Assembly: GCA_022574495.1 (NCBI GenBank) | Contig: JACZRW010000001.1 | Location: 1 to 52,549, forward strand | Reading direction: 5' to 3' | Origin: Patescibacteria group bacterium | GTDB lineage: Bacteria; Patescibacteriota; Microgenomatia; Woykebacterales; RBG-16-39-9b | Length of the DNA: 52,549 nucleotides | Shown here: positions 1 through 52,549 of the stretch, piece after piece | How the letters are laid out: the number at the start of each line of letters is the position of its first letter | Numbering within the stretch: position 1 is the first letter of the stretch | The notes under the pieces: model-generated | What the model was told of the DNA's origin: nothing | Seen by the model: the letters and a program-made list of their open reading frames with translations, nothing else | The model's database searches: none | Program-made: the position numbers and the translations under genes

Positions 1-368
1 TGGATTCTTTCTAATGCTGCTGTTGTATGATCAAAGCCTACACGTTTCTGACCAGAAGCCATAGTTGTTGGTACTAAGACCGCTTGTGATAGTTCATTAA
101 TTAGAAGAGAATCATCTTTATATGATAGAGCTTCCTCGTTACCATCAATAGCTGTCCCTTCACCTAAACCGATACCGGTAAGGTTAAGACCTAATTGAAT
201 AGTAATCTGGTCGCCTGCTAATCTCTCTAAATCTGTTTCTTGCTTAAGAATTGACTGGTCGCCGACAAACTGCCCTGCAACCGTTTCTTTAAGCATCTCT
301 GGAATAAGTTGCTCACTAAAACGTTTTACCGCAATAGCTGCACCAGTTCCAACCGTGGTTTCTGCCAT
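1..368 (-). CDS. Phage-type major capsid-like protein (HK97-fold, N4 gp56/DUF4043-like), first ~122 codons; the gene continues past the left edge
   Basis: Absent from the ORF track because its 3' end lies outside the window. ATG at 368-366 with AAGGAG 7 nt upstream. My translation is MAETTVGTGAAIAVKRFSEQLIPEMLKETVAGQFVGDQSILKQETDLERLAGDQITIQLGLNLTGIGLGEGTAIDGNEEALSYKDDSLLINELSQAV... It follows the N-terminal pattern I recall for this capsid family (AVK..S..L, GD.IT..L, G.G..G..L.GNEE.L). Confidence 0.5.
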   Translation of the reverse strand, partial: MAETTVGTGAAIAVKRFSEQLIPEMLKETVAGQFVGDQSILKQETDLERLAGDQITIQLGLNLTGIGLGEGTAIDGNEEALSYKDDSLLINELSQAVLVPTTMASGQKRVGFDHTTAALERI

Positions 369-495
369 AGCAAAACTCCTTGAAGATTAAAAAAATATAA
401 TTTTCTAGTCTTTTCGTGTTTGCTTGATTTCGGTTGAAGCTGACCTACGATTTTTGACGGTAAAAGTTCGTAGGTAGATAGTCTCACCGTCAACG

Positions 496-543
496 CCCGT
501 CCCCCGCGACCTTTGTTAGGCTGTGGGGGCGGGTTCTTTTTTT
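496..543 (+). terminator. Intrinsic-terminator-like hairpin that works only on the plus strand, between the capsid-like gene and the NYN gene
   Basis: CCCGTCCCCC (496-505) pairs with GGGGGCGGG (525-533) and is followed by TTCTTTTTTT. On the minus strand the U-run would precede the stem. Confidence 0.45.
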
Positions 544-616
544 GCTTAGTCAACGAAGTGGTCGCTGTGCCCGAAGAATTCTTAGTTCGAAGAATGCAGA
601 ATTCAGTGGATTCTAT

Positions 617-1144
617 TTAATTCTGATTTGGAGATTTTTTCTCTTTAGCCTGGAAGACAAATTTGCCATGGTCCTCATCCATATCGGTAAAATCATCTAC
701 CTCCGCAATCAACTTTGCAGAGGTGCTTTTCCCAAAGGCGATTACTTCTACCCTATGACCTTGGTTTTTTAAATATTCCACCAACGGTACGTAATCACCG
801 TCTCCAGAAACTAATATCATTGCATCTAGTCTTGGAGCAAGCCGAATCATATCCAGAGCAATACCCACGTCCCAGTCCCCTTTTTTGACACCACCGGGGA
901 AAATCTGGACTTCTTTTGACTTTACTTCAAAACCAGCTTTTTCTAAGGCATCGAAAAAAGACTGTTCCTCCGGCATAGACGCTTTTATAACGTATGCAAT
1001 TGCTCTAATTAGTTGTCGGCCTTCGACGGCTGTATTTAAAATTTGACTAAAGTTTACTCTACGCCCATATAAATTTTTGGCAGAGTAGTACATATTTTGT
1101 ACATCAACAAAAACACCAACTCTTTGGTTTGGATTTCTTTTCAT
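617..1144 (-). CDS. NYN-domain (LabA/DUF88-like, PIN-fold) protein
   Basis: 175-aa ORF. RVGVFVDVQNMYYSA, AIAYV and ILVSGDGDYVPLV are the acidic-residue strands typical of NYN/LabA proteins. Confidence 0.75.
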   Translation of the reverse strand: MKRNPNQRVGVFVDVQNMYYSAKNLYGRRVNFSQILNTAVEGRQLIRAIAYVIKASMPEEQSFFDALEKAGFEVKSKEVQIFPGGVKKGDWDVGIALDMIRLAPRLDAMILVSGDGDYVPLVEYLKNQGHRVEVIAFGKSTSAKLIAEVDDFTDMDEDHGKFVFQAKEKKSPNQN

Positions 1145-1278
1145 AATTTACACCCCCTTCCTATATACTGTTCCACAGTTGCAGCACGCGGGATAGTTGA
1201 TTACGATGTATCAGCTACGAGCGGGCTATTTGCTAGATATATTCCCCTATGATAACATTAGTTCACCAAATTTACCCT

Positions 1279-2163
1279 ATGAAAAAAATCACAAAGGCAA
1301 TAATCCCTGCGGCCGGATACGGTACCCGTTTCCTCCCTGCTACTAAAGCAATGCCAAAAGAAATGCTGCCTATTGTTGATAAACCCATCATTCAATACGT
1401 TGTTGAGGAAGTGGTTGCTTCCGGAATTGAAGATATTATTTTGGTGACTGGTGGAAATAAAAGGGCAATTGAAGACCATTTTGATAGATCCAGAGAGCTG
1501 GAGGATTGGCTGGAAGAGACAGGGAAGAAGGAAAAATTAGATGAAATTATTCGCATTGCCCACATGGCCAATTTTTTTTACGTAAGACAAAAAGGGCCAT
1601 ATGGAAACGCTTCTCCAGTTATTTCTGCGAAGCACTTAGTGGAGAACGAACCTTTTGCAGTGATCTGGGGGGATGAATTTATCCATTCAGAGCCACCAAG
1701 ACTGAAACAATTATTGGATACTTTCGAAAAGTACCAATCCAGTGTTATTAGCGGTGTGAAAATTGAGAAAAAGGAAGACCTGGCAAAGTATGGTATTGCC
1801 GATATAGAAAAAGTTGAAGGTAATGTTTACAAAATTAAAAAAATAGTTGAGAAACCAGATCCAAGAGAAGCCCCTTCAGATATTGCAACCCACGGAGCTT
1901 ATGTTTTTACCCCAAGCATATTTGAGCATTTAGAAAGCTTAAAACCAGGAAGAGGCGGCGAACTGTGGCTTCCGGAGGCGATAGATTCTTTAATAAAAAA
2001 AGAACCGGTATATGCGGTAATAATCGAAGGTGGGAGATATTATGATATTGGTAATAAAAAAGGGTTTATCGAAGCTAATATTGAGTTTGGCCTGAAAGAC
2101 CCCGATATTAAAGAAGATTTGGGCCAATTTATAAAAAAAATTGCTCAAAAACTTCCTAATTAA
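1279..2163 (+). CDS. galU: UTP--glucose-1-phosphate uridylyltransferase
   Basis: KAIIPAAGYGTRFLPATKAMPKEMLPIVDKP signature. I take the start at the ATG at 1279 (MKKITKA), not the upstream ATG of the track ORF. Confidence 0.9.
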   Translation: MKKITKAIIPAAGYGTRFLPATKAMPKEMLPIVDKPIIQYVVEEVVASGIEDIILVTGGNKRAIEDHFDRSRELEDWLEETGKKEKLDEIIRIAHMANFFYVRQKGPYGNASPVISAKHLVENEPFAVIWGDEFIHSEPPRLKQLLDTFEKYQSSVISGVKIEKKEDLAKYGIADIEKVEGNVYKIKKIVEKPDPREAPSDIATHGAYVFTPSIFEHLESLKPGRGGELWLPEAIDSLIKKEPVYAVIIEGGRYYDIGNKKGFIEANIEFGLKDPDIKEDLGQFIKKIAQKLPN

Positions 2164-2181
2164 TACAATTAGGTATCTGCC

Positions 2182-3546
2182 ATGTCTGATAGAAAGTTAA
2201 TCGCTGGTTCATTTATATTTCTTCTTCTCGTTATTTTGATTGGTTCTATAATTATAGTTAGGGAAAAAGGTTACCTTTCTAGGGAAGAAGAACCCACGTT
2301 TATTAGTTACGTTGGCCTATGGGATCCTGAAATTATTAATCCTCTTAAAATAGAGTATCAGAAGCAAAACCCAGATATTACGATTGAATACGAACAAAAA
2401 AAACCAGAGCTCTATTTTGAAACCTTAAAAAATTTGTTAGCAACGGAAAACCCCCCAGATATTTTTTGGTGGCATTCTGGCTGGGGGCCAATGCTTAATA
2501 ATGATTTATCAGCAATTCCCGAAAGTGTAATTTCAATTCAAGATTACGAAAAAACTTATTTTCCGGTAACCAAGGCTGATGCTAAAATAGGAGGGACATA
2601 TAGAGGGGTTCCTTTAGAAATCGATGGACTGGCTTTAATTTATAATAAAGGTCTGCTTTCTTCAAAAGGCTTCAAGAACCCCCCAAAAACTTGGGCCGAT
2701 CTGCAAAGAACATATATCCCCGCCTTAAATAAATTTGATAAGAAAAAAGGCATATTACAATCCACTATTGCGCTTGGAACCGAAAATAATATTTCGAATT
2801 TTTCAGAGATATTAGGCCTACTTTTTCTTCAAAACGGAGTCACCTTTATTGAGAATGGAGAGATGAAAATACACGATAGCGTGGCTTTAAATAATGATAA
2901 TTTAGGGCAAAAGACATTAGATTTTTACACCAGCTTTACAAAAAAGACCAAGGATTGGGACTCAACTCTCCCAAACTCCATCCGTGCATTTGCGCAGGGT
3001 AAAGTGGCGATGATTATCCTACCTTCACACAAAATCCCCTCACTCCAATCACAGATAAAGGCCACTGGATCTAAAGTAAAATTTGGTGTATCCAGTGTGC
3101 CGCAACCACCAAATGTAGAACCGGTAACGTGGGGAAGTTATTGGCTTTCTGGGGTGTCGGTAAAAAGTAGTAAACAAGGTGAAGCATGGAAATTTATTAA
3201 ATTTTTATCAGAACCAGAAAGCTTGAAAAAGATTTTTGAAAAAGAATCTAAAATCCGAAAAATTGGGCGAGTTTACCCTAGGAAAGATATGAGTAAGGAA
3301 TTGCGCAAAAACGCCTTGTTGGCTCCCTACCAATCTCAAGCTCAATTTGCAAAAAGTTGGTACTTACACTCAGATACTTTTGATGGGGCACTGAACGATG
3401 AAATGATTGAAAAACTTCGTGAACTAGTGTCTAGGATGGCTCAGGGTAAGGGTTCAGCGAAATCAAATTTAAACTCTTTTGCTCCTGAGGCTAAAGAAGT
3501 ATTATCAAAATATGGCGTATTTAGCCCAGAGATAATAGAAAGGTAA
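2182..3546 (+). CDS. Extracellular solute-binding protein (ABC sugar-type, family 1) with an N-terminal membrane anchor
   Basis: 454-aa ORF with an N-terminal TM helix and SBP_bac_1-like motifs (PDIFWWHSGW, GVPLEIDGLALIYNK). Confidence 0.65.
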   Translation: MSDRKLIAGSFIFLLLVILIGSIIIVREKGYLSREEEPTFISYVGLWDPEIINPLKIEYQKQNPDITIEYEQKKPELYFETLKNLLATENPPDIFWWHSGWGPMLNNDLSAIPESVISIQDYEKTYFPVTKADAKIGGTYRGVPLEIDGLALIYNKGLLSSKGFKNPPKTWADLQRTYIPALNKFDKKKGILQSTIALGTENNISNFSEILGLLFLQNGVTFIENGEMKIHDSVALNNDNLGQKTLDFYTSFTKKTKDWDSTLPNSIRAFAQGKVAMIILPSHKIPSLQSQIKATGSKVKFGVSSVPQPPNVEPVTWGSYWLSGVSVKSSKQGEAWKFIKFLSEPESLKKIFEKESKIRKIGRVYPRKDMSKELRKNALLAPYQSQAQFAKSWYLHSDTFDGALNDEMIEKLRELVSRMAQGKGSAKSNLNSFAPEAKEVLSKYGVFSPEIIER

Positions 3547-3554
3547 ATTTTTAC

Positions 3555-3582
3555 TTGACAAATGGAAAGTCTTTTGTATAAT
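3555..3582 (+). promoter_or_regulatory. Sigma70-type promoter of groES-groEL
   Basis: TTGACA (3555-3560), a 16-nt spacer, then TATAAT (3577-3582) with TG immediately upstream. Confidence 0.6.
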
Positions 3583-3583
3583 T

Positions 3584-3610
3584 CTAGCGGACTGAAGTTA
3601 CGAGTGCGAA
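3584..3610 (+). promoter_or_regulatory. Degenerate CIRCE-like inverted repeat just downstream of the groES -10 box
   Basis: CTAGCGGAC-N9-GAGTGCGAA compared with the CIRCE consensus TTAGCACTC-N9-GAGTGCTAA. The right half matches 8/9, the left half only 5/9. Confidence 0.3.
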
Positions 3611-3615
3611 TTTTT
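3594..3615 (+). repeat. 22-nt element GAAGTTACGAGTGCGAATTTTT; a perfect reverse-complement copy lies at 41114-41135
   Basis: Checked base by base. The reverse complement of 3594-3615 equals AAAAATTCGCACTCGTAACTTC at 41114-41135. Confidence 0.9.
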
Positions 3616-3696
3616 CTTGTTTTTTAGAGTTGCTGCGCACTAATCCTACTATTTTCTGCCCCTTTATTAAATTAATAAGTTTAAATTGGAGGTTAA

Positions 3697-3996
3697 ATGT
3701 TGAAAACAAAAGCTAGTATTAAACCATTAGCAGGTTATGCATTAATAGAACCTGAAGAAGCGGAAGGAATAACGGCTTCCGGAATATTATTGCCAGATAC
3801 AGCCCAGGAAAAACCAGCGCAAGGAAAAGTCCTAGCAGTAGGTGCTTTAGTAAAGCACTCAAGCTACGAAGAAAAAGCTGCTTTTAAAACTGGAGATACG
3901 GTGCTTTACAAAAAATGGGGTGGTGACGAAATAAAAATTGATGGAAACGAATTAAAATTAGTTAAATTTGAAGACGTAATGGCTATTATTGAATAA
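3697..3996 (+). CDS. groES: Co-chaperonin GroES
   Basis: 99 aa, with the IKPLAGYALIE...GILLPDTAQEKP mobile-loop pattern. SD GGAGG upstream. Confidence 0.95.
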   Translation: MLKTKASIKPLAGYALIEPEEAEGITASGILLPDTAQEKPAQGKVLAVGALVKHSSYEEKAAFKTGDTVLYKKWGGDEIKIDGNELKLVKFEDVMAIIE

Positions 3997-4050
3997 GGAG
4001 GATTATTATTTATGTCCCGCTAAAGCGTGACGTAATTTTTTAGGAGGTAA

Positions 4051-5685
<1,635 letters not shown>

Positions 5686-5715
5686 TACACCACCTAGAAT
5701 TTAATTCGAATTTTG

Positions 5716-5740
5716 GAAAGGGCCGCAAGGCCCTTTCTTC
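5716..5740 (+). terminator. Intrinsic terminator after groEL
   Basis: GAAAGGGCC-GCAA-GGCCCTTTC followed by a T-rich tail. Confidence 0.7.
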
Positions 5741-5828
5741 GTGGCAAAAAATTGACTATAAGATTTATAATAAGTGGACTAAATAATTTTCGCACATTCA
5801 ATAAAAAGCAAAAAAGAGAGGAGAGAGC

Positions 5829-6110
5829 ATGACCAATAAGCCACTAACAGATAGACCAGAAGTCGTCTACGATTATATTTGGAACCAACTCTCTGAAAAG
5901 GAGAAACGTATTCTTGCCTACTGGGCGAGGTATATGGATGAGTATCTATCGATCCGTTGGATCAAAGCAGGAGCCTGTCTTAGGTCACTGCACGACAGAG
6001 AGTTAACTGCTCTTAACGCCAAGTTAGCCAGACTCAATTCAGGGTTGCGAATATCCTGTCGAAAGGAGGAAGAATCAAACCGTATTACGTGGAAGCTAGA
6101 AAAGAAATAG
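5829..6110 (+). CDS. Hypothetical 93-aa protein (first ORF of island A)
   Basis: ORF preceded by GAGAGGAGAGAGC and followed by a strong terminator. No family recognised. G+C is intermediate to high relative to the backbone. Confidence 0.45.
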   Translation: MTNKPLTDRPEVVYDYIWNQLSEKEKRILAYWARYMDEYLSIRWIKAGACLRSLHDRELTALNAKLARLNSGLRISCRKEEESNRITWKLEKK

Positions 6111-6122
6111 CATCTTCAATGA

Positions 6123-6203
6123 AGAAAGTGAGGGGAGGGGGCGGACCTTTTGTGCAACAGCACAACTGGTTCGCCTTTTCCATTTCTAACCATAAATTTT
6201 TGA
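6123..6203 (+). repeat. Direct repeat copy 1 (terminator plus -35 module); partner at 7541-7621
   Basis: The two 81-nt copies align by hand with about four-fifths identity and three 1-2-nt indels. Weaker similarity continues to about 6256 and 7655. Confidence 0.85.
6140..6181 (+). terminator. Intrinsic terminator after the 93-aa ORF
   Basis: GGCGGACC...GGTTCGCC outer stem with an inner TTGTGC-AACA-GCACAA hairpin, followed by TTTTCC. Confidence 0.65.
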
Positions 6204-6409
6204 AAAACTTTAAGTCTTCTTTTTGACAAATCCCCTTCCCCTATTTCCCTAAGATGTTAGCTATGGTATATATAATGTACTGGAAGTAAGGCAACCGATC
6301 GCATAGTGATAAAGTTGGGAGGTAATCGCACTCTAACAATTAAACAACCCATGAAAGGTAGAGAGAGGAGGAAACAACGTGAGAAGGTCACATAGAGGAG
6401 GTGTGCCGG

Positions 6410-7489
6410 ATGGTTAGCGATACGTCGCAAGACCGTACGGTTCGAGGGAAGCCGAGCCATCCTTCGACCCAACCACAGACCCCGCCGTCCTCGGGCAGCG
6501 GGACTATGCAGAGCTAAAGCGTCGTATCGTCGCTGCGGGCCTGCTCGAAAAACAGCCGGGCTACTATGTCTTCAACGCGTCCGTCCGGCTGATGCTCCTG
6601 GCCACCAGCATTTTGTTCTTGTTCATCATCGACAACGTCTGGCTACAGATGCTAAACGCGGTGTTCCTGGCCTTCGCCTCCACACAGATCGGCTATCTTG
6701 GCCATGACGCCGGCCACCGGCAGATCTTCAGCGGCGCGCATCGTAACGACGTCTTCGGGCTGGGGATCAACTTCTTGCTCGCCATCAGCCGCACTTGGTG
6801 GGTTGATACCCACAACGAACACCACGTGGACCCCAATGACCTAGATTACGACCCACATACGAGGTTGCCTATCTTCGTCTTCTCCGATGAACAGGCCCTC
6901 AACAAGGAAGGGCTCCCAGCCCGCATCGTCGGCTATCAGAGTTTCTACTTCTTCCCCATCCTACTCCTAGAGTACTTGGGGGCGCGCCTGGCGAGCGTTC
7001 AGTTATTGTTGGCGGGGGAGGTGAAGGGGAAGTCGTGGGAAGCACTGGCGATGGTCCTCCACTTCGCCGTCTACTTCGGCCTGCTGTTCTACGCGCTTAG
7101 CTGGTGGCACGCGGTGCTCTTCATTGTCGTACACCAGTCGCTGCAGGGGCTCTACATGGGCTCCGTCTTTGCGCCAAACCACAAAGGCATGCCGACGTTC
7201 AACCCGTGAGGACAACATCGATTTCTTCCGCAGGCAGGTTCTGACGAGCCGCAACATCGTTGGGAATCCGATTGCCGACTTCTGGTATGGCGGGCTCAAT
7301 TACCAGATTGAGCATCACCTGTTCCCGAGCATGCCGCGGAACAAGCTGAGGAAGGCTCAGCCTATCGTGAAAGCATTCTGTGAGGAGCGCTCCGTCTCCT
7401 ACGCCGAGTGTAGCGCCTTCCGCTCGAATGTCTTGATCCTTCGGTACTTGCACCGAGTGAGTGCATCGCTACGACCACGTACAACTTAA
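6410..7489 (+). pseudogene. Membrane fatty-acid desaturase, disrupted by at least two frameshifts
   Basis: SD AGAGGAGGT plus ATG at 6410, in a frame that stops at 6517. The frame opening at 6418 carries DYAELKRRIVAAGLLEKQPGYY, HDAGH and HNEHH and stops at 7207-7209. The third His box QIEHHLFPSMPRNKL continues in the other frame (7208-7489). Confidence 0.75.
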
Positions 7490-7540
7490 GAGGCGCAGCA
7501 CCATCGGAAAGATAACTTCTGGTGAGAAAAGCGAGAGAGT

Positions 7541-7621
7541 AGAAAGTGAGGGGGAAACAGGCGGACCTTTGTGTGAAAGCACAACTGGTCCGCCTTTTCC
7601 ATTTCTACCCTAAATTTTTGA
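7541..7621 (+). repeat. Direct repeat copy 2 (terminator plus -35 module); partner at 6123-6203
   Basis: See 6123-6203. Confidence 0.85.
7560..7600 (+). terminator. Intrinsic terminator after the desaturase pseudogene
   Basis: GGCGGACC...GGTCCGCC followed by TTTTCC. Confidence 0.65.
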
Positions 7622-7646
7622 CAAAACCCTACCCAACCTTTAAAAT
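7618..7646 (+). promoter_or_regulatory. Promoter of the 7656 hydrolase gene
   Basis: TTGACA (7618-7623)-N17-TAAAAT (7641-7646). The ATG follows 9 nt later and there is no SD, so the mRNA is near-leaderless. Confidence 0.5.
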
Positions 7647-7655
7647 TCCCCCACA

Positions 7656-8255
7656 ATGACTAAATCTAAAAAACCAACAAATAAGAAACCAGAAAAAATT
7701 CATAAAAAACTAATTATCGTTCACGGATGGAAAGGCGCTCCAGAACAGGGTTGGTACCCGTGGTTAAAGAGTGAAATGGAAAGAAAAGATTGGGAAGTAC
7801 ATATCCCTGCTTTGCCAAATTCCAATAATCCAAAAATCCATGAGTGGCTTGGCTCACTTGCCCAAGTTGCTGATAGTGTGGATGAGAATACGTACATGGT
7901 TGGACACTCCTTAGGTTGTGTAACCATACTTAAATTCTTGGAAAATTTGGATGAGAAGCAAAAAATTGGCGGGGTTATTTTGATAGCCGGTTTTGATAAT
8001 CCCCTAGGAATTAAGGAAGTAGAAAACTTTTTTCAAGGACCTTTAAATTGGGATAAAGCGAAAAGAACTTGTAAAAAATTTATAGTCATTCATTCTGAGG
8101 ATGATCATGGCGTCCCAGCGGATAATGGAATAAGAATGAAGAATAACTTGGGAGCTAAAAAAATATTGGTAAATGGTTATAAACATTTTTCAGGTGATGA
8201 TGGCGTAAATTCTCTTCCTCTAGTTATCGAAGAACTCCTTGAAATTTCTAGCTAG
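7656..8255 (+). CDS. RBBP9/YdeN-family serine hydrolase (alpha/beta fold)
   Basis: IIVHGWKG..WYPWLK, GHSLGC nucleophile elbow, HSEDDHGVP, and GYKHF near the C-terminus. Collinear with YdeN as I recall it. Confidence 0.8.
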   Translation: MTKSKKPTNKKPEKIHKKLIIVHGWKGAPEQGWYPWLKSEMERKDWEVHIPALPNSNNPKIHEWLGSLAQVADSVDENTYMVGHSLGCVTILKFLENLDEKQKIGGVILIAGFDNPLGIKEVENFFQGPLNWDKAKRTCKKFIVIHSEDDHGVPADNGIRMKNNLGAKKILVNGYKHFSGDDGVNSLPLVIEELLEISS

Positions 8256-8275
8256 CCCAAATAAACTAAATTCTC

Positions 8276-8806
8276 ATGACTAAACCAGAAGATTTACATT
8301 TGGTTAAGCAAGCGCAAAAAGGCAGTCTGTCTGCTTACCAAACGCTATATATGCGGCACTTAGATGCAATTTACCGCTACTTCTTTTTTCAAACAAAAGA
8401 TAAATTTTTGGCGGAAGATTTAGGTCAAGAAGTGTTTATAAAAATATGGAAATCTATCGATAAATACGATGAAAAGAAAGGAGCATTCACAAGTTGGATG
8501 TATCGTATTGCCCATAATCTTTTGGTTGATTATTATCGAGGTAAGAAGACACTTACACTAAAAGAAGGACTGGAAGCATCTTACAGTGAGGATTGGTTGG
8601 AAAAGCTTGACCATTCAGAGAAAATACAAAATGTTAAGAAAGCACTGGAGAATGTATCGGCAGACTATAAAGAAGTAATCATACTTCGTTTCTTCGAGGA
8701 CTTGAGTGTAGAAGAAGTGTCCCAAATCATTGATAAGTCAGAAGAAAATGTGCGTGTAATTCAGCACCGAGCTATACGTAAACTAAAGGAAATACTAGAA
8801 ATATAA
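8276..8806 (+). CDS. ECF-type RNA polymerase sigma-70 factor
   Basis: Region 2 (IYRYFFFQT...EDLGQEVFIKIW) and region 4 (ILRFFEDLSVEEVSQIIDKSEENVRVIQHRAIRKLK). Confidence 0.85.
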   Translation: MTKPEDLHLVKQAQKGSLSAYQTLYMRHLDAIYRYFFFQTKDKFLAEDLGQEVFIKIWKSIDKYDEKKGAFTSWMYRIAHNLLVDYYRGKKTLTLKEGLEASYSEDWLEKLDHSEKIQNVKKALENVSADYKEVIILRFFEDLSVEEVSQIIDKSEENVRVIQHRAIRKLKEILEI

Positions 8807-8823
8807 CGCGTATCAAATACGCG

Positions 8824-9528
8824 ATGAATGCTACTCATATGACTGATGAAGAATTTTTGGAAAAATTAAAGAAAGAATCTAGATTTGAGCACTCTGGTGC
8901 CCAGAAAGATATTTTGTGGGGAAGACTATCATCTTATCTTGACGAAGAAAAAGTTGGGCGTGGATTTTGGCATTTTGGATTCCGTTATGCATATTTTGCT
9001 GTAGTTGCTTTTGTAGTATTGCTTGGATCGGCTGGTGTTACATTTGCTTCTCAAAGCTCTATTCCTGGGCAAACCCTCTACCCGGTTAAACGCTTTAGTG
9101 AGGAGGCGGTTATTTTTGTTAAATTTGATCAGAGAGAAAAGGATATTGCCAGGATGGAACTAACTACTAAACGGGCAGATGAGGTTAATAAACTAGTGGC
9201 TGATAATCCCGAAAAGGTAGGAGAAGCGTTGGATGAATATGAAAGTCAAATCGAAAGTTACCTTTTTGCTTATATGGAAGACCCCGAATACTTTCAATCT
9301 TTTGAGATGACGATAATGGCGAATAAAGAATACCTGATGAAAGCGGCCGAATCCGCTCCAGATGAAATTAAAATAAGAATCAAAGCACTATTAGAAGAGT
9401 CGGAATCTCAAGAGACTGATGATGGTAAAGGGGATGTAGAAGGAGAAGAAGATAAGTTACCTGATGGGGAAGAAAGTGGTGATAACGGGTCAGATTTTGG
9501 GGCAAATCAAAACGAAACTTCTAATTAA
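8824..9528 (+). CDS. Putative anti-sigma / DUF5667-like membrane protein
   Basis: Lies immediately downstream of the ECF sigma. Single TM helix, PGQTLYPVKRFSEE motif and an acidic tail. Confidence 0.5.
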   Translation: MNATHMTDEEFLEKLKKESRFEHSGAQKDILWGRLSSYLDEEKVGRGFWHFGFRYAYFAVVAFVVLLGSAGVTFASQSSIPGQTLYPVKRFSEEAVIFVKFDQREKDIARMELTTKRADEVNKLVADNPEKVGEALDEYESQIESYLFAYMEDPEYFQSFEMTIMANKEYLMKAAESAPDEIKIRIKALLEESESQETDDGKGDVEGEEDKLPDGEESGDNGSDFGANQNETSN

Positions 9529-10024
9529 AGCGTTTCTCTCCAACCTTAATTTCGATATCTAATGTATTTTCTTCGGGGGTAATTGGACAGCGAAAGTTAT
9601 CGTTATAGGCGCAGTAGGGATTGTAGGCATAGTTTAAATCTAAGTCTATCTTTCCGTCTTCTTCCTCGGCTTCGACGTATCTTCCATCGTGGTAGGTTTC
9701 TGATTGATTTGTTTTATCTCTAAAGGCTAAAAATAAATGGTCGCTATCGGTACTTTTGTAAACATGTAGAGATTGTTCCTTTCCGTCAAGTTCGAATTTA
9801 ATTTTCCCATATCTTTTATAAGCTTCGGTATCCCCAGCGCTAGTCTTAATATCTATTAACCCTCCATCTTCTTTTTCTAATTTTGCCAAGACATGGTATT
9901 CTGGATCTTCCGGAAAATACTTCAACCCTTTAAAAGCGTGTTTTTGTTCGTTAGTAAGAGGGGAGTCTTGGGTGGTTCCAAAAAGCTCGTCTTTTTCTTT
10001 TCGAAAATCTGATACTTTGCTCAT
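9521..10024 (-). CDS. DUF1684-domain protein
   Basis: 167 aa. FRKEKDELF...SPLT...F.GLKYFP... pattern typical of DUF1684. Confidence 0.65.
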   Translation of the reverse strand: MSKVSDFRKEKDELFGTTQDSPLTNEQKHAFKGLKYFPEDPEYHVLAKLEKEDGGLIDIKTSAGDTEAYKRYGKIKFELDGKEQSLHVYKSTDSDHLFLAFRDKTNQSETYHDGRYVEAEEEDGKIDLDLNYAYNPYCAYNDNFRCPITPEENTLDIEIKVGEKRFN

Positions 10025-10084
10025 GTGTGAATTTTACCAAATAGAAAAGATGGCGTCCAGTGACCTACAACACTAAGTATCTGT

Positions 10085-10468
10085 ATGGTTATTTTAGTAA
10101 GATATATATGTATGAAATTGTTACCTAATTTATTAATTTATTTTGGTGTGTATCATTTAGTAAGCACCATAATTTTGTACTTTTTAATTAGATTATTCTC
10201 CTACGATTTATGGCGCGCTCAATATTCTGAGGGTGGTATAGAATCCATATTCACGGTTACAGAGGGAAATTATCATTTTGGATTATTTATCACTTTAATT
10301 TTTGCCGGTGCCGCTGTTTTAAAAGGGCTCGAGCTGAAAAATATAGAAGAAAAAATTTCTCGTTTAAGATACGTAACCAATAGTGTTCTAGTCTTTGTGG
10401 TTGTCCTTTCGGCAATATATTTCACTTTTGTAAATTTATTAATACTTATTAAACCCTCTTATTTTTAA
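10085..10468 (+). CDS. Hypothetical membrane protein
   Basis: ORF with 3-4 hydrophobic segments. The start is uncertain (alternative ATG at 10112). Confidence 0.4.
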   Translation: MVILVRYICMKLLPNLLIYFGVYHLVSTIILYFLIRLFSYDLWRAQYSEGGIESIFTVTEGNYHFGLFITLIFAGAAVLKGLELKNIEEKISRLRYVTNSVLVFVVVLSAIYFTFVNLLILIKPSYF

Positions 10469-10532
10469 CAAGTGATTTTTTTCACATTTTATTCTATAAA
10501 AATAATGTTTAATAAATTTGCTTGTTAGTTTT

Positions 10533-11117
10533 ATGAAGTTTTTACCCGTAGTTGGTTTGGGAATAATTAGTGTAGTAATTATAGGTGTAATCCTTTTAGT
10601 CGAAGGGGAAAATAGTAAACCAAGGGTAGTTACAGATGAAAATGGTAATGAGTTTACTCTTGGTGTTGATAGCTCAGATGATTCATCTTATTCTGTAAAC
10701 GTTGGTGACAAAGCGCCAGATTTTACCCTAACCACTTATGATGGGAAAGTTGTAAAGTTATCAGATCTCTACAAAGAAAAGCCCGTAATTATGCAGTTTT
10801 GGGCTACGTGGTGCGAAATCTGTGAGAGAGAATTTCCAGAAAATAATACCTACGCTCAAGAAAATAAAGATAAGTTCCACTTTTTAGCAGTAAATTGGGC
10901 TGAATCGGCGAGTCAAGTAGAGTCATATATTAGTAGAAAAAACTTGGATCCAACCGCAATTACTTTCCTGATGAATGAATCTTCAGATGTTGTTCGTGCT
11001 TACGGTGTTCGAGGAACACCTACGCACACGATTATTGATACAAAAGGACAAATCTTCTTTTATAATGTTGGTTACACCACTGTTAGCCAATTTAGTGCCG
11101 CCATTAATTCTCTTTAA
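10533..11117 (+). CDS. TlpA/ResA-like membrane-anchored thiol-disulfide oxidoreductase
   Basis: FWATWCEICEREFPE (CxxC) in a redoxin fold, with an N-terminal TM helix. Start taken at the ATG (MKFLPVV). Confidence 0.75.
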   Translation: MKFLPVVGLGIISVVIIGVILLVEGENSKPRVVTDENGNEFTLGVDSSDDSSYSVNVGDKAPDFTLTTYDGKVVKLSDLYKEKPVIMQFWATWCEICEREFPENNTYAQENKDKFHFLAVNWAESASQVESYISRKNLDPTAITFLMNESSDVVRAYGVRGTPTHTIIDTKGQIFFYNVGYTTVSQFSAAINSL

Positions 11118-11164
11118 GGTTCTTGATTGACATGAGGCAGTAAAAGTTGGTAACCTTAGTTTAA

Positions 11165-12808
11165 ATGGAGTCTCAAACTGTCCAACAAACTCCTCAACCT
11201 GAGGTTCAAGAAACCCCGAAGCCTTCAGGATCTAAAACTCGCATTGTAATTCTAATTGTAATATTAGTAATAGTGGTAGTTGCGGGGGTTGGTTTTTTCT
11301 TATTAATAAATAAAGGGCAAGAAGAAACTGGTCCAAAGGTAATTACCGGTTTGGATATAGAATCTATCACAATAGCACAGTCCCCTGCCTTTTCCGGCAT
11401 ATTTCCAGATTCAGTTCCAGATTTTGCAGAAGTTGTTTTCAACAACAATATTTTCGATGGTTTGGGGAGGATTGTTGATGGTGAGGTAAAGCCGGCTCTG
11501 GCTACAAGCTGGACGAATCCAGATAACACAACCTGGAGATTTACTTTACGTAAGGGTGTAAAATTCCACAACGGAGATGTGTTAAAGGCATCTGATGTAA
11601 AATTCAGTATTGACACCGCCCTGAAAGAAGAATGGCCCAATTCATTTAATCTTGGTACCGTGGACACCGTAGAAGTCGTGGATGACTTTACGGTGGATAT
11701 CAAAACAACATCACCAGATCCTGTTCTTCTCAATAGGATGGTTTTCGCCTTCATCGTGTCCGAAAAACAATATAAGAATCGAGGTGAAAGCGAAGCAGTT
11801 GGAACCGGTCCCTATAAATTCGTAAAAATGGATAAAGAACAAGTAACGCTTGAAGCTAACAATAATTATTTCTTGGGGACGCCAAAGGTAAAGAAAGTAG
11901 TCTATAAATTCTTCTCTGATGACGTTACTGATAAACAGTTGGTAGAGGCTCTTAAAAAAGGAGATGTAGATTTAGCTAAAGTAACCGACCAAAAATTAAG
12001 CCAAACATTGGGTTCTAGTTTCCAAGTAAAAAGTTTAGCCGACCCATTCATATCATTCCTCTGGATGGATACAGCTCGCGACAAAAGTCCTTATATTGAT
12101 AAATCACCAAATCCATTGAAGAGCAAACTTGTTCGCCAAGCCATGTATAAGGTAATCAATGTGAATAATATTATAAAGGAAGCCTCTATTTCTGCCGTTC
12201 CTGCCTCTCAATATGTCACCGACGCTATATTTGGATACAATTCGAATATAAATCGTCCGGCGCCAAATGTTGATGAAGCAAAGGATTTGATGAAACAATC
12301 GGGTTTTGCGGATGGATTTAATATCACGCTAGATATCCCAGGATTTAGATTAAAGGAAGGTGAAGCAATCGCTAAAGACCTTGAAAAAATTAACATAAAG
12401 ACCAAGGTAAATGGGTTAACAAGAGATGAGGGTTTTGAAAAATTGGTGATTAAACAAGACACTTCTTTATTTGTTTTTGATTATGGTGCGGAGACTTATG
12501 ATGCTGGTGAAATATTCACAGACATTTTACATTCAACAGATGATACCTATGGATCAGTCAACCTAACAAGCTATAGCAACGTGGAGACAGACAAATTAGC
12601 AGAAGAAATAGCCTCAATATTTGACACTAAGACCAGGGCAACCAAACTTCAAGAAGCTATGGTGAAGGTTATGGAAGATTTACCTATCATACCTCTTTAC
12701 AGCCTGAAATCTTATTACACTTTTGGTAATGATATTGACTGGACCCCTACTGCCTTTGGAGCCATCTATGCCAATGAGATTTCCGGTCGAGAAGTTATTA
12801 CTCAATAA
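11165..12808 (+). CDS. ABC transporter substrate-binding protein, family 5 (peptide/nickel type)
   Basis: 547 aa with an N-terminal anchor. LATSWTNPDNTTWRFTLRKGVKFHNGD is the classic SBP_bac_5 signature. Confidence 0.75.
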   Translation: MESQTVQQTPQPEVQETPKPSGSKTRIVILIVILVIVVVAGVGFFLLINKGQEETGPKVITGLDIESITIAQSPAFSGIFPDSVPDFAEVVFNNNIFDGLGRIVDGEVKPALATSWTNPDNTTWRFTLRKGVKFHNGDVLKASDVKFSIDTALKEEWPNSFNLGTVDTVEVVDDFTVDIKTTSPDPVLLNRMVFAFIVSEKQYKNRGESEAVGTGPYKFVKMDKEQVTLEANNNYFLGTPKVKKVVYKFFSDDVTDKQLVEALKKGDVDLAKVTDQKLSQTLGSSFQVKSLADPFISFLWMDTARDKSPYIDKSPNPLKSKLVRQAMYKVINVNNIIKEASISAVPASQYVTDAIFGYNSNINRPAPNVDEAKDLMKQSGFADGFNITLDIPGFRLKEGEAIAKDLEKINIKTKVNGLTRDEGFEKLVIKQDTSLFVFDYGAETYDAGEIFTDILHSTDDTYGSVNLTSYSNVETDKLAEEIASIFDTKTRATKLQEAMVKVMEDLPIIPLYSLKSYYTFGNDIDWTPTAFGAIYANEISGREVITQ

Positions 12809-12863
12809 CACTAACACCTAAGGTTACTACTATCTCCCATTGTGCTAAAATTTATTTAGAAAA

Positions 12864-14342
12864 ATGAAACTCCTGCCTGAAGCAATTGGTAAATCCCTAA
12901 GATTTAAATTCGGCTTATTAGTATTGGTGCTTCTATTTTTGGTCTATACCGTTTCCACTGGAGTTTTAATTTACCAAAATATAAACACCCAGAGAAATAT
13001 TCTAATTTCCCAAGTAAGAGCTTTTGCAAAACTGTCAGCAAAACCAATCGGAGGAAATTATTCGCTTTATTTTGATTCAGGATATTTAAAATTCAAGGAA
13101 CTCACCCAAGAGATTCTGTCATTGAATAATGATGTTGAAAGAGTACAGATAATTTCAGTTAAAGGAGAAGTATTATTTGATTCGGACGATCTAGAATTTG
13201 GTAAATCCACAGTGATTTGGGCAGTTGAAGATCAGACAATCTTAGCCAATGTGAATTCTAATGTCGAAAGTGAAGTGCCACCCCGTAAAAAAAATTCGAG
13301 GCCAGAGCAGATAGTAGAACCATACTTTGAAGATTTTGGTGCTCACCCATTTTCGATCCGATATTTTATTTCTTACGATTCTGTATCCCAAAACCTTTTT
13401 TCTACAATCCTAACCACACTGCTTCTTAGTTTTATTTTTTTCGCTGGGTCTATTATTTTAATAATTTCGGTGGTTAATCGAACAATTATAGCCCCGATAG
13501 AAACCGTGATTCAAGGAGCGAGAAAAATTAGTAAGGGCGATTTCTCGCATAAAATTGAGGTTGATACAAAAGACGAGGTGGAAGATTTAGCCTTAGCCGT
13601 TAACCAAATGGCTCAGACTCTAAGAAAAAATATTGATGATCTAAAAGAGCTAGATAAACTGAAGGACGAATTTATTTATTTAGCCTCACATAATTTAAGA
13701 ACCCCTCTGACTGTAATTAAAGGCTATGTTAGCTCTCTTCAAGAAGACAGTTCTTTAAATACAGAAACTCGGGAGCAGTTAGTTAATATTTCTAAAAGCA
13801 CTAAAGAGCTCGAAATAATAACGGAAACTCTTCTTAGTTTAGTTTCGCTGGAAAAAGGAGAGAAACCAGTAATAAAAAAACAAATAGATTTAGTTCCTAT
13901 GCTTGAAGAAATTAGCGGAAAATTACAGGAAAAGGCTCTTGAGAAAGGGATAAATTTTATATTCGAATTACCAGAAAAGACACTTCCCGAGGTAGCGTTA
14001 GAAGAGGACCGGATCAAACAAGCTTTTATTGCCCTTGTGGATAACGCTATTAAATTTAATAAAAAAAACGGTAAAGTAATAATAAAATTTCATAGAAATA
14101 CCGACGGTGTTGTTATTTCAATAAAAGATGAAGGTATAGGTATTCCTAATGATAAGAGAGACAAGGTTTTTAAGAAATTCCAACGTATTAATGATATCTT
14201 GACATATGATTATGTAGGTATTGGGCTTGGTCTTTATGTAACTAAACTGATAATTGAGGCTCATGGAGGGAAGATTTGGTTTGATTCTAAAGTGGGTGAA
14301 GGGTCTACTTTTCACGTAAGTTTACCACTAGCTGGTTCTTAG
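12864..14342 (+). CDS. Sensor histidine kinase (HAMP-HisKA-HATPase_c)
   Basis: H-box ASHNLRTPLT, N-box VDNAIKFN, G-boxes DEGIGIP and GIGLGLY. No response regulator is adjacent. Confidence 0.85.
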   Translation: MKLLPEAIGKSLRFKFGLLVLVLLFLVYTVSTGVLIYQNINTQRNILISQVRAFAKLSAKPIGGNYSLYFDSGYLKFKELTQEILSLNNDVERVQIISVKGEVLFDSDDLEFGKSTVIWAVEDQTILANVNSNVESEVPPRKKNSRPEQIVEPYFEDFGAHPFSIRYFISYDSVSQNLFSTILTTLLLSFIFFAGSIILIISVVNRTIIAPIETVIQGARKISKGDFSHKIEVDTKDEVEDLALAVNQMAQTLRKNIDDLKELDKLKDEFIYLASHNLRTPLTVIKGYVSSLQEDSSLNTETREQLVNISKSTKELEIITETLLSLVSLEKGEKPVIKKQIDLVPMLEEISGKLQEKALEKGINFIFELPEKTLPEVALEEDRIKQAFIALVDNAIKFNKKNGKVIIKFHRNTDGVVISIKDEGIGIPNDKRDKVFKKFQRINDILTYDYVGIGLGLYVTKLIIEAHGGKIWFDSKVGEGSTFHVSLPLAGS

Positions 14343-14371
14343 TCTTAACTACGCAGGATTGTATAGTACTA

Positions 14372-15091
14372 TCAGTGTATAGGTAAATAAGCTTGCGGAT
14401 CCACGTTCTTGCCATCAGAGTAAACTTCTAAGTGAAGGTGAGAACCAGTTGCATAGCCAGTGGCTCCAACTAATCCAATTGTGGTTTCTTTGGTTACTCT
14501 TTGCCCAGTTTTTACATTAATTTTTGAAAGGTGGGCGTATCGTGAAGTAAATCCAGCCGTGTGTTTAATTATTACTGAATAGCCATACCCTCCGTCCCAT
14601 CCTGCTAGTGTCACTTTTCCTTCCGCAATTGGATTGATATCGGTACCGTACGATCTCGGAATATCGATTGCCGGGTGTATAAACCAAAAACCTTGTGACA
14701 GACTACCATCAACTGGTCTTTGAAATACTGGTGCAGGGCTAGCTTTAACTTGATCCTCGATCACATATTCAACATTTCTTTCCTGTGTATAATTAGTATC
14801 GATTGGTTCTAAAGTTGAAGCTGGAACCAATTGGAGCGTACTAATACTAATTGCAAATATTCCAAAAACGTACCTTTTCAAGGCTTTATTGGCTATCTTA
14901 GCTGATTTTTTTGCCCAATGGTAAAATTCCCGTCCGGAAATTAAAGCATCAAACAAGATGGAATTAGTATTAAATCCAACCTGTCTGACTAAACGGGGTG
15001 AAACATAAACGCGGTGAATAGAACTATTTAATTGTTCTTTCCGCTGGGGCAGAGAGCGACCAGCTAAGCCGGCTTTTCTCTGTTTTAGCAT
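14372..15091 (-). CDS. M23 (LytM-type) peptidase
   Basis: GYSVIIKH...YAHLS...GATGYATGSHLHLEV. Start set at the ATG at 15091, just after a CCCCGA/TCGGGG hairpin. Confidence 0.8.
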   Translation of the reverse strand: MLKQRKAGLAGRSLPQRKEQLNSSIHRVYVSPRLVRQVGFNTNSILFDALISGREFYHWAKKSAKIANKALKRYVFGIFAISISTLQLVPASTLEPIDTNYTQERNVEYVIEDQVKASPAPVFQRPVDGSLSQGFWFIHPAIDIPRSYGTDINPIAEGKVTLAGWDGGYGYSVIIKHTAGFTSRYAHLSKINVKTGQRVTKETTIGLVGATGYATGSHLHLEVYSDGKNVDPQAYLPIH

Positions 15092-15328
15092 ATCCCCCGA
15101 AAGTTCGGGGAACAAAAAAATTCTCCCGCAATTTTGGAAGACGAGGGCATTATACTAAACGGTCAAGAAAAAGTCAAGGCCTTAGGGCCGCAGACCCCGC
15201 CGAAACGCTCTTTGAACCGGGTATGGATAAGCGAAGCTTGTGAACTTCGTTCTAATATACTGAAAAGGTGAAAAGTAAGGCTATGTGGGGTCAAGTCTAT
15301 GACCTTCACCCGAAGCTTTATCGTAATG

Positions 15329-15402
15329 TGGAGGCGACGAGCGGATTCGAACCGCCGTAAAAGGTTTTGCAGACCTCTACCTAGCCACTCGGTCACGTCG
15401 CC
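15329..15402 (-). tRNA. tRNA-Cys (GCA), with encoded CCA
   Basis: Minus-strand read: GGCGACG TG ACC GAGTGGCTA GGT A GAGGT CTGCAAA ACCTT TTAC GGCGG TTCGAAT CCGCT CGTCGCC T CCA. The acceptor stem has 7 perfect pairs and the anticodon loop is CU-GCA-AA. Confidence 0.85.
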
Positions 15403-15480
15403 CCAGTTTGAGCCTAGATTATAGCATATGAACTTAAAAAGATAAAACATTAATCGTGGATACCTTGTAACCTATAGTGG

Positions 15481-15509
15481 TTGACTTTCAGTTAGAAATG
15501 TGTTAGAAT
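15481..15509 (+). promoter_or_regulatory. Near-consensus promoter driving island B
   Basis: TTGACT (15481-15486)-N17-TAGAAT (15504-15509) with a TGT extended -10, preceded by CCTATAGTGG. Confidence 0.6.
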
Positions 15510-15516
15510 CTAGGTT

Positions 15517-15919
15517 CTAAATAAGGCACGAATAAAGAAATATTGTACGTGGAATTTTTAGTTCTTTTGAGCTAAGGATTTTAGTTGCAAGATTTATTTT
15601 AGGTATTTTGCTCCTTAAAAACTCCTTACTTGAGTTACGTAATCATGAACAACTCGTGGTTACTTACCTCGAGTGAGGTTCGCGAGAGCGGTAAAAAATA
15701 TAGTTATACATTCAAAAGAAAGGATGGTAAGCGATACATGCACTAAGAGGCCAAAACCACCAGATCCGGTAGCGAGCATCCCTGCTCTACAAGAATGGTC
15801 TCCCTTCGGAGAGGCAAGTCCGTAATCTAACAACGGGCGGAGCAGGGAGGGTTTTAGTCCCTTCGGGGATACCCTGCTCATGATGCGCATAACATCAACC
15901 GGAGAAGGAGGAATTTGCC
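15517..15919 (+). promoter_or_regulatory. ~400-nt 5' leader of the helicase gene; A+T-rich first third, then G+C-rich and structured
   Basis: No convincing ORF. A UUCG-loop hairpin (CCC-TTCG-GGG) and a second small hairpin (TCTCC-CTTC-GGAGA). GAGCAGGG (15840-15847) is complementary to two identical CCCTGCTC copies (15780-15787 and 15872-15879). Confidence 0.4.
15659..15674 (+). repeat. Left-edge copy of an imperfect direct repeat bounding island B
   Basis: GTTACTTACCTCGAGT compared with GTTACTCAC-TCGAGT at 19009-19023. Both lie at the composition switch. Confidence 0.4.
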
Positions 15920-18900
15920 TTGGATGGCATTCTACCAATCTCCCAGTACCGTGAGTACATAGTGCAAACGGTGCGAGACAACCAGGTTACAATCTTGGTT
16001 GGTGAGACAGGTAGCGGCAAAACCACACAAGTTCCGGTGTATCTTCTGGATGCTGGCTTCGGTCAGCGAGGACGCATCGGAATCACCCAACCTCGACGTC
16101 TAGCTGCCACTTCGGTGGCCGAGTACGTCGCGGATCGTATGGGTTGCCGAGTAGGCGAAGAAGTGGGTTATCAGATCCGCTTCGACGACACTACGACTGA
16201 GGGTACTCGGATCAGTTTCATGACTGACGGCATACTTCTGCAGGAAGCAAAGAGCGACCCGCTCTTCTCTCGTTATGAAGTTTTGGTGTTTGATGAAGCA
16301 CACGAGCGCAACCTCAACACCGACTTTGGTCTTGGTTTGGTCAAGCACGCCCTCAACACGCGAGATGACCTGAAGGTCGTTATCATGTCGGCCACAATCG
16401 ACGCCGATAAGTTCTCCGCCTTTTTCGGCGGGGCACCGATCATTAACGTCGAAGGTAAGACGTACCCAGTTGAGGTGCGCTACCTCGATGCGGTCGACGA
16501 GCAAGACGCGCAGGACCTCTTCATGGACCGTTCCATTGAGGCCCTCGCCGCCTTCAAGGTTGGTCAGATCCACCGCTCTGGCAAGCCGGGAGACATCCTG
16601 GTCTTCATGCCAGGGAAGGATGAGATCTACAAAACCATCCGATTAATTGAACAACTGCATCACCAAGACCTGCACACCCTAGCAGTTTACGGGGACATGA
16701 CGCCTCAGGAACAGCGTCGAATTTTCGACCGGTTTTCTGGACGAAAGGTGATCGTAGCTACCAACATTGCCGAGACCAGCATTACCATAGACGGCGTCGT
16801 GCACGTTGTCGACAGCGGGCTCATCAAGCAGATGAACTTTGACCCCAACACAGGGATCAGGTCTTTAAGCGTGACTGAGCACTCAAAGTCTGGTCTTGCG
16901 CAGCGACTTGGTCGAGCTGGACGCACCCAACCTGGTGTGTGTTGGCGGCTTTTCCTCTCTGAGGAGTACGAGACAGGCCGTCTTCCCTACCAGGGATGGA
17001 GCAAGAAGCAGCGCGATCAATTCACCAAACCAGAAATCCTGCGTACTGACCTAGCTGGTGTTGTCCTTCGGATGATCGGCATCGGTATCACCGACGTCGA
17101 GAGTTTCGAGTTTGTGGATATGCCAGTCGCTGGGGCAATCCATAACGCTTACGAAGCTCTCAAGGCTCTCGAGGCGTTGAACGAGGACAACCAGATCACC
17201 ACTCTTGGCCATCGGTTGCTTGATCTTCCGGTTGAGCCAAGAATCGGTCGAATGATCCTTGCCGCTGAGGACTACGGCTGTGCTGACGAGATTGTCACCA
17301 TCGCCGCCAGCCTTTCGGTGCGAGACGTCTTCCGACGTCCCAGGGACAAGGAGCTTGAAGCTGATGCAGCCAAAGCCCGCTTCACTGACCCAAGGAGCGA
17401 CTTCCTCACCACCCTCAACGTGGTTGAGCAGTATCTCGCTAACCAGGGTATAAGGGAGTGGACACAAGACAACTTCCTGAACTATCGAGCTTTGGAACAA
17501 CTCCTCAACATCCGTGGACAGCTCTTGGAAATCCTCGAGCGACTGCGTGTTGAGGTAGCATCGGTTGGGTATCGCAAACCCAAAGATCGATTCGACCCCA
17601 GTCCGGAGGAAAAGGCCCAAGCTGAAGCAATTGGTAAGGCCGTGACCGCGGGCTTGATTCAGAACCTTTCAATTCTCCGCAGGGGTGTGGACTACGTCCG
17701 CAACGGTGATCTAGTTCGCATCCACCCCGGTAGTGGTCTTTTCAGTGAGCTACCTCGCCTTCTTACCTGCGATAGTATCGTGAAAACGAAAACCCGCAAA
17801 AGCGGCATGATGAACTTCGCCAGAAGTTGTCAAGAGGTAGAACTTCCCTGGGTGGAGGAGATTGCCCCCCATCTACTGAAGACGGAGGTTGAAACGACGC
17901 CGTCCTGGAGCTACTCTCCAGAGGAAGGATACGTATACCAACGTCGAACGTACCTGGCCGGTGTCGAGATCTCCAGCGAGTCCACCCCTGCAAAGGGACC
18001 GGAAGTGGTACGGAAGTTTGCCGAGGATCTAGCCAACGAGCAAAGGTTCCTTAGCTTCATCAACCACAACCAGCAGGTCATGTACAGACTCGAGACAATT
18101 TATAGGGCAAGTGGCGGAATAACCAAGCTTCTTACCCGAGAAGAGCTCACTGAATTTTATGTCGAGCGGCTTGGGGACGCTACCACTAAAGCCGAATCCG
18201 AAGAGAAGAATCTGCAACTGAACCTCGATGACTACGTGTCTGCTGAGGAGAGGAAGCAGTACGGGTCAGAGCGACCGTCGCTGGTGTCTCAAGCAAGGGC
18301 CAGAATTTCCGATTTGGCGACAACCTTGCGAAAGGAAAGTCCGAAGGAACTCGATGAATTTACCAAAAACAAAATCGAGGACCTAAGGAAACGTCTAGAC
18401 GCCATGTCGTTGGACCCCAAAGAGTGGGGTTTCCAGTCTGGTTGGAACGGTAGTAGCCAGATCCGTTCCCTTTTGGGAGATCTACGCTCAGCCGAGGATA
18501 ATCTTCGGTGGGATCAGGAGACAGAGGCAGCTCGTGCAAAGATAGATTCTGTTCGCAGTTCTGTCGAGCGCCATGAGGAGCTGCACCAGCGAAGGCTGGA
18601 ACGACAAGCAAGAAAAGCGGAGGAGGAGCGGCAGGCCGAAGAGGAGCGCAGACAGCTTCAGCAGGAGGAGGAAGGATATAAGGAGTACGAGACAGCGCTA
18701 GTAGCGCTGAAGGCGAAGGCAGGAAGTTGGCCTGGCTTCGGTACCTATCAGTTCCCGTTCAACGCAAATGGTGATCCTGAGGATTATCTCCAAGACGGGT
18801 TTACCCACACGTTGGATTGGGATCACACTGAGGTGCTACCGGACGAGAACGAGTCTTATTGGGGCTTCGTTACTCAGACAATTCCACAAAATGGCGGTGG

Positions 18901-18964
18901 AACAATCAGAAAGATTGCTCTGCTACTGGAAGTCCGAAGCAAACCAGCTCACCTGTCTGACTAG
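15920..18964 (+). CDS. DEAH/RHA-box ATP-dependent helicase (HrpA-like) with a long C-terminal extension
   Basis: TTG start 8 nt after AAGGAGGA. GETGSGKTTQ (motif I), DEAHER (II), SAT (III), QRLGRAGR (VI). About 350 C-terminal residues include an EEERQAEEERRQLQQEEE charged helix. Line 16081-16140 has 35 G+C of 60. Confidence 0.85.
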   Translation: MDGILPISQYREYIVQTVRDNQVTILVGETGSGKTTQVPVYLLDAGFGQRGRIGITQPRRLAATSVAEYVADRMGCRVGEEVGYQIRFDDTTTEGTRISFMTDGILLQEAKSDPLFSRYEVLVFDEAHERNLNTDFGLGLVKHALNTRDDLKVVIMSATIDADKFSAFFGGAPIINVEGKTYPVEVRYLDAVDEQDAQDLFMDRSIEALAAFKVGQIHRSGKPGDILVFMPGKDEIYKTIRLIEQLHHQDLHTLAVYGDMTPQEQRRIFDRFSGRKVIVATNIAETSITIDGVVHVVDSGLIKQMNFDPNTGIRSLSVTEHSKSGLAQRLGRAGRTQPGVCWRLFLSEEYETGRLPYQGWSKKQRDQFTKPEILRTDLAGVVLRMIGIGITDVESFEFVDMPVAGAIHNAYEALKALEALNEDNQITTLGHRLLDLPVEPRIGRMILAAEDYGCADEIVTIAASLSVRDVFRRPRDKELEADAAKARFTDPRSDFLTTLNVVEQYLANQGIREWTQDNFLNYRALEQLLNIRGQLLEILERLRVEVASVGYRKPKDRFDPSPEEKAQAEAIGKAVTAGLIQNLSILRRGVDYVRNGDLVRIHPGSGLFSELPRLLTCDSIVKTKTRKSGMMNFARSCQEVELPWVEEIAPHLLKTEVETTPSWSYSPEEGYVYQRRTYLAGVEISSESTPAKGPEVVRKFAEDLANEQRFLSFINHNQQVMYRLETIYRASGGITKLLTREELTEFYVERLGDATTKAESEEKNLQLNLDDYVSAEERKQYGSERPSLVSQARARISDLATTLRKESPKELDEFTKNKIEDLRKRLDAMSLDPKEWGFQSGWNGSSQIRSLLGDLRSAEDNLRWDQETEAARAKIDSVRSSVERHEELHQRRLERQARKAEEERQAEEERRQLQQEEEGYKEYETALVALKAKAGSWPGFGTYQFPFNANGDPEDYLQDGFTHTLDWDHTEVLPDENESYWGFVTQTIPQNGGGTIRKIALLLEVRSKPAHLSD

Positions 18965-18996
18965 ACAAATAGGAAACACGTAACCTTAAGCGTGAG

Positions 18997-19045
18997 CCCA
19001 GGGATATAGTTACTCACTCGAGTAGCCGAAATGACCTGGGTTTTT
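18997..19045 (+). terminator. Weak terminator-like hairpin after the helicase gene
   Basis: CCCAGG (18997-19002) pairs with CCTGGG (19035-19040) around an ACTC-ACTC-GAGT inner hairpin, followed by TTTTT. Confidence 0.4.
19009..19023 (+). repeat. Right-edge copy of the island B direct repeat
   Basis: See 15659-15674. Confidence 0.4.
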
Positions 19046-19050
19046 CATTT

Positions 19051-20154
19051 CTACAATTTCTTTGCGTATTTGGAGAAGATCCAACCTGTTTTTGAGGCTT
19101 CGTAGATTATCTCGAACCAATCCCCTTGCTCTTTAGTTAAGCTAAACGTTTCTCCAGGTTTAATTTTTATAAGCACGTTATTGTTCGTACTCGGTCCGGA
19201 ACGAACGTTCAGAAACCCATTTGGTGTGTCCAATACTTCAATTTGAGTCGAGGCTTTTTTCGTCGAACCACCTTTGGTAATTTTATCCCATTCTTTTTTA
19301 GCTTCGGTCGATAATTTACCAGCAGAACTACTTAAATACCCTACGGTTATTTCTTTTTTCTTAGAATAATCCACAATTAGTGTGTAAGATTTACCATTTT
19401 CATCAATCAAAAGATCATATTTTTTAGGTACATTTTTCTCACTATTTTGAAAATACCAAATTGCTTCTACCCAAGCCCGGTAATCCTCATTTAAGTTAGT
19501 GTTATTTGTGGGTAAGTCGAACAAGGTAAATTTTCCTTTTTCAGAAAGTTTATCCGTCTTGGGATAAGGATCCAGTGCTAAAGCAACCCAAACTGTCAAC
19601 CTAAAACCACTCTCTATGTTAATACCAATCTCCCTAGTTATGTAACCCTCCTTCGAGATCTTAAGTTTGTGCACACCTGGATCGATGACTTGGGATATAG
19701 TCGAGGCCCCTAAAGACTCACCGTTCAGAGAGATCTCTGCTTTGTCCGGTTCGGTGACAACCGAGATTCCGGCCCCGGATCTTAAATCCAATATCTCTCC
19801 AGAGGAAAATTTCTGGCTTGGCGCAAACTCGTAATTAACACTTGTCACTGCGGAAGGGTTTAAATCGATTTTTTGCTTAAGTTCAACTGCCCTAAAAGTT
19901 TTTTCTTTTGCTTGTTCAGAAAAAGTTTGGACGTTCGCTTTCAGGAGAATGTCATAACTGCCCACCTTCAAGTCCTTCTTTTGAAGAGGTGATTCTCCAA
20001 TCACCTCCCCAGACAAAAGTATTTTTGATGTTGGCGAACTAGTTACTTTAAGGAATGCTTGTGGGGGGCTAAGCTGAGGAATTAAAAACTGATAAATAAA
20101 AAAACCGGCTACTAAAATTATTGCAAAGGCAGACACTTGTAATATCTTTTTCAT
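19051..20154 (-). CDS. Membrane-anchored PEGA-domain protein with a C-terminal SH3b domain
   Basis: Two PEGA-like units (LLSGEVIGESPLQKKDLKVGSYDILL and SLNGESLGASTISQVIDPGVHKLKISKEGY). C-terminal GFLNVRSGPSTNNNVLIKIKPGE...GDWFEI. Confidence 0.65.
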   Translation of the reverse strand: MKKILQVSAFAIILVAGFFIYQFLIPQLSPPQAFLKVTSSPTSKILLSGEVIGESPLQKKDLKVGSYDILLKANVQTFSEQAKEKTFRAVELKQKIDLNPSAVTSVNYEFAPSQKFSSGEILDLRSGAGISVVTEPDKAEISLNGESLGASTISQVIDPGVHKLKISKEGYITREIGINIESGFRLTVWVALALDPYPKTDKLSEKGKFTLFDLPTNNTNLNEDYRAWVEAIWYFQNSEKNVPKKYDLLIDENGKSYTLIVDYSKKKEITVGYLSSSAGKLSTEAKKEWDKITKGGSTKKASTQIEVLDTPNGFLNVRSGPSTNNNVLIKIKPGETFSLTKEQGDWFEIIYEASKTGWIFSKYAKKL

Positions 20155-20236
20155 CTAGAAGAAAAAGGATACCATAATGTGGTTTGCCCGTAAACTCTAC
20201 TTGTTTATCTATATAAAAGTTGATAGATTTTAATTA

Positions 20237-20782
20237 GTGTCTAAATTGTCGTTTCTAAAACTGCTCGATTCTTTTATACTTCCTTTTGTGGTGGTACTAG
20301 GTTCAAAATACCTTAGCGCTTTAGTAATTAATCTAGCACTATTTATAAATTGGGAGTTTGGTTTTTCCGTTTTTCAGATTTTCTCACTACCCTTCGTTCG
20401 GTATTCCAGCGACGAAGATTTAATGTTAGTAAATTCTATATCATCCTTAGTTATGAGTCTTGTATTAGCATTTGGTTTTACCTTGATATTGTTTAGATTC
20501 CAGTTTTTTCACGAAGATTTTATACCACCAAAAATCGCTTCAGTTTTACATTCAAAAAAACTGGATAAATTGATTATCAACAAGTCTCAATCTCATAATC
20601 AATTGATAACATGGTTTATTTTAGCTTGGGCAACTTTTTTAATAATTTTACTAGAATTTATCGGGGGAACTGTGAGTTTAATTGTGTTGGTTATTAACCT
20701 AACTATGGTCTCATTTCTTAGTGCGGTTTTGATATTTGATATGTTGCGAAAAGGTTCTACTGCAAGGGCAAGGCATAGATAA
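20237..20782 (+). CDS. Hypothetical polytopic membrane protein
   Basis: GTG-start ORF with 4-5 hydrophobic segments. Its 3' end overlaps the convergent UbiA gene by 26 nt. Confidence 0.4.
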   Translation: MSKLSFLKLLDSFILPFVVVLGSKYLSALVINLALFINWEFGFSVFQIFSLPFVRYSSDEDLMLVNSISSLVMSLVLAFGFTLILFRFQFFHEDFIPPKIASVLHSKKLDKLIINKSQSHNQLITWFILAWATFLIILLEFIGGTVSLIVLVINLTMVSFLSAVLIFDMLRKGSTARARHR

Positions 20783-21689
20783 TTACCAAAACAGAAGCTA
20801 ACCACAACACTACAGTAATTGCTAGCGGAAGGTCTTTCACGAGTATTTTTTCTGGGGAATCCTCTCCTTTACCTTCAAAAATCAAAAGAAGATAGCGGAA
20901 TATTCCATAAACCACCAATGGTATAGTTGCCATCAACCATTTAGGTGAAGCTAAAGTTTGTGGCAAGTATGATACTATGAATTCTTTACTTTGAATTTCC
21001 AACTCGTTAAAAGTGAAAAGGCTGTAGGTTATTAAGGTCGCGGAACCCATCATGAATGTTATCCCATCAAGAAGTTTTGTTGGATAATAATAAAGGGTTT
21101 TTCTGTGCTTACCAGCGAGTTTAATGGTAAGCAAAGTGAGCTCTGACCTCCTCTTACCCACTGCTAAAAGTAAAGATAACATCATTGTAGTTAGTATCAA
21201 CCAAGAAGATAAAGGTACTAGGACAACAATAGAACCAGCGAAGATTCTAAGCATAAATCCAATTGCGATTGTTATAATATCCAAAAGGATTATGTATTTT
21301 AAAATTAAGTTGTAAGTAACTTGCAAAAGCACAAAAGCAAGAGCTATTATAAAGAAGTTAAAAGATAAGGTATAACTAAGATACAAGCCTAATAAAGTTA
21401 GCCCTGCTGCGATTATTAAAGCTGTTTTTCTACTTAATAATCCTCTTGCTAAGGGCCTATATTTTTTGTAAGGGTGTAATTTGTCATTTTCAATATCTAT
21501 AACGTCGTTAATCAAGTACATGCCGGAAGAAAGTATTACAAAAATCCAGAATGATGCAAAAACTGGCCAAAATAAACCTTGATTTAATAAATCACCAGAA
21601 AATAGGATAGCTGCAAAAACGGATAAATTTTTCATCCATTGCAAAGGACGAAGGCTAATAATGATTTGTAATAGAATAAAACGGTTCAC
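20757..21689 (-). CDS. UbiA-family prenyltransferase, decaprenyl-phosphate phosphoribosyltransferase-like
   Basis: NDVIDIENDKLHPYKKYRPLARG (NDxxDxxxD plus the KxRP motif) in a 9-TM protein. Confidence 0.75.
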   Translation of the reverse strand: MNRFILLQIIISLRPLQWMKNLSVFAAILFSGDLLNQGLFWPVFASFWIFVILSSGMYLINDVIDIENDKLHPYKKYRPLARGLLSRKTALIIAAGLTLLGLYLSYTLSFNFFIIALAFVLLQVTYNLILKYIILLDIITIAIGFMLRIFAGSIVVLVPLSSWLILTTMMLSLLLAVGKRRSELTLLTIKLAGKHRKTLYYYPTKLLDGITFMMGSATLITYSLFTFNELEIQSKEFIVSYLPQTLASPKWLMATIPLVVYGIFRYLLLIFEGKGEDSPEKILVKDLPLAITVVLWLASVLVIIYALPLQ

Positions 21690-22780
21690 TTTAAATTAAA
21701 TCTTTTGAGCAGAATTGAAAAAGTCACTAGCCCTGCAAATGATAAAACAAAAACCATTATAATAGCAAAAAATTTTCCCCTTGAGTCTAAACTCAAGGCA
21801 AAAGCAGCCAGCACCATCGTTATTAGGTAGTAAAATATTGCAATTTTTGGTATTTTCCAACCTAGAGCTAGGAGTTGGTGATGCAGGTGTTCTTTATCAC
21901 CCCAGACTGGGGATCTGCCCTTTAGTAGTCTTCTCCCGATTGCCCATAAGCCGTCTATCAGTGGAACGGCTATTACTATCAGTGCGACAGCGAGTTTACC
22001 ACCAGCTAAAATCGATAAAACTGCTATTAAATACCCAGAGAGAGCCCCGCCACTATAGCCAGGCATGATTTTCTGAGGGTAAAAACTCCAAGGTAAGAAT
22101 CCCAAAAATGAACCAGCCACTATAAAAGAGAGTATAGCTAATGGTACTTGATTAGGATCGACTTCTAAATACCCTATCGCAACAAAACCAAGTGTGATCG
22201 CCGCAATTGCTGTTATTCCCGAGAGTTGGCCGTCTATTCCAGAAGACCAGTTCATAGCGTTCATAAGCCATACAATCCACAATAGCGCAAAGATATCTGC
22301 AAATAATACTATGGTATGTGGGCCTCCGAATAAACCACCCTCGGGGAGAGAAAAATAGTATATGATATCATCAAAGCGGATTTGCCCGTCAAAAGGGTTT
22401 GCGATCCAAGTAATACCAACTCCAAAAGCAACTACCACTCCGGCTGCTAGAAAATTGCTAGCTAGTCTAAAATAAGGGCTTATATTATATTTATCATCTA
22501 AAATACCAACAGTAACTACGATAGAAGCACCAAGAAAAACCCCAATCACCTGTTTTGTTATTAAGCTAGCATCAAAAACCGCCAGTAAGATGTAAATTAA
22601 GATAATGGCGGAAAAAATAGCTAAACCACCGCCTCTTGGGATGGGTTTCTTGTGCAATATTGCTGGGTGAGATCTTGTGGGATAGTCTATAAGTGAGAAT
22701 TTCTTGGCTAATTTTATGACAAGTGGCGTTATTAAAAATGAAGCGATAAATCCAAAAACTGCTGCCCAGTAAATTATCAT
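21686..22780 (-). CDS. MraY/WecA-family polyprenyl-phosphate sugar-1-phosphate transferase (GT4)
   Basis: PIPRGGGLAI, LGILDDKYNISP, NAMNWSSGIDGQ and polytopic topology. 4-nt overlap with the downstream UbiA gene. Confidence 0.8.
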   Translation of the reverse strand: MIIYWAAVFGFIASFLITPLVIKLAKKFSLIDYPTRSHPAILHKKPIPRGGGLAIFSAIILIYILLAVFDASLITKQVIGVFLGASIVVTVGILDDKYNISPYFRLASNFLAAGVVVAFGVGITWIANPFDGQIRFDDIIYYFSLPEGGLFGGPHTIVLFADIFALLWIVWLMNAMNWSSGIDGQLSGITAIAAITLGFVAIGYLEVDPNQVPLAILSFIVAGSFLGFLPWSFYPQKIMPGYSGGALSGYLIAVLSILAGGKLAVALIVIAVPLIDGLWAIGRRLLKGRSPVWGDKEHLHHQLLALGWKIPKIAIFYYLITMVLAAFALSLDSRGKFFAIIMVFVLSFAGLVTFSILLKRFNLK

Positions 22781-22781
22781 T

Positions 22782-23117
22782 TCAGCTTACTAGGAGCAAA
22801 ATTTTTATTAGGGAATAACTAAGTATGACACCAAATATTACACTGCTCCATGTAATTATTCTAATTAGATTAGTAGATACCAACATTTTTGAAATAATGT
22901 GATTTACTATTAGCACCAATACCATAAGTGTTGGTATTAGCCATAGCCAAAATGGATTTGCCAACCGTTCTGGTCCCCAAACCCTTGAGTACCATAAAGG
23001 AATTTCAGGTGGGTATTGTTCAACTCTACTTATTAAGTATGAAGTTAGAAGTATTAGTATAACTAAACTTAATAATGCTATTGGATTAGAAGGCCTGAGA
23101 ATTCTTACCAAGTACAT
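22782..23117 (-). CDS. Small hypothetical membrane protein
   Basis: Three hydrophobic segments. The start is ambiguous because the track ORF overlaps the upstream gene end. Confidence 0.35.
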   Translation of the reverse strand: MYLVRILRPSNPIALLSLVILILLTSYLISRVEQYPPEIPLWYSRVWGPERLANPFWLWLIPTLMVLVLIVNHIISKMLVSTNLIRIITWSSVIFGVILSYSLIKILLLVS

Positions 23118-24621
23118 ATATTTTGTATCCTTCTGAAGCAGCAAAAAGATTATAGCGTCTCTTTATTAAGCTGTCTAATTCCGGAAAGGGTTTAGGTCCA
23201 AATTCGTCGACAAGTATATAAGCTGGTTCATCTTTTCTTAGTTCCTGTATCACTACTTTTTTTGCAGAATCGCTTCCCAAAATATGAAAAGCAGTTATAT
23301 ATTTACTAGCTGGCTCTCTTTGAGACAGAAAGTATATCGCTGGTTGGTTTCCCCACAAATAGACACTACCTTTAGAGTTTGTTCTTAAGTTTTCACACTC
23401 CTTACTGTCCTGATTAGCAAAACAGCCACTGACTAAAGAAGATATCGAGTAAATTCTACTGGTGTTTAAATCAAAGCTGTTCTGATAGTCTTCGCTAGAA
23501 GTTCTATTTAAAATAAAATTGAAAAAATTCGGATAATATCTTAAATTAACATTAGGCAAAAATCCTAGAAGGAAACTAAGTAATAGTGCAAACGAAGTTA
23601 TGGCTACACCAAACTTCCTAAATTTAGCCTTAGTAATGGTTCTACCAATGATTATTGATAACGGGGCCAGCGGTTGAATCATGTAATGAATGTAGGGTCT
23701 ACCGCCAAATACAGCACCGTAGTAGCTAAATATAAGCCAAATTAGCAAAAATTCGGTGGTCCCAAATTTTCCACTGAGGCTTTTCCCTTTTTTCGATAGC
23801 ACCCTCCAGAAAAAGTATGCGGCTATTGCAATTAGAGGAAGAGCTTTTACTATCAGCAGCCCATTAGGAATGATAAATTCGTTACCATAATTGGTATAGG
23901 ATAAATTAAACAAAAATGCAGTATTAATATAAGAAGCAAGAGCCCCTTTTGAAGCAAAATATACAAATGTAAGTCCAAACGGTATTACTAGACCAACAGT
24001 CAGTTTTACTAGATTTAAAATTACCACCTTCGATTTTTCGTTATTGATAGATAAAGCTAGAAAGATAAAAAAGGCACTAAAAGCAAAAAATGCAGGTAGA
24101 TTCAATAATATTGCTGAAGAAAAGAAGGCTCCAGATAATAAGTAGCGCTTCTTCAAACCAAGGAATATAGCTAAACAGATAGGAAGTATCGCGATAATTT
24201 CATTATTGAAGATATTCCCGGCAAGAAACGGAGTTGAAGTAAGAATGCTTAAGGTTAAGACCGAGAAGAGCGCAGTTTTCCTGTCGAAAAGTTTTTGTAC
24301 TAAAGAGTAATAAACAACAAGTGTCGTTAGCACCCAAAACGTCAGCATAAATTTAAGTGACCATAGGGTTTCCCCTAATATAGTGAAAGACCACGCCGCT
24401 AAATAGTAAATTCCTGGGGTTTTATGATCAAAGATATCAACATATAGTAAACCCCCACGATTTATTTCTTGGCCTATTGTCGAATAGATAGCCTCGTCGA
24501 CATTCCATAAAGGCTCAAAAAATGAAGGTAGTCTTACTAAGAAGGTAAGAGAGAGGATAATTAGTAAAGCTTTATTTGACAAAATATACGATTCAGTTTT
24601 TTCAAGTATGGCCGCTAACAT
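23086..24621 (-). CDS. GT-C-fold membrane glycosyltransferase (ArnT/PMT-like)
   Basis: 511 aa with about 11 TM helices. N-terminal loop WNVDEAIY and DIFDHKTPG resemble the GT-C acidic loop, followed by a soluble C-terminal domain. Confidence 0.5.
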   Translation of the reverse strand: MLAAILEKTESYILSNKALLIILSLTFLVRLPSFFEPLWNVDEAIYSTIGQEINRGGLLYVDIFDHKTPGIYYLAAWSFTILGETLWSLKFMLTFWVLTTLVVYYSLVQKLFDRKTALFSVLTLSILTSTPFLAGNIFNNEIIAILPICLAIFLGLKKRYLLSGAFFSSAILLNLPAFFAFSAFFIFLALSINNEKSKVVILNLVKLTVGLVIPFGLTFVYFASKGALASYINTAFLFNLSYTNYGNEFIIPNGLLIVKALPLIAIAAYFFWRVLSKKGKSLSGKFGTTEFLLIWLIFSYYGAVFGGRPYIHYMIQPLAPLSIIIGRTITKAKFRKFGVAITSFALLLSFLLGFLPNVNLRYYPNFFNFILNRTSSEDYQNSFDLNTSRIYSISSLVSGCFANQDSKECENLRTNSKGSVYLWGNQPAIYFLSQREPASKYITAFHILGSDSAKKVVIQELRKDEPAYILVDEFGPKPFPELDSLIKRRYNLFAASEGYKIYVLGKNSQAF

Positions 24622-24669
24622 TTTATTTTACTTCTGTTATAACTCACAAAACTTTATTTGTAAATTAGT

Positions 24670-26328
24670 TTACTCTATTTTATAGATAAAAATGCTATAA
24701 CCTGCTTTTGCGATAGGTTTATATTTATCGATAACCCAGGAGTAATTTTTCTCACTATCTTCATTGAAGGCTATTACCGAGGTTGATAAAGCCAGATAAC
24801 CCTTATAATTAGTGTCGTTTGGAGTTAGGTTTGTAGTAGGAATATTGTAATATTCAGACGAATAATGACCGGTGTAGTTATCTAAAGCAATTGATTCTAT
24901 ATTATTATTTCGAACGTATTCATCTAGTCTTTTAATATCCTGACCCCAGTCATAGTTGGAATCATTAGATACCTTCCAACCATTTTCTGTCCCCCCAAAA
25001 GCTATATTATAGTAACTTAAGTACCCTGGAAAAGTTGATACGGACGACCAAGATCTAGCCACTACTATTATTAAAATAATTAGGGTAATACCAGCAAGAG
25101 AAATCTTTTTCTTAGTTGCCTTTTGCATCAATCTTATTAAAGTAACAAGTGCTCCTGCACCAAATATGAATATGAATGGGTATATTGGCAAGATATGACG
25201 CACGCCAATATTGAACTTAGTGGTTAGTGCAAGGCCGAAAAAAGTTATTGGTATCAGCAAAATTAGGAATAATTGTTTTCTGGATAAATTTATTTTTTTA
25301 GTAATTATATAAATTACGAATAACAAAAGGGATAATAAAGTGGTGATTTGGGTTTTAGCCAAGAAAAGTACTGGAAAGTAATACCACCGACTACCATAAT
25401 AACTTTCCCCGAGTAAATAAGAAAAGCGTAGGTCTCCGGACAGCTCATCTAGGACTATGGCTAAGCCGGTGAAGTATTGGATTGGTAAAAAGCCAAGTAT
25501 CCCACGATCCCGAAACGAAAGAACCCCATAGAAAAGGGAGATGATCAAAAGCACACCAATTACGGTATAGATTAGATGTTTCCAAGGTTTTCGGGATTGG
25601 GTCAAATAGATTGTTATCATCGAAATTAGAATTAACGGAAATATGACAAAAGTTGAATATTTACTAAGAAGCGCTAGACTCAAAGATAAAATTAAAAAAA
25701 CTAATCTTTTTGTAGATTGTTTCTCATAATAAATCCAAAGAGCGAATACCGTCATTACTACGAATCCACTAGCTGCTAAATCAGTATTCACCAGACTTCC
25801 GTGAGCTAATATATTGGGTTCGGTAGCGAAGAAAAACGTAGCGATAAATGCAGCTATACTCCCGAATAGTTTTTTTGTGAATAAGAAAATAATTACACCA
25901 AAGAATACGGTTAGCATAATCATTGGAATCCTTGTCGAGAGAAGAATTCCGTCAGGGTCGTTTCCACTGTAATTTAAAAACCTTCTTGAAGCACCAAACA
26001 TCTTCCCAATATCAAAATCATTTTTTTGGTTGGCGTATCCTGGATCCGTTCGGTCAAGTTTTATATCCTGGAAAAGTAAAGGAGCGGCGGCAAGAGATTT
26101 TGCAAAAAGAGGGTGTTCTGGGTCTATATAGTCATGGCCGTATTTTAAAGCAGCGTATCCTGAAAGAATGTGAGGAGGCTCATCGCTGGTAGAGGCATCG
26201 TTTATAATGGAGGCAAACATTAGAAGACCCATGAAGTAAAGGATAATAAGGGTGGCTAAGGGGATTAAAATTTGTGTTTTGTTTTTTTTTAAAAAAACGG
26301 TGATTTTTGGTAGTATTTGTTCAGTCAT
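24670..26328 (-). CDS. GT39/ArnT-like phospholipid-carrier-dependent glycosyltransferase
   Basis: 552 aa, polytopic. First loop DEPPHILSGYAALKYG...DPEHPLFAK is typical of the DUF/PMT_2 family. Confidence 0.6.
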   Translation of the reverse strand: MTEQILPKITVFLKKNKTQILIPLATLIILYFMGLLMFASIINDASTSDEPPHILSGYAALKYGHDYIDPEHPLFAKSLAAAPLLFQDIKLDRTDPGYANQKNDFDIGKMFGASRRFLNYSGNDPDGILLSTRIPMIMLTVFFGVIIFLFTKKLFGSIAAFIATFFFATEPNILAHGSLVNTDLAASGFVVMTVFALWIYYEKQSTKRLVFLILSLSLALLSKYSTFVIFPLILISMITIYLTQSRKPWKHLIYTVIGVLLIISLFYGVLSFRDRGILGFLPIQYFTGLAIVLDELSGDLRFSYLLGESYYGSRWYYFPVLFLAKTQITTLLSLLLFVIYIITKKINLSRKQLFLILLIPITFFGLALTTKFNIGVRHILPIYPFIFIFGAGALVTLIRLMQKATKKKISLAGITLIILIIVVARSWSSVSTFPGYLSYYNIAFGGTENGWKVSNDSNYDWGQDIKRLDEYVRNNNIESIALDNYTGHYSSEYYNIPTTNLTPNDTNYKGYLALSTSVIAFNEDSEKNYSWVIDKYKPIAKAGYSIFIYKIE

Positions 26329-26380
26329 GAGCAGACAACAAAAATATTAAACTAACTTTAGTGTATTCTCAACACTTTCT

Positions 26381-27847
26381 TTAAGATTTCTTTTTACCAA
26401 TCTTTTCGGTTACCTGGTAATCTAGTCTCTTTCCCAATATTAACCTAGTGTGAGCATCCATTCCTGGAAGAGCTCCGAATAAAAAACCAGTCACTGGTAA
26501 TAGTATGTATTGAAGAATTGTAAAAGGTAAGAAACTTTTCTTGAAGTAGTCCGGTCTTGGTGGTTTAAGCAACCAATCAACAATGATGACCGCCACAATA
26601 AATATTGTACAAATTGTTAAGATAACACCAGATATTCTCGGCAAATAAAACCCTAAGGCAGTGTATTTGAAGGTGGGGTTGATTAACGGTGGAAGGGTTG
26701 CTCCTAAGGTTAGTATAAACCAGTTCGCCGGCCAAAGTAAGTGCTGCTCCAGAGATCTTAGGATTCTAAAAAAAGAATTCACCCAGGAAAGTTCGTTTCT
26801 TTTTCGCCAAAATTCGGAAATTGCGTATCCAATGTCGGTTACACCCCAAGCCCAACGACGGCTTTGATTATATTGACTTCGTAGAGACTCCCAATAAGTA
26901 TTTCCTTCAGCGGCATCAGCAAATAAAGGCAAATATATAGGTTCAAGTTCTATTTTTCCTTCATGAGAAAAGAATGATTTAAAGAAAAAATGCCAATCTT
27001 CAGCCACCACGTCTACGTCCCAAAAATCAGCCTTTTCTAGTAGATTCCAAGAGAAGGAGTAGGTTGAAAAATTAAAATTTGAGGCTGGACGTAAAAGCTC
27101 AGCAATATTATTTATTGAATAAACGGTATGAACGACTCTTACAAATATTGGTACTCTCCAAATGTTGTTATAGAAAACTAAAGCGCCTTGCCAAATTCTT
27201 AAGTACCTATTAGGATTTGTCAGGAATTTATAAGTTAAATTTGAAAGATATTTAGGGTGAATGGAGACATCAGCATCACAAGAAGTAGCCAAAATAAAGT
27301 TTTTGTCGTAACCTTTTTCATCAATAAATTCTTTTACTTTTCTACCAGAGTAAGCGAGATTAGAGGATTTACCAGCTATTTCGCCAATGATTAAAGGATG
27401 GACGGTTATCCAAAAATTTTCAAAGTGCCTTGAGTATTTTTTCTGAAGTCTCTTAGCCTTCTCCTTGGCTCCTGTGTCTCGTTCCTCAATACCTAGGGAG
27501 ATCGATACTTGTTTTGTGGGAAATTCTTGTTCTACCAAAAAACCAAAAGTACGATCTAAGATGTCCTCTGGCTCTTTGTAGGTGGGGATAAAAATTACAT
27601 GTCTAATATTAGAGTAATTTAGTTTTTCCTGACGCATGATTTTTAGCCAAAATTTCGCTGAATCTTTTTTTATTTTAAGATAACCACGAACTGAATTAAT
27701 TCCTAAATTAGAAGCTTTCCAGAAAAAATAGATATCAAATAAAATTACGAAGTAAGCTATAGCAGTGGGAACTATAAAAGCACCCCAGAAGGGGATTGTT
27801 AGAATTGTCCAAGATACATAAGCTGGTAATTTTTCTAGGAAATTCAT
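26381..27847 (-). CDS. Membrane-embedded family-2 glycosyltransferase, processive (CesA/chitin-synthase-like)
   Basis: IFIPTYKEP, SCDADV, VAEDWHF and QSRRWAWG (Q.xRW) motifs flanked by TM helices. Confidence 0.7.
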   Translation of the reverse strand: MNFLEKLPAYVSWTILTIPFWGAFIVPTAIAYFVILFDIYFFWKASNLGINSVRGYLKIKKDSAKFWLKIMRQEKLNYSNIRHVIFIPTYKEPEDILDRTFGFLVEQEFPTKQVSISLGIEERDTGAKEKAKRLQKKYSRHFENFWITVHPLIIGEIAGKSSNLAYSGRKVKEFIDEKGYDKNFILATSCDADVSIHPKYLSNLTYKFLTNPNRYLRIWQGALVFYNNIWRVPIFVRVVHTVYSINNIAELLRPASNFNFSTYSFSWNLLEKADFWDVDVVAEDWHFFFKSFFSHEGKIELEPIYLPLFADAAEGNTYWESLRSQYNQSRRWAWGVTDIGYAISEFWRKRNELSWVNSFFRILRSLEQHLLWPANWFILTLGATLPPLINPTFKYTALGFYLPRISGVILTICTIFIVAVIIVDWLLKPPRPDYFKKSFLPFTILQYILLPVTGFLFGALPGMDAHTRLILGKRLDYQVTEKIGKKKS

Positions 27848-27848
27848 A

Positions 27849-28652
27849 TTATAAATTTAGTAAATCTCTAGAATTTTTATTTGTAATTTCTGAAATCTTA
27901 TCAAAAGATACCTTTTTTACTTCAGCTAATTTTTCAGCAGTAAGTCTAACCCGATAAGGTTCATTTCTTGTTCCTCGGTGTGGCTCTGGTGGCAAGTAAG
28001 GTGCATCTGTCTCCACTAGTATTTTATCAAGGGGAACAGATTTTGCCGCCTCCCGAATGTAGTCGTTTCCCTTGTAAGTTAGATTGCCGGAAAATGATAT
28101 ATACAAACCAAGATCTAAAAATTTCTTGGCTTGATCTATAGTTCCCATAAAACAGTGAACCAATCCTCTGAGATCATTATACTCCTTAATTGATTCATAG
28201 AGTTCATCGTAGGCGTTTCGACAGTGGAAAAGTATTGGTAAGCTTAATTTTCTAGCGAGTTCTATCTGCCCTTTTAAAATTTTTTCCTGATTTTTTAAAT
28301 TTGGTTTTGGATATCCTTGTAGTTCGTTAGAACGCAAGACGCGAAGCGGCTTATACTCATGATTATCCAATCCAATTTCTCCTATGGCCACCACTTTTGG
28401 TTTCTTCGCAAGATTTTCCAATTTATATATCCAATCTGTTTTCCACTCATCTTCATGGTGCGGGTGCACCCCAACGGCTGCATAAAAATTAGGAATTTTT
28501 TGAGCAAGCTCTACCCCAGATTTGGATGATTCAATTCTCGCTCCGACATTGATAATTACATCGAGTTCCTTAGAGTTTATTTTAACCACCTCATCTCGAT
28601 CATTATCATAGGCTTCAAATTGTAAGTGGGCGTGGGTGTCTATTAATTTCAT
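27849..28652 (-). CDS. tatD: TatD-family metal-dependent hydrolase
   Basis: IDTHAHL, GEIGLD, HCR/HCF and ETDAPYL motifs. TGgTATAAT box (28660-28668, minus strand) lies 7 nt before the ATG. Confidence 0.85.
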   Translation of the reverse strand: MKLIDTHAHLQFEAYDNDRDEVVKINSKELDVIINVGARIESSKSGVELAQKIPNFYAAVGVHPHHEDEWKTDWIYKLENLAKKPKVVAIGEIGLDNHEYKPLRVLRSNELQGYPKPNLKNQEKILKGQIELARKLSLPILFHCRNAYDELYESIKEYNDLRGLVHCFMGTIDQAKKFLDLGLYISFSGNLTYKGNDYIREAAKSVPLDKILVETDAPYLPPEPHRGTRNEPYRVRLTAEKLAEVKKVSFDKISEITNKNSRDLLNL

Positions 28653-28782
28653 GAGTGAGATTATACCATTTAGGTTGAAATAGATAACATCGAACTCGAC
28701 GAGAAACCCTAGCGCAAGCTGTATAAGCGGCTTTAGTTGCTTTTAGCAACACAGGATTCTAACGAAGTGAATCCTATAGTAC

Positions 28783-28811
28783 TTGACTTTTAGGCTGTTT
28801 TCTGCTATAAT
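28783..28811 (+). promoter_or_regulatory. Consensus promoter driving island C
   Basis: TTGACT (28783-28788)-N17-TATAAT (28806-28811) with TGC extension, preceded by CCTATAGTAC. Confidence 0.6.
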
Positions 28812-29001
28812 ATAGGAGTACTTTAAGGTAAATATATACGTTACAAGTGAAGGCATCTTGTAACTGGATTGAATCTTCGCCCGCTACTTGGTATCTAACC
28901 AAGAAGCTATTATTCTCTCTGGTTACTAGGTGCCCTTTTAGGTATCTTGGAGAGTGCAGGCCAGAAGAGTCTGTGTTCTTGTATCAAAGTAGGAGGTAAA
29001 G

Positions 29002-29343
29002 GTGAGTAAGTTGATTTTGGAGAATAAGCCGTTAAAGTTCGAGCTCTTGAAGCTCGAGTGTTCATGCGGTACCATCCTTCAGGCTTTCCAGCCTGATGAA
29101 GGGGAGTACCCTGACGTTGAGGGGGAGATGATAGGTGTTCCGACCTTAAGCTCATTCGAACCCTGGTGGACAGAACGTGCCGACGAGGAGGATCGGGGTT
29201 GGGCCGCCAAGGAGGAGGAGAAATTCATTGAGGGCGGGCTCTATGCCGCCAGCCTCGAGGATGCGTTGCGAAAGCAGCCTGTCCATGACGTCTTTTCAAC
29301 TGGCGGCGTTCTGATCAAGACTGGCCACAAAACGGACACCTAG
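29002..29343 (+). CDS. Hypothetical acidic 113-aa protein (island C)
   Basis: GTG start 4 nt after TAGGAGGTAAAG. G+C-rich (line 29161-29220 has 41 of 60). No family recognised; contains CSCG and EEDRGWAAKEEEKF. Confidence 0.45.
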   Translation: MSKLILENKPLKFELLKLECSCGTILQAFQPDEGEYPDVEGEMIGVPTLSSFEPWWTERADEEDRGWAAKEEEKFIEGGLYAASLEDALRKQPVHDVFSTGGVLIKTGHKTDT

Positions 29344-29551
29344 CCTCAAACCTCGTCTGCTCTGACGCGACGGAAAAATAAGTTCAGAGAATGTGCGCGG
29401 TGCTGAGACTTTGTTGAAGCACAACAAGCGTGCGGGCTGGAGGGGAAATGTTCGGCAACGAACCTCTTCTCCTCCAGTTAATAAGGTTGCAATGACTTGG
29501 CTCCACGTGCCGCAGCTGGATAACCAACTAAAAGTCAATAAATTGGAAATG

Positions 29552-29578
29552 CGACCTAGCGATAGGTCGTTTTTCTTT
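29552..29578 (+). terminator. Intrinsic terminator closing island C
   Basis: CGACCTA-GCGA-TAGGTCG followed by TTTTTCTTT. Confidence 0.65.
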
Positions 29579-29582
29579 GGAA

Positions 29583-31010
29583 TTATTTTATTCTCGGAAA
29601 AAGTGGTTTTTCGCTTTTTATCTTGGGTCCAGAAAATTGTTTGGTGATTTTTTCCGAAGTCTCTGGTAGGAATGGTTTTAAATCAAAAGCGATTTCTTCT
29701 ATGCGATTTACTAAAGTTTCCAAAACTACTTTGATTCCTAAATCGGATATTTCCCAAGGTCTCTCTTTTTCTATATAAAGATCGACAGCACGGATATTTT
29801 CCCAGATAAAGTTTAAGGCTTCGTTGAATTTCAAATTTTCTATAGCGTGTTCAAGTTCTGGGGAAAACTTCTTTGTAGTCCTTTTGATACTGCCCGCATC
29901 GACATTATTAATTTCCAGTAACTTTGATACTCTAGACACTAAATTTCCTAAGCCATTTGCAAGATCGGCGTTGTAAACTTCTTCAAATCTTTCAATAGAA
30001 AAATCACCGTCATTACCGAATGGGATATCTTTTAACAGAAAGTATCGGACTGGGTCGCGCCCATATTTATCTACCAATTCATTTGGATGGGTTACATTTC
30101 CCACCGACTTACTTATTTTTTCACCCTCCACTGTTAAGTAACCATGGACGTATATAGATTTTGGTAGTGGCAAACCTGCAGAAAGTAATATCGCTGGCCA
30201 ATAAACAGCATGAAAACGCAATATCCCTTTACCAATTAGATGTATATTAGCCGGCCACCATTTCTTGAATTTTTTCTCATCTGTTCCGTATCCGATGCCG
30301 GTTAGATATATTCCTAAGGCATCAAACCAAACGTACATTATCTGTTTCGAATCTCCTGGCACTTCTACACCCCAGCCTTTCGCGCGTTTTACGGAACGAG
30401 AAATACTAAAGTCTTCCAAACCTTGGTTGATAAATCCTAGAACTTCATTTTTTCTTTCTTGGGGGACAATTTTTAATTCATCCGATTTAATCAGTTCCTT
30501 TAGTTGAGATTCATATTTTGAAAGCTTAAAAAAGTAATTTTCTTCGCTTACAAGTTCTACTTTTGTCTTATGCTCCGGACATTTCCCATCGATTAGCTCG
30601 TTTTTAGTATAAAATAGTTCACACCCAACACAGTAAAGGCCTTTATAAGGTTTCTTAAATATATCTTTTTCAGCTAGTTTCCAAAGTTTCTGGACTCCTG
30701 GCCAGTGATTTTTTTTGCTTGAACTACGGAAAAAATAATTGTATGAAAAATTTAAGATTGATTTAAGATCCGCAAACTCTTTAGCATAAGTATCGCAAAG
30801 GTGTTGTGTAGAAACCCCGGCCTCTTCCGCCGCCTTTACATTTTTTAAACTATTTTCATCTGCTCCAGTCAATAGATAAGTATCCACACCCTTTTGTCGA
30901 GAATATCTCGCCATAACGTCGCCTTGCACAGCTTCTAGTGCGAAACCAATATGAGGTGCGGCATTTACGTATGGTATTGCCGTTGTTATATAAAATTTAC
31001 CTTTGTTCAT
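29583..31010 (-). CDS. metG: Methionine--tRNA ligase (short form)
   Basis: PYVNAAPHIGFA (HIGH-like), CVGCE...CPEHK zinc knuckle, KISKSVGN (KMSKS). Confidence 0.9.
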   Translation of the reverse strand: MNKGKFYITTAIPYVNAAPHIGFALEAVQGDVMARYSRQKGVDTYLLTGADENSLKNVKAAEEAGVSTQHLCDTYAKEFADLKSILNFSYNYFFRSSSKKNHWPGVQKLWKLAEKDIFKKPYKGLYCVGCELFYTKNELIDGKCPEHKTKVELVSEENYFFKLSKYESQLKELIKSDELKIVPQERKNEVLGFINQGLEDFSISRSVKRAKGWGVEVPGDSKQIMYVWFDALGIYLTGIGYGTDEKKFKKWWPANIHLIGKGILRFHAVYWPAILLSAGLPLPKSIYVHGYLTVEGEKISKSVGNVTHPNELVDKYGRDPVRYFLLKDIPFGNDGDFSIERFEEVYNADLANGLGNLVSRVSKLLEINNVDAGSIKRTTKKFSPELEHAIENLKFNEALNFIWENIRAVDLYIEKERPWEISDLGIKVVLETLVNRIEEIAFDLKPFLPETSEKITKQFSGPKIKSEKPLFPRIK

Positions 31011-31420
31011 CGTGAGGAGAAGTATACCTCAATCAGTAAAGCGATCCCAATTAAAAAAGCCGAATTTAATAGATTATCGAGGCCGTATATTTTTAGAAAG
31101 CCTAGAGATAAAAGTGCGGTTGCAAATATTGCACCGCGGCGCAAAGAGGTACGAAACACTTTTCTTGGTCTTAAAGATTCTTCAAGTTCCAACCTTTTCT
31201 TGGAGGAATCATCAAACAAAAAGTGTACCAAGTAGAGAAAGATTCCGATAGTGGTAGTTATGGCTAACCAGCCAGAAACAAAAAAGTAGATAAAATTTAT
31301 AGTTATAAAATTATCATTTATTTCAGGAGGGATTGTCGGTGGAATTTGCCATACGATATATCCAAACACAACCCAAGAAACTAAACTTAGTAAGAGTATT
31401 GGGATTAAGAATCGCCTCAT
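31007..31420 (-). CDS. Hypothetical membrane protein, 4-nt overlap with the metG start
   Basis: Four hydrophobic segments. I prefer the ATG at 31420 (MRRFLIPILLL) over the TTG at 31501, which would overlap the divergent rmuC promoter. Confidence 0.45.
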   Translation of the reverse strand: MRRFLIPILLLSLVSWVVFGYIVWQIPPTIPPEINDNFITINFIYFFVSGWLAITTTIGIFLYLVHFLFDDSSKKRLELEESLRPRKVFRTSLRRGAIFATALLSLGFLKIYGLDNLLNSAFLIGIALLIEVYFSSR

Positions 31421-31450
31421 TGAATCTATTTTAGCCTCATTCACATTAAG

Positions 31451-31479
31451 TTTACAAGCTGATTGGCTTCTGCTAGTAT
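31451..31479 (+). promoter_or_regulatory. rmuC promoter
   Basis: TTTACA-N17-TAGTAT with TGC extension. The ATG at 31490 follows 10 nt later. Confidence 0.5.
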
Positions 31480-31489
31480 TTCTCATATT

Positions 31490-32536
31490 ATGGATCAACA
31501 AACCCTCCTTTTAATTATTGGCGCTATTGTGGTAATTGGATTTTTTATATTTTATAAACAACTCCAGGAGCTTAAAGAAAAAAAGGAAGATAAATCTCAA
31601 GAAGTGCTGATGAAGTGGCTACAAGAAATGCGTGGAAGCCTGGATAAAAACACCGAGACTCTTGAGAAAAGACTTGAGTCTACAAATAAAGCAATTAATG
31701 AGAGGCTGGACAACGCTGCAAAAGTTATTGGAATGGTAGGGAAAGAAGTAGGCCAGATGAGTGAAATAGGTAGATCTATGAAAGATCTTCAGGATTTCTT
31801 GCGCAGCCCAAAACTGCGGGGAAATATTGGGGAACAAGTATTAAAGGAATTGCTTGGTCAATTTTTACCGAAGCAAAGCTTTCATTTACAGTATCGTTTT
31901 CGCACTGGAGATATAGTTGATGCGGCTATAAAGACAGATAATGGAATTATCCCTATTGATTCAAAATTTCCAATGGAGAATTTTAAAGGAATGATAAAAG
32001 CAGAAACTGAAGTAGAGAAAAAAACTTACGAAAAGGAATTCACCCGTGATGTGAAAAAGCACATAGATGATATTGCCAAGAAATATATTTTACCTGAAGA
32101 AGGCACTACCGATTACGCTCTCATGTACATCCCTTCTGAACCAGTATTTTACGAAATAATGAGTAACATTTCCGAACTTTCCGACTACTCCCAAAAAAGG
32201 CGTGTACTTCCGGTTTCCCCAGCCACTTTTTATGCATATATGCGCGCCATTCTTATGAGTTTTGAAGGGAAAAAAATTGAAGAAAGAACGCGCACTATTC
32301 TCGCCGCAATCAGAGGGATAAAAGGGGACTCAGAAAAATTTGGAGAAGCCCTGCGGGTGCTCACCAAACATATTAATGATACAAAAAATACTTCAGACCT
32401 TGTAAATTCGCGTTATATATCGCTAAATAGTAAGATAGACACCGCTGGTGGATTGAAATCAGGAAAAGGCGAGAGCAAGTCTCTCGAAGAGCCACACCCG
32501 CTCGAAGAAACAGAAGAGATTGCAGAAGAAAGATAG
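31490..32536 (+). CDS. rmuC: DNA recombination protein RmuC
   Basis: N-terminal TM helix plus coiled coil, RGNIGEQVLKELL, IDSKFPMENF, ALMYIPSEPVFYE, ATFYAYMRAI. Confidence 0.85.
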   Translation: MDQQTLLLIIGAIVVIGFFIFYKQLQELKEKKEDKSQEVLMKWLQEMRGSLDKNTETLEKRLESTNKAINERLDNAAKVIGMVGKEVGQMSEIGRSMKDLQDFLRSPKLRGNIGEQVLKELLGQFLPKQSFHLQYRFRTGDIVDAAIKTDNGIIPIDSKFPMENFKGMIKAETEVEKKTYEKEFTRDVKKHIDDIAKKYILPEEGTTDYALMYIPSEPVFYEIMSNISELSDYSQKRRVLPVSPATFYAYMRAILMSFEGKKIEERTRTILAAIRGIKGDSEKFGEALRVLTKHINDTKNTSDLVNSRYISLNSKIDTAGGLKSGKGESKSLEEPHPLEETEEIAEER

Positions 32537-32548
32537 AAAGGATCTGTC

Positions 32549-32845
32549 ATGAGCTTAGCGGAGAAGGTGACATTAGTCATCTGGCTCGCCGTCATTGGTT
32601 TGATGCCAATAGCAGAGATCGCAGGAAATAACACGCTGAACCTGATCTTGCTGCTGCTTTTCTGGGCGATTAGCCTAGTAGTCTCGGTGCCTTTCATCAG
32701 GTCTACGTGGAGCCGGTCAAGTAATCGAAAACTAGGGCTCATACCCTTCACTATTGGATGGTTCGCAGTGGTGATGAGTGGAGCATTGGTGTTACTGCTG
32801 ATTTCTCCAAAGCGTCGGGAAATTGAGGAAGGGAGGCTGCCATGA
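32549..32845 (+). CDS. Small 3-TM membrane protein, 98 aa (island D, ORF1)
   Basis: G+C-rich ORF starting 12 nt after the rmuC stop. Three hydrophobic helices. Confidence 0.5.
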   Translation: MSLAEKVTLVIWLAVIGLMPIAEIAGNNTLNLILLLLFWAISLVVSVPFIRSTWSRSSNRKLGLIPFTIGWFAVVMSGALVLLLISPKRREIEEGRLP

Positions 32846-32937
32846 CCGAATGGTTGACGGCCACGATATTCTTCACCCTCTACCTGGCTGGAATAACTGT
32901 GTTAAGAAGGTGGGTGGCTAAGCACCTAAGTTGGTAG
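32842..32937 (+). CDS. 31-aa single-TM peptide (island D, ORF2)
   Basis: Not in the track (<60 aa). ATGA start/stop overlap with ORF1. MTEWLTATIFFTLYLAGITVLRRWVAKHLSW. Confidence 0.35.
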   Translation: MTEWLTATIFFTLYLAGITVLRRWVAKHLSW

Positions 32938-32950
32938 AAAGGAGGCTGAT

Positions 32951-33265
32951 ATGGTGGAGAAATTGCCAACACTAGCTGTCTACCTTGGTTTTCTCATGGT
33001 AGGAGCGCTAATGTGGGCCATTTTGGTAATGTACGGCATCGAAGACTTTTGGGTATTGGCGACGATTTCAATATCTACAGTCTGGATGTTAGGCGCAGTT
33101 ATCACTTGGTTCATCCTCTGTCTGCATGACCGGGCAGTAGATGGCAGATGGAGCATCCTTAGGGATTTGTATGCCAAGGCCTGGACGAGTGGCTTTTGGT
33201 TCATCACCTTCCCACAACTGGATCTCGAAGTGAGGAACCAGGAGATGAATGAAGCCGGCCAGTAA
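32951..33265 (+). CDS. Small 3-TM membrane protein, 104 aa (island D, ORF3)
   Basis: AAAGGAGG SD 5 nt upstream. Hydrophobic helices and a Trp-rich sequence. Confidence 0.5.
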   Translation: MVEKLPTLAVYLGFLMVGALMWAILVMYGIEDFWVLATISISTVWMLGAVITWFILCLHDRAVDGRWSILRDLYAKAWTSGFWFITFPQLDLEVRNQEMNEAGQ

Positions 33266-33285
33266 CCAGTACGACCTGTCCGCAA

Positions 33286-33323
33286 AACCGCCGTCTCCTC
33301 ATGAGCCGGCGGTTACCATTTTT
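33286..33323 (+). terminator. Intrinsic terminator closing island D
   Basis: AACCGCCG (33286-33293) pairs with CGGCGGTT (33307-33314), followed by ACCATTTTT. Confidence 0.6.
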
Positions 33324-33342
33324 GTGATAGAATTTGTTGACG

Positions 33343-36333
33343 ATGAAGGATAATTTGAAGGGTTTGAATAAAGCTCAGAAAGTGGCGGTAACTACTACCG
33401 AAGGTCCCCTACTAATTATTGCTGGCGCCGGAACTGGGAAGACTATGGTTATCACCCACCGCATCGCCCGTATTATTAAGAAAAAACTTGCTAAACCTTC
33501 CGAAATTTTGGCTCTTACTTTTACCGAAAAAGCCGCCGGAGAAATGGAAGAAAGAGTAGACGTGCTGGTTCCCTACGGCTATATAGATACTTGGATTTCC
33601 ACTTTTCACGCTTTTGGAAATAAAGTACTGCAAGAAAATGCTATCGATCTAGGCCTTCCACCAGATTATCGGGTGATGACCCGCCCGCAACAAGTTCTCT
33701 TTTTCCAACAAAATCTTTTCGCCTTCGATCTTTCTTATTATCGACCCCTCTCCAACCCAACCAAATTTATTGAAGCCATCCTATCTTTTATAAGTCGGGC
33801 TAAAGATGAAGATATTTCTCCAGAGCAATACCTAGCCTATGTGAAAAAGCTAAAAAAGACCTCTCCAGCAAAGCTAGATTTATCTAAAGAAGAATTCAAA
33901 ACAGAAATAAAGAGACAAGAGGAACTAGCTAACACTTATAAAAAATACGAAGATTTAAAAGAAAAAAATGGGCTTTTGGATTTTGGAGATCAAGTGGTAC
34001 TTACCCTGCGCCTTTTTAGGGACCGGCCGAAGATATTGAAAGAGTATCAAGAAAGATTTAAATATATTCTGGTAGATGAATATCAAGATACCAATTGGGC
34101 GCAGAATGAACTGGTAAAACTTTTGGCGAGTTATACAAAGAACATCTGTGTTGTGGCTGATGACGATCAATCTATCTATCGTTTTCGGGGGGCGGCGATA
34201 AGTAATGTTTTGGAATTTAAAAAAACTTACCCTAAAGCAAGAGTAGTTTCATTAATAGAAAATTACCGATCCACCCAACCACTGTTAGATAGTTCATACC
34301 GATTAATTAAGCATAATGATCCAGACCGTCTAGAGGTGAGAGAAAAAATAAGTAAGAAGCTTTTGGCAGTCCGTAAAAATAAAGGAAGAGGTCCTACTGA
34401 ATTATTTGCAGACACGTTGAGTGAAGAAGCCGATCTTGTAGCAAAAGAAATTGAAAATCTTACTCGGGGATTTCACCCAAAACAACCAGGAAAAAAAGCA
34501 GCTGGAAAGTATAGATCGCTTCGTGGGCTAAATTATCGAGATATCGCGATTTTGGTGCGAGCTAATTCTCAAGCCGATCCATTTTTACGTTCACTTAATA
34601 TGAAAGGAATCCCTCACAAATTTGTTGGTTCTTCCGGACTTTATAATCAGCCAGAAGTAAAACTTTTGATTTCCTACCTTTCCGCGATATCAAATTTTGA
34701 CGATAGTTTAAATCTATACAACCTTGCATCATCTGAAATTTATAAACTACCTATTGAGGATGCAATTACCGCTATGGATTTTGCAAAAAAGAGAAGTAAA
34801 ACTTTACGAAATGTGTTTGAAAAAATTGCAGACGGTGATGAAGAAGTGACAGTCAGTGAGGAAGGGATGGTAATAATAGAAAAAATTATTAACGATTTAA
34901 AAGCCGCGGCCGAGCTTTCCAAAAAAGAAAATGTGGGCCGGGTGCTTTATGATTTTTTAAAAGACACCGGTTATTTATCTCGACTAGAAAGAGAAGGGAG
35001 CATCGATTCGGAAATTAAGGTTCAAAATATTTCTAGATTTTTCGATAAAATAAAAGAGTTTGTAGATCTTGTTCAAAATGAATCTACCCGCGCGTTTGTG
35101 GATTACCTAGAGACGATGAGAGGAGTGGGAGATGATCCAGCTACGGTGGAATTTGATCCAGACTTGGACGCGGTAAATGTAATGACTGTACATTCTGCCA
35201 AAGGATTAGAATTTCCGGTGGTTTTTCTCGTAAATCTAGTGGCTGATCGTTTTCCTTCTCGGCAACGTGGCGACCCGATCCCTCTACCAGATGATTTAAT
35301 AAAAGAAACTTTACCAGCCGGAGACTTTCACATGCAAGAGGAAAGAAGGCTTTTTTACGTAGGGATGACTAGAGCCATGGATCGACTATATTTTTCCTGG
35401 GCCAGGGATATGGGTGGAAAAAGGATCAAAAAAGTCTCTCCTTATGTGTTAGAAAGTCTTGATAAGATAGAGTCAATTGCAAAATTAGTAAAATTATCTG
35501 CGGTTGAAAAAATTAAGCAGTTTGCCCCAGTAGAAAAGAAAAATTATAAACTCCCCCAAGCCGACCAAAAAATAATCAAACTAACCCAAGGATCAATTGA
35601 TGATTACGAGACTTGTGCGTATAAATATCGCTACGCCCATGTATTACGTCTACCAATTCTTCGCCATCACGCCATAGTTTACGGTTTTGCTCTGCACGCC
35701 GCCGTCGCCGAATTTTACCGACAAAAAATGAATAGAAGAAAACCCACTCTAAAAAAATTACTTGAGGTTTTAGAAAATACTTGGGTTACCGAAGGATTTC
35801 TATCCGCCGAACACGAAGAAAATAGATTGGAGCAAGCCAAAAAGGTGCTGGAGAGTTTCTATAAAAGAGAAAAGGATAAAAAAGAACTGCCAAAATTTAT
35901 TGAGAAAAATTTCCGTTTTAGTGTTGGTGATGTGTTGGTTACCGGGAGATTTGATCGTGTCGACGTTGAAGGGAACAAAGTTCGTGTTATCGATTTTAAA
36001 TCTAGTGAAAATCGTTCCCTGGAACAATTAGAAAAAGATGCAAAGAGTAGTGTGCAGCTGAGAATATATGCGTTGGGTTATTATAAAAGTTATGGAGTGA
36101 TACCAAAGTTTGTAGGGATTTATGATTTAGAGTCTGGACTTATCGGTGGTTATGAACCCACAAAAGAAGTGATGAAAAAGACAGAAGAGGAAGTGGTGGA
36201 GGTGGCCAGAAACGTACGTGGGGATCTACAAAACGATGCGTTCGTTGCCAATCCAAAGTATTTCGGCCGCCTCCCCGCCTGTTACTACTGTCCATACAGT
36301 AGTATATGCCCATTCTCACTAGCCAAAGGTTAA
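33343..36333 (+). CDS. UvrD/PcrA-type superfamily-1 helicase fused to a C-terminal PD-(D/E)XK (Cas4/AddB-like, 4-Cys) nuclease
   Basis: AGAGTGKT, VDEYQDTN, YRS, VMTVHSAKGLEFPVV. C-terminus has GRFDRVD...VIDFKSS...QLRIYALGY plus C-x(n)-CYYCPYSSIC. TGaTAGAAT box lies 9 nt before the ATG at 33343. Confidence 0.85.
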   Translation: MKDNLKGLNKAQKVAVTTTEGPLLIIAGAGTGKTMVITHRIARIIKKKLAKPSEILALTFTEKAAGEMEERVDVLVPYGYIDTWISTFHAFGNKVLQENAIDLGLPPDYRVMTRPQQVLFFQQNLFAFDLSYYRPLSNPTKFIEAILSFISRAKDEDISPEQYLAYVKKLKKTSPAKLDLSKEEFKTEIKRQEELANTYKKYEDLKEKNGLLDFGDQVVLTLRLFRDRPKILKEYQERFKYILVDEYQDTNWAQNELVKLLASYTKNICVVADDDQSIYRFRGAAISNVLEFKKTYPKARVVSLIENYRSTQPLLDSSYRLIKHNDPDRLEVREKISKKLLAVRKNKGRGPTELFADTLSEEADLVAKEIENLTRGFHPKQPGKKAAGKYRSLRGLNYRDIAILVRANSQADPFLRSLNMKGIPHKFVGSSGLYNQPEVKLLISYLSAISNFDDSLNLYNLASSEIYKLPIEDAITAMDFAKKRSKTLRNVFEKIADGDEEVTVSEEGMVIIEKIINDLKAAAELSKKENVGRVLYDFLKDTGYLSRLEREGSIDSEIKVQNISRFFDKIKEFVDLVQNESTRAFVDYLETMRGVGDDPATVEFDPDLDAVNVMTVHSAKGLEFPVVFLVNLVADRFPSRQRGDPIPLPDDLIKETLPAGDFHMQEERRLFYVGMTRAMDRLYFSWARDMGGKRIKKVSPYVLESLDKIESIAKLVKLSAVEKIKQFAPVEKKNYKLPQADQKIIKLTQGSIDDYETCAYKYRYAHVLRLPILRHHAIVYGFALHAAVAEFYRQKMNRRKPTLKKLLEVLENTWVTEGFLSAEHEENRLEQAKKVLESFYKREKDKKELPKFIEKNFRFSVGDVLVTGRFDRVDVEGNKVRVIDFKSSENRSLEQLEKDAKSSVQLRIYALGYYKSYGVIPKFVGIYDLESGLIGGYEPTKEVMKKTEEEVVEVARNVRGDLQNDAFVANPKYFGRLPACYYCPYSSICPFSLAKG

Positions 36334-36356
36334 ACATAAATATTAACCCATAGTAC

Positions 36357-36385
36357 TTGACAAGTGGGTAATTTTGTGGTATACT
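36357..36385 (+). promoter_or_regulatory. Consensus promoter driving island E
   Basis: TTGACA (36357-36362)-N17-TATACT (36380-36385) with TGG extension, preceded by CCCATAGTAC. Confidence 0.6.
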
Positions 36386-36669
36386 ATATGTATATTTACG
36401 AAGCTAATAAAGTAAGTTCATTTAGCTTCAATACAGGGGTAATTTAAGTTCAAAGGGAAGATTGAGAGGGACTTTTTTGTACTTTGAAAATTATGTACTA
36501 TAAGATAATAGACGTATCTTGCGTTCTGTGAATTAAAGAAGCTGAGTAACTTTCACTAGGCGACTGATGCCTGGATAGAGTTTTCAGGTGTGAGTGTTTG
36601 CCCATCTTAGGTGGTTAAGCACTCCCATCTGGGAGCGAGGATCGGTCAGAAGACAAGGAGGTCAAAGCA

Positions 36670-36846
36670 ATGAGCGGGTTGCAGCTAGCATGGGATGTGT
36701 ATGGAGATGGAAAAGTCTCGAGGCAAAAGGCTTTCGAGGGGTCTTCGTCGTCACGCTCTCGTCAAGCCCGTCTTAGCCGAAAGGTAACCCCGCGGGATTT
36801 GCGCCCAAGTCGAGAAAGGGACGGGGTGAGGAAATTCCAGCGGTAA
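36670..36846 (+). CDS. Possible 58-aa Arg/Ser-rich basic peptide inside the island E transcript
   Basis: Not in the track (<60 aa). AAGGAGGT (36655-36662) lies 7 nt before the ATG. MSGLQLAWDVYGDGKVSRQKAFEGSSSSRSRQARLSRKVTPRDLRPSRERDGVRKFQR. Confidence 0.3.
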   Translation: MSGLQLAWDVYGDGKVSRQKAFEGSSSSRSRQARLSRKVTPRDLRPSRERDGVRKFQR

Positions 36847-37094
36847 AGACTATTCAGAGCAAGGAGAGGAGGTGGTTGCAATTCATAGTTAGCAATCACT
36901 AGCAGATCTTCGTTGGGGGCGCGTAAGTAGGTTAATTCCGAAAAAGCGCGCCTCCTCCCAACTCTTAAAGATTTGGCCCGTAAGTGATTACGGGATTTAA
37001 AAAGAAAAGGAGGTGAATATTACTCCCTACCGCTTAGGGCCAAATTTTTGAGGGTTAGGAAAAGTAACACCAGTTAACTAGTTAATAAAAATCT

Positions 37095-37136
37095 GGCTCG
37101 GAATGGACGAAAATCCACTCTGGGCTAGTTTTTTTT
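37095..37136 (+). terminator. Intrinsic terminator closing island E
   Basis: GGCTCGGAATGGA-CGAAAA-TCCACTCTGGGCT, then AG and 8 T. Three G-U pairs make the stem valid only on the plus strand. Confidence 0.6.
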
Positions 37137-38008
37137 CAAAAAAATCTATTTAAAGAAAATATTAATTTTACTATTGGGTTGTAATATTTTACAAATGATC
37201 CTAGATAAGTAACTTCTTTTCCGCCAAAACCTCTTTTGAAATGAGTAAACCCCGCCCATTTTTTAGTAGCTTTTATTCTAGGATCTATAATTCCTTCAAA
37301 ATCGAATTCTTTATAACCTTTTTCTTTAGAAAGTTTTATTGCCTCCCAAACTACTAAATAAGGTGCTAAAAGTTCTCGGTTTTGCTTGGAAGATGCCGCT
37401 TCATAATAATAAGCTTTATTGTCGTAAAACATTAGAAATGCTCCAGCCAAAATGGCCTTATTCTTTTTTGCAAACAAAATCATTTTATTCTCACTGGGCA
37501 AAGAATTCCAAAGAAGTTTGGATTCTCTTTCTGAAGTCCAAAAACCCTTACGCTTAGAAGTTTCTTTGTGAAGTTTCAAAAATTTGTCAATATCAAGGGA
37601 TTTTTCTACTACCACCCCTTCCCGAACTGACCTCCTTATACTATAGCGAGTGTCTTTCTCCATATTTTTCAATAGCATTTCTTCAGGAGGGTTTAAGTCA
37701 ATAACGATTGTCTTTGTTGGCTGAAGACCCCAACTATCAATCTGAAACTTATTTGATTTTAATTCCGTCAATATTTTTTCGTCGCCAACACTAGAATTGG
37801 TTTCTAGCTTTACAAAAAACGCCCCTTCTTTCTTAGCAACCTTGTCAATTTTGCTAAAGGGTATTTTTGATTCTATTCTAGGAACTTTTATTAATGATCC
37901 AAAAGGAATTTTTCTGATAAAGATTTTCCTTGAATCCGTATCTACCGTTTTCCAGCCAAGTTTTTCCAAATATATCTGCCAATAATCGGATTGGCGTATA
38001 TCGGTCAT
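37136..38008 (-). CDS. FemAB-family peptidoglycan interpeptide-bridge aminoacyltransferase
   Basis: 290 aa. WQIYLEKLGW, KDTRYSIRR, AYYYEAASS and FDFEGI resemble the FemX/FemAB GNAT pair. Confidence 0.75.
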   Translation of the reverse strand: MTDIRQSDYWQIYLEKLGWKTVDTDSRKIFIRKIPFGSLIKVPRIESKIPFSKIDKVAKKEGAFFVKLETNSSVGDEKILTELKSNKFQIDSWGLQPTKTIVIDLNPPEEMLLKNMEKDTRYSIRRSVREGVVVEKSLDIDKFLKLHKETSKRKGFWTSERESKLLWNSLPSENKMILFAKKNKAILAGAFLMFYDNKAYYYEAASSKQNRELLAPYLVVWEAIKLSKEKGYKEFDFEGIIDPRIKATKKWAGFTHFKRGFGGKEVTYLGSFVKYYNPIVKLIFSLNRFF

Positions 38009-38039
38009 AATGGATTAATTTTAACACGTCGTTCATGTC

Positions 38040-38089
38040 ATTCTGAATTAATTTCAGAATCTCTGTTGATCCTGAATCAAGTTCAGGAT
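38040..38089. promoter_or_regulatory. Two tandem related palindromes upstream of femAB
   Basis: ATTCTGAA-TTAAT-TTCAGAAT (38040-38060) and ATCCTGAA-TCAAG-TTCAGGAT (38069-38089). Confidence 0.4.
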
Positions 38090-38121
38090 GACTTCTAAGT
38101 TACTTTAAATCTAGGGAAAAA

Positions 38122-38790
38122 TTAATTTTTGAGTATATATAAATCAGTTTGTCTAGAGCTCCACCAGCCCGTTTTTATGCTATCAAACCCAAGATCTATC
38201 ACGTTTCCTTTGATTGCCCCACCCGTATCCCCAGCGATAGCGATTCCATACCCAGGTACATATACTTTAGAACCAAGGGGAATTACTTGTGGATCCACAG
38301 CAATCACACCATACCCTGCTTTTAAACCTAACGCGGTGGTGCCACTACACCCGTAACAGGTGGAGTCGTAGGACGTTGCAAAAACCGAAAGTTTCTTAGT
38401 GTATTTTAAGGTTCCTTGAGGAGTCTTTATACTTCCTGGTTTTGAAGGTTCTACGAATATAGATGTTTGAAAAGATATTGGGGGTTGGTTGGAAGGATTT
38501 TTTATAATGTTATTAACGGAATTATTTTTAGCTGGTGGTTTTTTTAGTATTGTTTTTTCTGTGTCCAGCGGACCGACGCCAGCATTCAGGTGAGGAAGAT
38601 TGCTCAGTGAAGATTCTACAAGAGATTTAGTTGTATCTATAGATGTTAAGCTGGTTTGAGCAATGAGGGCTGCGGAGATTAAGAAAAAGCTGCCAATATA
38701 TTTCGATGGAATTCTGGCTACCACGAGAGTAGATATAGATTTTGTAGTATAGAGAGATTCACTCATCCAGCCTGCCAGCGGTTTGAGCAT
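38122..38790 (-). CDS. 3D-domain (MltA/YabE-like) cell-wall protein
   Basis: C-terminal ATSYDSTCYGCSGTTALG...VIAVDPQVIPLGSKVYVPGYG..IAGDTGGAIKGNVIDL is the 3D-domain signature. Confidence 0.7.
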   Translation of the reverse strand: MLKPLAGWMSESLYTTKSISTLVVARIPSKYIGSFFLISAALIAQTSLTSIDTTKSLVESSLSNLPHLNAGVGPLDTEKTILKKPPAKNNSVNNIIKNPSNQPPISFQTSIFVEPSKPGSIKTPQGTLKYTKKLSVFATSYDSTCYGCSGTTALGLKAGYGVIAVDPQVIPLGSKVYVPGYGIAIAGDTGGAIKGNVIDLGFDSIKTGWWSSRQTDLYILKN

Positions 38791-38910
38791 ATTAAATATA
38801 TAATAGGTAAAAGTTTTACTTTAGTAAAGTTGACTTGTGGTGTTAGAATCATCAACCCTACTTCGCCAAAGGCTACCTATAGCTTTAGCGACGGGTGGTG
38901 TGAAGTGGTG

Positions 38911-40755
38911 TCAGTATTTTATTGAAATGATTAATTCTTCGGGAATGTCTAATATAAATCTAGACACAACTCCTTCTGTCCTTGCCCCAAAATACAACCT
39001 TTTTTGAGTGTAAGTTAAATAAAGCTGATCTCTTGCGCGAGTTATTCCCACGTAACATAATCGTCTTTCTTCTTCAAGCTCGTAGTTATCGCCCATGGAT
39101 CGACTGTGTGGAAAAAGACCCTCCTCCATTCCAACCATAAATACCACCGGAAATTCCAGTCCTTTAGCAGCATGGAAAGTCATTAACGTTACTGTTTCCT
39201 TTCCATCAGAATCGATTTTTTTGTTCTTAGGCGAGTATTCTCTTTCTACTAGAGCAACATTTTCTAGAAAATCGGTAAGATTAGGGTATTCGGTGGCTAC
39301 ACTTCTTAGTTCCTTTACGTTTTCCACTCTCGCTGCGCCTTCGGTTGTCCCATCTTCGAGAAAGTCTAAATACTTTGTATCGGTCAATACAATATCGATG
39401 ATATCGATAGTTTGCAGTTGGACACTTTTTTCCTTTAAAGTTTTAATAATGCTCCAAAAACCCTTCACTTTTGGATTTTGGCTGTTTTGCAAAGCGGCTG
39501 GACCTATGCCTCGGGGTGGTGTATTTACAGCTCGCCTGAAACTTATTTGATCATCTGGGTTCACTAATAGTTTTAGATAGGCTGTTACATCTTTAATTTC
39601 TTTTCTTTCATAAAACCTAGTCCCTCCGACTAATGTGTAGGGCATTCCTGATCTAAGAAGCGCTTCTTCCAAAACTCGACTTTGGGAATTTGTCCGATAA
39701 AGGATCGCGAAACTTTTTAGATCAAAACCTTGGCTAGTTTTAATCAACCCTTCGATTGTTCTGATTATATATTCCGCTTCCTCCACCTCATCCTTACCTT
39801 CATAAAGTATTAAGGGTATCCCTTCTTGGTTTTTCGTCCATAGATTTAATACCGGATGAGAACGGTTTTTAGAAATTACGCTTGTGGCCGCCGTTAAAAT
39901 TTTCTTGGTGCTTCTGTAATTCTGCTCAAGGTTGAAAATTTTTCCTTCAGGGAAATCCTTTGAAAAGTTAAGAATATTTCGAAAATCCGCTCCCCTCCAA
40001 CCATAAATCGCTTGGGAAGCATCACCTACTACAAATAAATTCCTTTCCTTTTGGGCCAAGAGTTTGATGAAAGTATATTGAGCTTTATTGGTGTCTTGAT
40101 ATTCATCAACTAGTATATATTTCCAACGCCTTTGATATTTCTCTAACACCTCAGGATATTTTTGAAAAAGAACCACTGTATGAAAAAGCAAATCATCAAA
40201 ATCTAGAGCCTTACTTTTTTGCAGAGCTTTTTGATACTCGTTGTAAACTTTAGAGACAATTTCTTGGAAGTATCCCTTGGAAAAGCCTTGATACTCAGTG
40301 GGCCCGATAAGTTCACTTTTGGCAGATTCTATGGCCCCCTTCACCGATCCAGGAGTAAAATTCTTTGTGCTTATATCTAATTCCTTCATTACATCTTTAA
40401 CCAATTTCAGGCTGTCTGAATCGTCAAAAATTGTAAAATTAGGACTAATGCCGATAAATCCGCCAGACTCTCGAAGAATTTTGGCGTTGATTGAGTGAAA
40501 AGTGCCCATCCAAAGTGGAACTGTTTCCACCAACTTGCGAATTCTAACCTTCATTTCGTTCGCCGCTTTGTTGGTAAATGTTACAGATAAAATATCTGGA
40601 GGTGGTACTTTTAGTTCGTCAATCAAATAAGCGATTCTGTGGGTAATCACACGAGTTTTACCAGAGCCGGGTCCAGATAAAACAAGACTTGGGCCCTTTA
40701 TATATTTAACCGCTTGTTGTTGTGTTGAATTTAAATTCGCTAGAATTTTTTCCAC
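38911..40755 (-). CDS. pcrA: ATP-dependent DNA helicase PcrA/UvrD
   Basis: GPGSGKTRV, VDEYQDTN, NYRS, LMTFHAAKGLEFPVV, YVGITRA. GTG at 40755 lies 7 nt after a TGgTAATAT box; the track ORF extends to 40806. Confidence 0.85.
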   Translation of the reverse strand: MEKILANLNSTQQQAVKYIKGPSLVLSGPGSGKTRVITHRIAYLIDELKVPPPDILSVTFTNKAANEMKVRIRKLVETVPLWMGTFHSINAKILRESGGFIGISPNFTIFDDSDSLKLVKDVMKELDISTKNFTPGSVKGAIESAKSELIGPTEYQGFSKGYFQEIVSKVYNEYQKALQKSKALDFDDLLFHTVVLFQKYPEVLEKYQRRWKYILVDEYQDTNKAQYTFIKLLAQKERNLFVVGDASQAIYGWRGADFRNILNFSKDFPEGKIFNLEQNYRSTKKILTAATSVISKNRSHPVLNLWTKNQEGIPLILYEGKDEVEEAEYIIRTIEGLIKTSQGFDLKSFAILYRTNSQSRVLEEALLRSGMPYTLVGGTRFYERKEIKDVTAYLKLLVNPDDQISFRRAVNTPPRGIGPAALQNSQNPKVKGFWSIIKTLKEKSVQLQTIDIIDIVLTDTKYLDFLEDGTTEGAARVENVKELRSVATEYPNLTDFLENVALVEREYSPKNKKIDSDGKETVTLMTFHAAKGLEFPVVFMVGMEEGLFPHSRSMGDNYELEEERRLCYVGITRARDQLYLTYTQKRLYFGARTEGVVSRFILDIPEELIISIKY

Positions 40756-40833
40756 ATCAACTATATTACCACAGCAAAAAATTGTGAAATCAGTAACAAA
40801 AATCAAAAATCATTATGCTATACTTTGTTTACT

Positions 40834-41100
40834 ATGGTTGAATTACTTGACTTTTATGCAGATTGGTGCGGCCCCTGTAAAATAATGGAACCAATTATGG
40901 AAGAACTGGAAAAAGAAATGGGTGATAAAGTAAAAATCACCAAAATTGATGTTGACCAAAAACAAGAAGAAGCAAGTAAATACGGGGTGATGAGTATACC
41001 CACCTATATAATTTTGAAGGATAGTAAAGAGGTGGATAGATTCATTGGAGCCACCAGCAAAGAAAACGTTGTTCAAAAACTTAAACCTCACCTGTCATAA
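40834..41100 (+). CDS. trxA: Thioredoxin (short form)
   Basis: DFYADWCGPCK active site. The ATG lies 9 nt after TGcTATACT (40816-40824). Confidence 0.85.
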   Translation: MVELLDFYADWCGPCKIMEPIMEELEKEMGDKVKITKIDVDQKQEEASKYGVMSIPTYIILKDSKEVDRFIGATSKENVVQKLKPHLS

Positions 41101-41113
41101 AATTTTTTTTGAA

Positions 41114-41135
41114 AAAAATTCGCACTCGTAACTTC
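41114..41135 (-). repeat. Reverse-complement copy of the 22-nt groES-leader element
   Basis: AAAAATTCGCACTCGTAACTTC equals the reverse complement of 3594-3615. Confidence 0.9.
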
Positions 41136-41254
41136 CAAACTTGAGGTTTTTTAGCTACTTGTGCCTTGAGCGTACTTGGCGAATAATAAAATATTAAGTT
41201 TTCAAGTTTTTATACCCTCGACTAACCACTATCATTTAGAATAAAATAGTTATT

Positions 41255-42259
41255 ATGAAGTCGATAAAAGAAGCTGATGTATCTGGTAAAAGAGTAATTG
41301 TGCGTTGTGATTTTGACGTGCCTGTTAATGACGGAAAAATTGGAGATGATACCAGAATAAACGATAGTATACCGACATTGAAGTATTTGTTGGGTAAAGG
41401 AGCGAAGCTATTTCTTATTTCTAAAATTGGACGGCCAAAGTTTAGAGACCCTAGTTTGAGTTTTAAGTTAATCTTACCCAAAGTCTCAGAAAAATTAGGT
41501 AAGGAAGTTGTATTAAAAGAAAATGTTGAGGGTGATTCTTCTGAAGAAGTAATTTTGTTGGAAAACATTCGGTTTTGGCCCGAGGAGAAAAAAAACGATC
41601 TTGAATTTGGTAAAAAATTAGCCTCGTTTGGCGATATTTACGTAAATGAATGTTTTGCTACCTCCCACCGAACAGATGCTTCTATTGTCGGTATCCCCAA
41701 AATATTACCCGCGTTTGCAGGATTAAATTTAATTAAGGAAGTAAACGAACTAGAAAAGATCTTGAAAGATCATGAAAAACCATTGGTAGCCATAGTTGGC
41801 GGTGCGAAGCTAGAAACTAAACTCCCTGCGATTAACAATTTAGCAAAGGTTTCTGATAGAGTTTTGGTTGGTGGGAGACTAATGTTTGAAGTAGAACGCC
41901 AAACTCTGCCTGATAATGTTGTTATTGCCCCGGATGATATTGACCAGAAAGATATAGGCCCAAAATCGGTGGATTCTTTTAGAAAAATAATTCAAGAAGC
42001 CAAAACAATTGTTTGGAATGGTCCCATGGGTGTTTTTGAGGAAGAAAAATATTCGGACGGTACCAAACAAATCGCAGAAGCAGTGGCCTTAGCTGACGCA
42101 CATACTATAATTGGAGGTGGAGATACGGTTGCAGCTGTAGATAAATATAATTTGCTTGGTAAAATAGATTATGTATCCACTGGAGGTGGGGCAATGCTTG
42201 ACTTTTTATCCGGAAAAAAACTGCCCGGTTTAATCGCTTTGGGGTATTACGATGATTAA
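41255..42259 (+). CDS. pgk: Phosphoglycerate kinase (compact, 334 aa)
   Basis: RCDFDVP, GDDTRI, IGRPK, NIRF, GGAKLETK, WNGPMGVFE, GGGD. Confidence 0.9.
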   Translation: MKSIKEADVSGKRVIVRCDFDVPVNDGKIGDDTRINDSIPTLKYLLGKGAKLFLISKIGRPKFRDPSLSFKLILPKVSEKLGKEVVLKENVEGDSSEEVILLENIRFWPEEKKNDLEFGKKLASFGDIYVNECFATSHRTDASIVGIPKILPAFAGLNLIKEVNELEKILKDHEKPLVAIVGGAKLETKLPAINNLAKVSDRVLVGGRLMFEVERQTLPDNVVIAPDDIDQKDIGPKSVDSFRKIIQEAKTIVWNGPMGVFEEEKYSDGTKQIAEAVALADAHTIIGGGDTVAAVDKYNLLGKIDYVSTGGGAMLDFLSGKKLPGLIALGYYDD

Positions 42260-42794
42260 AAAATGGAAAATATTAGAGTCAAAAGAAATCTATTCTTCAC
42301 ATTTTATCACCCTCAAGGAAGAAAAACTGGAAAGACCAGACGGTAAGATAGTTACGCCTTATTATGCCATTGAAAGACCGGACGTTGTATATGTAATCGC
42401 ATTGACTAAAAATATAGAAATTGTTTTAGTTTACCAATATAAGAATGGGATAAAAGATCTTGTTTTGGAGTTGCCAGCGGGATTTGTTGATAAAGGAGAA
42501 TCACCAAAAGAAGCAGCAAAAAGAGAGCTTTTAGAAGAGACAGGTTATTCAGGGAAAGGTTTCACCAAGATTGGTGGGTTTAACTCAGGAGCTGGCCTTT
42601 CGCGTAACACAAATTATTTTTATGTAGTTAAAGATGTAGAGAAAACATCAGAACAAAATTTAGATGAGAATGAGGAAATCGATGTTAAAGTCTTTCCCTT
42701 TAATAAAATATTATTTAATATAAAGAATTGGAATAGTATACTGCCTGAGGTGCAATCCCAACTTGGGATTTTACTAGCGGAGAAGCTTATATGA
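42252..42794 (+). CDS. NUDIX hydrolase (ADP-ribose pyrophosphatase-like)
   Basis: Nudix box GFVDKGESPKEAAKRELLEETGY. Confidence 0.8.
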   Translation: MIKKWKILESKEIYSSHFITLKEEKLERPDGKIVTPYYAIERPDVVYVIALTKNIEIVLVYQYKNGIKDLVLELPAGFVDKGESPKEAAKRELLEETGYSGKGFTKIGGFNSGAGLSRNTNYFYVVKDVEKTSEQNLDENEEIDVKVFPFNKILFNIKNWNSILPEVQSQLGILLAEKLI

Positions 42795-43501
42795 AAAAAC
42801 CAATTGTAATAGCAAACTGGAAAGCAACAAAAACTATTAAAGAAACAGTTGAATGGATAAAAAACACTAAATCGGATTTGGAAAAGAGCAACGACGCAGA
42901 TATAATAATTTGCCCGCCATTTCCCTCATTATCTATCGCAGCATCGTTATTAAAAGACACAAATGTAAAAGTGGGAGCTCAAGATGTATCAAAATTTAAG
43001 AAAGGTGCTTATACAGGGGAGATTACCGCAGAAATGCTTGATGGTTTAGTGGAGTATTGTATTATTGGCCACTCAGAGAGAAGAAAACATTTTGGTGAGA
43101 CAGATGACGATGTTATAGAAAAAGTAAAAAACCTTTTGGAATACTCAATTACCCCCATTCTTTGTGTTAGTAACCTAGATCAGCTAGATTCGTATTTAGA
43201 AAGAGGTGAGATAGTAGTTGACTCAGCAGAAAAGATTATTTTCGTTTATGAACCTCCAGATGCAATTTCTGGAGGTGGGGCCTACAAGCCAAATTCACTT
43301 GAAGATGCGAATGAAAAAGCAGGTAATATTGGAGAAAAGATAGGTAAAAAAGTTACTACGTTGTACGGAGGTAGCATAAATCCAGACAACGCACCTTCAT
43401 TTTTTTCTAAGGAAAATATTGATGGTGGTCTTATTGGTCAAGCAAGTACAGACCCAAAGACTTTTCTTGAAATAATCAACAGTACTTATAACCCTACCTA
43501 A
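42791..43501 (+). CDS. tpiA: Triosephosphate isomerase
   Basis: IANWKA, GAYTGEI, IIGHSERR, YEPPDAI, GGSI. Confidence 0.9.
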   Translation: MKKPIVIANWKATKTIKETVEWIKNTKSDLEKSNDADIIICPPFPSLSIAASLLKDTNVKVGAQDVSKFKKGAYTGEITAEMLDGLVEYCIIGHSERRKHFGETDDDVIEKVKNLLEYSITPILCVSNLDQLDSYLERGEIVVDSAEKIIFVYEPPDAISGGGAYKPNSLEDANEKAGNIGEKIGKKVTTLYGGSINPDNAPSFFSKENIDGGLIGQASTDPKTFLEIINSTYNPT

Positions 43502-43513
43502 GCAAATAATAAT

Positions 43514-44674
43514 ATGAAGTATGTAGATCTTGGGGCTCCCTCGTATAAAGACGAGAAAAAAGAAAAAAAGAAAAAAATTGTAAAATTTACAATAGCCGCT
43601 CTTCTTCTGAGCATTGTATTGTATGGTGGTTATTTATTTTATTGGCCTATCTCTCAGCTTATAAAGGAAATAATTAACAATCCGGGTATAGTGTTCTCCC
43701 TTATAAAAGACCCACTCGGAGATTTGGATTCTACCGATGGTAGAACTAATATTTTACTTTTGGGTATAGATAAAAGAGAAGGTACGCCGTTTTCTTATAA
43801 AGACCAAGAAGGTATTACCCACAAAAATGGATTTCTGACAGACACCATCATTGTTTTATCAGTTGGTAAAGAAACAAAAGATGCAGTAATGATTTCTATA
43901 CCTAGAGACATTTGGGTAGAGATCCCAGGTTGGGATGATTACCCGGATAGTGCCGGTAAGATAAATTCAGTATATTCGGTTGGTAATATTCAGGATTATC
44001 CTGGAGGGGGTTTAGAATTAGCCAAAAAGGTTGTTTCAAAAAATCTAGGTATACCAATTCATTATGCTACCAGAATAGATTTTGGAGGTTTTAGAAATAC
44101 AATAAACACCCTTGAGGGGATTGAAGTTAAAGTGGATAAGACCTTCGATGACTATAACTACCCTGTTGAGGGAAAGGAAAACGCCGTTTGTTCGGACGGA
44201 TCCTTTTCCTGTAGATATAAACGCATTCATTTTGACGCTGGCTTGCAGAAAATGGACGGAGAAACTGCACTTGTGTATGTCCGTTCTAGAAAAGGAACAA
44301 ACGGAGAAGGTAATGATTTTGCAAGAGCAGCCCGGCAGCAAAAAGTTTTAGTTGCGGTGCGAAAAAAAGCTTTATCATTGTCAAATTTATTGGAACCAAA
44401 TAAAGTAAATAACTTGTTTAAAGATTTTGGAGAGTCAGTTGAGACTGACTTTAGTTTAAATTTATACCCAGCTGCACTGCAGTTATTTAAGGGAGTAGAT
44501 ACTTCGGCTATAAAGAATCTGGTACTAGACAATACCAAAGATGGTTATTTGTATTCTCCAAACCCAGCCCAATACGGTGGTGCCTACGTGCTGTTACCTA
44601 AAGGTGAGAATTGGGAAAAAATACAGAAAAAAATACACAGTTTCCTATTTCCCCCAAAGGAAAATTCGGAATGA
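43514..44674 (+). CDS. LytR-CpsA-Psr (LCP) family protein
   Basis: N-terminal TM helix, TNILLLGIDKREG, TDTIIVLSV, SIPRD, RSRKGT..GNDFARAARQQKV. Confidence 0.8.
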   Translation: MKYVDLGAPSYKDEKKEKKKKIVKFTIAALLLSIVLYGGYLFYWPISQLIKEIINNPGIVFSLIKDPLGDLDSTDGRTNILLLGIDKREGTPFSYKDQEGITHKNGFLTDTIIVLSVGKETKDAVMISIPRDIWVEIPGWDDYPDSAGKINSVYSVGNIQDYPGGGLELAKKVVSKNLGIPIHYATRIDFGGFRNTINTLEGIEVKVDKTFDDYNYPVEGKENAVCSDGSFSCRYKRIHFDAGLQKMDGETALVYVRSRKGTNGEGNDFARAARQQKVLVAVRKKALSLSNLLEPNKVNNLFKDFGESVETDFSLNLYPAALQLFKGVDTSAIKNLVLDNTKDGYLYSPNPAQYGGAYVLLPKGENWEKIQKKIHSFLFPPKENSE

Positions 44675-45315
44675 AATATATTATTCATGGAGATGATTTA
44701 ACTTCCTCCAGGAAGTACCTAGAGGTTCTTAAAAATAAATACCAAGAATCCATAACCTTGGAAGGGGAAAGGCTTAACTTGGAAAATTTTTCGGAAGTAG
44801 CCTTAAACTCATCCTTGTTTTTAAAAAAAACGGTAATAATTATAGAAAATTATTCTGGATCCGAAAAAATATTTGAAGTTAGTACTTTGCATGATGTAGT
44901 ATTTTGGTGGTCAAAGACCATAATTAAGATCCCTAAAGTTGATAAAATCGTTTTATTTAAAAATCAACAGGCTTATGGGATTTTTAAATTTGCAGATACA
45001 GTAGGTTTGAAACAAGAAAAAACCTCTCTGCTCCTACTTAACGGGTTGTTTGAAGAAAGAGTTCCTCCAGAAAAAATAATCTCAATCCTCACTAGACAAT
45101 TTAAACTTATCACCCAGGTTTTGGATGGGAGTATAGATAAAGTGAGTAAGAGTGATTTTGTCCGAAATAAAATTGAATCTCAAGCAAAAGATTGGAATTT
45201 GAAAAAAATTCACGGAGCACTTACGCTATTGTTTCTTACAGATATTAAAATCAAAAAAGGTGAGGTAAAGCCGGTGTCAGCGCTTACTTTTTTAACTCAC
45301 CAACTCTGCTCTTAA
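44671..45315 (+). CDS. Possible DNA polymerase III delta subunit (HolA-like)
   Basis: ATGA overlap with the LCP stop. N-terminal YIIHGDDLTSSRKYL resembles the delta N-terminus. Weak call based on size and pattern only. Confidence 0.35.
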   Translation: MKYIIHGDDLTSSRKYLEVLKNKYQESITLEGERLNLENFSEVALNSSLFLKKTVIIIENYSGSEKIFEVSTLHDVVFWWSKTIIKIPKVDKIVLFKNQQAYGIFKFADTVGLKQEKTSLLLLNGLFEERVPPEKIISILTRQFKLITQVLDGSIDKVSKSDFVRNKIESQAKDWNLKKIHGALTLLFLTDIKIKKGEVKPVSALTFLTHQLCS

Positions 45316-45328
45316 GTTATCATAAAGC

Positions 45329-45811
45329 CTATTTTTTGGCATCAAAAAACGGAGAAAGTAAAGCGGTTTTTACAGGTTCAAAAAGTTCACCATCAATACT
45401 ATCCATATGTTTACCTTCAGACACTATTTTGTAATAATAGTAAGTATCAGGATTCAAATTGGTTAAGGTAACTGTGTGTTCTTTAGTCTCGTATTCAAGT
45501 ATTTTTTCACTCATAACTTTATTATCATAAGCTTTTTGGTATAAACTTTCGGGAGAGCGTCCGTATAGAATGTAGCCGTTAGCACTAGTGGTTGTTTTCC
45601 AAGTAACAGTAAAGGATTGGTTACTTATGTTCGTAACAGATAACAAACTTGGTTCTGGTATACTTCCAAAGCGCAGAAAATCTTTTGCCCAGAAGAAGGA
45701 GAAAAAAAGTACCGTTGCGATTAAAATAAAGCTAAAGAAACCTATGATATTCTCAGTTTTGGAACTGTTATCAAAATGATAATTTTGTACAGATAGGCCT
45801 TCTGTTGTCAT
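45329..45811 (-). CDS. Membrane-anchored fibronectin-type-III-like protein
   Basis: TM helix, then SFTVTWKTTTSANGYILYG...HTVTLTNLNPDTYYYYKI. Confidence 0.5.
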   Translation of the reverse strand: MTTEGLSVQNYHFDNSSKTENIIGFFSFILIATVLFFSFFWAKDFLRFGSIPEPSLLSVTNISNQSFTVTWKTTTSANGYILYGRSPESLYQKAYDNKVMSEKILEYETKEHTVTLTNLNPDTYYYYKIVSEGKHMDSIDGELFEPVKTALLSPFFDAKK

Positions 45812-45841
45812 TTGGGCAGAGTTTGTTTAGCTTTGGGTTAC

Positions 45842-46027
45842 CTATTTTACGCTACTTTCCAACTCCTCAATTAACTCTAAGTTTAGAGTTGGGTCTAAAG
45901 GTTCTATTTGTTTCTTAGTTGCTTCAGGAAGTGTAGACTTTAAAAAAGTTTGTGCAAGCACTACAATCACAACACTTAGCAGTGTAATTAATGTTAAAGT
46001 TAGAACTGTAATTAGATTCCTAGACAT
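45842..46027 (-). CDS. Small single-TM protein
   Basis: 61-aa ORF with N-terminal hydrophobic helix LITVLTLTLITLLSVVIVVLA. Confidence 0.3.
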   Translation of the reverse strand: MSRNLITVLTLTLITLLSVVIVVLAQTFLKSTLPEATKKQIEPLDPTLNLELIEELESSVK

Positions 46028-46067
46028 AATTTATTAATTAGGTTCCACTACAATCAGGTACAGTTGA

Positions 46068-46682
46068 TTAGTTTTTAGACCCTTCGATTGGAGTGGTAGC
46101 AACCGTATCACCCAGATAATATACAGTGGCTTGCAGAGACGCTGCCAGTTTGGATCCATCTTCACTTATTGATATTTGGGTGAAGTTAGTTGTTCGTATT
46201 AGTTTTTCCATTTCTTCAACGAACTTTTGAATGTTTGAAAATTTACCTTCTACTGTAATAGTATAATCAACTTGTCTTACCGAAAGGTTCTCTTTATTTT
46301 TAGGCAAGGAGACTGGTACGTCAGCAAATTGGATTGACGCTAAAGTGGTTTTATTTCGTTTTGCTGCATTCTCAATCTGTCTTAAATATTTATCAACCGC
46401 ACTACCAGTTGGTAGGGCATCGTCTGCTATTTTTAGACGATCTTTTAGATTTTCGTAATTTGCCTCTGCCTCCCCCAGCGCAATTATTTTTTCCTGAAGT
46501 TTATTATCAACGTCTCTACCTTTAGCGATCTCGTTGTTTAATTTTAATATGTGATTAACAGCAGGAAATACCAATAAAATTAATAAAATTAACAATCCGA
46601 GAGTTAATACCACGCTCAAGTAACTCTTTTGTACAGGAGTAGCACTATTATATTGGGTTATTGCTTGTCGATATAATTGCAT
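46068..46682 (-). CDS. PilO-like type IV pilus assembly protein
   Basis: TM helix plus coiled coil plus a ferredoxin-like C-terminus. Lies directly downstream of the PilN-like gene. Confidence 0.45.
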   Translation of the reverse strand: MQLYRQAITQYNSATPVQKSYLSVVLTLGLLILLILLVFPAVNHILKLNNEIAKGRDVDNKLQEKIIALGEAEANYENLKDRLKIADDALPTGSAVDKYLRQIENAAKRNKTTLASIQFADVPVSLPKNKENLSVRQVDYTITVEGKFSNIQKFVEEMEKLIRTTNFTQISISEDGSKLAASLQATVYYLGDTVATTPIEGSKN

Positions 46683-46685
46683 ATA

Positions 46686-47354
46686 TTATTGAGTGGTTGT
46701 TTTCTCCTCCATCAAGCTCTTTTCTGTATCGCTACTACTATTTTCGGTATCAGGAGGTTGATCAACTGCCTTACTCTTACCTGTAAAAGCGGTACTAACC
46801 AAAAGAGTTTTGGCGCTGAAAGTGAATTTTGGATCTTCGACTGATGGGGAGTTAAGCTCGTCAATCTCCAACGAAACCAGCTTATTTGAACTATTGAAGG
46901 AATTTATTAGAGTGTGTAACTGAGCTGCTGTTGGAAACGAACCACTGAATGAAATTTCAGTTTGAGATATACTTAAATCTGTTAGCTTAATCCCTTGGGG
47001 TAAAAGCTTATTGAATTCCTCTACGGCGAGGTAGCTCTTGAAATGGCGATTTCTTAAATCATTGATATTGTTTAATTTAGCTTGTACTTCTCTGAATTCA
47101 CGCTCGAATCCTGCTTTACTATCTATCGATTGTTGAGCGTTTTCTATACTTTTGTTAAGATTATTCTTGTCGATAGTGAGCTTTAGGCTTAGACCAAACG
47201 TGGCCAGGGCAACTATCTCGGTCCCAATTATTAGGTATCTACCAATAGTAAGTACCCAGTGGATAGTCTCTCCTAATACCCCGCCAATTTCCTCCTTGGG
47301 CATCAGATTAATATTTATTCCTTGATTTTGATCTTTTCGGGCAGCGCGGACCAT
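46686..47354 (-). CDS. PilN-like type IV pilus assembly protein
   Basis: N-terminal ININLMP (the INLLP motif of PilN), a single TM helix and a coiled coil. Confidence 0.55.
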   Translation of the reverse strand: MVRAARKDQNQGININLMPKEEIGGVLGETIHWVLTIGRYLIIGTEIVALATFGLSLKLTIDKNNLNKSIENAQQSIDSKAGFEREFREVQAKLNNINDLRNRHFKSYLAVEEFNKLLPQGIKLTDLSISQTEISFSGSFPTAAQLHTLINSFNSSNKLVSLEIDELNSPSVEDPKFTFSAKTLLVSTAFTGKSKAVDQPPDTENSSSDTEKSLMEEKTTTQ

Positions 47355-47399
47355 TGAGTTTAGTATAACACCATTAAAATAGCCTTGACAATTGTTTTT

Positions 47400-47684
47400 C
47401 TAGCTTTTGCTTTTAGCTTTACTTTTTCCTTTTACAGTACTTGTAGTTTTAGCCGCTATTTTTTTAGAAAGTAGGGATTTTTTTCTGTTAGCGGTGTTCT
47501 TGTGGATAAGACCTCTTTTTGCCGCTTTGTCTATCAGAGAATAGGTTTTATTAACCAGCTCTGAGCTAGGGTTTTCGTACGCTTCTTTAGTCAATTGTTT
47601 CAGTTCTGCATTAAGGACCCTATTAATAGCCCTTTTTTTTGCATCCTGCTTCATCTTTTTTATCGCAGATTTTGTTAGTGGCAC
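47400..47684 (-). CDS. rpsT: 30S ribosomal protein S20
   Basis: GTG start after AAAGGAG. PLTKSAIKKMKQDAKKRAINR and a basic helical protein. Confidence 0.85.
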   Translation of the reverse strand: MPLTKSAIKKMKQDAKKRAINRVLNAELKQLTKEAYENPSSELVNKTYSLIDKAAKRGLIHKNTANRKKSLLSKKIAAKTTSTVKGKSKAKSKS

Positions 47685-47846
47685 AAAGCTCCTTTGTTAC
47701 GTTTAAAATGACGCTCACTTTGTTGTAAAATCATAGTGACCCTGACCGCTATAGCCTGCGGCATCAAGTGTTGGTAGGCGGGCGACGTTTTCTCACCCAG
47801 ATTTGATCGGGGTTCGAATATAAACTCGCGTAATATTAACAAAATA

Positions 47847-47875
47847 TTGAGCAACCTGCAAGTTGCTGATATACT
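47847..47875 (+). promoter_or_regulatory. murJ promoter
   Basis: TTGAGC-N17-TATACT with TGA extension. ATG follows 12 nt later. Confidence 0.5.
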
Positions 47876-47887
47876 TTAGTTCGTCTT

Positions 47888-49564
47888 ATGGTCAAAAGAT
47901 TTTTCCGCAACAGTACATCTATTCTTTTCCGACGTCAAAAAACGTTACTTTCTGCTGCAGTGATTATGATGTTTTTGATTTTTGCTTCAAGAGTTTTGGG
48001 GTTAGTGAGAAATTGGTTTTTGGCTGGTACTTTTGGAGCAGGACCAGAGCTGGATGCCTATAATGCTGGATTCGTATTACCAGATCTTATAGCGATTGTT
48101 CTAATAAACGGCGCACTTTCAGTCGCTTTTATACCAATTTTTACAACGTATTTAACTCAAAAAGGGAGTGAAGAAGCGTGGGAGATGGGGTCTTCGGTAT
48201 TAAATTTGTCTTTGCTAGTTTTTCTAGCTTTTGGAATAATAATTTTCTTATTTCCGCAACAATTAAATAGCTTAATCGTTCCAGGGTTAGATCCAGAAAC
48301 TGCCCAAACGGCAGCTAACATGACTAGGATAGTAGCCTTTGGAGAAATATTTTTGGTTATTGGGAGCTTTTTGACAGCAACCCTTCAGAGTTATCATCGA
48401 TTTATCGCTCCAGCCCTTGCGCCGGTTGCATATAATTTGGGGATTATATTTGGAATAGTTTTTTTGAGTAAAGCCTTTGGAATATATGGGGTTGGATTTG
48501 GTGTTGTAATCGGGGCCTTTTTTCACTTTCTCCTGCAGTTTTTAATGGTGAGAAGATTTGGTTATAAGTACTCGTTTAAGCTAGATTTCAAAAACCTTGG
48601 TTTTAGAAAAGTTATTAAATTATCGATTCCTAGATCTGCCGGTATAGGTTTGGCCCAACTTGAGTTAACCGTTAGTATATTTTTAGCCTCACTTCTAGCC
48701 TCTGGCTCTATCGCCATACTTAGGTTTTCTATAGATATTCAAAATCTTCCAATAGCATTGTTTGGGTCTACTATAGCAGTGGCTGCTTTCCCAACCTTAT
48801 CTTCTGAATGGGCTGGAAATAAACTGGAACAATTTAAAGCCACATTCTTATCATCCCTGCATCAAATTCTTTATTTAGCCATACCACTAAGTATTATTTT
48901 CGTTACTCTTAGAATTCCAATCGTCCGTCTGACTTTGGGTAGTGGTCTTTTTGATTGGGAAGATACAGTTGCCACGGCGACAACACTATCTTTCTTTTCC
49001 TTTGGAGTTTTCGCTCAAGCCGGTTTTTTGCTAGTATCGAGAGCGTTTTACTCAATGCATGATACAGTCACCCCACTAAGAGTAGCTCTCGCTAGTTTAG
49101 CGATTCATGTGATTGCCGGGATAATGTTTATGTTGGTATTGAATCTTCCTATCCAGTTTTTAGGGTTAGCGAGTGCAATATCTGGCGTTTTTAGCTTTTT
49201 CGTGCTACTTGCAATTCTAGATCGAAAGCTTGGGGGTTTTGATCGGAGAAAATTATTTATTCCAGTTGTAAAAATTGTGACTTCAGCCTTTGTCATGGCG
49301 GTAATTCTTTATATTCCTTTACACTTTAAGATTGGGGAAAAATACATCATTGATTTTATAATAGATACCACTCGGGCAATTAATTTACTTTTCTTGACGT
49401 TATTTGTGGCTTTCTTTGGATTTGCAATTTATGTTTTGCTTACTTGGTGGTTTAAATCAGAAGAACTGAAAAGTTTCTTAGGTTTAATACCAGATTTTAA
49501 GAAATTTACAAAGGCACTTAATTTTGAAGAAGTTGTAGACACAGACACAACCCCTAAATCATGA
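47888..49564 (+). CDS. murJ: Lipid II flippase MurJ/MviN
   Basis: 558 aa, 14 TM helices. SRVLGLVRN, FGAGPELDAYNAGF, IPRSAG, FPTLS. Confidence 0.85.
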   Translation: MVKRFFRNSTSILFRRQKTLLSAAVIMMFLIFASRVLGLVRNWFLAGTFGAGPELDAYNAGFVLPDLIAIVLINGALSVAFIPIFTTYLTQKGSEEAWEMGSSVLNLSLLVFLAFGIIIFLFPQQLNSLIVPGLDPETAQTAANMTRIVAFGEIFLVIGSFLTATLQSYHRFIAPALAPVAYNLGIIFGIVFLSKAFGIYGVGFGVVIGAFFHFLLQFLMVRRFGYKYSFKLDFKNLGFRKVIKLSIPRSAGIGLAQLELTVSIFLASLLASGSIAILRFSIDIQNLPIALFGSTIAVAAFPTLSSEWAGNKLEQFKATFLSSLHQILYLAIPLSIIFVTLRIPIVRLTLGSGLFDWEDTVATATTLSFFSFGVFAQAGFLLVSRAFYSMHDTVTPLRVALASLAIHVIAGIMFMLVLNLPIQFLGLASAISGVFSFFVLLAILDRKLGGFDRRKLFIPVVKIVTSAFVMAVILYIPLHFKIGEKYIIDFIIDTTRAINLLFLTLFVAFFGFAIYVLLTWWFKSEELKSFLGLIPDFKKFTKALNFEEVVDTDTTPKS

Positions 49565-51339
49565 ACGAGTTAGGAAAAATACGAAATTTTGCGATTTTGG
49601 CCCACATAGATCATGGAAAGTCCACTCTTGCCGATAGATTTTTGGAAATAACAAACACAGTTCCCACTGGAAAACTTATGGAACAGCACTTAGATAGGAT
49701 GGATCTTGAACGTGAAAAGGGGATAACAATAAAGCTGGCGCCAGTCTCCATGAATTGGAAAGGATATAGATTAAATTTAATCGACACTCCTGGTCACGTC
49801 GACTTTACTTATGAAGTATCTAGATCACTGGCGGCGGTTGAAGGAGTACTGTTATTGGTAGATGCTACCCAAGGAATTGAGGCTCAGACCCTTTCAAACT
49901 ACCTTTTATCCAAAGAGCAACGTTTAAATCTTATTCCGATTATTAATAAAATAGATTTGCCAAACGCTCAAGTAGAAAAAGTTAAAAAGTCTATGGTTGA
50001 CACGTTTGGATTTTCTGCAGATGAGATTTTAGAAGTATCAGCAAAAGAAGGTACTGGTATAGAGGAAGTTTTAGATGAAGTTATAAAAAGAATTCCCAAG
50101 CCTTATGGAGACATTAGTAAACCTTCAAGAGCCTTAGTTTTTGATTCAATGTACGACCAGTTTAAAGGGGTGGTTGCCTACGTTCGAGTCTTTGATGGAA
50201 AATTTAAAACCAAAGATAAAATTAAGTTGTTAGGAACGGATACTGAGGCAGAAGCTACTGAAGTAGGCTATTTTTCACCTGCACAGGAAAAGAAAGAGGA
50301 GATTAGCACGGGGGAGATAGGATACTTAGCGACGGGGTTAAAAAACGTCAATAAAGTTTCGGTGGGAGATACAATTACCTCGGCTACCAATCCTACAAGA
50401 GAAGCATTATCTGGGTATAAGCCATTCAAATCGATGGTTTTTGCAGGGATTTTCCCGGTAAATAGAGATGAATTTCCCAAACTTAAAGATGCCTTGGAAA
50501 AGCTGAAGTTGAACGATGCAGCGCTTTTGTACGAACCAGAAAACTCCCCAGCTTTGGGATTTGGGGTACGGGCTGGATTCCTAGGATTACTTCATATGGA
50601 GATTGTTCAGGAAAGGCTTGAGAGAGAATTCGATTTGGAGCTGATAATTACCTCGCCAACAGTAAGTTACAAGATATTGAAGACAGATGGTTCTACCCAA
50701 GAAATATCAAACCCAACCAAACTTCCGGAACAAACTAAAATAAAAGAAATACAAGAACCATGGATAAAAGGTTCTATAGTTACTTTGAATAATTATGTTG
50801 GCCCCATCACCCAACTCGTTCATGATAAAAGAGGACAAGTGGAAAATATGGAGTATTTTTCTGATAAGGTAAAAATTTCGACGAAACAACCACTAGCAGA
50901 AATTGTTTCGGATTTTTACGATCGGCTAAAAACTGTTTCTTCCGGGTTTGCGTCTTTTGATTGGGATTTAGATCAATATAAATCAATTGATGCAGTTAAA
51001 CTGGAGGTATTAGTCGCCAAAGAATCTGTAGACGCACTCTCGCAAATTGTCCCAAAAAAGAATGCCTACAATATTGGTAAGGCTTTGGTTGCAAGACTAA
51101 AAAAAGTGATTCCCCGCCAACAATTTGAAATTTCCTTGCAAGCCGCCATTGGAGGGAAAATAATTGCCGCCGAGCAAATACCACCATTTCGCAAGGATGT
51201 TACTCAGAAGTTGTATGGTGGTGATAGAACCCGCAAGGATAAGCTTTTAGACAAGCAGAAGAAAGGTAAAAGTCGGATGAAAAAAGTTGGTCGAGTCGAG
51301 ATACCGCAAGAGGCTTTCCTTAGTATCTTGAAAGTTTAA
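49561..51339 (+). CDS. lepA: Elongation factor 4 (LepA)
   Basis: [33 protein letters not shown] and the LepA C-terminal domain. 4-nt overlap with murJ. Confidence 0.95.
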
Positions 51340-51371
51340 TAAGCAAAAGCTTGCGTCTACTTCATAGACTA

Positions 51372-51470
51372 AAGCTTTTAGACAAACAAAAAAAGGGAAA
51401 GAGCAGAATGAAGCGGGTTGGGAAGGTTGATACCCCCCAAGAAGCGTTCCTTACGGTGTTAAAAGTATAA
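51372..51470 (+). pseudogene. Orphan divergent copy of the last 32 codons plus stop of lepA
   Basis: [32 protein letters not shown] compared with lep[33 protein letters not shown] (51241-51339). 69 of 99 nt are identical by hand count. Confidence 0.8.
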
Positions 51471-51508
51471 AAATTGACTTTTTTTCGCATTGGATACACA
51501 ATTAAATT

Positions 51509-52075
51509 GTGAATAAAAACTTACTTATCTTAGGAGTTTTACTGTTACTTGTTCTTGGATCTCTTCTTTTTATTTTCAAAGACAGAATTCCTATATTAAA
51601 TAATGATTACACTTTACCTAATAACCTCACTTATTCCCAAGATCCTGGTTGGAGTGATGTCTCAGGGGATGGGTGGACAATATCTTTCAAAAAAGACTGG
51701 AAACTAAGTCCCGTTCTTGATATACAAGGTTCTAAAAGCTATTCAAATAAAGAACAAGGAGATGATCTGATCCTTATTATTGTTAGTCTCCCAGCAGGAG
51801 GTTTTAAAAGTACCATTAAAGAAGAATTGGATGTATGGAAAATAGTGATAGAGACTCCCCAGAGCTCAAGACAATTAATTAAATCCCAGGAGCTGACAAT
51901 TAATGGGTACGAGTCAGGAATCATATTTTCTAAAGTCAAAGACAGAAACACCATCTGGCTCACTGTTTATGTAGATAAAAACGAAATAGTTTACACATTA
52001 GATATTTCCGTTACAGAAAATTTTTATAAATCGAATAAAGCTGATATTGAATACCTTATTTCTAGTTTTAGATAG
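51509..52075 (+). CDS. Hypothetical secreted/anchored protein
   Basis: GTG start, N-terminal hydrophobic helix, no family recognised. Confidence 0.4.
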   Translation: MNKNLLILGVLLLLVLGSLLFIFKDRIPILNNDYTLPNNLTYSQDPGWSDVSGDGWTISFKKDWKLSPVLDIQGSKSYSNKEQGDDLILIIVSLPAGGFKSTIKEELDVWKIVIETPQSSRQLIKSQELTINGYESGIIFSKVKDRNTIWLTVYVDKNEIVYTLDISVTENFYKSNKADIEYLISSFR

Positions 52076-52105
52076 TGTAGTCTAATTCTTAGTTAGGATC
52101 CTATT

Positions 52106-52408
52106 GTGGAAAAGAAACAAAATATTACTAAAATTTTTGGTCTTAGAGATGAAAAAATTAAAGACTATTTAAGAAGCCATCCTGATGTCGCTGAAAGATT
52201 GGCTAATACCCTAATTTCTTTAGAATCACAAAGAAAAAAAGATAATAAATCTGCGTCTGCTATTGGAGCACTAGGTTTGCATGTACACCGAATACCAGAT
52301 AAAGAATTCTTTCACCAACCGAAGCATTTAATTGTGTTTACATTGCTCTTTATATTAATTCTTATTTTTACGGTCACTTTTCTGGCAAGCCTTTTTTATA
52401 ATATTTAA
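52106..52408 (+). CDS. Hypothetical tail-anchored protein
   Basis: GTG-start 100-aa ORF with a C-terminal TM helix. Confidence 0.35.
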   Translation: MEKKQNITKIFGLRDEKIKDYLRSHPDVAERLANTLISLESQRKKDNKSASAIGALGLHVHRIPDKEFFHQPKHLIVFTLLFILILIFTVTFLASLFYNI

Positions 52409-52425
52409 AATTAATTACACTACCC

Positions 52426-52461
52426 TTGACATCATTTAGCACTCATGTTAGAGTGTTGCTA
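52426..52461 (+). promoter_or_regulatory. hrcA promoter overlapped by a CIRCE-like inverted repeat
   Basis: TTGACA (52426-52431)-N17-TAGAGT with TGT extension. TTAGCACTC (52436-52444, perfect CIRCE left arm), then ATGTTA, then GAGTGTTGCTA (degenerate right arm). Confidence 0.45.
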
Positions 52462-52480
52462 CCCAAATTTAGGTTCAATT

Positions 52481-52549
52481 ATGTCTGATATTTCTGATAG
52501 ACAAAAGGAACTTCTCCGAGCAGTAATCGAGGAATACATAAATACCGCC
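52481..52549 (+). CDS. hrcA: Heat-inducible repressor HrcA, first 23 codons (runs off the right edge)
   Basis: MSDISDRQKELLRAVIEEYINTA matches the HrcA N-terminal pattern (.RQ..LL..I...YI.TA) and has a CIRCE-like site upstream. Confidence 0.6.
   Translation, partial: MSDISDRQKELLRAVIEEYINTA

Follow-up and report, generated by a model that had tools for sequence, protein, structure and literature searches.

How five islands of G+C-rich DNA (A to E) came to lie in an A+T-rich genome, and whether a single process put them there, are the questions raised by the window analyzed here (the whole 52,549-nt stretch of DNA), which comes from a Woykebacteria-like genome (Microgenomatia, CPR) and shares its gene order with relatives. 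The first-pass annotation had read all five as one pattern of repeated capture of foreign high-G+C DNA. Our analysis points to a heterogeneous set: probably three strain-variable cassettes at recombination hotspots (A, B, and C) and two apparently resident loci (D and E).

Composition and layout of the islands

Backbone G+C, measured in 300-nt windows, has a mean of 0.370 (SD 0.036, maximum 0.483). All windows at or above this mean plus 3 SD fall within the five islands, the sole exception being one at 15101, beside tRNA-Cys. G+C content is 0.569 in the rich part of A (A2), 0.531 in B, 0.520 in C, and 0.502 in both D and E. The GC3 of island ORFs is 0.82/0.68 for the desaturase of A2, 0.59 for the helicase of B, 0.67 for C, 0.59/0.59 for D, and 0.56 for E, compared with 0.21-0.37 (about 0.30) for backbone genes. 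Both measures bear out the five islands as described and, as also claimed, no backbone ORF is broken by any of them. The left edge of A had been drawn too wide: the 93-aa ORF placed there is not significantly G+C-rich (Table 1), and the rich part begins near 6340. This ORF gave no match to Pfam, NCBIfam, or PADLOC and is also present in the sister-strain contigs L003 and L008.

An extended -10 promoter, a long leader, a strong Shine-Dalgarno (SD) sequence, cargo, and a hairpin terminator follow one another in A2, B, C, and E, confirming the proposed layout for these four. An SD precedes 7 of 7 island ORFs versus ~6 of 42 backbone ORFs, and many backbone genes begin 4-12 nt past a -10 box, in line with the claim that they start shortly after it without an SD. 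For comparison, we used short-read metagenome assemblies throughout; a search with the UvrD-like protein returned 78 loci, the best of which are Woykebacteria with 66-80% aa identity and an identical gene order.

Table 1. Features of the five islands and their borders (window coordinates)
Feature	Position	Strand	Details
93-aa ORF with SD ("A1" of the annotation)	5829..6110	+	G+C 0.44, z = 1.8
Left direct-repeat copy	6141..6206	+	Resident terminator hairpin (GGCGGACC...GGTTCGCC + T-run) plus TAAATTTTTGA
Island A2	6207..7616	+	Stretch missing from sister strain L003
Fatty-acid (acyl-CoA) desaturase pseudogene	6411..7489	+	PF00487 on both fragments
tRNA-Cys (GCA), left border of B	15329..15402	-	
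Island B	15409..19051	+	Sister-strain contigs L189 and L190 have an unrelated spacer of 89 nt in its place
B promoter	15471..15509	+	CCTATAGTGGTTGAC-N15-TGtTAGAAT
Helicase 5' leader, ~400 nt	15510..15919	+	Conserved with L010 and L092
DEAH-box HrpA-like RNA helicase, 1014 aa	15920..18964	+	Pfam DEAD, Helicase_C, HA2, OB_NTP_bind
B hairpin terminator (predicted)	18997..19046	+	CCCAGG...CCTGGG + TTTTT, from sequence
Island C, 930-nt unit	28653..29582	+	Between tatD and metG (both -)
C promoter	28773..28811	+	CCTATAGTACTTGAC-N15-TGcTATAAT
C attenuator-like leader RNA (putative)	28812..28945	+	Conserved, 11 instances across loci
113-aa ORF, GTG start	29002..29343	+	SD AGGAGG at 28989-28994, GC3 0.67
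C terminator	29551..29575	+	CGACCTA-gcg-ATAGGTCG + TTTTT
Island D	32537..33333	+	Small membrane-protein ORFs 32549-32845, 32842-32937, and 32951-33265 in tandem; terminator 33286-33325
Island E, small-gene and RNA locus	36334..37135	+	Between UvrD/PcrA-Cas4-like and FemAB-like genes
E promoter	36347..36385	+	CCCATAGTACTTGAC-N15-TGgTATACT
58-aa basic small protein	36670..36846	+	SD AAGGAGG
E non-coding 3' block	36863..37136	+	UUGGCCCGUAAGUGAUUACGGG...AAAAGGAGGUGAAUA...AGGGCCAAAUUUUUGAGGGUUAGGAA + terminator (about 37093-37136)

Islands A, B, and C in sister strains and relatives

Island A2 consists of an extended -10 element (TGGTATATAAT, 6264-6276), a leader, AGGAGG, and a desaturase pseudogene. 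Three-frame translation splits this gene between two frames and shows indels near 6416-6450 as well as an insertion of 1 nt near 7202; NCBI annotates it as two fragments (MCH8820896.1 and MCH8820897.1). Its nearest homologues lie in another phylum, and its composition is that of the donor: it is 92% identical in aa and 90.4% in nt to a gene on L093, a Chloroflexota-type contig of 65.6% G+C, and its GC3 is 0.82 versus 0.83 in the donor gene. The AsnB of L093 clusters at at least 90% with a Chloroflexota protein, related desaturases are named Chloroflexota, and members of this phylum were recovered in the same accession series. In a three-taxon polarised count, the window branch shows 40 GC>AT versus 14 AT>GC changes and the donor branch 20 versus 14. 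On the strength of this identity, the AT-biased changes on the window branch, and an empty site in a sister strain, we infer that the desaturase came recently from a high-G+C Chloroflexota lineage and is now decaying.

That empty site, with the single repeat copy that had been anticipated, was found in L003, which matches the left repeat copy exactly and then runs straight into window position 7617, fusing it to 6206 with a flank identity of 98.9%. A second, diverged copy of the terminator repeat (82%) lies within A2 at about 7561-7616, and the imperfect direct repeat reported at the island edges was confirmed (6149-6208 versus 7568-7627, 82%). Duplicative (Campbell-like) insertion, proposed for the islands in general, would fit A and no other island; at A, deletion between the 82% repeats would explain the empty site equally well. 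The 18% divergence of the repeats is a misfit to duplication upon recent insertion, which would require a homeologous copy to have been present in the incoming DNA already.

Island B encodes a helicase that has a long, charged C-terminal extension and scores below the cutoff of TIGR01967. All source-named homologues are from CPR (Parcubacteria, Minisyncoccia, and Patescibacteria); the closest relatives of B are thus other CPR genes, at odds with a donor outside CPR. An 84%-identical copy of B (window 15550-19056) occurs among different neighbors in L010, another A+T-rich genome. At the locus that B occupies in the window, L092 has B with a mosaic identity of 75-100%, and the sister contigs L189 and L190 have an empty allele. 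L189 follows the window from 12367 to 15408 (99.3%), passes through the spacer, and resumes from 19052 to 24609 (95.8%), leaving the flanks of the empty allele unequal. The 15-of-16-nt repeat reported for the edges of B (15698/19004) falls inside the island as these contigs delimit it, and no repeat lies at the junctions. The replacement of 3.64 kb by 89 nt without a repeat suggests homologous recombination in flanking DNA. B adjoins the 5' (promoter) side of tRNA-Cys with neither an integrase nor a junction repeat, and an integrase-borne genomic island or ICE was rejected for it. The 3' half of the leader (15659-15919) is G+C-rich and highly structured, with UUCG-type hairpins and an SD predicted to be paired; its consensus fold (-90 kcal/mol, 82 pairs) shows mostly invariant or wobble changes and 1 compensatory change only. 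Overall, B appears to be a complete helicase transcription unit, variable between strains, that circulates among A+T-rich CPR genomes.

Island C does lie in an intergenic gap, as claimed, but the gap separates metG from tatD, which lie directly side by side in five relatives (0-10 nt apart in L014, L015, L016, L027, and L118). In L028 and L013, which are closer relatives, the two genes are 856-900 nt apart with unrelated ORFs between them, mildly G+C-rich (about 0.45-0.51). The L013 ORF stands behind the same promoter and leader as in the window, and the L028 ORF behind a related promoter with the leader RNA absent. The 3' half of the C terminator is common to the window and the L013 site, and the C promoter is 87.5% identical to that upstream of the L010 helicase.

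The C leader consists of GUUACAAG, the predicted antiterminator strand, followed by a long hairpin (AAGGCAUCUUGUAACUGG...CUGGUUACUAGGUGCCCUUUU, 28845-28942) ending in a U-run. RNAalifold predicted 27 pairs, 10 of them with a compensatory change; the antiterminator helix pairs at 98.4%, 4 of 8 sequences show an AU/UA swap, and 9 of 500 shuffles reach the observed score. A U-run terminator hairpin and a mutually exclusive antiterminator, both covarying, are thus combined in one leader. CM matches score 62-112 bits, the MFE z is -4.1, and Rfam gave no match. Instances of this leader stand ahead of 11 mutually unrelated ORFs (GC3 0.52-0.72, at loci of 0.39-0.47 G+C), and in L152 two such units lie in tandem. 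Its pairing pattern suggests an undescribed attenuator-like RNA, with attenuation as its putative function. Four small proteins of similar length, among 1.84 billion representatives, share CxCG...P..S.F..W...GG..A..DAL...HDV with the C protein and make up a small protein family with it; its AF2 model (pLDDT 44) is too low for use. Judged from these sequences, C is probably a small gene that a strong native promoter and the conserved leader precede, at a site that is empty or alternatively occupied in relatives.

Misassembly or misbinning, by which high-G+C pieces would have been joined wrongly into a CPR contig, is scarcely credible as a source of the islands. It would account for nine contigs from other samples that carry an identical GroEL and all stop 24-520 nt past groEL, near A; these breaks are, however, better explained by strain polymorphism, as between L003 and the window. 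Two independent assemblies from other samples cross both junctions, L091 at C (100% identity) and L092 at B, and L010, L095, and relatives display the same pattern. The A gene is frameshifted, is 10% divergent from its closest Chloroflexota counterpart, and is embedded in a CPR-type promoter, leader, and terminator with a diverged repeat. Independent assemblies thus clear A, B, and C of chimerism, the comparison contigs being short-read.

Islands D and E and the common promoter

D had been described as self-contained, but it lacks a promoter, and its first ORF begins 13 nt past the rmuC stop. The repeat reported at its edges was not recovered. A homologue of the third ORF, 36% identical, occupies the corresponding site in L013, and other relatives have other small G+C-rich membrane ORFs there. 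At E, the window and L028 share a conserved promoter/leader (36355-36502) and part of the 3' block (36952-37134), and the ORF and 3' block are kept at the same site in L118, where the ORF product is 61% identical to the 58-aa protein over 46 aa. Stretches of the 3' block are almost identical between the window, L028, and L118; no reading frame is conserved in it, and it gave no Rfam match. Gaps equivalent to D and E hold differing G+C-rich inserts of 0.3-3.4 kb in L013-L016, L027, and L028. The annotation had held that segments which relatives carry at identical loci and with unchanged composition would be ancestral genes rather than acquisitions. D and E are of this kind, since relatives carry homologous segments at both loci, still G+C-rich. 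They are probably old resident small-protein/RNA loci, inherited with no recent import. Their GC3 has stayed near 0.56-0.6 although they have diverged deeply, an outcome not expected from simple acquisition and later amelioration. The proposed capture from foreign high-G+C donors is borne out for A, with its Chloroflexota donor; it is not supported for D and E (inherited), and B has its nearest relatives among other CPR genes.

Could all five islands then be ancestral, intrinsically G+C-rich DNA with no horizontal transfer at all? The same-site homologues of D and E point that way, as do the E-site proteins of L013 and L016 (347 and 352 aa), which are 48% identical and both G+C-rich, and a 57%-identical desaturase, likewise G+C-rich, in another Woykebacteria genome. 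We consider this distinctly improbable for the set as a whole and already refuted for A and B, which are missing from contigs 96-99% identical to the window; the nt identity and AT-biased changes of A, and the empty C site in five relatives, also oppose it. It is very improbable, too, that the high G+C of the islands reflects structured RNA genes with spurious ORFs. Some parts are RNA-like (the leaders of B and C and the E 3' block), and the codon positions of the E ORF show no G+C contrast. Against this, GC3 is well above GC2 in the ORFs of A, B, C, and D, Pfam domains occur in A and B, and the products of the C and E ORFs show conservation at the protein level. Only tRNA-Cys matched an Rfam family, the island regions giving nothing at E <= 5 beyond unrelated sub-threshold matches.

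The promoters of B, C, and E share the motif CC(Y)ATAGTNNTTGAC-N15-TGnTAnAnT. This and two further observations, namely that the C leader precedes 11 unrelated G+C-rich ORFs, in tandem in L152, and that the mini-ORFs on the E platform differ between the window and L028, would favor a single integrase-free platform for capture and expression, with an integron-like logic and all five islands as one cassette family. The motif, however, is general and lineage-wide: it recurs in 93 metagenome stretches, many of them driving genes that are ordinary or leaderless, and a rise in G+C of more than 0.05 from the upstream to the downstream side is seen in just 30 of 71 stretches. The leader RNA was found by CM search once in the window and is missing from A, B, D, E, and the L028 C-site, the leaders of B, C, and E are mutually unrelated, and D is promoterless. 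Neither a recombinase nor a repeated recombination site was found. We regard such a common platform as unlikely. Similarly doubtful is a broader proposition, that in Microgenomatia-type CPR the promoter and attenuator-like leader form a portable landing and expression pad for the recombinase-free swapping of G+C-rich ORFs. If true, the pad would be an integrase-free cassette system, and the newest cassette, being of Chloroflexota origin, might point to the physical host of this epibiont.

Pfam scans of 48 window ORFs (at least 93 aa; the last ORF, 52106-52408, and the first five excluded) detected no integrase, transposase, or relaxase, nor did PADLOC and NCBIfam on the island ORFs; the reported absence of these genes is borne out for the ORFs scanned with Pfam. 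Integron cassettes are variable ORFs, often small orphans, behind a constant upstream platform. The islands resemble them in having variable ORFs, predominantly small orphans, behind a constant platform, but differ in having no IntI, attI, or attC. No scanned window ORF contains a recombinase domain. The only recurrent hairpin, in the C leader, is on the 5' side of the ORF, was found once in the window, and has a terminator-like U-run at its end; unlike promoterless cassettes, B, C, and E are each served by a separate promoter. Phage morons (Hendrix and colleagues) are reportedly single genes of deviant composition, with their own promoter and terminator, between resident genes. The islands resemble them in these features, but here there is no prophage context, the scans run revealed no phage genes, and a comparison with the viral contig collection gave no relatives of the helicase.

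Proposed cassette turnover and known systems

We return to the reading that we consider probable, in which A, B, and C are strain-variable cassettes at recombination hotspots, turned over by recombination in their flanks in the manner of minimal mobile elements (MMEs), and D and E are resident. Cassettes of this sort, at hotspots and lacking mobility genes, are an already known kind. Conserved genes bracket all three sites: groEL/the 93-aa ORF and a Ser-hydrolase gene at A, tRNA-Cys/an M23 peptidase gene and a PEGA-SH3 gene at B, and tatD and metG at C. Different strains or relatives have another cassette or none there, and mobility genes are absent from the scanned ORFs.

A few gaps between conserved genes would serve as hotspots where accessory DNA is gained, exchanged, and lost. 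The DNA may be taken up by the cell through transformation; type IV pilus genes, including PilO, are present in the window, and natural competence is known from Saccharibacteria, another CPR phylum (PMC10187176). Homologous recombination would then incorporate it, with core genes, tRNA-Cys, promoter/leader, and terminators as flanks, and an integrase would be unnecessary. This route is suggested by the mosaic identity to L092 (75-100%) and the unequal divergence of the flanks of the empty B allele (99.3% versus 95.8%). The initial capture of a truly foreign ORF would take an illegitimate or homology-facilitated event. Expression would rely on lineage-typical promoters and canonical SD sequences, which long-leadered genes would require.

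MGE-free hotspots of horizontal transfer, in which turnover proceeds by recombination in flanking core genes, have been described (Oliveira, Touchon, Cury & Rocha 2017; PMC5635113). The window resembles them in having variable genes in few inter-core intervals, rapid turnover, no recognizable mobile elements, and possible signs of flank recombination. The evidence here comes from one 52-kb window and 8 syntenic loci rather than a species pangenome, and D and E, two of the "hotspots," contain inherited genes as well. MMEs were defined in Neisseria (Saunders & Snyder 2002; Snyder et al. 2007), and by the definition as quoted in PMC3082526, two conserved genes bracket differing whole-gene cassettes or nothing, with mobility genes absent, as at A, B, and C. 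That source attributes their exchange to transformation and homologous recombination in the flanks, which we propose likewise for A, B, and C. Relative to the definition quoted there, our cassettes differ in that the host is an ultra-small CPR bacterium and the cargo is strongly G+C-shifted against the backbone. They also come with a strong promoter, a long leader, and an SD of their own in a mostly leaderless or SD-less genome.

Horizontal transfer is common in Patescibacteria and mostly intra-phylum (PMC12455944). The genomic islands of that study are, like ours, segments of atypical composition, mostly from within the phylum (as B) and occasionally from donors in other phyla (as A). Unlike those software-predicted islands, the segments described here are islets of one gene each (0.5-3.6 kb), with empty sites and nucleotide-level resolution.

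Composition and layout of the islands

A sliding profile placed the G+C content of the backbone at about 0.37 (300-nt windows: mean 0.370, SD 0.036, maximum 0.483). Five stretches exceeded the mean by more than 3 SD, and elsewhere a single window did so, beside a tRNA-Cys gene. The first-pass annotation, which had described five G+C-rich islands (A to E) in an A+T-rich backbone, was largely right; the first 280 nt of its island A, which hold a 93-aa ORF, are not significantly G+C-rich (z = 1.8). G+C at third codon positions (GC3) is 0.82 and 0.68 in the two desaturase fragments of island A, 0.59 in the helicase gene of B, 0.67 in the ORF of C, 0.59 and 0.59 in the ORFs of D, and 0.56 in that of E, versus 0.21-0.37 in backbone genes. 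The contrast thus sits at silent sites and is an effect of composition, not of amino-acid usage. Since Rfam (gathering thresholds and E <= 5) and ARAGORN returned nothing but the tRNA-Cys, known RNA genes do not account for the islands. The island ORFs matched nothing in PADLOC beyond weak, generic helicase hits, which do not place them in a defence system, and NCBIfam added nothing for the small ones.

The cassette layout proposed earlier holds for A2 (6207-7616, the part of A with the desaturase), B, C, and E, each of which runs from an extended -10 promoter through a long leader and an AGGAGG-type Shine-Dalgarno sequence (SD) to the cargo and a hairpin terminator. It does not hold for D, where three tandem, promoterless small ORFs begin 13 nt after rmuC. 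A strong SD precedes all seven island ORFs, and about 6 of 42 backbone ORFs have an SD; in the window, SDs are thus limited to every island gene plus groES, groEL, rpsT, and a few more. A side remark in the earlier annotation that many backbone genes lack an SD was correct. Many backbone ORFs begin 4-12 nt past a TAnAAT (-10) box, and those that do so without an SD probably give leaderless mRNAs.

The promoters of B, C, and E have CC(Y)ATAGTNNTTGAC-N15-TGnTAnAnT in common. This motif occurs in 93 metagenome stretches versus about 1 by chance (our own estimate, from 20 specified bases), on contigs of 31-51% G+C. Of 71 cases, 30 had a downstream G+C more than 0.05 above the upstream value, and 5 showed the reverse. 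Many matches drive ordinary genes, and we rejected the motif as an island-specific mark: it is a lineage-wide strong promoter. Judged by these motifs, the cassettes would be expressed from native-type signals. A conserved CCYATAGT just upstream of the -35 element suggests a lineage-typical extended promoter element or a factor-binding site.

Positions of features and occupancy of the variable sites (L-numbers: comparison loci and contigs from metagenomes or relatives)
Feature	Source	Position	Remarks
Promoter motif CCYATAGTNNTTGAC-N15-TGNTATAAT	window	15471-15509; 28773-28811; 36347-36385	also in metagenome loci L096-L188
tRNA-Cys	window	15329-15402	minus strand; Rfam and ARAGORN
Backbone starts near a -10 box (examples)	window	7641-7658; 28652-28665 (minus strand); 33325-33345; 38008-38020 (minus strand)	
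Leader RNA	window	28812-28945	
Leader RNA	L013	5338-5445	
Leader RNA	L126	909-1014	
Leader RNA	L143	112-284	
Leader RNA	L152	2120-2218 and 3240-3339	minus strand
Leader RNA	L155	12190-12295	
Leader RNA	L158	1059-1165	minus strand
Leader RNA	L180	5677-5784	
Leader RNA	L181	4177-4282	minus strand
Leader RNA	L182	5611-5719	
E conserved non-coding block	window	36863-37090	
E conserved non-coding block	L028	13473-13656	
E conserved non-coding block	L118	505-704	minus strand
C site, tatD / metG	L014, L015, L016, L027, L118		gap of 0-10 nt
C site, tatD / metG	L013, L028		856-900 nt with unrelated small ORFs
D site, rmuC / uvrD-like	L015		up to 3.4 kb; FabD-like, enoyl-ACP-reductase-type SDR, LipB; up to 61% G+C
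E site, uvrD-like / femAB-like	L013, L016		347/352-aa protein, mutually 48% identical, opposite orientation

A captured desaturase and a circulating helicase

The desaturase of island A reads in two frames with an additional N-terminal shift, and the NCBI annotation splits it into two fragments. Its best homologue (92% protein identity; 90.4% DNA identity over 1,022 nt) lies on a contig of 65.6% G+C with PEPCK, GlnA, AsnB, and Pirin genes. The AsnB of this donor-type contig clusters at 90% identity with a protein whose source is named as Chloroflexota bacterium, and other related desaturases (67-77% identity) are named Chloroflexota or Dehalococcoidia. The accession series of the Chloroflexota proteins (MCH7..., MCH8...) is that of the window's own proteins, which suggests that both come from the same study. 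We polarized substitutions between the window and the Chloroflexota gene, using a homologue of 80% identity as the outgroup. This assigned 66 changes to the window branch (40 GC>AT and 14 AT>GC) and 40 to the Chloroflexota branch (20 and 14, respectively); the window gene also has a 1-nt insertion near 7202 and N-terminal deletions. AT-biased changes and indels on the window branch argue for transfer from Chloroflexota to CPR, and they read as amelioration and decay in an A+T-rich recipient.

The first-pass annotation had proposed a search for empty sites with a single repeat copy, and such a site was found at A: in L003, a sister-strain contig from another sample that is 98.9% identical to the window, 6206 is joined directly to 7617, with one repeat copy. 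The repeat consists of the terminator hairpin, a T-run, and TAAATTTTTGA. Its two copies in the window are only 82% alike, which is too much divergence for a duplication dating from an insertion still polymorphic among 99%-identical strains. Two histories could account for this: the incoming DNA already held a homeologous copy of the repeat, in which case a related genome supplied the cassette through recombination, or the cassette was lost from L003 in a recombination event at the right end of the repeat. Nine contigs from other samples with identical GroEL all end shortly after groEL, which fits strain heterogeneity there. Seven of them stop within 5709-5849 (140 nt), just past the groEL terminator, and the other two at ~6109 and ~6300, suggesting further strain heterogeneity or a branch of the assembly graph before the 93-aa ORF. 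Island A is a genuine recent cross-phylum capture; with its desaturase already decaying, it represents the failed acquisition of a lipid-modifying gene in a very recent transfer, probably from Chloroflexota to Woykebacteria.

Lipid-related G+C-rich cargo recurs in Woykebacteria, at L015:6600-9900 (the genes listed for the D site), L095:8001-9050, and window 6411-7489. The L095 desaturase is intact (GC3 0.75), its window counterpart being the pseudogene. Fatty-acid synthesis is generally considered absent from CPR bacteria.

Island B encodes a 1014-aa HrpA-like DEAH helicase, and those homologues that have a source name are CPR; the window itself was recognised among the matches as a contig of 'Patescibacteria group bacterium'. 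L189 and L190, sister-strain contigs from two other samples, match 12367-15408 at 99%, continue with an unrelated 89-nt spacer, and then match 19052-24609 at 95.8%. The unit 15409-19051 is wholly absent from both, with no repeat at the junctions; the 16-nt junction repeat previously assigned to B lies inside the unit and was rejected. In the comparison contig L092, B occupies the same locus with 99-100% identity in the promoter, leader, and 5' half and 75-86% in the 3' part, a pattern that points to a recombinant mosaic. L010, a genome of 35% G+C, carries an 84%-identical unit (leader, gene, and terminator) among entirely different neighbours, and its helicase promoter and that of island C share 87.5% identity. 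On the 938-kb contig L011, a homologue with 46% identity is also G+C-richer than its surroundings. Absent, mosaic, or relocated in other contigs, and with named homologues from CPR, B belongs to the CPR gene pool as a mobile accessory gene and is not DNA from a non-CPR host as had been suggested. No relative of the helicase was found in viral contigs, and a phage origin was rejected.

The helicase leader (15510-15919, ~400 nt) has a G+C-rich half with a predicted tight fold (-90 kcal/mol) in which the SD is paired. Conservation with L010 and L092 is higher in this leader than in the 3' part of the gene, and the leader may serve in autoregulation or as a sensor.

Variable sites C, D, and E in relatives

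A comparison of the UvrD/PcrA-Cas4-like protein (33334-36333) with species-representative genomes yielded syntenic loci, the best from Candidatus Woykebacteria (66-80% aa identity); L118 is an additional syntenic metagenome contig. Gene order around C, D, and E is kept in all syntenic relatives. Their D- and E-equivalent gaps are G+C-rich too, with different sizes and contents, and their C-site inserts are mildly so (about 0.45-0.51). Since the gaps vary in size and content, the sites behave as hotspots across the family. The gene between D and E encodes a fusion of a PcrA/UvrD-type helicase with a Cas4/AddB-like nuclease domain, with rmuC directly upstream; that these hotspots bracket recombination genes may be a coincidence.

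At C, an independent 1,116-nt contig from another sample (L091) is 100% identical to the window and crosses both junctions. The window and the syntenic relative L013 have the same architecture with unrelated ORFs (113 and 105 aa) and share the terminator end. L028, another relative, has a related promoter, an unrelated 128-aa ORF, and an unalignable leader with no leader-RNA copy. Such a pattern would follow from recombination between conserved arms that swaps the cargo. The 113-aa protein is one of a tiny family that shares conserved motifs; its AF2 model was unusable (pLDDT 44).

The C leader is a conserved, previously undescribed RNA, with 11 instances in the loci fetched and no Rfam match. 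Its hairpin, AAGGCAUCU(U/A)GUAACUGG ... CCAGUUACCAGGUGCCUUUUU, surrounds a variable core; 10 of the 27 consensus pairs show compensatory changes, and the window copy has a folding z of -4.1. An upstream GUUAC(A/U)(A/G)G complements the 5' strand of the stem and co-varies with it, an attenuator-like arrangement that would act as a terminator/antiterminator switch. Each instance has a strong promoter before it and a different G+C-rich small ORF after it (GC3 0.52-0.72); locus L152 has two tandem units. A covariance model of the leader, applied to the window and 99 loci, gave no hit at any of islands A, B, D, and E. We rejected an attC-like reading of the hairpin: the integron core sequence is GTTRRRY, which GUUACCA mismatches, and the hairpin lies 5' of the ORF.

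Islands D and E differ in age from A. The 58-aa ORF of E shares 61% identity with the ORF at this site in L118, where the UvrD-like protein is only 67% identical, and the non-coding 3' block of E (~200 nt) hardly differs between the window, L028, and L118. In L028, promoter, leader, SD, and 3' block are all retained, but the mini-ORF is a different one, of 32 aa and Cys-rich. At the D site, L013 carries a homologue (36% identity) of the third ORF, and other relatives have other small membrane proteins there, some of them interrelated. The first-pass annotation had held that segments shared by relatives at the same loci, with the same composition and no empty sites, would be ancestral; by that standard D and E are old, inherited loci rather than acquisitions. 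Their GC3 is still ~0.56-0.6; candidate explanations are that the genes are replaced again and again from a G+C-rich pool, that gene conversion is biased at recombination hotspots, or that RNA structure is under selection.

The E 3' block has a perfect SD-like AAGGAGGUGA between paired segments and no conserved ORF downstream. In L013 (14396-16186) and L016 (13599-15772), the E site holds a two-gene G+C-rich module, in which the 347/352-aa protein, with a weak ChrB_C match, is preceded by a second protein. The two versions of this second protein are dissimilar apart from a shared ...GPGRYS end.

Route of gene exchange

Pfam scans of 48 ORFs of the window gave no integrase, transposase, or relaxase. 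Several features fit minimal mobile elements (defined in PMC3082526) and hotspots that lack mobile elements and whose flanking core genes recombine (PMC5635113): the flanks are conserved but diverge unequally, a site may be empty or hold alternative DNA, identity is mosaic, and the replacement at B is free of repeats. Saccharibacteria, another CPR phylum, have been shown to be naturally competent (PMC10187176), and the window has a gene for the type IV pilus protein PilO. Horizontal transfer in Patescibacteria is frequent and mostly within the phylum (PMC12455944). The conserved flanks, variable occupancy, mosaicism, and competence precedent, together with the lack of mobility genes, favour DNA uptake and homologous recombination at hotspots, which we regard as the probable route. 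A rarer, illegitimate event would be needed for a foreign ORF, the desaturase for example, to be captured in the first place. The earlier unifying interpretation, repeated capture of high-G+C foreign DNA, is only partly right: it stands for A and falls for D and E, and B and C are flexible cassettes. The phenomenon is a further example of an already known kind.

CPR bacteria have tiny genomes and are dependent on other cells, which raises the question of how, and from whom, genes reach them. The window offers nucleotide-resolved cases with empty sites, namely a desaturase capture and a helicase cassette moving within CPR, and the Chloroflexota donor lineage offers a testable clue to the organism with which Woykebacteria may be partnered. 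Sites of this kind in relatives also contain G+C-rich FabD, SDR, LipB, and desaturase genes. Also of note are an attenuator-like RNA before diverse accessory genes, a promoter motif found lineage-wide, and high GC3 in old hotspot genes.

Strain variation also affects DNA of ordinary composition. A second PMT_2-family glycosyltransferase paralogue (24670-26328) is missing from L189 and L190, where the strain-variable, A+T-rich segment is 24610-26303; each relative carries just one of the two paralogues. Upstream of groES, at window ~3555-3559, a contig from a different sample (L004) is longer than the window by ~100 nt (L004:2315-2414). L011 (GCA_030704665.1, JAUYID010000009.1:435752-458772) is a fine mosaic of ~43% and ~55% G+C segments, the richer ones holding mostly short ORFs without a Pfam match; from this mosaic, the island pattern may be widespread in CPR.

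What the first reader, a model, noticed from the sequence alone, without database searches (positions are those of the whole stretch)
15481..19045. Island B: stand-alone DEAH/HrpA-like helicase with an unassigned ~350-aa C-terminal region, next to tRNA-Cys
The 1014-aa ORF has the full DEAH/RHA motif set (GETGSGKTTQ, DEAHER, SAT, QRLGRAGR). After about residue 650 it becomes a region I cannot place. That region has the charged helix EEERQAEEERRQLQQEEE and a Trp/Phe/Asp-rich tail, GSWPGFGTYQFPFNANGDPEDYLQDGFTHTLDWDHTEVLPDENESYWGF. It is by far the most compositionally foreign long gene in the window. It uses a TTG start with a strong SD. It is bracketed by GTTACTTACCTCGAGT (15659) and GTTACTCACTCGAGT (19009). 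The island begins about 250 nt from the 5' side of tRNA-Cys. Single large helicases with extra domains recur in anti-phage and RNA-surveillance systems, but any such role here is inference only.
Basis: partly seen in the sequence, partly recalled or inferred. Interest (0 to 1): 0.65.

Follow-up and report, generated by a model that had tools for sequence, protein, structure and literature searches.

The report
Inserted HrpA-like helicase cassette with conserved leader RNA
A 3.6-kb foreign, self-contained gene cassette in a Patescibacteria genome encodes an HrpA-type RNA helicase with an unusual tail, and its mRNA leader carries a conserved structured RNA, apparently undescribed, that precedes such helicase genes across many Patescibacteria lineages.

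Summary
The 1014-aa TTG-start ORF (15920-18964), its DEAH motifs, the GC jump and tRNA-Cys are all present.

- **Insertion.** Two syntenic relatives (L067, L068) keep the same tRNA-Cys and both flanking genes but lack the helicase. About 15432-19050 is therefore inserted. A copy with 83% protein identity sits in a different neighbourhood (L001). There is no integrase, no target duplication and no phage or plasmid link.
- **Protein.** It is an intact DEAH/RHA helicase under purifying selection (dN/dS 0.16). It matches HrpA only to residue ~753 and lacks HrpA's ribosome-collision-sensing C-terminal region. In its place are ~150 aa of long helices and an ~80-aa beta module. That module folds confidently, has no significant structural match, and has 17 representatives among 1.84 billion proteins.
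- **Leader RNA (unexpected).** A ~105-nt three-helix RNA (15774-15878) lies 41 nt upstream of the start codon. It recurs with covarying hairpins at about 20 distinct sites. Every site with readable downstream sequence lies just upstream of an HrpA-like helicase gene or a partner ORF. It has no Rfam match.

I infer a cis-acting translational operator, probably feedback by the helicase. That mechanism is untested. The anti-phage idea has no support.

The parts
15329..15402 (-). tRNA-Cys(GCA). A landmark in the backbone, not part of the inserted DNA.
   Evidence: ARAGORN and Rfam. The same tRNA is present at the empty sites L067 and L068.
15432..19050 (.). Inserted cassette (~3.62 kb), absent from syntenic relatives.
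   Evidence: L067 and L068 share the flanking genes and tRNA-Cys, but only 63-90 nt separate the tRNA from the PEGA/SH3 stop codon. Homology with the window ends at ...TTATAGCATAT (~15431) and resumes at CTACAATTTC (19051). GC is 0.54 against 0.37-0.40 in the flanks.
15481..15509 (+). Sigma-70-type promoter TTGACT-17-TAGAAT with an extended -10 TG.
   Evidence: Promoter scan, 10 of 12 matches. Conserved as TTGACT...TATAAT in L001, which is where window-L001 homology begins.
15516..15919 (+). 5' leader of ~400 nt. The start position is inferred from the promoter.
   Evidence: Conserved between the window and L001 despite different flanking genes. Fold z-score -3.07 for 15650-15925.
15659..15674 (+). 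Leader copy of the repeat, GTTACTTACCTCGAGT, within a hairpin.
   Evidence: Conserved exactly in L001, L004 and L044.
15774..15878 (+). Conserved three-helix RNA motif. P1 is GAGCA/UGCUC. P2 is CCCUGCUC/GAGCAGGG and encloses hairpins P2a and P2b, separated by CAAGUC. P3 is GGGU[hairpin]ACCC.
   Evidence: Covariance-model (CM) hit 15769-15885 at 94.3 bits, E 9e-21, the only copy in the window. RNAalifold recovers P1, P2 and P3. 93.7% of cells are paired against 86.5% in shuffles, 0 of 500 reaching the observed value. The hairpins covary. No Rfam match.
15901..15911 (+). Shine-Dalgarno sequence GGAGAAGGAGG, 8 nt before the TTG start.
   Evidence: Read directly from the sequence.
15920..17884 (+). 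Helicase core, aa 1-655: RecA1, RecA2, winged helix, ratchet and OB domains.
   Evidence: Pfam DEAD, Helicase_C, HA2_N, HA2_C and OB_NTP_bind. PDB matches to Prp22/DHX8 at E-138 and HrpA at E-126. Foldseek top hits are HrpA and DHX8.
17885..18244 (+). Post-OB region, aa 656-775. Still HrpA-like to about residue 753.
   Evidence: TIGR01967 alignment 4-753 to profile positions 65-792. 9ggr HrpA 77-805. pLDDT ~70-80. dN/dS 0.135.
18245..18721 (+). Variable charged helical stalk, aa 776-934, including a ~67-residue helix.
   Evidence: AF2 secondary structure shows helices 813-934. The sequence is poorly conserved in the alignment, though its length and helical character are kept. dN/dS 0.195.
18722..18961 (+). 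Conserved terminal beta module, aa 935-1014 (WPGFGxYxF...GDPxDY...EVLP...YWGxVTQ).
   Evidence: AF2 on 18 sequences gives pLDDT 93.8 and pTM 0.82. No significant fold match; the weak hits are OB/S1/TRAM barrels. 17 representatives among 1.84e9 proteins: 14 are DEAH helicase C-termini or C-terminal fragments and 3 are false hits to repeat proteins.
18997..19045 (+). Terminator-like hairpin, CCCAGG...CCTGGG followed by TTTTT, with an inner hairpin in its loop.
   Evidence: Read from the sequence. L001 has the compensatory GCCAGAG/CTCTGGC. The simple terminator scan did not call it, because the loop exceeds 8 nt.
19009..19023 (+). 3' copy of the repeat, GTTACTCACTCGAGT, in the terminator loop.
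   Evidence: It is degenerate in L001 and L004.

Best explanation
SHOWN. Positions ~15432-19050 are a horizontally acquired, self-contained single-gene expression cassette. It runs promoter, ~400-nt leader, ORF, terminator. It is inserted between tRNA-Cys and the stop codon of a PEGA/SH3 gene in a low-GC Patescibacteria genome.

The gene encodes an intact DEAH/RHA RNA helicase of the HrpA lineage, under selection. HrpA's C-terminal region, which recognises collided ribosomes, is absent. In its place are a long helical stalk and a small beta module that is restricted to a tiny clade.

The leader contains a ~105-nt three-helix RNA, conserved in sequence and structure. The same RNA lies immediately 5' of the ribosome-binding site of HrpA-like helicase genes in several Patescibacteria clades. 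In split two-gene versions it also precedes a partner ORF.

INFERRED.
1. The RNA is a cis-acting operator of translation initiation, or of mRNA fate. The helicase, or the helicase-partner complex, feeds back through it on its own synthesis. A bound protein or the stably folded three-helix junction next to the SD would hinder 30S loading, and 3'-to-5' unwinding by the helicase would remodel it.
2. The enzyme itself acts as a 3'-to-5' RNA translocase on structured RNA or ribosome-bound mRNA, like HrpA. Its stalk and barrel would provide a different docking specificity.
3. The cassette spreads by recombination among Patescibacteria populations rather than by an element-encoded integrase.

The confidence value covers the whole statement. 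The SHOWN parts alone would rate about 0.9 and the feedback mechanism about 0.4.
For: Insertion:
- Empty sites in the syntenic loci L067 and L068.
- A copy with 83% protein identity has different neighbours, and homology to it runs exactly from promoter to terminator.
- GC 0.54 against 0.34-0.40 in three independent assemblies; GC3 z-score 2.6.
- A mosaic of allelic segments between the window and L004: 99-100% identity, then 73-86%.

Helicase:
- Pfam, NCBIfam, PDB and Foldseek results.
- dN/dS 0.16 overall and 0.13-0.23 in each C-terminal segment.
- HrpA's C-terminal region is required for recognising collided ribosomes (PMC11419001), and it is absent here.
- The terminal module folds at pLDDT 93.8 and is rare.

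RNA:
- Invariant junction strands with variable, covarying hairpins in loci whose helicases are only 31-51% identical.
- The RNAalifold architecture.
- 93.7% of cells paired against 86.5 +/- 1.0 in shuffles; covariation score 0.261 against 0.141 (0 of 500 shuffles reach it); 37-47% paired when partners are slid.
- CM hits of 37-107 bits at about 20 distinct sites, all on the sense strand. The motif ends 10-51 nt before the start of a helicase or partner ORF at every site with readable downstream sequence. Two further sites sit at contig ends.
- Second copies lie in front of the partner ORF.
- In native context the minimum-free-energy folds recover P1, P2 and P3.
- The motif differs at 15% of positions between the window and L001, against 40% of synonymous sites.
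Against: - No experiment and no transcript data. The transcription start and leader are inferred from a consensus promoter.
- The core helices P1 and P2 are almost invariant. Covariation support therefore comes mainly from the helix ends and the inserted hairpins, and from only 18 sequences, some of them closely related.
- SD sequestration is not a consistent feature. In the window the SD pairing probability is 0.39 against 0.50 +/- 0.17 in shuffles.
- The motif is absent upstream of some family members (L005 and L061), and upstream of the helicase in L035, where only the partner-ORF copy was found. It is therefore not obligatory.
- Exclusive association with one gene family favours protein feedback over a metabolite sensor, but does not prove it.
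- The target of the helicase is unknown. The OB-like reading of the terminal module rests on non-significant Foldseek hits (E >= 0.16).
- The mechanism of mobility is unknown.
Confidence: 0.55

Rival explanations
1. The leader motif is a riboswitch. Its three-helix junction binds a small molecule, an ion or a tRNA, and so couples helicase synthesis to a cellular signal such as translation or nucleotide status. The helicase is not the effector.
For: - Its size (~100 nt), its invariant junction nucleotides with variable peripheral hairpins, and its position just 5' of the ribosome-binding site are typical of translational riboswitches.
- The CCCUGCUC strand is duplicated, and both copies are complementary to the central GAGCAGGG. 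This permits an alternative fold only 3-10 kcal/mol above the minimum free energy.
Against: - Every site with readable downstream sequence precedes one helicase family or its partner ORF. Riboswitch classes normally control transport or metabolism genes for their ligand.
- No ligand candidate emerges from the gene context.
- No Rfam riboswitch family matches.
Confidence: 0.2
2. The motif is an RNA processing or stability element, or the helicase's loading platform or cofactor. It could be a nuclease site that separates cistrons, a 5' stabiliser, or an RNA partner forming an RNP with the helicase. On this reading it is not a translational operator.
For: - In two-gene loci a copy sits between the helicase and the partner ORF, directly after a terminator-like hairpin.
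- SD occlusion is inconsistent.
- The leader and the terminator loop share a CUCGAG-containing element that could pair 5' to 3'.
Against: - The constant 10-51 nt spacing to the start codon, with the SD abutting P1 in the two-gene clade, points to initiation control.
- No free-standing copies were found away from ORF starts.
Confidence: 0.15
3. The cassette is an anti-phage or other conflict system. A mobile single-protein helicase effector senses or destroys foreign RNA.
For: - Horizontal acquisition, patchy distribution, a decaying copy (L057) and a mosaic of alleles concentrated partly in the C-terminal half all resemble the dynamics of defence genes.
Against: - PADLOC gives only generic ATPase-level hits at 16-19 bits, and PHROGs gives only a generic helicase.
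- There is no nuclease, toxin or other effector domain.
- Neighbours differ between loci, and none is a defence gene.
- dN/dS is low throughout.
Confidence: 0.08
4. It is an ordinary, vertically inherited housekeeping hrpA, or the GC-rich block is an assembly chimera or contamination.
For: - HrpA-like helicases of 740-800 aa are common in Patescibacteria.
Against: - Empty sites in syntenic relatives, and a different context at 83% protein identity.
- A score below the HrpA equivalog cut-off and no DUF3418.
- The same junctions appear in an independent assembly (L004), and the same GC contrast appears in three assemblies.
Confidence: 0.03

Closest known systems
E. coli HrpA (DEAH/RHA helicase; rescues collided ribosomes; PDB 6ZWW, 9GFT, 9GGR)
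   Same: RecA1, RecA2, winged-helix, ratchet and OB core, plus ~100 aa after the OB domain. The alignment covers query 5-753 and HrpA 77-805 at E 3e-126. It is the top Foldseek hit.
   Different: The TIGR01967 score of 575 is below the 722.75 cut-off. HrpA's first ~64-76 residues are missing. HrpA's C-terminal region (alpha+beta-1, alpha+beta-2 and the Hook; DUF3418) is entirely absent, and that region is what recognises collided ribosomes. In its place are a helical stalk and a small beta module.
Eukaryotic spliceosomal DEAH helicases Prp22/DHX8 and Prp43/DHX15
   Same: These are the best PDB sequence matches to the core (E 2e-138, query 5-654). Public annotations name Patescibacteria homologues 'dhx8'.
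   Different: There is no G-patch partner and no spliceosome context. The N- and C-terminal extensions are unrelated.
The common 740-800-aa Patescibacteria HrpA-like helicase (e.g. P0037, Parcubacteria GW2011_GWF2_43_11)
   Same: 45-51% identical core. A compact version of the same leader RNA motif lies upstream (L063-L065).
   Different: It ends shortly after the OB region and lacks the stalk and the terminal module. It covers only ~64-68% of the query.
Autoregulatory leaders of RNA-metabolism enzymes and ribosomal proteins (rne 5' UTR for RNase E, pnp leader, r-protein leaders). Named from general knowledge, not tested here.
   Same: A conserved structured element in the 5' UTR next to the ribosome-binding site, associated exclusively with the gene family whose product acts on RNA.
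   Different: No sequence or structure match to any Rfam family. Feedback by the helicase is inferred, not shown.
tRNA-linked genomic islands
   Same: Foreign composition, adjacency to a tRNA gene and an empty site in relatives.
   Different: No integrase, no att or direct-repeat borders, and the insertion is on the 5' side of the tRNA. Other copies are not near tRNAs.

Membership tests
DEAH/RHA (SF2) RNA helicases | Motifs I (GxGKT), II (DEAH), III (SAT) and VI (QRxGRAGR) | tested here: met
   GETGSGKTTQ 28-37, DEAHER 125-130, SAT 157-159, QRLGRAGR 328-335. Pfam DEAD and Helicase_C score above their cut-offs.
DEAH/RHA (SF2) RNA helicases | C-terminal winged-helix, ratchet (HA2) and OB domains | tested here: met
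   HA2_N 24.8 bits and HA2_C 50.9 bits, both above cut-off. OB_NTP_bind scores 27.6, just below its gathering score of 29.5, but the region is covered by the HrpA and PDB alignments.
HrpA (NCBIfam TIGR01967 equivalog) | Whole-protein score at or above the curated cut-off of 722.75 bits | tested here: not met
   575.3 bits. The alignment covers only profile positions 65-792 of 1284.
HrpA (NCBIfam TIGR01967 equivalog) | C-terminal region (DUF3418, PF11898: alpha+beta-1, alpha+beta-2, Hook) that binds collided ribosomes | tested here: not met
   No PF11898 hit. The alignment to full-length HrpA stops at HrpA residue 805. Domain definitions are from PMC11419001.
HrpA (NCBIfam TIGR01967 equivalog) | ATP-dependent splitting of collided ribosomes | not testable with these tools
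   Needs biochemistry.
HrpB (TIGR01970) | Score at or above 546.15 bits, plus the HrpB C-terminal domain | tested here: not met
   382.3 bits, aligned only over 5-483.
Any Rfam 15 RNA family | Covariance-model match to the leader motif | tested here: not met
   At gathering thresholds the only hit in the window is the tRNA. Permissive scans of the leader and of three other variants gave only noise.
Known anti-phage defence systems (PADLOC-DB 2.0) | Match to a defence-protein model, plus system partners | tested here: not met
   Only 16-19-bit generic Cas3/RecD ATPase hits. No conserved neighbours.
Integrase-mediated tRNA-linked genomic island | An integrase or recombinase gene and att direct repeats at the borders | tested here: not met
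   The cassette has a single ORF. There are no border repeats. The tRNA is backbone DNA.
Horizontally acquired DNA (generic) | Deviant composition, and absence from syntenic relatives | tested here: met
Cis-regulatory structured RNA (riboswitch or protein-binding leader) | A conserved secondary structure supported by covariation, in a fixed position relative to the regulated ORF | tested here: met
Cis-regulatory structured RNA (riboswitch or protein-binding leader) | A demonstrated effector (ligand or protein) and a regulatory output | not testable with these tools
   Needs probing, toeprinting and reporter assays. The computed SD occlusion is inconsistent.

The most novel reading that the evidence does not exclude
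The leader element is a new class of structured regulatory RNA, specific to Patescibacteria HrpA-like helicase genes and their partner ORFs. Through it an RNA helicase senses and remodels its own mRNA, or the motif senses a translation-stress signal. The RNA travels together with the helicase as one mobile, self-regulating cassette. The stalk-plus-barrel tail would then be a novel targeting device that adapts an HrpA-type ribosome or RNA rescue motor to the atypical ribosomes of these bacteria.
Probability: 0.35. Interest if true: 0.75.

Novelty: new variant of a known kind. Interest (0 to 1): 0.62.

Why it matters
Patescibacteria make up a large share of bacterial diversity, yet almost nothing is known about how they regulate genes or control RNA quality.

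- **Regulation.** A conserved leader RNA tied to one helicase family gives a concrete, testable regulatory unit in these organisms. It would add a candidate to the small set of RNA-remodelling enzymes that control their own mRNAs.
- **HrpA-type motors.** In E. coli the C-terminal region makes HrpA a sensor of collided ribosomes. Here that region is replaced by a different module. The question of what these motors dock onto in bacteria with reduced, unusual ribosomes becomes directly addressable.
- **Gene flow.** The precise empty site and the allelic mosaic document recent gene flow and recombination in a lineage thought to be streamlined.

Tried and rejected
1. **uORF in the leader** (ATG ~15725, 'MVSDTCTKRPKPP...'). 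The first window-L001 differences looked synonymous. The reading frame and sequence are not conserved in L006 or L002, whereas the RNA helices are. Rejected.
2. **The 1014-aa protein as a fusion of the helicase and partner ORF of the two-gene loci.** BLASTP gives E 0.27, from coiled-coil only. hhalign aligns only partner residues 7-56 with our 713-761, at E 0.014 and probability 3%. Not established. The Kaiserbacteria helicase tail does match the partner ORF at E 2e-6.
3. **SD sequestration as the universal mechanism.** It is strong in L002, L063, L053 and L006, but not in the window or most other loci when compared with shuffles.
4. **tRNA-targeted integration.** Rejected.
5. **The repeats as att sites.** Rejected.
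6. **Phage, plasmid or viral origin.** There is no motif and no close relative in IMG/VR. There is no phage hit, and only two short weak plasmid-collection matches (3-5% of the cassette, 68-72% identity).
7. **Searches that failed.** The word-indexed protein search with the terminal-module alignment returned nothing; the exhaustive search did work. The search for related loci with that alignment failed because it has no sufficiently conserved stretch of 7-10 columns.
8. **Full-length AF2 with 7 sequences.** Poor (pLDDT 60.6). I used it only for secondary structure and the trivial core match.
9. **Pattern hits.** 32 of the 42 metagenome hits and 6 of the 10 genome hits were GC-rich chance matches. 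They scored under 23 CM bits or were not detected at all.

Full report
**1. Checking the observation**

The window is a 52.5-kb contig annotated publicly as 'Patescibacteria group bacterium'. The ORF at 15920-18964 (+) encodes 1014 aa from a TTG start. The Shine-Dalgarno (SD) sequence GGAGAAGGAGG lies at 15901-15911.

NCBI's model starts 25 codons later (989 aa). Residues 4-25 align to the HrpA profile and are conserved in relatives, so the longer ORF is preferred.

tRNA-Cys(GCA) lies at 15329-15402 on the minus strand. GC rises from ~0.35 to 0.52-0.55 over 16-19 kb. Gene GC3 is 0.594, against 0.33 +/- 0.10 for the other ORFs. Only a split desaturase at 6.6-7.5 kb is more extreme.

**2. It is an insertion**

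Full-length relatives are few: P0002 87%, P0003 83%, P0004-P0006 and P0008 46-54%.

- L004 (P0002) is the same locus in a close strain.
- L001 (P0003) has entirely different neighbours. DNA homology to the window begins at a TTGACT-17-TAGAAT promoter and ends just past a terminator hairpin.

I then searched for relatives of the flanking PEGA/SH3 gene. Two contigs, L067 and L068 (84% and 80% protein identity), are syntenic on both sides. The gene order is glycosyltransferase, UbiA, a 181-aa ORF, PEGA/SH3, tRNA-Cys, M23 peptidase, histidine kinase. In both, only 63-90 nt separate the tRNA from the PEGA/SH3 stop codon, and there is no helicase.

Alignment places the junctions at about 15431|15432 and 19050|19051. 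There is no target duplication, no inverted repeat and no integrase. The tRNA is backbone DNA, and seven other helicase loci have no tRNA nearby.

Both copies lie inside the transcript, and only the 5' copy is conserved.

The window and L004 are 99-100% identical from the left flank to ~16420, and then only 73-86% identical in patches. That is an allelic mosaic and implies recombination between cassette variants.

Neither the motif nor the protein has close relatives in 2.9 million viral contigs or among phage records. Two short weak matches in the plasmid collection cover only 3-5% of the cassette.

**3. The protein**

- **Core.** Pfam finds DEAD, Helicase_C, HA2_N, HA2_C and OB_NTP_bind; the last scores just under its cut-off.
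- **HrpA model.** NCBIfam's HrpA model aligns residues 4-753 to profile positions 65-792 of 1284. The score is 575 bits, below the equivalog cut-off of 722.75. There is no DUF3418.
- **Solved structures.** Prp22/DHX8 (E-138) and E. coli HrpA (E-126) are closest. Full-length HrpA aligns only to its residue 805, and Foldseek agrees.
- **What is missing.** In E. coli the region beyond ~783 is required to recognise and split collided ribosomes: alpha+beta-1, alpha+beta-2 and the Hook (PMC11419001). That region is absent here.
- **What replaces it.** Residues ~776-934 are predicted helical, including one helix of about 67 residues. The sequence there is poorly conserved.
- **Terminal module.** Residues ~935-1014 form a conserved module. 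With an 18-sequence alignment it folds at pLDDT 93.8 and pTM 0.82 as a helix plus five strands. Fold searches give nothing significant. The weak top hits are mostly OB/S1/TRAM/cold-shock barrels, which I treat only as a hint.
- **Rarity.** An exhaustive profile search finds the module in only 17 cluster representatives among 1.84 billion. Fourteen are at the C-terminus of DEAH helicases or are C-terminal fragments, and three are false hits to repeat proteins.
- **Selection.** dN/dS against L001 is 0.16 overall and 0.13-0.23 in each C-terminal segment. The whole protein is maintained by selection.
- **Defence and phage libraries.** PADLOC and PHROGs give only generic ATPase matches.

**4. The leader RNA**

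The leader is as conserved as the ORF between the window and L001. It contains GC-rich hairpins, and its fold z-score is -3.07.

Aligning the leaders of distant family members exposed a common core: GAGCAnCCCUGCU ... CAAGUC ... GCAGGGnGGG ... CCCUGCU. It ends 36-51 nt before the start codon.

A pattern scan of metagenomes and reference genomes retrieved further instances. They include a clade whose helicases are only ~31% identical to ours. That clade includes Candidatus Kaiserbacteria and unclassified Patescibacteria.

The evidence for structure is as follows.

- RNAalifold independently predicts P1 (GAGCA/UGCUC), P2 (CCCUGCUC/GAGCAGGG) and P3 (GGGU...ACCC).
- The three variable inserts fold into hairpins of different sequence and length in every lineage. 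P2b, for example, is CCGU/ACGG, UCCAG/CUGGA, CAC/GUG, CGC/GCG or UUACG/CGUGA in different loci.
- A covariance model (CM) scores the true sites at 37-107 bits and chance pattern matches below 23 bits. It finds a single copy in the window, at 15769-15885 (94 bits).
- On the 18-sequence model alignment, 93.7% of cells pair, against 86.5 +/- 1.0 in shuffles. Covariation is 0.261 against 0.141, and 0 of 500 shuffles reach it. Sliding the partners drops pairing to 37-47%.

The model also found second copies in three loci. Each lies just after a 648-650-aa helicase ORF and 5-7 nt before a 486-489-aa partner ORF that has no Pfam domain; in L031 that ORF is cut short at 262 aa. A fourth locus, L035, has the same helicase-motif-partner order.

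A compact 97-nt form precedes the common 740-aa Parcubacteria helicase. Another copy precedes P0007's gene.

The motif is absent upstream of P0004's and P0015's genes. Nothing in Rfam 15 matches any variant. Two literature searches found no description. I cannot exclude a description outside those resources.

**5. Mechanism**

What is shown is a structured RNA that is fixed immediately 5' of the ribosome-binding site and occurs only with one helicase family and its partner. In the two-gene clade the SD abuts P1.

I infer a cis-acting operator of initiation, most likely feedback by the helicase or its complex.

- **SD pairing.** It is not a general feature. It is strong in four loci, but not in the window itself: 0.39 against 0.50 +/- 0.17 in shuffles.
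- **Alternative fold.** The duplicated CCCUGCUC strand allows an alternative fold made only of local hairpins. It lies 3-10 kcal/mol above the minimum free energy. That is compatible with a switch but does not prove one.
- **Helicase target.** A 3'-to-5' translocase role on structured RNA or ribosome-bound mRNA is inferred from the HrpA core. The different tail implies different docking.

**6. Rivals and verdict**

A metabolite riboswitch (0.2) and a processing, stability or RNP element (0.15) remain open. A defence role (0.08) has only circumstantial support, from gene mobility and the allelic mosaic. Vertical housekeeping hrpA, or an assembly artefact, is contradicted by the data (0.03).

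The helicase is a new variant of a known kind. The leader RNA appears to be an undescribed motif, and it is the main reason for the interest score.

Noticed in passing
window 6592-7489: A second GC-rich foreign patch. It is a fatty-acid desaturase (PF00487) split into two overlapping ORFs, 6592-7209 and 7124-7489, with GC3 of 0.82 and 0.68. It is probably a frameshifted, horizontally acquired gene.
   Followed up: partly
L030 2800-6560; L051 2596-6360; L031 1-3280; L035 1476-4911: A recurring two-gene operon: a 648-650-aa DEAH helicase plus a 365-489-aa partner ORF with no Pfam domain (the L031 copy is cut short at 262 aa). Each cistron has its own copy of the leader motif, except the L035 helicase. 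In Kaiserbacteria (L053) the helicase's C-terminal extension matches part of the partner ORF at E 2e-6.
   Followed up: partly
window 15422-19050 compared with L004: An allelic mosaic. Identity is 99-100% through the leader and the first ~500 nt of the ORF, then 81-86% over 16620-17000 and 73-86% over 17900-18700. This implies recombination between divergent cassette alleles within a population.
   Followed up: partly
window 15659-15674 and 19009-19023: The leader and the terminator loop share a GTTACTYAC(N)TCGAGT element that contains the self-complementary CUCGAG. The two copies could pair, giving a 5'-3' contact. The 3' copy keeps partial complementarity in L001 and L004. Its function is unknown.
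   Followed up: partly
L057 4144-4870: The motif is intact (82 bits), but the downstream helicase ORF is truncated at 193 aa and runs into AT-rich, host-like sequence. This is apparently a decaying copy in a low-GC Patescibacteria genome.
   Followed up: no
all helicase loci (window, L001, L002, L005-L007, L030, L051, L053, L060, L061, L063, L066): HrpA-like helicase genes and systems are more GC-rich than nearly all their flanks, by +0.02 to +0.17, across hosts ranging from 0.34 to 0.52 GC. The two exceptions are very short downstream flanks, in L006 and L051. The cause could be repeated transfer from GC-richer donors or a constraint on the mRNA. It is unexplained.
   Followed up: partly
L030, L031, L051 and L035, just 3' of the helicase and partner ORFs: The 3' UTRs share TTTGGTTAC(T/C), then a hairpin, then CCACTTTATT. 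This may be a conserved terminator or 3' element of the two-gene clade.
   Followed up: no
L061 2900-3000: Tandem CAGCATC heptamers lie directly upstream of P0015's helicase gene, in the position where other loci have the leader motif.
   Followed up: no
window 33334-36333: A 999-aa UvrD-type helicase fused to a PD-(D/E)XK nuclease (AddA/PcrA-like architecture), with native composition.
   Followed up: no

Follow-up and report, generated by a model that had tools for sequence, protein, structure and literature searches.

A candidate small-protein mRNA unit with a conserved leader and tail and exchanged ORFs in a Candidatus Woykebacteria-like genome

Introduction

What is encoded by island E, a compact GC-rich unit at positions 36357-37136 of a 52,549-nucleotide stretch of DNA (the window) from a Candidatus Woykebacteria-like genome? 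Candidatus Woykebacteria are uncultivated bacteria of the Candidate Phyla Radiation (CPR) and, to our knowledge, CPR bacteria combine tiny genomes with almost no characterised regulatory RNA. A sequence-only reading of the window had taken the island for a single, highly structured transcript of about 745 nt and of unknown class, with a 58-codon Arg-rich ORF. We have followed up that reading by comparison with related loci, referred to below by locus number, and, as exact look-ups of the window's proteins gave no record, all of the comparative evidence comes from records other than that of the window itself.

Results

The unit opens with a near-consensus sigma-70-type promoter on the plus strand (TTGACA-17-TATACT, 36357-36385, 11 of 12 positions with a TG extension), which is the top-scoring site within 35500-38500, is kept in position in every relative, and would place the start of transcription near 36392. 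Directly 5' of its -35 hexamer lies the motif CCCATAGTAC (36347-36356, plus strand), one of the copies of direct-repeat family D1 at 15471, 28773 and 36347, and these three D1 sites are the only places in the window where CCYATAGT occurs. It is possible that CCCATAGTAC is an operator, or a UP-like part, of a promoter module common to three islands, and the same module precedes the unit in L165, L159, L001, L004, L015, L040, and L170. In L001 and L002 a TrpR-like protein is encoded beside the unit. At the other end, a plus-strand intrinsic terminator at 37093-37136 was found by direct reading, with a 15-bp stem that includes G-U pairs as had been claimed (37093-37107 with 37114-37128) and a run of eight T residues (U8 in the RNA) at 37129-37136. 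A simple terminator scanner did not list this stem, which we base on the direct reading and on the consensus of five lineages, in which the helix recurs with compensatory changes. A FemAB-family gene runs convergently on the minus strand (37136-38008), and its stop codon adjoins the terminator. These boundaries support a discrete plus-strand transcription unit, from which a strong promoter would drive an RNA of ~745 nt ending at the intrinsic terminator.

The predicted transcript is highly structured, as had been proposed. With a folding energy of -260.9 kcal/mol (z = -6.3), the plus strand is much more stable than its shuffles, and it also greatly surpasses the minus strand (-184.7 kcal/mol, z = -3.5). 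The GC content of the island is 45-53% against a background of ~37%. All of the hairpins named from sequence can be read on the plus strand, namely the leader hairpin at 36400-36429 (GAAGCTAA at 36400-36407 paired with TTAGCTTC at 36422-36429), the arms at 36912-36962 (GTTGGGGGCGCG at 36912-36923 paired with CGCGCCTCCTCCCAAC, which ends at 36962), and the hairpin CCCGTA-AGTGAT-TACGGG at 36977-36994. The 9-bp long-range pairing of ATTTGGCCC (36971-36979) with GGGCCAAAT also exists, but its second arm lies at 37037-37045, one base to the left of where it had been put.

Structure of this kind did not lead to a known RNA class. A covariance-model comparison with Rfam, covering GOLLD, ROOL, OLE, raiA, RNase P, tmRNA, SRP, 6S, and group I/II introns, matched no family to the island, even at E ≤ 10, where the best result for 36200-37300, from a plant miRNA model, reached 23.6 bits when the threshold is 211. 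At the gathering threshold of Rfam 15 the sole match in the whole window was a tRNA at 15332-15402, and ARAGORN reported no tmRNA. The suggestion of a CsrA/Rsm protein sponge finds no statistical support: the 19 GGA trinucleotides compare with 17.2 ± 3.0 in dinucleotide shuffles, 167 of 500 of which reach 19. A sponge of the CsrB/RsmY type, which carries many GGA motifs, enriched and in hairpin loops, is thus not supported. Pairing of the island with island D as two brackets around the helicase-nuclease gene does not hold either, as the two are distinct GC-rich islands, both of them variable; island D can be read as ORFs for small membrane proteins and has neither the shared promoter module nor the tail hairpin described below. 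For the helicase-nuclease gene itself the label Gabija was not adopted, as the GajB matches are generic UvrD similarity.

The 58-codon ORF (36670-36846, plus strand) is a real gene, as judged from its homologues, synteny, and coding pattern. A HMMER search of 1.84 billion proteins with the Arg-rich 58-aa product returned full-length matches of 55-63 aa (P0001, 1.7e-8; P0003, 4.4e-7; P0004, 4.0e-6), although a word-indexed protein search with the same ORF had found nothing. The homologues, of 54-63 aa, come from related Candidatus Woykebacteria and are all encoded right after the helicase-nuclease gene, between it and the FemAB-family gene. In five divergent sequences with 55-62% nucleotide identity the start, the stop, and indels in multiples of three are kept, and in 10 of 10 pairs variability is greatest at codon position 3 (3 > 1 ≥ 2) and pN is below pS. 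The Shine-Dalgarno (SD) sequence AAGGAGGU (36655-36662, plus strand) stands 7 nt 5' of the ATG, is retained across the alignments, and is predicted to be accessible, with a mean unpaired probability of 0.74 compared with 0.35 for the whole transcript. Translation of the ORF is thus probable. Just 5' of this ribosome-binding site the MFE fold contains a ~20-bp hairpin (36585-36631, plus strand) that goes with the type A cassette defined by this ORF and that, by direct reading, persists in L165, L166, and L159 with some of its pairs changed. The statement that no ORF of 60 codons or more looks real needs a correction: a 60-codon ORF with a GTG start does exist at 36594-36776, but a stop codon breaks it in L166.

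What the protein does is not suggested by any known family. No cassette ORF has a Pfam, PHROG, or PADLOC match, the AlphaFold2 model of the 58-aa protein has a pLDDT of 57.7 and no predicted fold, and a sequence search of the PDB gave just a compositional match to eL29 (E = 0.13). Residues 6-33 (WDVYGDGKVS) resemble repeats of EF-hand type in the large proteins P0002, P0005, and P0006, but this apparent match was dismissed, as the other members of the family are without it.

The ORF lies within an exchangeable cassette (36479-36944, plus strand), the central ~470 nt of the unit, which comprises the variable part of the leader, the small ORF, the segment after it, and the 5' arm and loop of a hairpin that we term H-A. 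In L168, whose helicase gene is 96.8% identical to that of the window at the nucleotide level, the leader is ~91% and the tail ~99% identical while the middle cannot be aligned and is instead a ~370-nt segment with an unrelated 31-aa Cys-rich ORF. Further ORF types stand at the same position in L001/L004, L002/L003, L015, and L170, making at least five on the same scaffold, and every replacement cassette likewise has a small ORF led by an SD sequence. Exchange is also indicated by the comparison with L165, which gives dS of 0.45 for the helicase and 0.26 for FemAB but dS of 1.0 and dN of 0.37 for the ORF, ten times the flanks; its dN is alike for the near relative L165 (0.37) and the far one L159 (0.38). 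From these alignments, replacement of the middle by unrelated small ORFs in close relatives is evident. As a separate observation, the L001 and L004 peptides look alike by eye, a tentative likeness that is not significant by tblastn. A metagenome scan anchored on the helicase C-terminus with generic patterns gave a best match that is 54% identical.

The picture of one 745-nt non-coding RNA must accordingly be given up, since its ORF has homologues and evolves as a protein and its centre is a swapped cassette. What survives of the large conserved RNA are its two ends, the leader (~36392-36478) and the tail (~36945-37136), which behave as conserved RNA where the rest does not. Conserved throughout the relatives are the promoter, the first ~90 nt of the leader, and the ~190-nt tail. 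Region 36340-36520 is 93% identical to L165, in which the ORF is 62% identical, and the tail is 97% identical to L166, while ORF identity with L165 and L166 is 55-62%. Both ends can be aligned in L016 and L001, where dS is saturated, the leader is kept in L168 despite the different cassette, and in parts of the tail conservation exceeds that at synonymous sites in the housekeeping genes nearby. The leader (36392-36478, plus strand) consists of the hairpin described above, a purine-rich block at 36443-36472 (UUUAAGUUCAAAGGGAAGAUUGAGAGGGA), and then a U-run. RNAalifold gave no consensus structure for the whole leader with six lineages and just a weak one with four, and we therefore claim conservation of its sequence and not of a structure. 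Leader and tail contain 3-11 stops in every one of the six frames and their conservation is not codon-like, which speaks against the decayed protein gene that would have undermined an RNA reading. Two scans of a viral-contig collection with the conserved tail sequences gave no matches. Comparison of the sequences thus indicates that leader and tail form a fixed RNA scaffold under constraint.

The SD- and anti-SD-like elements to which attention had been drawn are present and are in fact the most conserved features of the unit. Three AAGGAGG-type boxes occur (36655, 36861-36875, and 37005-37016), of which, as had been noted, the first alone serves an ORF. The second, GAGGAGGUGG, is followed by no ATG but by a small hairpin, GGUUGC...GCAAUC, with the invariant AUUCAUAG (together 36866-36897, plus strand). 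It is mostly paired (unpaired probability 0.29), and it is here that sequence conservation among the type A loci resumes. Hairpin H-A (36912-36962, plus strand), present in the MFE fold, has GUUGGGGG as its G-rich 5' arm, paired with CCUCCUCCCAAC, a 3' arm that is C-rich and anti-SD-like; its GGGGG/CCCCC base is a consensus helix in five lineages, its CCUCCUCC stretch has an unpaired probability of 0.02, and equivalents can be read in L002, L003, L004, L169, and L170.

The hallmark of the tail is hairpin H-B (36956-37063, plus strand), an imperfect stem of 29 pairs whose large loop carries the third box, AAAAGGAGGUGA (37005-37016), 160 nt past the ORF stop. Across 10 distinct sequences 92.4% of the cells of the helix can pair, as against 70.8% in shuffles and 82.1% on the minus strand, and double changes are seen at 25 of the 29 pairs (shuffles, mean 13.1, maximum 18); these values come from about ten independent lineages and an alignment fitted to the model. 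For R1, the covariance model of H-B, the plus strand gives 107.7 bits and the minus strand 31.8 bits, and the model also detects loci outside its building set (L003, L169, L004, L002, and L015). Its matches are to Woykebacteria-like loci only, always syntenic and on the plus strand, with one copy per locus. While the stems covary, AAAAGGAGGUGA is invariant or near-invariant in 10 lineages. It is enclosed by 20-46 pairs, compared with 13 ± 9.6 for random windows, and it is relatively accessible (unpaired probability 0.60, against 0.35 overall); the exact 10-mer of the loop motif occurs once in the 52.5-kb window. No conserved ORF or start codon follows it in the loci compared. We take AAAAGGAGGUGA to be an 11-12-nt complement of the 3' tail of 16S rRNA, assuming the generally conserved 16S sequence in place of that of this genome, and no rRNA was found in the relative loci compared. 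Beyond the SD itself, the loop region also resembles the 16S 3' end in reverse complement (CCCTACCGCT), a likeness that was dismissed, being absent in L016 and L159. The tail ends with a linker, GGAAAAGUAACACC... (37064-37092, plus strand), near-identical in L165, L166, L168, and L016 and partly kept in L001, and with the terminator. The alignments show that H-B is conserved and covarying with an invariant or near-invariant loop, and a long hairpin that displays a perfect ribosome-binding sequence without a gene is a motif not described before. Such conserved, covarying non-coding modules fit a putative regulatory activity at the RNA level.

Discussion

We propose, with a confidence somewhat above even, that island E is a small-protein mRNA unit in which a conserved leader and tail form the scaffold, the ORFs are exchanged, and the tail docks 30S subunits. 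According to this proposal it is an autonomous unit of the Candidatus Woykebacteria-like genome, with a promoter that carries an extra conserved upstream motif. Unrelated small ORFs would be traded between strains by homologous recombination with the conserved leader and tail as homology arms, and the exposed AAAAGGAGGUGA loop would dock 30S subunits in the manner of a STAB-SD stabiliser, thereby regulating how stable the transcript or its 3' part is, or how it is processed. Ribosome-dependent stabilisers of this type are found in the cry3A leader of Bacillus thuringiensis and in the hbs mRNA of B. subtilis (PMC5737220). As in those, an SD-like sequence that can pair with the 16S 3' end over an extended length is not used to initiate an adjacent ORF, and the second box (36866) borders the tail on its 5' side, where binding of a 30S subunit could shield the tail from 5'-to-3' decay. 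The classical elements are, however, single-stranded and in the 5' UTR, whereas AAAAGGAGGUGA sits in the loop of a 29-pair hairpin and both it and the second box follow the ORF. An SD-like loop 3' of the ORF cannot protect that ORF from a 5'-exonuclease as a classical STAB-SD does, and stabilisation by the H-B loop is putative. It should also be noted that in L040/L167 a type A ORF is present and H-B is absent, so that the ORF does not strictly need the tail.

The same features allow a bolder reading, which we consider possible but rather doubtful, in which the unit is a Woykebacteria-specific RNA platform that combines capture of the 16S tail (docking or titrating ribosomes) with a fixed chromosomal socket for the exchange of small genes. 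If both properties hold, the result would be an integrase-free system of small-ORF cassette exchange, a consequence we regard as equally doubtful. In addition, the unit might belong to a regulon made up of GC-rich islands with a common operator-promoter module.

A scaffold that outconserves its ORF and survives replacement of that ORF, and a loop that stays invariant while its stems covary, also speak for a dual-function RNA, encoding a small protein while its tail, and perhaps its leader, acts in trans through pairing of the G-rich loop AAAGGAGGUGA with C-rich partners, either as a sponge for C-rich sRNAs or by titrating the 16S anti-SD and damping translation globally. The comparative evidence (homologues, synteny, coding pattern, and accessible SD) supports the translated small protein that such an RNA would have, and the architecture parallels that of RNAIII of Staphylococcus aureus, a 514-nt RNA with 14 stem-loops that contains a small ORF and whose 3' region is highly conserved (PMC12612679). 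Like RNAIII (and Pel, SR1, and SgrS), island E would yield one highly structured transcript, several hundred nt long, from a strong promoter and, as in RNAIII, a small ORF lies mid-transcript and the most conserved part is a 3' hairpin domain ending in the terminator (PMC12612679). The two nevertheless have no sequence or Rfam relationship. The loops of RNAIII are C-rich and target SD sequences where that of island E is G-rich and SD-like, and the peptide of RNAIII is fixed where the ORF of island E is swapped between strains and its trans activity is only putative. G-rich sponges for C-rich sRNAs are known, as in B. subtilis, where the RNA sponge RosA acts through G-rich regions on the C-rich sRNA RoxS (PMC8216469), and the exposed SD-like sequence of H-B could likewise pair with C-rich regulatory RNAs. 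Yet island E, unrelated to RosA in sequence and organism, has one motif per transcript and a single copy both in the window and at each related locus; its C-rich partner or target is hypothetical, and titration of ribosomes would demand very high copy numbers. Nothing separates action in trans from a role in cis, and we treat the dual-function reading as a tentative and somewhat improbable one. It is distinctly unlikely that H-B is mainly an attenuator or first terminator, with an inner stem followed by AAAUUUUUG and with read-through set by ribosomes at the SD-like boxes or at mini-ORFs. The scanner does list CCCTACCGCTTAGGG plus CCAAATTTTT (37025-37049) as terminator-like, a U-run follows the inner stem in the window, L016, L003, L169, L002, and L170, SD-AUG mini-ORFs of 2-5 codons precede H-B in six loci, and more plus-strand ORFs lie 3' of H-B in L003, L004, L015, and L170. 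But the downstream genes of L003 and L170 have their own promoters, L001, L004, and L015 are without the U-run, the window-type cassette is without an AUG mini-ORF, and in the window and its closest relatives just the linker and the second terminator lie downstream, which leaves nothing to attenuate. Nor does a terminator need an invariant 12-nt loop.

The remaining alternatives conflict with more of the data. The leading idea of the sequence-only reading, a large structured RNA of a new class that is wholly non-coding and in which the 58-codon ORF would be incidental, would agree with the strong folding, the blank Rfam search, the replaceable ORFs, and the ease with which GC-rich sequence yields chance ORFs. 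We now consider it very unlikely given an ORF kept with its start, stop, and in-frame indels and with pN < pS, a strong, accessible SD at the right distance that has its counterpart in all replacement cassettes, and a middle of the RNA that is wholly unconserved between near-identical strains. A small ORF with long structured untranslated regions at a strain-variable locus, together with a minus-strand promoter-like site at 36532-36505, might instead recall a type I toxin-antitoxin or hok-like locus, in which a toxic-peptide mRNA with a long structured leader and tail is countered by an antisense RNA. Such loci have a hydrophobic or toxic peptide and a conserved antisense RNA. The cassette proteins here are Arg-rich or Cys-rich and none is hydrophobic or membrane-like, the sequence around the minus-strand site varies in L166, folding is much poorer on the minus strand, and PADLOC gives no match; this reading is not supported and is less credible still. 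Elements acting at the DNA level were rejected as the least probable of all, whether a decayed protein gene, against which the stops and the pattern of conservation in leader and tail already speak, or an integron-like cassette with H-B as an attC-type site. Island E does resemble integron cassettes in that small promoter-proximal ORFs are exchanged, each followed by a long imperfect hairpin, and in the window H-B is a long imperfect palindrome between ...CCCAAC and GTTAGG. An attC site has R'' RYYYAAC, R' GTTRRRY, a variable centre, and a nearby integrase; here the AAC/GTT cores are not conserved (L159 has CCAGC, and the stems of L003, L004, and L015 are unrelated), it is the loop that is invariant, there is one cassette and not an array, no integrase lies near the window locus or in the relatives, and the G-U pairs favour a plus-strand RNA. 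Phage morons are autonomous promoter-ORF-terminator insertions, and island E shares with them a self-contained promoter, small ORF, and terminator, a deviant base composition, a place between conserved genes, and strain-variable content. It differs in lying at a fixed syntenic position of a cellular chromosome, in a conserved scaffold of which only the ORF changes, and in the lack of matches of its tail in the viral contig collection and of its ORFs to PHROG.

Conclusions

The small-protein mRNA reading that we favour carries a caution for annotation, in that GC-rich structured islands with short ORFs should not be labelled non-coding. At a minimum, the analysis provides a new RNA motif for family databases. 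For the CPR lineage to which it belongs, the locus represents a set of non-coding modules under clear purifying selection, and it is among the clearest cases of small-ORF swapping inside a fixed RNA frame, between strains with ~97% identical helicase genes. The strain-variable small proteins are candidates for diversifying selection, for example in host or phage interactions. If docking of 30S subunits proves true, the STAB-SD idea would be extended to a structured 3' element, and the scaffold would become a portable module for expression and stability in organisms not yet amenable to engineering.

Predicted transcription unit and setting

The data show island E (window 36347-37136, plus strand) to be a discrete unit that has a promoter and a terminator of its own. 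It lies between a 999-aa UvrD-helicase/PD-(D/E)XK-nuclease gene (33334-36333, plus strand), whose stop adjoins it on the left, and a convergent FemAB-family gene (37136-38008, minus strand), whose stop adjoins it on the right, and the region has 45-53% GC against a background of about 37%. Every feature listed in the sequence-only reading was found and the observation is confirmed. Specifically, the plus-strand promoter TTGACA-17-TATACT with its TG extension scores 11/12, the best of the neighbourhood, and the terminator, a stem at 37093-37128 followed by T8, can form its G-U pairs on the plus strand only, as had been claimed. The named hairpins all exist, with one coordinate shifted by a single base (GGGCCAAAT lies at 37037-37045). 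The fold energy is -260.9 kcal/mol (z = -6.3) on the plus strand and -184.7 kcal/mol (z = -3.5) on the minus strand. Consistent with the suggestion of an RNA of unfamiliar class, the unit matches no Rfam 15 family at gathering thresholds and none credibly at E <= 10, and ARAGORN detects no tmRNA in it.

The window's own proteins have no record in the protein collection searched, so the comparisons are independent of the window. Its helicase shares 80% identity with the one encoded in a Candidatus Woykebacteria metagenome-assembled genome (locus L016; L-numbers denote relatives' loci) and 60-76% with those of other Woykebacteria-like and Curtissbacteria assemblies. In L016 and L001, homologues of both ends of island E, found by BLASTN and nhmmer, lie directly 3' of the helicase gene; matches in L002, L003, L004 and L015 are weaker, and the Curtissbacteria loci have an ordinary 174-aa gene at this position instead.

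The small-protein gene

A reading of the whole unit as one non-coding RNA is not supported: judged by homologues and codon substitutions, the data show that its 58-codon ORF (36670-36846) is a real small-protein gene. A word-indexed protein search gave no match; scanning 1.84 billion representative proteins in full with HMMER gave three small proteins aligning over the whole length, P0001 (55 aa, E = 1.7e-8), P0003 (55 aa, E = 4.4e-7) and P0004 (63 aa, E = 4.0e-6), to which a profile search added a fourth, P0007, an ORF in L040 (tblastn against the window ORF 44% over 43 aa, E = 4e-6). The genes for P0001 and P0003 are syntenic (helicase-nuclease, small ORF, then FemAB, 3D-domain and UvrD genes on the opposite strand), and those for P0004 and P0007 lie on short contigs with the same flanking RNA sequence or helicase end. 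Each of the ten pairwise codon comparisons has position 3 as the most variable and position 2 as the least, with pN (0.29-0.46) below pS (0.56-0.92); indels are multiples of three. The Shine-Dalgarno (SD) sequence AAGGAGGU, 7 nt before the ATG on the plus strand, is predicted to be accessible (unpaired probability 0.74 versus 0.35 overall). An overlapping 60-codon GTG ORF does exist and is interrupted in L166.

The 58-aa protein belongs to no Pfam, PHROG or PADLOC family, has no PDB relative by search and no confident predicted fold (pLDDT 57.7). Its segment AWDVYGDGKVSRQ (36685-36768, residues 6-33) resembles the repeated WD(V/A)NGDGKVT calcium-loop-like motifs of three large repeat proteins (P0002, P0005 and P0006, E = 7e-8 to 6e-4); the motif is not kept by other members of the small-protein family and the resemblance is probably due to chance.

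Exchange of the middle cassette

At the level of aligned nucleotides, the data show replacement of the middle cassette between near-identical strains. In L168 the C-terminal half of the helicase gene is 96.8% nucleotide-identical to that of the window, the promoter and leader to about 36478 are ~91% identical and the tail from about 36945 on is ~99% identical, whereas the ~466 nt between them are unalignable with the ~370 nt in L168, which carry a 31-aa Cys-rich ORF (MPKWAKELLKMGLCPSCSTRIDPTGHCRCSK). This ORF type is also present in L016 and, in shorter form, in L169. In L165, dN and dS relative to the window are 0.035 and 0.45 for the helicase, 0.025 and 0.26 for FemAB, and 0.37 and 1.0 for the small ORF, and nucleotide identity is 93% in the promoter and first part of the leader, 73% in the second part, 62% in the ORF and 84% in the tail. 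The ORF of L166 is 55% identical to that of the window and its tail 97%, with ~200 consecutive identical bases by count. The ORF alleles look older than the genomes that carry them, since small-ORF dN is the same for the near relative L165 (0.37) and the far one L159 (0.38, with a helicase dN of 0.27), and this favours exchange over divergence in place.

Other relatives hold other ORFs in the same frame: a 55-57 aa family in L002 and L003 (E = 6e-5), 26-31 aa peptides in L001 and L004 whose mutual likeness was judged by eye only, ORFs of 145 aa and 125 aa in L015, and a 40-aa ORF in L170 and L171. None belongs to a known family in Pfam, PHROG or PADLOC searches. The gap between helicase and FemAB is, more generally, a hotspot of small genes that are GC-rich and Arg-rich. 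More small proteins of no known family, with a common Arg-rich C-terminal motif QRGR(S/D)RVPK...RG.GRHSR, are encoded just 3' of the unit at L159:5506-6012 and L003:9933-10271.

Conserved leader, tail and SD-like loop

The comparisons show that both non-coding ends, the leader (~36392-36478) and the tail (~36945-37136), are conserved, as judged from alignment. They contain 3-11 stop codons in every frame and are conserved no less than the neighbouring genes, the tail in parts more, and alignment is still possible with L016 and L001, whose synonymous sites are saturated. A decayed protein gene is not supported, given stops in all frames alongside this high conservation. For the leader, which has little consensus structure, we claim conservation of sequence alone: a hairpin (36400-36429), a purine-rich block (36443-36472) and UUUUUGUA...ACUAUA(A/G)G. 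The tail has a clear consensus structure of 52 pairs over five lineages, many of them G-U and nine with compensatory changes, and consists, 5' to 3', of hairpins H-A (36912-36962) and H-B (36956-37063), a conserved linker and the terminator. In H-A a G-rich arm pairs with a C-rich, anti-SD-like arm, and CCUCCUCC has an unpaired probability of 0.02.

H-B is a long imperfect hairpin that carries AAAAGGAGGUGA(A/U) in its loop (37005-37016) in every lineage. The motif is enclosed by 20-46 pairs in ten loci, compared with 13.1 +/- 9.6 in 400 random windows, only 7% of which reach 29. A covariance model built from five sequences finds one copy in the window (plus strand ~108 bits, reverse complement ~32) and recovers H-B, syntenic and on the plus strand, in the unseen loci L003 (1.3e-7), L169 (3.8e-6), L004 (1.8e-5), L002 (1.9e-5) and L015 (0.08), with no copy in the 14 Curtissbacteria-like loci searched. 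Over ten distinct sequences, in an alignment fitted to the model, 92.4% of pair cells are canonical versus 70.8 +/- 1.8% in column shuffles (maximum 76%), 28-57% with slid partners and 82.1% for the same helix on the other strand. Checked on homologues in that model-fitted alignment, H-B covaries, with both sides changed in 25 of its 29 pairs (shuffle mean 13.1, maximum 18). Taken together, the data show that the predicted hairpin covaries and that its SD-like loop is invariant.

The 52.5-kb window has a single exact copy of the 10-mer AAGGAGGTGA, and in 3.2 Mb of scanned loci this sequence is almost confined to H-B. Among the loci compared no start codon or reading frame is conserved 3' of the loop motif. 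The 3' end of 16S rRNA, 3'-UUUCCUCCACU-5', is generally conserved in bacteria, and the invariant loop bases are, we take it, exactly those complementary to it, as judged against this general bacterial end, rRNA being absent from the sequences compared. The loop differences in L001 and L003 lengthen the complementarity (GGAGGUGAUC and GGAGGUGAUU).

Proposed mechanism and alternatives

We propose that the unit works as one mRNA whose fixed ends would supply transcription, translation context and RNA stability, and that leader and tail would also provide the homology arms through which ORF alleles are exchanged. The displayed SD would pair with the 3' tail of 16S rRNA and in this way dock 30S subunits. 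In mechanism the nearest precedents are STAB-SD and the hbs mRNA of B. subtilis, which shows ribosome-dependent protection from RNase J1 (PMC5737220), but the main misfit is that the SD-like loop of island E sits 3' of the ORF. The precedent would be better fitted if the protected species were the tail itself, which is conserved again from the second SD-like box (36866) onward.

Alternatively, the tail may act in trans, in the manner of RNAIII-like dual-function RNAs (PMC12612679), or may be a G-rich sponge comparable to RosA (PMC8216469); the CsrA-type sponge raised earlier was not borne out, GGA motifs not being enriched. H-B may also be an attenuator or first terminator, for which two features speak: a U-run follows its inner stem in most lineages, and mini-ORFs of 2-5 codons with SD and AUG lie just upstream of it, after the main small ORF, in six loci (L168:2866-2880, L002:9999-10013, L016:9382-9390, L001:9999-10013, L003:9691-9699 and L169:3062-3070). 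Their peptides, after a strong SD, are MSWP*, MTWP*, MK*, MKRK*, MT* and MR*; in the window-type cassette the SD-like box (36866) and invariant AUUCAUAG are present but an AUG is not. Other readings are not supported: attC/integron (core sites not conserved, the loop rather than the core invariant, no integrase), type I toxin-antitoxin (peptides not hydrophobic, no conserved antisense promoter) and phage origin (no viral-contig or PHROG matches).

Shared promoter module and other islands

A promoter module, CCYATAGTNNTTGAC-N17-TAnnnT, heads three GC-rich islands of the window (15471-15521, 28773-28823 and 36347-36397), namely those of a 1014-aa DEAH/HA2 helicase gene (leader ~400 nt) and of a 113-aa ORF, and island E; the window has CCYATAGT at these copies only. 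The module is also found at L001:1262-1308, L170:3574-3607 and L167:1075-1112. It is partly palindromic around the -35 hexamer (CCCATAG ... CTATGGG in L016 and L003), and its complement, ACTATAGG or GTACTATAAG, is found again about 100 nt inside the leader (36495-36504), which suggests a common regulator, possibly with two operator sites. In L001:9120-9563 and L002:9054-9449 (minus strand) an inserted HTH gene of the Trp-repressor family (Pfam PF01371, E = 3e-12 and 9e-14) separates the helicase gene from the unit, to whose promoter it is divergent, and its product is a candidate regulator of the module; the 52.5-kb window has no copy.

The DEAH-box/HA2/OB helicase (HrpA-like) island spans 3.4 kb at ~55% GC (15520-18964) beside tRNA-Cys (15329-15402), and its GC-rich leader has several hairpins. 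In the 3' region of the 113-aa-ORF island, a hairpin CUGGAGGGGAA...UUCUCCUCCAG (29436-29478) pairs a G-rich with a CCUCC-containing arm, as in H-A, and no SD-loop hairpin follows. Island D (32540-33320, ~49% GC), upstream of the helicase-nuclease gene, reads as two or three short ORFs that encode hydrophobic proteins of membrane type (for example from 32550 onward and at 32951-33265), with a terminator-like hairpin after them (33279-33325) and without the promoter motif or the tail hairpin; L159 and L165 have other genes at the equivalent position. Elsewhere, an island of 54-60% GC with a 205-aa fatty-acid-desaturase-domain ORF (6592-7209) lies between 60-nt direct repeats (6149-6208 and 7568-7627; 82% identity, spacing 1419 nt) and resembles a foreign insertion whose ends are duplicated, and a perfect 22-nt inverted repeat, GAAGTTACGAGTGCGAATTTTT, has its arms 37.5 kb apart (3594-3615 and 41114-41135).

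Significance

Structured mRNAs for small ORFs, or dual-function RNAs, that have an SD-like stabiliser are of a kind already known. Rfam 15 holds nothing that matches the tail or leader, and no description of them was found in the literature searched. Three features are new: a 12-nt complement of the anti-SD displayed by a hairpin 3' of the ORF, the strict conservation of this complement throughout a CPR lineage, and a fixed RNA frame in which unrelated small ORFs are exchanged. Restricted to one lineage and with a mechanism that is proposed, island E has an anatomy that is solid and unusual.

Follow-up and report, generated by a model that had tools for sequence, protein, structure and literature searches.

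A hairpin-associated second copy of the lepA 3' end at the border of a variable islet in a Patescibacteria genome

We propose that lepA in this Patescibacteria genome ends in a hairpin-associated gene-end doublet, in which an orphan copy of the gene's tail would act as a homology arm for recombinational exchange. We give this reading, which draws on mosaics in a few contigs, a probability of about 0.55. Among conspecific strains, the exchanged portion of the locus is the 3' half of the orphan together with the genes behind it. The window, that is, the whole 52,549-nt stretch of DNA analysed, carries the doublet and the genes behind it close to its right end.

The lepA doublet and its spacer

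The lepA gene is intact, its residues 4-592 share 72% identity with the lepA genes of relatives, and close homologues of its product are named elongation factor 4 of Candidatus Woykebacteria in the sources. The end of the gene, the spacer and the second tail are laid out as follows.

49561-51339, forward strand: lepA (elongation factor 4), from the open reading frame (ORF) list; 592 aa, intact
51241-51339, forward strand: in-use lepA tail, repeat copy 1; last 32 codons (K561-V592) and TAA
51241-51254, forward strand: 14-nt block AAGCTTTTAGACAA, identical to 51372-51385
51345-51352, forward strand: arm AAAAGCTT, reverse-complementary to the first bases of the repeated tail; outer stem of the extended hairpin
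51351-51470, forward strand: mechanically listed ORF of 39 codons from a TTG that lies within the hairpin arm; not regarded as a gene
51353-51371, forward strand: conserved-foot hairpin GCGTCTACTTCATAGACTA, 19 nt, stem GTCTA/TAGAC; member of a multi-copy family
51372-51470, forward strand: orphan lepA tail, copy 2; 32 codons and TAA, in a frame different from that of lepA

The first-pass annotation of this DNA had described 51372-51470 as a repeat of the last 32 codons and stop of lepA, and our comparison bears this out: the orphan aligns with the in-use tail in register and gap-free, with 69 of 99 nt identical, 11 codons identical, 16 synonymous and six replaced (K/R, R/K, E/D, I/T, S/T and I/V). 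The 30 differences are distributed 4/4/22 over codon positions 1/2/3 (73% third-position), and the probability that 22 or more would fall on third positions by chance is 9e-6. None of 200,000 simulated random sets of 30 substitutions was stop-free with six or fewer residue changes. The earlier contention that drift of a dead duplicate would not keep the frame and the amino acids is hence well founded, given this distribution and the absence of any indel. The same holds for its corollary, that the two tails are lepA alleles that diverged under protein-level selection: third positions agree at only 10 of 32 codons, which amounts to synonymous saturation, and the orphan matches the lepA-tail profile in a genome search (E=4e-19) with a score on a par with that of the genuine tail. 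It also matches Pfam LepA_C (E=5e-10). The substitution pattern indicates that the copies are different lepA alleles, each of them a working gene end in its own lineage. No further lepA pieces beyond the orphan were found in the genome. The in-use tail has the same amino-acid sequence as that of the 95%-identical cluster representative P0001, and its nucleotide identity in five conspecific or sister contigs is 90-99%. The 14-nt block AAGCTTTTAGACAA is probably a short conversion tract between the tail copies; the sister contig L164 has AAGCTTTTGCAA at its position. The orphan itself is an untranslated relic or a recombination arm.

The spacer between the lepA stop and the orphan is 32 nt long and holds no ORF. 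The earlier statement that no cargo lies between the copies missed that the spacer is not empty: it holds a family hairpin and, in inverted orientation, a copy of the first bases of the tail. The order is lepA tail copy 1, arm, 19-nt hairpin, and then copy 2 at the very next base. The hairpin family has the consensus GCGTY-stem-loop-stem-RACTA, and its foot hairpins number 16 in this genome against 3.5 +/- 2.1 in shuffles (eight against 0.27 in the strict form), with apical stems that vary by compensatory changes (GTCTAC/GTAGAC, GTCCAG/CTGGAC, GTCCCGC/GCGGGAC, GTTCAC/GTGAAC). Together with the first 8 nt of the orphan, the spacer forms an extended hairpin of -12.4 kcal/mol (z -2.3 to -3.3). 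The spacer arm GCAAAAGCTT complements the L164 sequence AAGCTTTTGCAA at 10 of 12 positions. In other units, the 12 nt to the left of the foot fit the in-use start at 11 of 12 positions versus 7-8 of 12 for the orphan start, and likewise at 12 of 12 versus 8 of 12; across five hppA loci of Woykebacteria, synonymous variants of the in-use copy are mirrored by changes in the arm. Rfam has no family for the spacers of eight loci, and a consensus terminator scan of 51150-52549 found no terminator. One relative (L237) has the hairpin after lepA with no recognisable orphan.

Recurrence of the layout and exchange at the islet

The layout is not confined to lepA. Within this genome, hppA, fba, mreB and nrdJ are likewise followed by a hairpin and an orphan end; at sufB the orphan tail stands behind a palindrome of another kind, and at trpS it is the head of the gene that is present as an orphan. 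Of 15 family genomes, 5 have an hppA orphan, which starts at the same Lys every time; the hppA pair is identical at 26 of 26 residues and at 58 of 78 nt. Among hppA tails, third positions agree no better than noise (5-16 of 26), and no clade of unit-borne tails is seen. Pooled over 14 tail/orphan pairs, the differences fall 50/28/194 by codon position (71% third-position). Orphans of lepA are present in 19-20 of 292 genomes of the class (~7%), all of them downstream of the gene and on the same strand, with starts that range from profile position 1 to 23 among genomes. A scan of JGI metagenome contigs with the C-terminal half of lepA returned relatives of at most 68% identity among the matches listed, and closer relatives were reached via the protein cluster.

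Where the hairpin type forms arrays, n tails are accompanied by n-1 hairpins and the last copy has no trailing hairpin. Contig L164 has three lepA tail copies, and distal array copies are truncated or carry stops there, at hppA in another genome (G013) and at fba in the genome of the window. In relatives, the interval between lepA and the orphan may hold cargo, often toxin-antitoxin-type pairs (PIN/RHH, HicAB, HigB-like, BrnTA) and otherwise unrelated small genes, and at cargo-bearing lepA loci the toxin stop abuts the orphan start. No young hairpin-type doublets were found; all those seen are already at ~70% identity. Doublets in other families have different spacers, a GC-rich 75-124-nt structure in family f30 and the CCTGAGCGAAGTCGAAGG motif in f9 and f31, and hence one mechanism may not suffice for the doublets of all families.

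Which of the two tails matches close relatives, a check proposed in the first-pass annotation, can be answered in part. The working tails of genus-level relatives read MKRVGKVD, as the orphan does, and they are 72-79% identical to the orphan versus 60-76% to the in-use tail. The direction is ambiguous, as this resemblance would fit a displaced native end as well as an orphan overwritten from relatives.

To the right of the orphan lies a segment that differs among strains.

51474-51502, forward strand: promoter-like site TTGACT-17-CACAAT ahead of the 188-aa ORF, from a consensus scan only
51509-52408, forward strand: variable islet between orphan and hrcA, with ORFs of 188 aa (51509-52075) and 100 aa (52106-52408)
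52426-52549, forward strand: hrcA promoter (promoter scan 10/12) and hrcA start (ATG at 52481); right border of the islet, running to the contig end

No Pfam families were found in the 188-aa and 100-aa ORFs. A pair of ORFs of 21 and 175 aa takes the place of the islet in the conspecific contig L160, and the 175-aa cassette also stands behind the orphan in a 75%-identical species (L238); in the genus-level relatives L236 and L237, the islet is absent. From the -35 box of hrcA onwards, the alignment of all variants resumes, and in contig L158 the order HrcA-GrpE-DnaK continues downstream. Contigs with 96-100% identical lepA have orphans that are alike for their 5' ~55-65 nt and then diverge along with the downstream genes, from which we conclude that the orphan is being rewritten, beyond mere decay. 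One tract of the L157 orphan is identical to the in-use tail, and lepA itself is a patchwork between lineages, with 76-98% identity per 150 nt. The first-pass annotation had seen in the doublet the footprint of recombination or of an element at the 3' end of the gene; the recombination footprint is there, and relatives do hold real cargo, but a search for tyrosine recombinases gave no sign of an integrase-type element. An apparent empty site in L159 (lepA, 128 nt, hrcA) was rejected, as the interval is a 100-N scaffold gap.

Possible origins of the doublet

We posit that a hairpin-linked end replacement or end duplication at the Lys-561 codon would have founded the lepA doublet, and that the orphan would since then have been a block of conserved-gene homology marking the left border of the islet between lepA and hrcA. 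DNA of related lineages could recombine between the orphan, for which the donor's lepA tail would be the partner, and hrcA; alternatively, exchange could proceed by recombination between the lepA body and the orphan. Every such exchange would swap the islet and at the same time replace a portion of the orphan by that of a functional allele, and repeated events would pile older ends to the right, where they would decay. Repeated overwriting from functional alleles would explain that the orphan looks selected, that it is mosaic and that its 3' half moves with the downstream genes. The hairpin may be a mobile agent, a terminator or a recombination barrier. Against the homology-arm reading counts the fact that a 96-nt arm at ~70-80% identity is a poor substrate for RecA.

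It is also conceivable, if doubtful, that the doublet is the product of a protein-less, hairpin-tagged gene-end replacement cassette of the Patescibacteria that homes into unit-free alleles at a defined codon. Such a cassette would have three parts, namely a synonymously recoded spare end of a conserved housekeeping gene, an arm that is complementary to the first 8-12 nt of this end, and the conserved-foot hairpin, and it would be driven by a putative trans-acting nuclease or transposase with specificity for the hairpin or a sequence. Thanks to the recoding, the new end would escape being cut again or lost by recombination, and the space between new and old end would carry toxin-antitoxin pairs and small islets as hitch-hikers. 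By analogy, it would be the bacterial counterpart of the WHO elements of yeasts (discussed below) and a new class of non-autonomous mobile DNA.

Slightly less probable, in our judgment, and on the whole unlikely, is a passive scar of displacement, in which a unit of ~131 nt (recoded tail, arm and hairpin) once replaced the lepA end and the orphan is simply the old end, young and functionless. Such a history would agree with the arm, which at hppA, at fba and at lepA in L238 is closer to the in-use copy than to the orphan, with the likeness of the orphan to relatives' working tails and with the decay of distal copies. Yet synonymous sites are saturated and only one orphan residue is lineage-unique, and a neutral relic so old should no longer be recognisable; nor does a passive scar account for orphan 3' halves that differ strongly, along with downstream genes, among strains with 96-100% identical lepA.

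We consider it improbable that the orphan is functional, either as a micro-protein (the 39-codon ORF, or a 20-codon ORF from an internal ATG) or as a terminator or mRNA-stabilising stem of lepA. Its frame is open in the window, and the hairpin that the spacer forms with its first 8 nt is more stable than expected (z as above) and is preserved by compensatory changes. The first-pass annotation had raised the case of an orphan tail kept as a conserved small ORF in relatives, whereas the conspecific contigs L160 and L163 have a frameshift, older copies (the third one in L164 and that of L239) are interrupted by an in-frame stop, and truncation at the 5' side falls on many different codons; the variant B orphan has a 1-nt deletion. 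There is no consistent start codon or ribosome-binding site and no terminator-like site by consensus, and a structural role of the first 8-12 nt does not require the remaining ~85 nt to be protein-like.

More improbable still is the view that a classical integrase-borne element, a prophage or island, entered the lepA 3' end with a replacement end and later lost its cargo by deletion. The identical 14-nt block that starts both copies could be read as its trace, and IMG/VR proviruses of other phyla do use this neighbourhood: 63 hits are full-length lepA genes at provirus edges, several with a tyrosine integrase ~100 nt past the lepA stop. However, these lepA-adjacent proviruses have no orphan tail. 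The suggestion in the first-pass annotation of elements that carry a lepA 3' fragment beside an integrase found no support in a search for tyrosine recombinases (PF00589): in none of 20 genomes with an orphan did a hit fall on the contig that carries lepA or within ~100 kb of the gene. Moreover, orphan edges vary, the doublets at hppA, fba and sufB lack an identical core, a hairpin junction shared with other genes is inexplicable by the specificity of one integrase, and many precise losses of all cargo are implausible.

The odds are no better for an in-situ tandem duplication, in which slipped misalignment would have doubled the gene end and the dead copy would simply have drifted. The copies do lie head to tail with a 131-nt period, and L164 has three of them; drift, however, would spread changes evenly and break the frame, in conflict with the 4/4/22 distribution and the lack of indels, and slippage leaves the complex junction of inverted arm and family hairpin, and the last copy without a following hairpin, unaccounted for. 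A diversity-generating retroelement was also considered and rejected, since on inspection the mismatches involve all four bases in both directions and are not adenine-specific; lepA, moreover, is a housekeeping GTPase.

An assembly artefact, in which the lepA ends of two strain variants would have been placed one behind the other, can be set aside, even though strain variants do co-occur and two assemblies break exactly at the hairpin, because the tandem doublet recurs in six further, independent assemblies of this species or a sister species (Logan SRR29092999 and SRR28296001; ENA ERZ23499094, ERZ23486746 and ERZ23495036; JGI 3300022665), which makes seven assemblies from different samples and pipelines with the same order of tail, hairpin and orphan, and because closed or near-closed relatives have the same architecture, e.g. 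at hppA in the one-contig genome G009 and at lepA in G138.

Known systems and meaning for the Patescibacteria

The closest likeness is to the WHO homing elements at FBA1 in Torulaspora and Lachancea yeasts (Coughlan et al., 2020, PMC7282813). In both cases, a housekeeping gene gains a new 3' end and the old end is pushed downstream, the two ends are unusually diverged alleles, and arrays occur in which the youngest copy lies beside the gene and older ones decay; in the WHO model, the displaced fragment is a second homology region and need not stay open (PMC7282813). In contrast, homing of WHO units is driven by an intein-like endonuclease of their own, to which the new end confers resistance, while the doublet described here has a 32-nt ORF-free spacer with a family hairpin and an inverted arm and no nuclease identified. 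The fragments here are ~100 nt as against ~400 bp in WHO, and the hosts are bacteria with probable DNA uptake as against meiotic diploids.

Integrative elements that rebuild a 3' end at tRNA, tmRNA or protein-gene att sites likewise target the 3' end of a conserved gene, supply a substitute end and leave a partial duplicate. They differ in that the doublets have no integrase (PF00589) and no constant core, that their cargo is absent or a single small module, and that a multi-copy hairpin common to different target genes stands at the junction. In rhs and cdiA toxin genes, recombination in conserved coding sequence installs new 3' ends, and the old ends become downstream orphans that are able to recombine back; the tips, which are under diversifying selection, are toxin domains that share no homology and come with immunity genes. 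These C-terminal displacement arrays with orphan tips (e.g. Koskiniemi et al., 2014, PMC3967940) offer a further analogue. The ends at issue here, unlike theirs, are homologous and functionally equivalent housekeeping tails with mostly synonymous differences.

REP/BIME sequences with their RAYT transposases, and palindromes derived from IS200/IS605, occur as short hairpins in many copies just past stop codons; their foot is conserved, while the apical stem varies and its two strands covary. The hairpin at the doublets shares its multi-copy nature, its conserved foot and its covarying stem with them, but no match to a Y1 (HUH) transposase (PF01797) was found in this genome, which is 94% complete; the family is present in 8 of 17 family genomes, with no obvious link to doublets. 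We know of no association of REPs with a spare copy of the adjacent gene end or with an arm complementary to that end. In the literature on lepA att sites, on Patescibacteria palindromes and MITEs and on gene-end duplication, we found no description of the doublet layout.

Ultra-small Patescibacteria have streamlined genomes and few classical mobile elements, and yet they exchange genes. The recurring layout of gene end, hairpin and spare end points to an undescribed route for replacing gene ends and swapping neighbour genes. If this is true, cassettes would be installed and swapped beside universally conserved genes via DNA uptake and homologous recombination alone; toxin-antitoxin modules would be among them, as would strain-specific proteins, whether surface or unknown, and the hypervariable islets beside genes such as lepA would be explained. 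For annotation, a simple rule follows: short ORFs that match the ends of LepA_C, H_PPase and the like just past the parent gene are relics and not genes. The covariation of the arm with synonymous variants of the gene itself is a concrete and testable structural signature and may point to an enzyme or to a template-switch mechanism. Finally, the layout would provide a design principle for delivering cassettes into conserved loci of bacteria that are not yet engineerable.

Two lepA ends joined by a hairpin

Behind lepA lies a second, divergent copy of its own 3' end, and the two ends, once working ends of different lineages, are joined via a hairpin of a recurrent family that carries an inverted arm. 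The features concerned, on the forward strand of the window, are:

49561-51339, +, lepA (from the ORF list)
51241-51339, +, in-use tail: the last 32 codons and stop of lepA, copy 1 of the repeat
51345-51352, arm AAAAGCTT, reverse complement of the repeated tail's first bases
51353-51371, 19-nt hairpin GCGTCTACTTCATAGACTA, with the orphan starting at the very next base
51372-51470, +, orphan tail, repeating 51241-51339 in register and without gaps

The copies agree at 69 of 99 nt (11 codons identical, 16 synonymous, 6 replaced), which bears out the first-pass annotation of a divergent, in-frame second end after the stop. Their differences fall 4/4/22 by codon position, and at least 22 of 30 at third positions would arise by chance with P = 9e-6; this pattern likewise upholds the earlier proposal that the copy stems from a different lepA allele under selection. 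In 200,000 random draws of 30 substitutions, not one gave six or fewer residue changes and no stop. The orphan matches Pfam LepA_C (E=5e-10) and scores 68.9 bits on a profile of relatives' tails against 71.7 for the genuine tail; the 0.93-Mb genome holds no other extra piece of lepA. Its homology ends at the stop codon, its frame differs from that of lepA (period 131 nt), and only 10 of 32 third positions are identical between the copies, so that synonymous divergence is saturated.

The 32-nt spacer (TAAGCAAAAGCTTGCGTCTACTTCATAGACTA), missed in the first-pass annotation, consists of the arm and the hairpin, which fold as one extended hairpin (-12.4 kcal/mol, z -2.3 in the window; -14.8 kcal/mol, z -3.3 in L164, another lepA contig). 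Hairpins of the form GCGTY-stem-loop-stem-RACTA number 16 in this genome against 3.5 +/- 2.1 in shuffled genomes, and those of the strict form 8 against 0.27. Within the family the foot is constant and the apical stem differs by compensatory changes (GTCTAC/GTAGAC, GTCCAG/CTGGAC, GTCCCGC/GCGGGAC, GTTCAC/GTGAAC); an Rfam search of the hairpin gave no match.

Recurrence at housekeeping genes and across the class

When all ORF ends of the genome were compared with their own surroundings, further orphan gene ends appeared on other contigs (C numbers), every one at a housekeeping gene:

C58:8573-10687, hppA (H+-pyrophosphatase), orphan tail 39 nt after the stop; 26/26 aa, 58/78 nt, differences 2/0/18 by codon position
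C44:4144-5160, fba (class II aldolase), orphan tail after a 35-nt spacer; 52/81 nt, 6/6/17
C43:5903-7430, SufB, orphan tail after a 34-nt spacer with a different palindrome; 62/87 nt, 7/0/18
C44:10440-13141, nrdJ-like (class II ribonucleotide-reductase-like) gene, shorter orphan tail
C57:~4700-5110, mreB, shorter orphan tail, an 8-codon stub between two nested hairpins
C27:1544-2631, trpS, orphan head 66 nt upstream of the gene

At hppA and fba, the stretch of 12 nt to the left of the hairpin foot is complementary in reverse to the start of the upstream, in-use copy at 11 of 12 positions, and to that of the orphan at 7-8 of 12. The hppA doublet occurs in 5 of 15 Woykebacteria genomes, always starting at the same Lys (KDTAGP...), with arms that follow each genome's own synonymous variants (CTGCTGTACCCTT, CCGTATCTTT, GCAGTATCCTT, GCTGTGTCTTT, CGCGGTGTCTTT). 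Other palindromic inserts of 85-110 nt split the hppA orphans of two genomes (loci L244 and L246 of G009 and G004), which suggests that further hairpin elements can land freely in relic ends.

Some doublets form arrays: behind the fba orphan come another hairpin and the beginning of a third copy, and hppA of the related genome G013 has two units and a truncated third copy. In hairpin-type arrays, of which these two and L164 are examples, n tails are accompanied by n-1 hairpins, the last copy never has a hairpin after it and is the most decayed, and every copy in one array begins at the same codon. This polarity fits successive events at one boundary, with older ends pushed to the right; duplication of a tail-plus-hairpin block does not fit it.

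With a tail profile, a second lepA-tail match was found in 22 of 292 lepA-bearing genomes of the class, a lower bound, as the profile misses short stubs; 19-20 of the 22 follow lepA, on its own strand. They take two layouts, a doublet with a structured spacer of 32-131 nt or 0.5-2.2 kb of cargo between lepA and orphan. The cargo comprises RHH+PIN pairs (three genomes), HicB+HicA, RHH+HigB-like followed by a second doublet and BrnT/BrnA, a NUDIX gene, or a secreted protein, and the stop of the cargo toxin abuts the first base of the orphan. Pooled over 14 tail/orphan pairs, differences are 50/28/194 by codon position. Several housekeeping genes, and many genomes, show the doublet architecture.

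Several further observations concern these loci. The conserved motif TATCCYGAGCGWAGKCGARGGA, probably a second junction-hairpin family, directly precedes short lepA orphans in three families (L072/G293, L073/G138, L015/G004, L239) and elsewhere in the window's genome (C19:12033 and 12460, C5:9360-9400), once as an inverted pair. Doublets of family f30 (L058, L066, L067, L069) have a GC-rich, strongly folding spacer of 75-124 nt (CCGCAGTCCCGYAC..., -26 to -64 kcal/mol); it is conserved between genera, and no Rfam family matches it. Locus L057 (G162; 3248-3541, lepA-forward orientation) holds a 97-codon ORF in which the 5' end of a NUDIX gene is fused, at a GGKI microhomology, to the last ~57 lepA codons; for roughly 90 nt these equal the gene at 100% identity, and the last 60 nt then hold 10 synonymous differences. 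In the relatives G007, G024, G025, G034 and G040 the lepA match falls into two parts (residues ~4-67 and ~66-592) 80-150 nt apart in one open frame, suggesting an in-frame insertion in the GTPase domain. In IMG/VR proviruses of other phyla (L171-L180, L186), tyrosine integrase (PF00589), ImmA-like and XRE genes begin ~100 nt past the lepA stop; in those phyla, then, the lepA 3' flank serves as a classical attachment region for phages as well.

Exchange within the species

The lepA protein cluster at >=90% identity has 14 members, and the contigs of eight (L157-L164) were compared. Measured in 90-nt bins, lepA of L158-L161 shares 96-100% identity with the window; in L164 the gene is a patchwork of lineages, with identity of 76-98% per 150 nt, and is called as two genes (1036-2797; 123 + 460 aa) with a 17-nt gap relative to the window, perhaps through a genuine frameshift, perhaps through an error of assembly. 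Orphans of same-species contigs have their first ~55-65 nt in common and diverge beyond (alignment A3). Behind them lies an islet, variable DNA before hrcA, with ORFs of 188 and 100 aa in the window (51509-52408), L158 and L162, and of 21 and 175 aa in L160 (5940-6624); the 175-aa cassette also follows the orphan in L238 (3700-4530), from a species with 75% lepA identity. No Pfam family was found for any of these four islet ORFs, and from the -35 box of the hrcA promoter onward the variants all run together again. The orphan is a mosaic whose 3' half has been exchanged together with the downstream islet, and within the species it is the copy being rewritten. In the genus-level relatives L236 and L237, hrcA follows lepA directly (gaps of 160 and 113 nt) with no islet, L237 keeping the hairpin without a recognisable orphan.

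Gene conversion is indicated in L157, where a central tract of the orphan matches the in-use tail exactly. The window probably presents the converse case in a 14-nt block identical in both copies, its arm GCAAAAGCTT complementing AAGCTTTTGC, the tail start still kept in L164.

The orphan as a proposed recombination arm

We suggest that the doublet serves as a recombination arm, a model to which, as a whole, we give a probability of about 0.55. The boldest reading, a homing cassette driven by a nuclease or transposase, is conceivable though unlikely. That the orphan is simply a passive young scar we hold to be improbable. A functional micro-ORF or terminator is very doubtful; a conserved ORF is rejected on a 1-nt deletion in an A-run of the variant B orphan (L160, L163), in-frame stops in the third copy of L164 (TGA) and the stub of the genus-level relative L239 (TAA), and a 5' start that ranges over profile positions 1 to 23 in other genomes. 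There is scant probability of an integrase att scar, and the integrase earlier suggested as a search target beside a lepA 3' fragment did not turn up: in 20 orphan-bearing genomes no tyrosine recombinase was found within ~100 kb of lepA or elsewhere on its contig. The window's genome also has no Y1 transposase. Slipped tandem duplication, copying the tail in place, we judge equally remote. Mis-assembly has next to no credibility, and an artefact is rejected because the tail-spacer-second tail order recurs in every compared contig reaching far enough, from Logan (L157, L162), ENA (L158, L160, L163, the last stopping inside the copy) and JGI (L164); the break of L161 exactly 24 nt past the lepA stop, and the 100-N gap of L159 from there to hrcA, are what divergence between co-existing variants would lead one to expect.

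Replacement of gene ends, with the old ends displaced as orphans, is already known from integrative elements, rhs/cdi loci and the WHO homing elements of Torulaspora and Lachancea yeasts. In WHO elements at FBA1, the displaced 3' fragment is a second homology region that need not stay open (PMC7282813); the lepA doublet would have this proposed logic in common, but has no encoded nuclease. Our literature search found no description of a protein-less ~130-nt unit with a multi-copy conserved-foot hairpin and self-complementary arm at Patescibacteria housekeeping genes.

As to direction, relatives' working tails read MKRVGKVD, like the orphan, and are 72-79% identical to it in nucleotides against 60-76% to the in-use tail. 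On the earlier question of which tail matches relatives' lepA, it is the orphan that comes closer, yet within the species the orphan is the copy being rewritten. These orphan-like tails, and an arm matching the in-use copy, suggest that the in-use end may be the import; for the founding event itself, the odds on either direction are about even.

Under the recombination-arm model, the doublet would be founded by a hairpin-linked event at a defined codon, and the orphan would then supply conserved-gene homology beside otherwise unalignable DNA, so that incoming DNA from related lineages could recombine in two ways. Recombination from the orphan, its partner being the donor's lepA tail, to hrcA would swap the islet, while recombination from the lepA body to the orphan would transfer the unit and any cargo. 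With each exchange a functional allele would overwrite some of the orphan, and it would be because of such overwriting that a non-coding orphan with saturated synonymous divergence still reads as a near-perfect tail.
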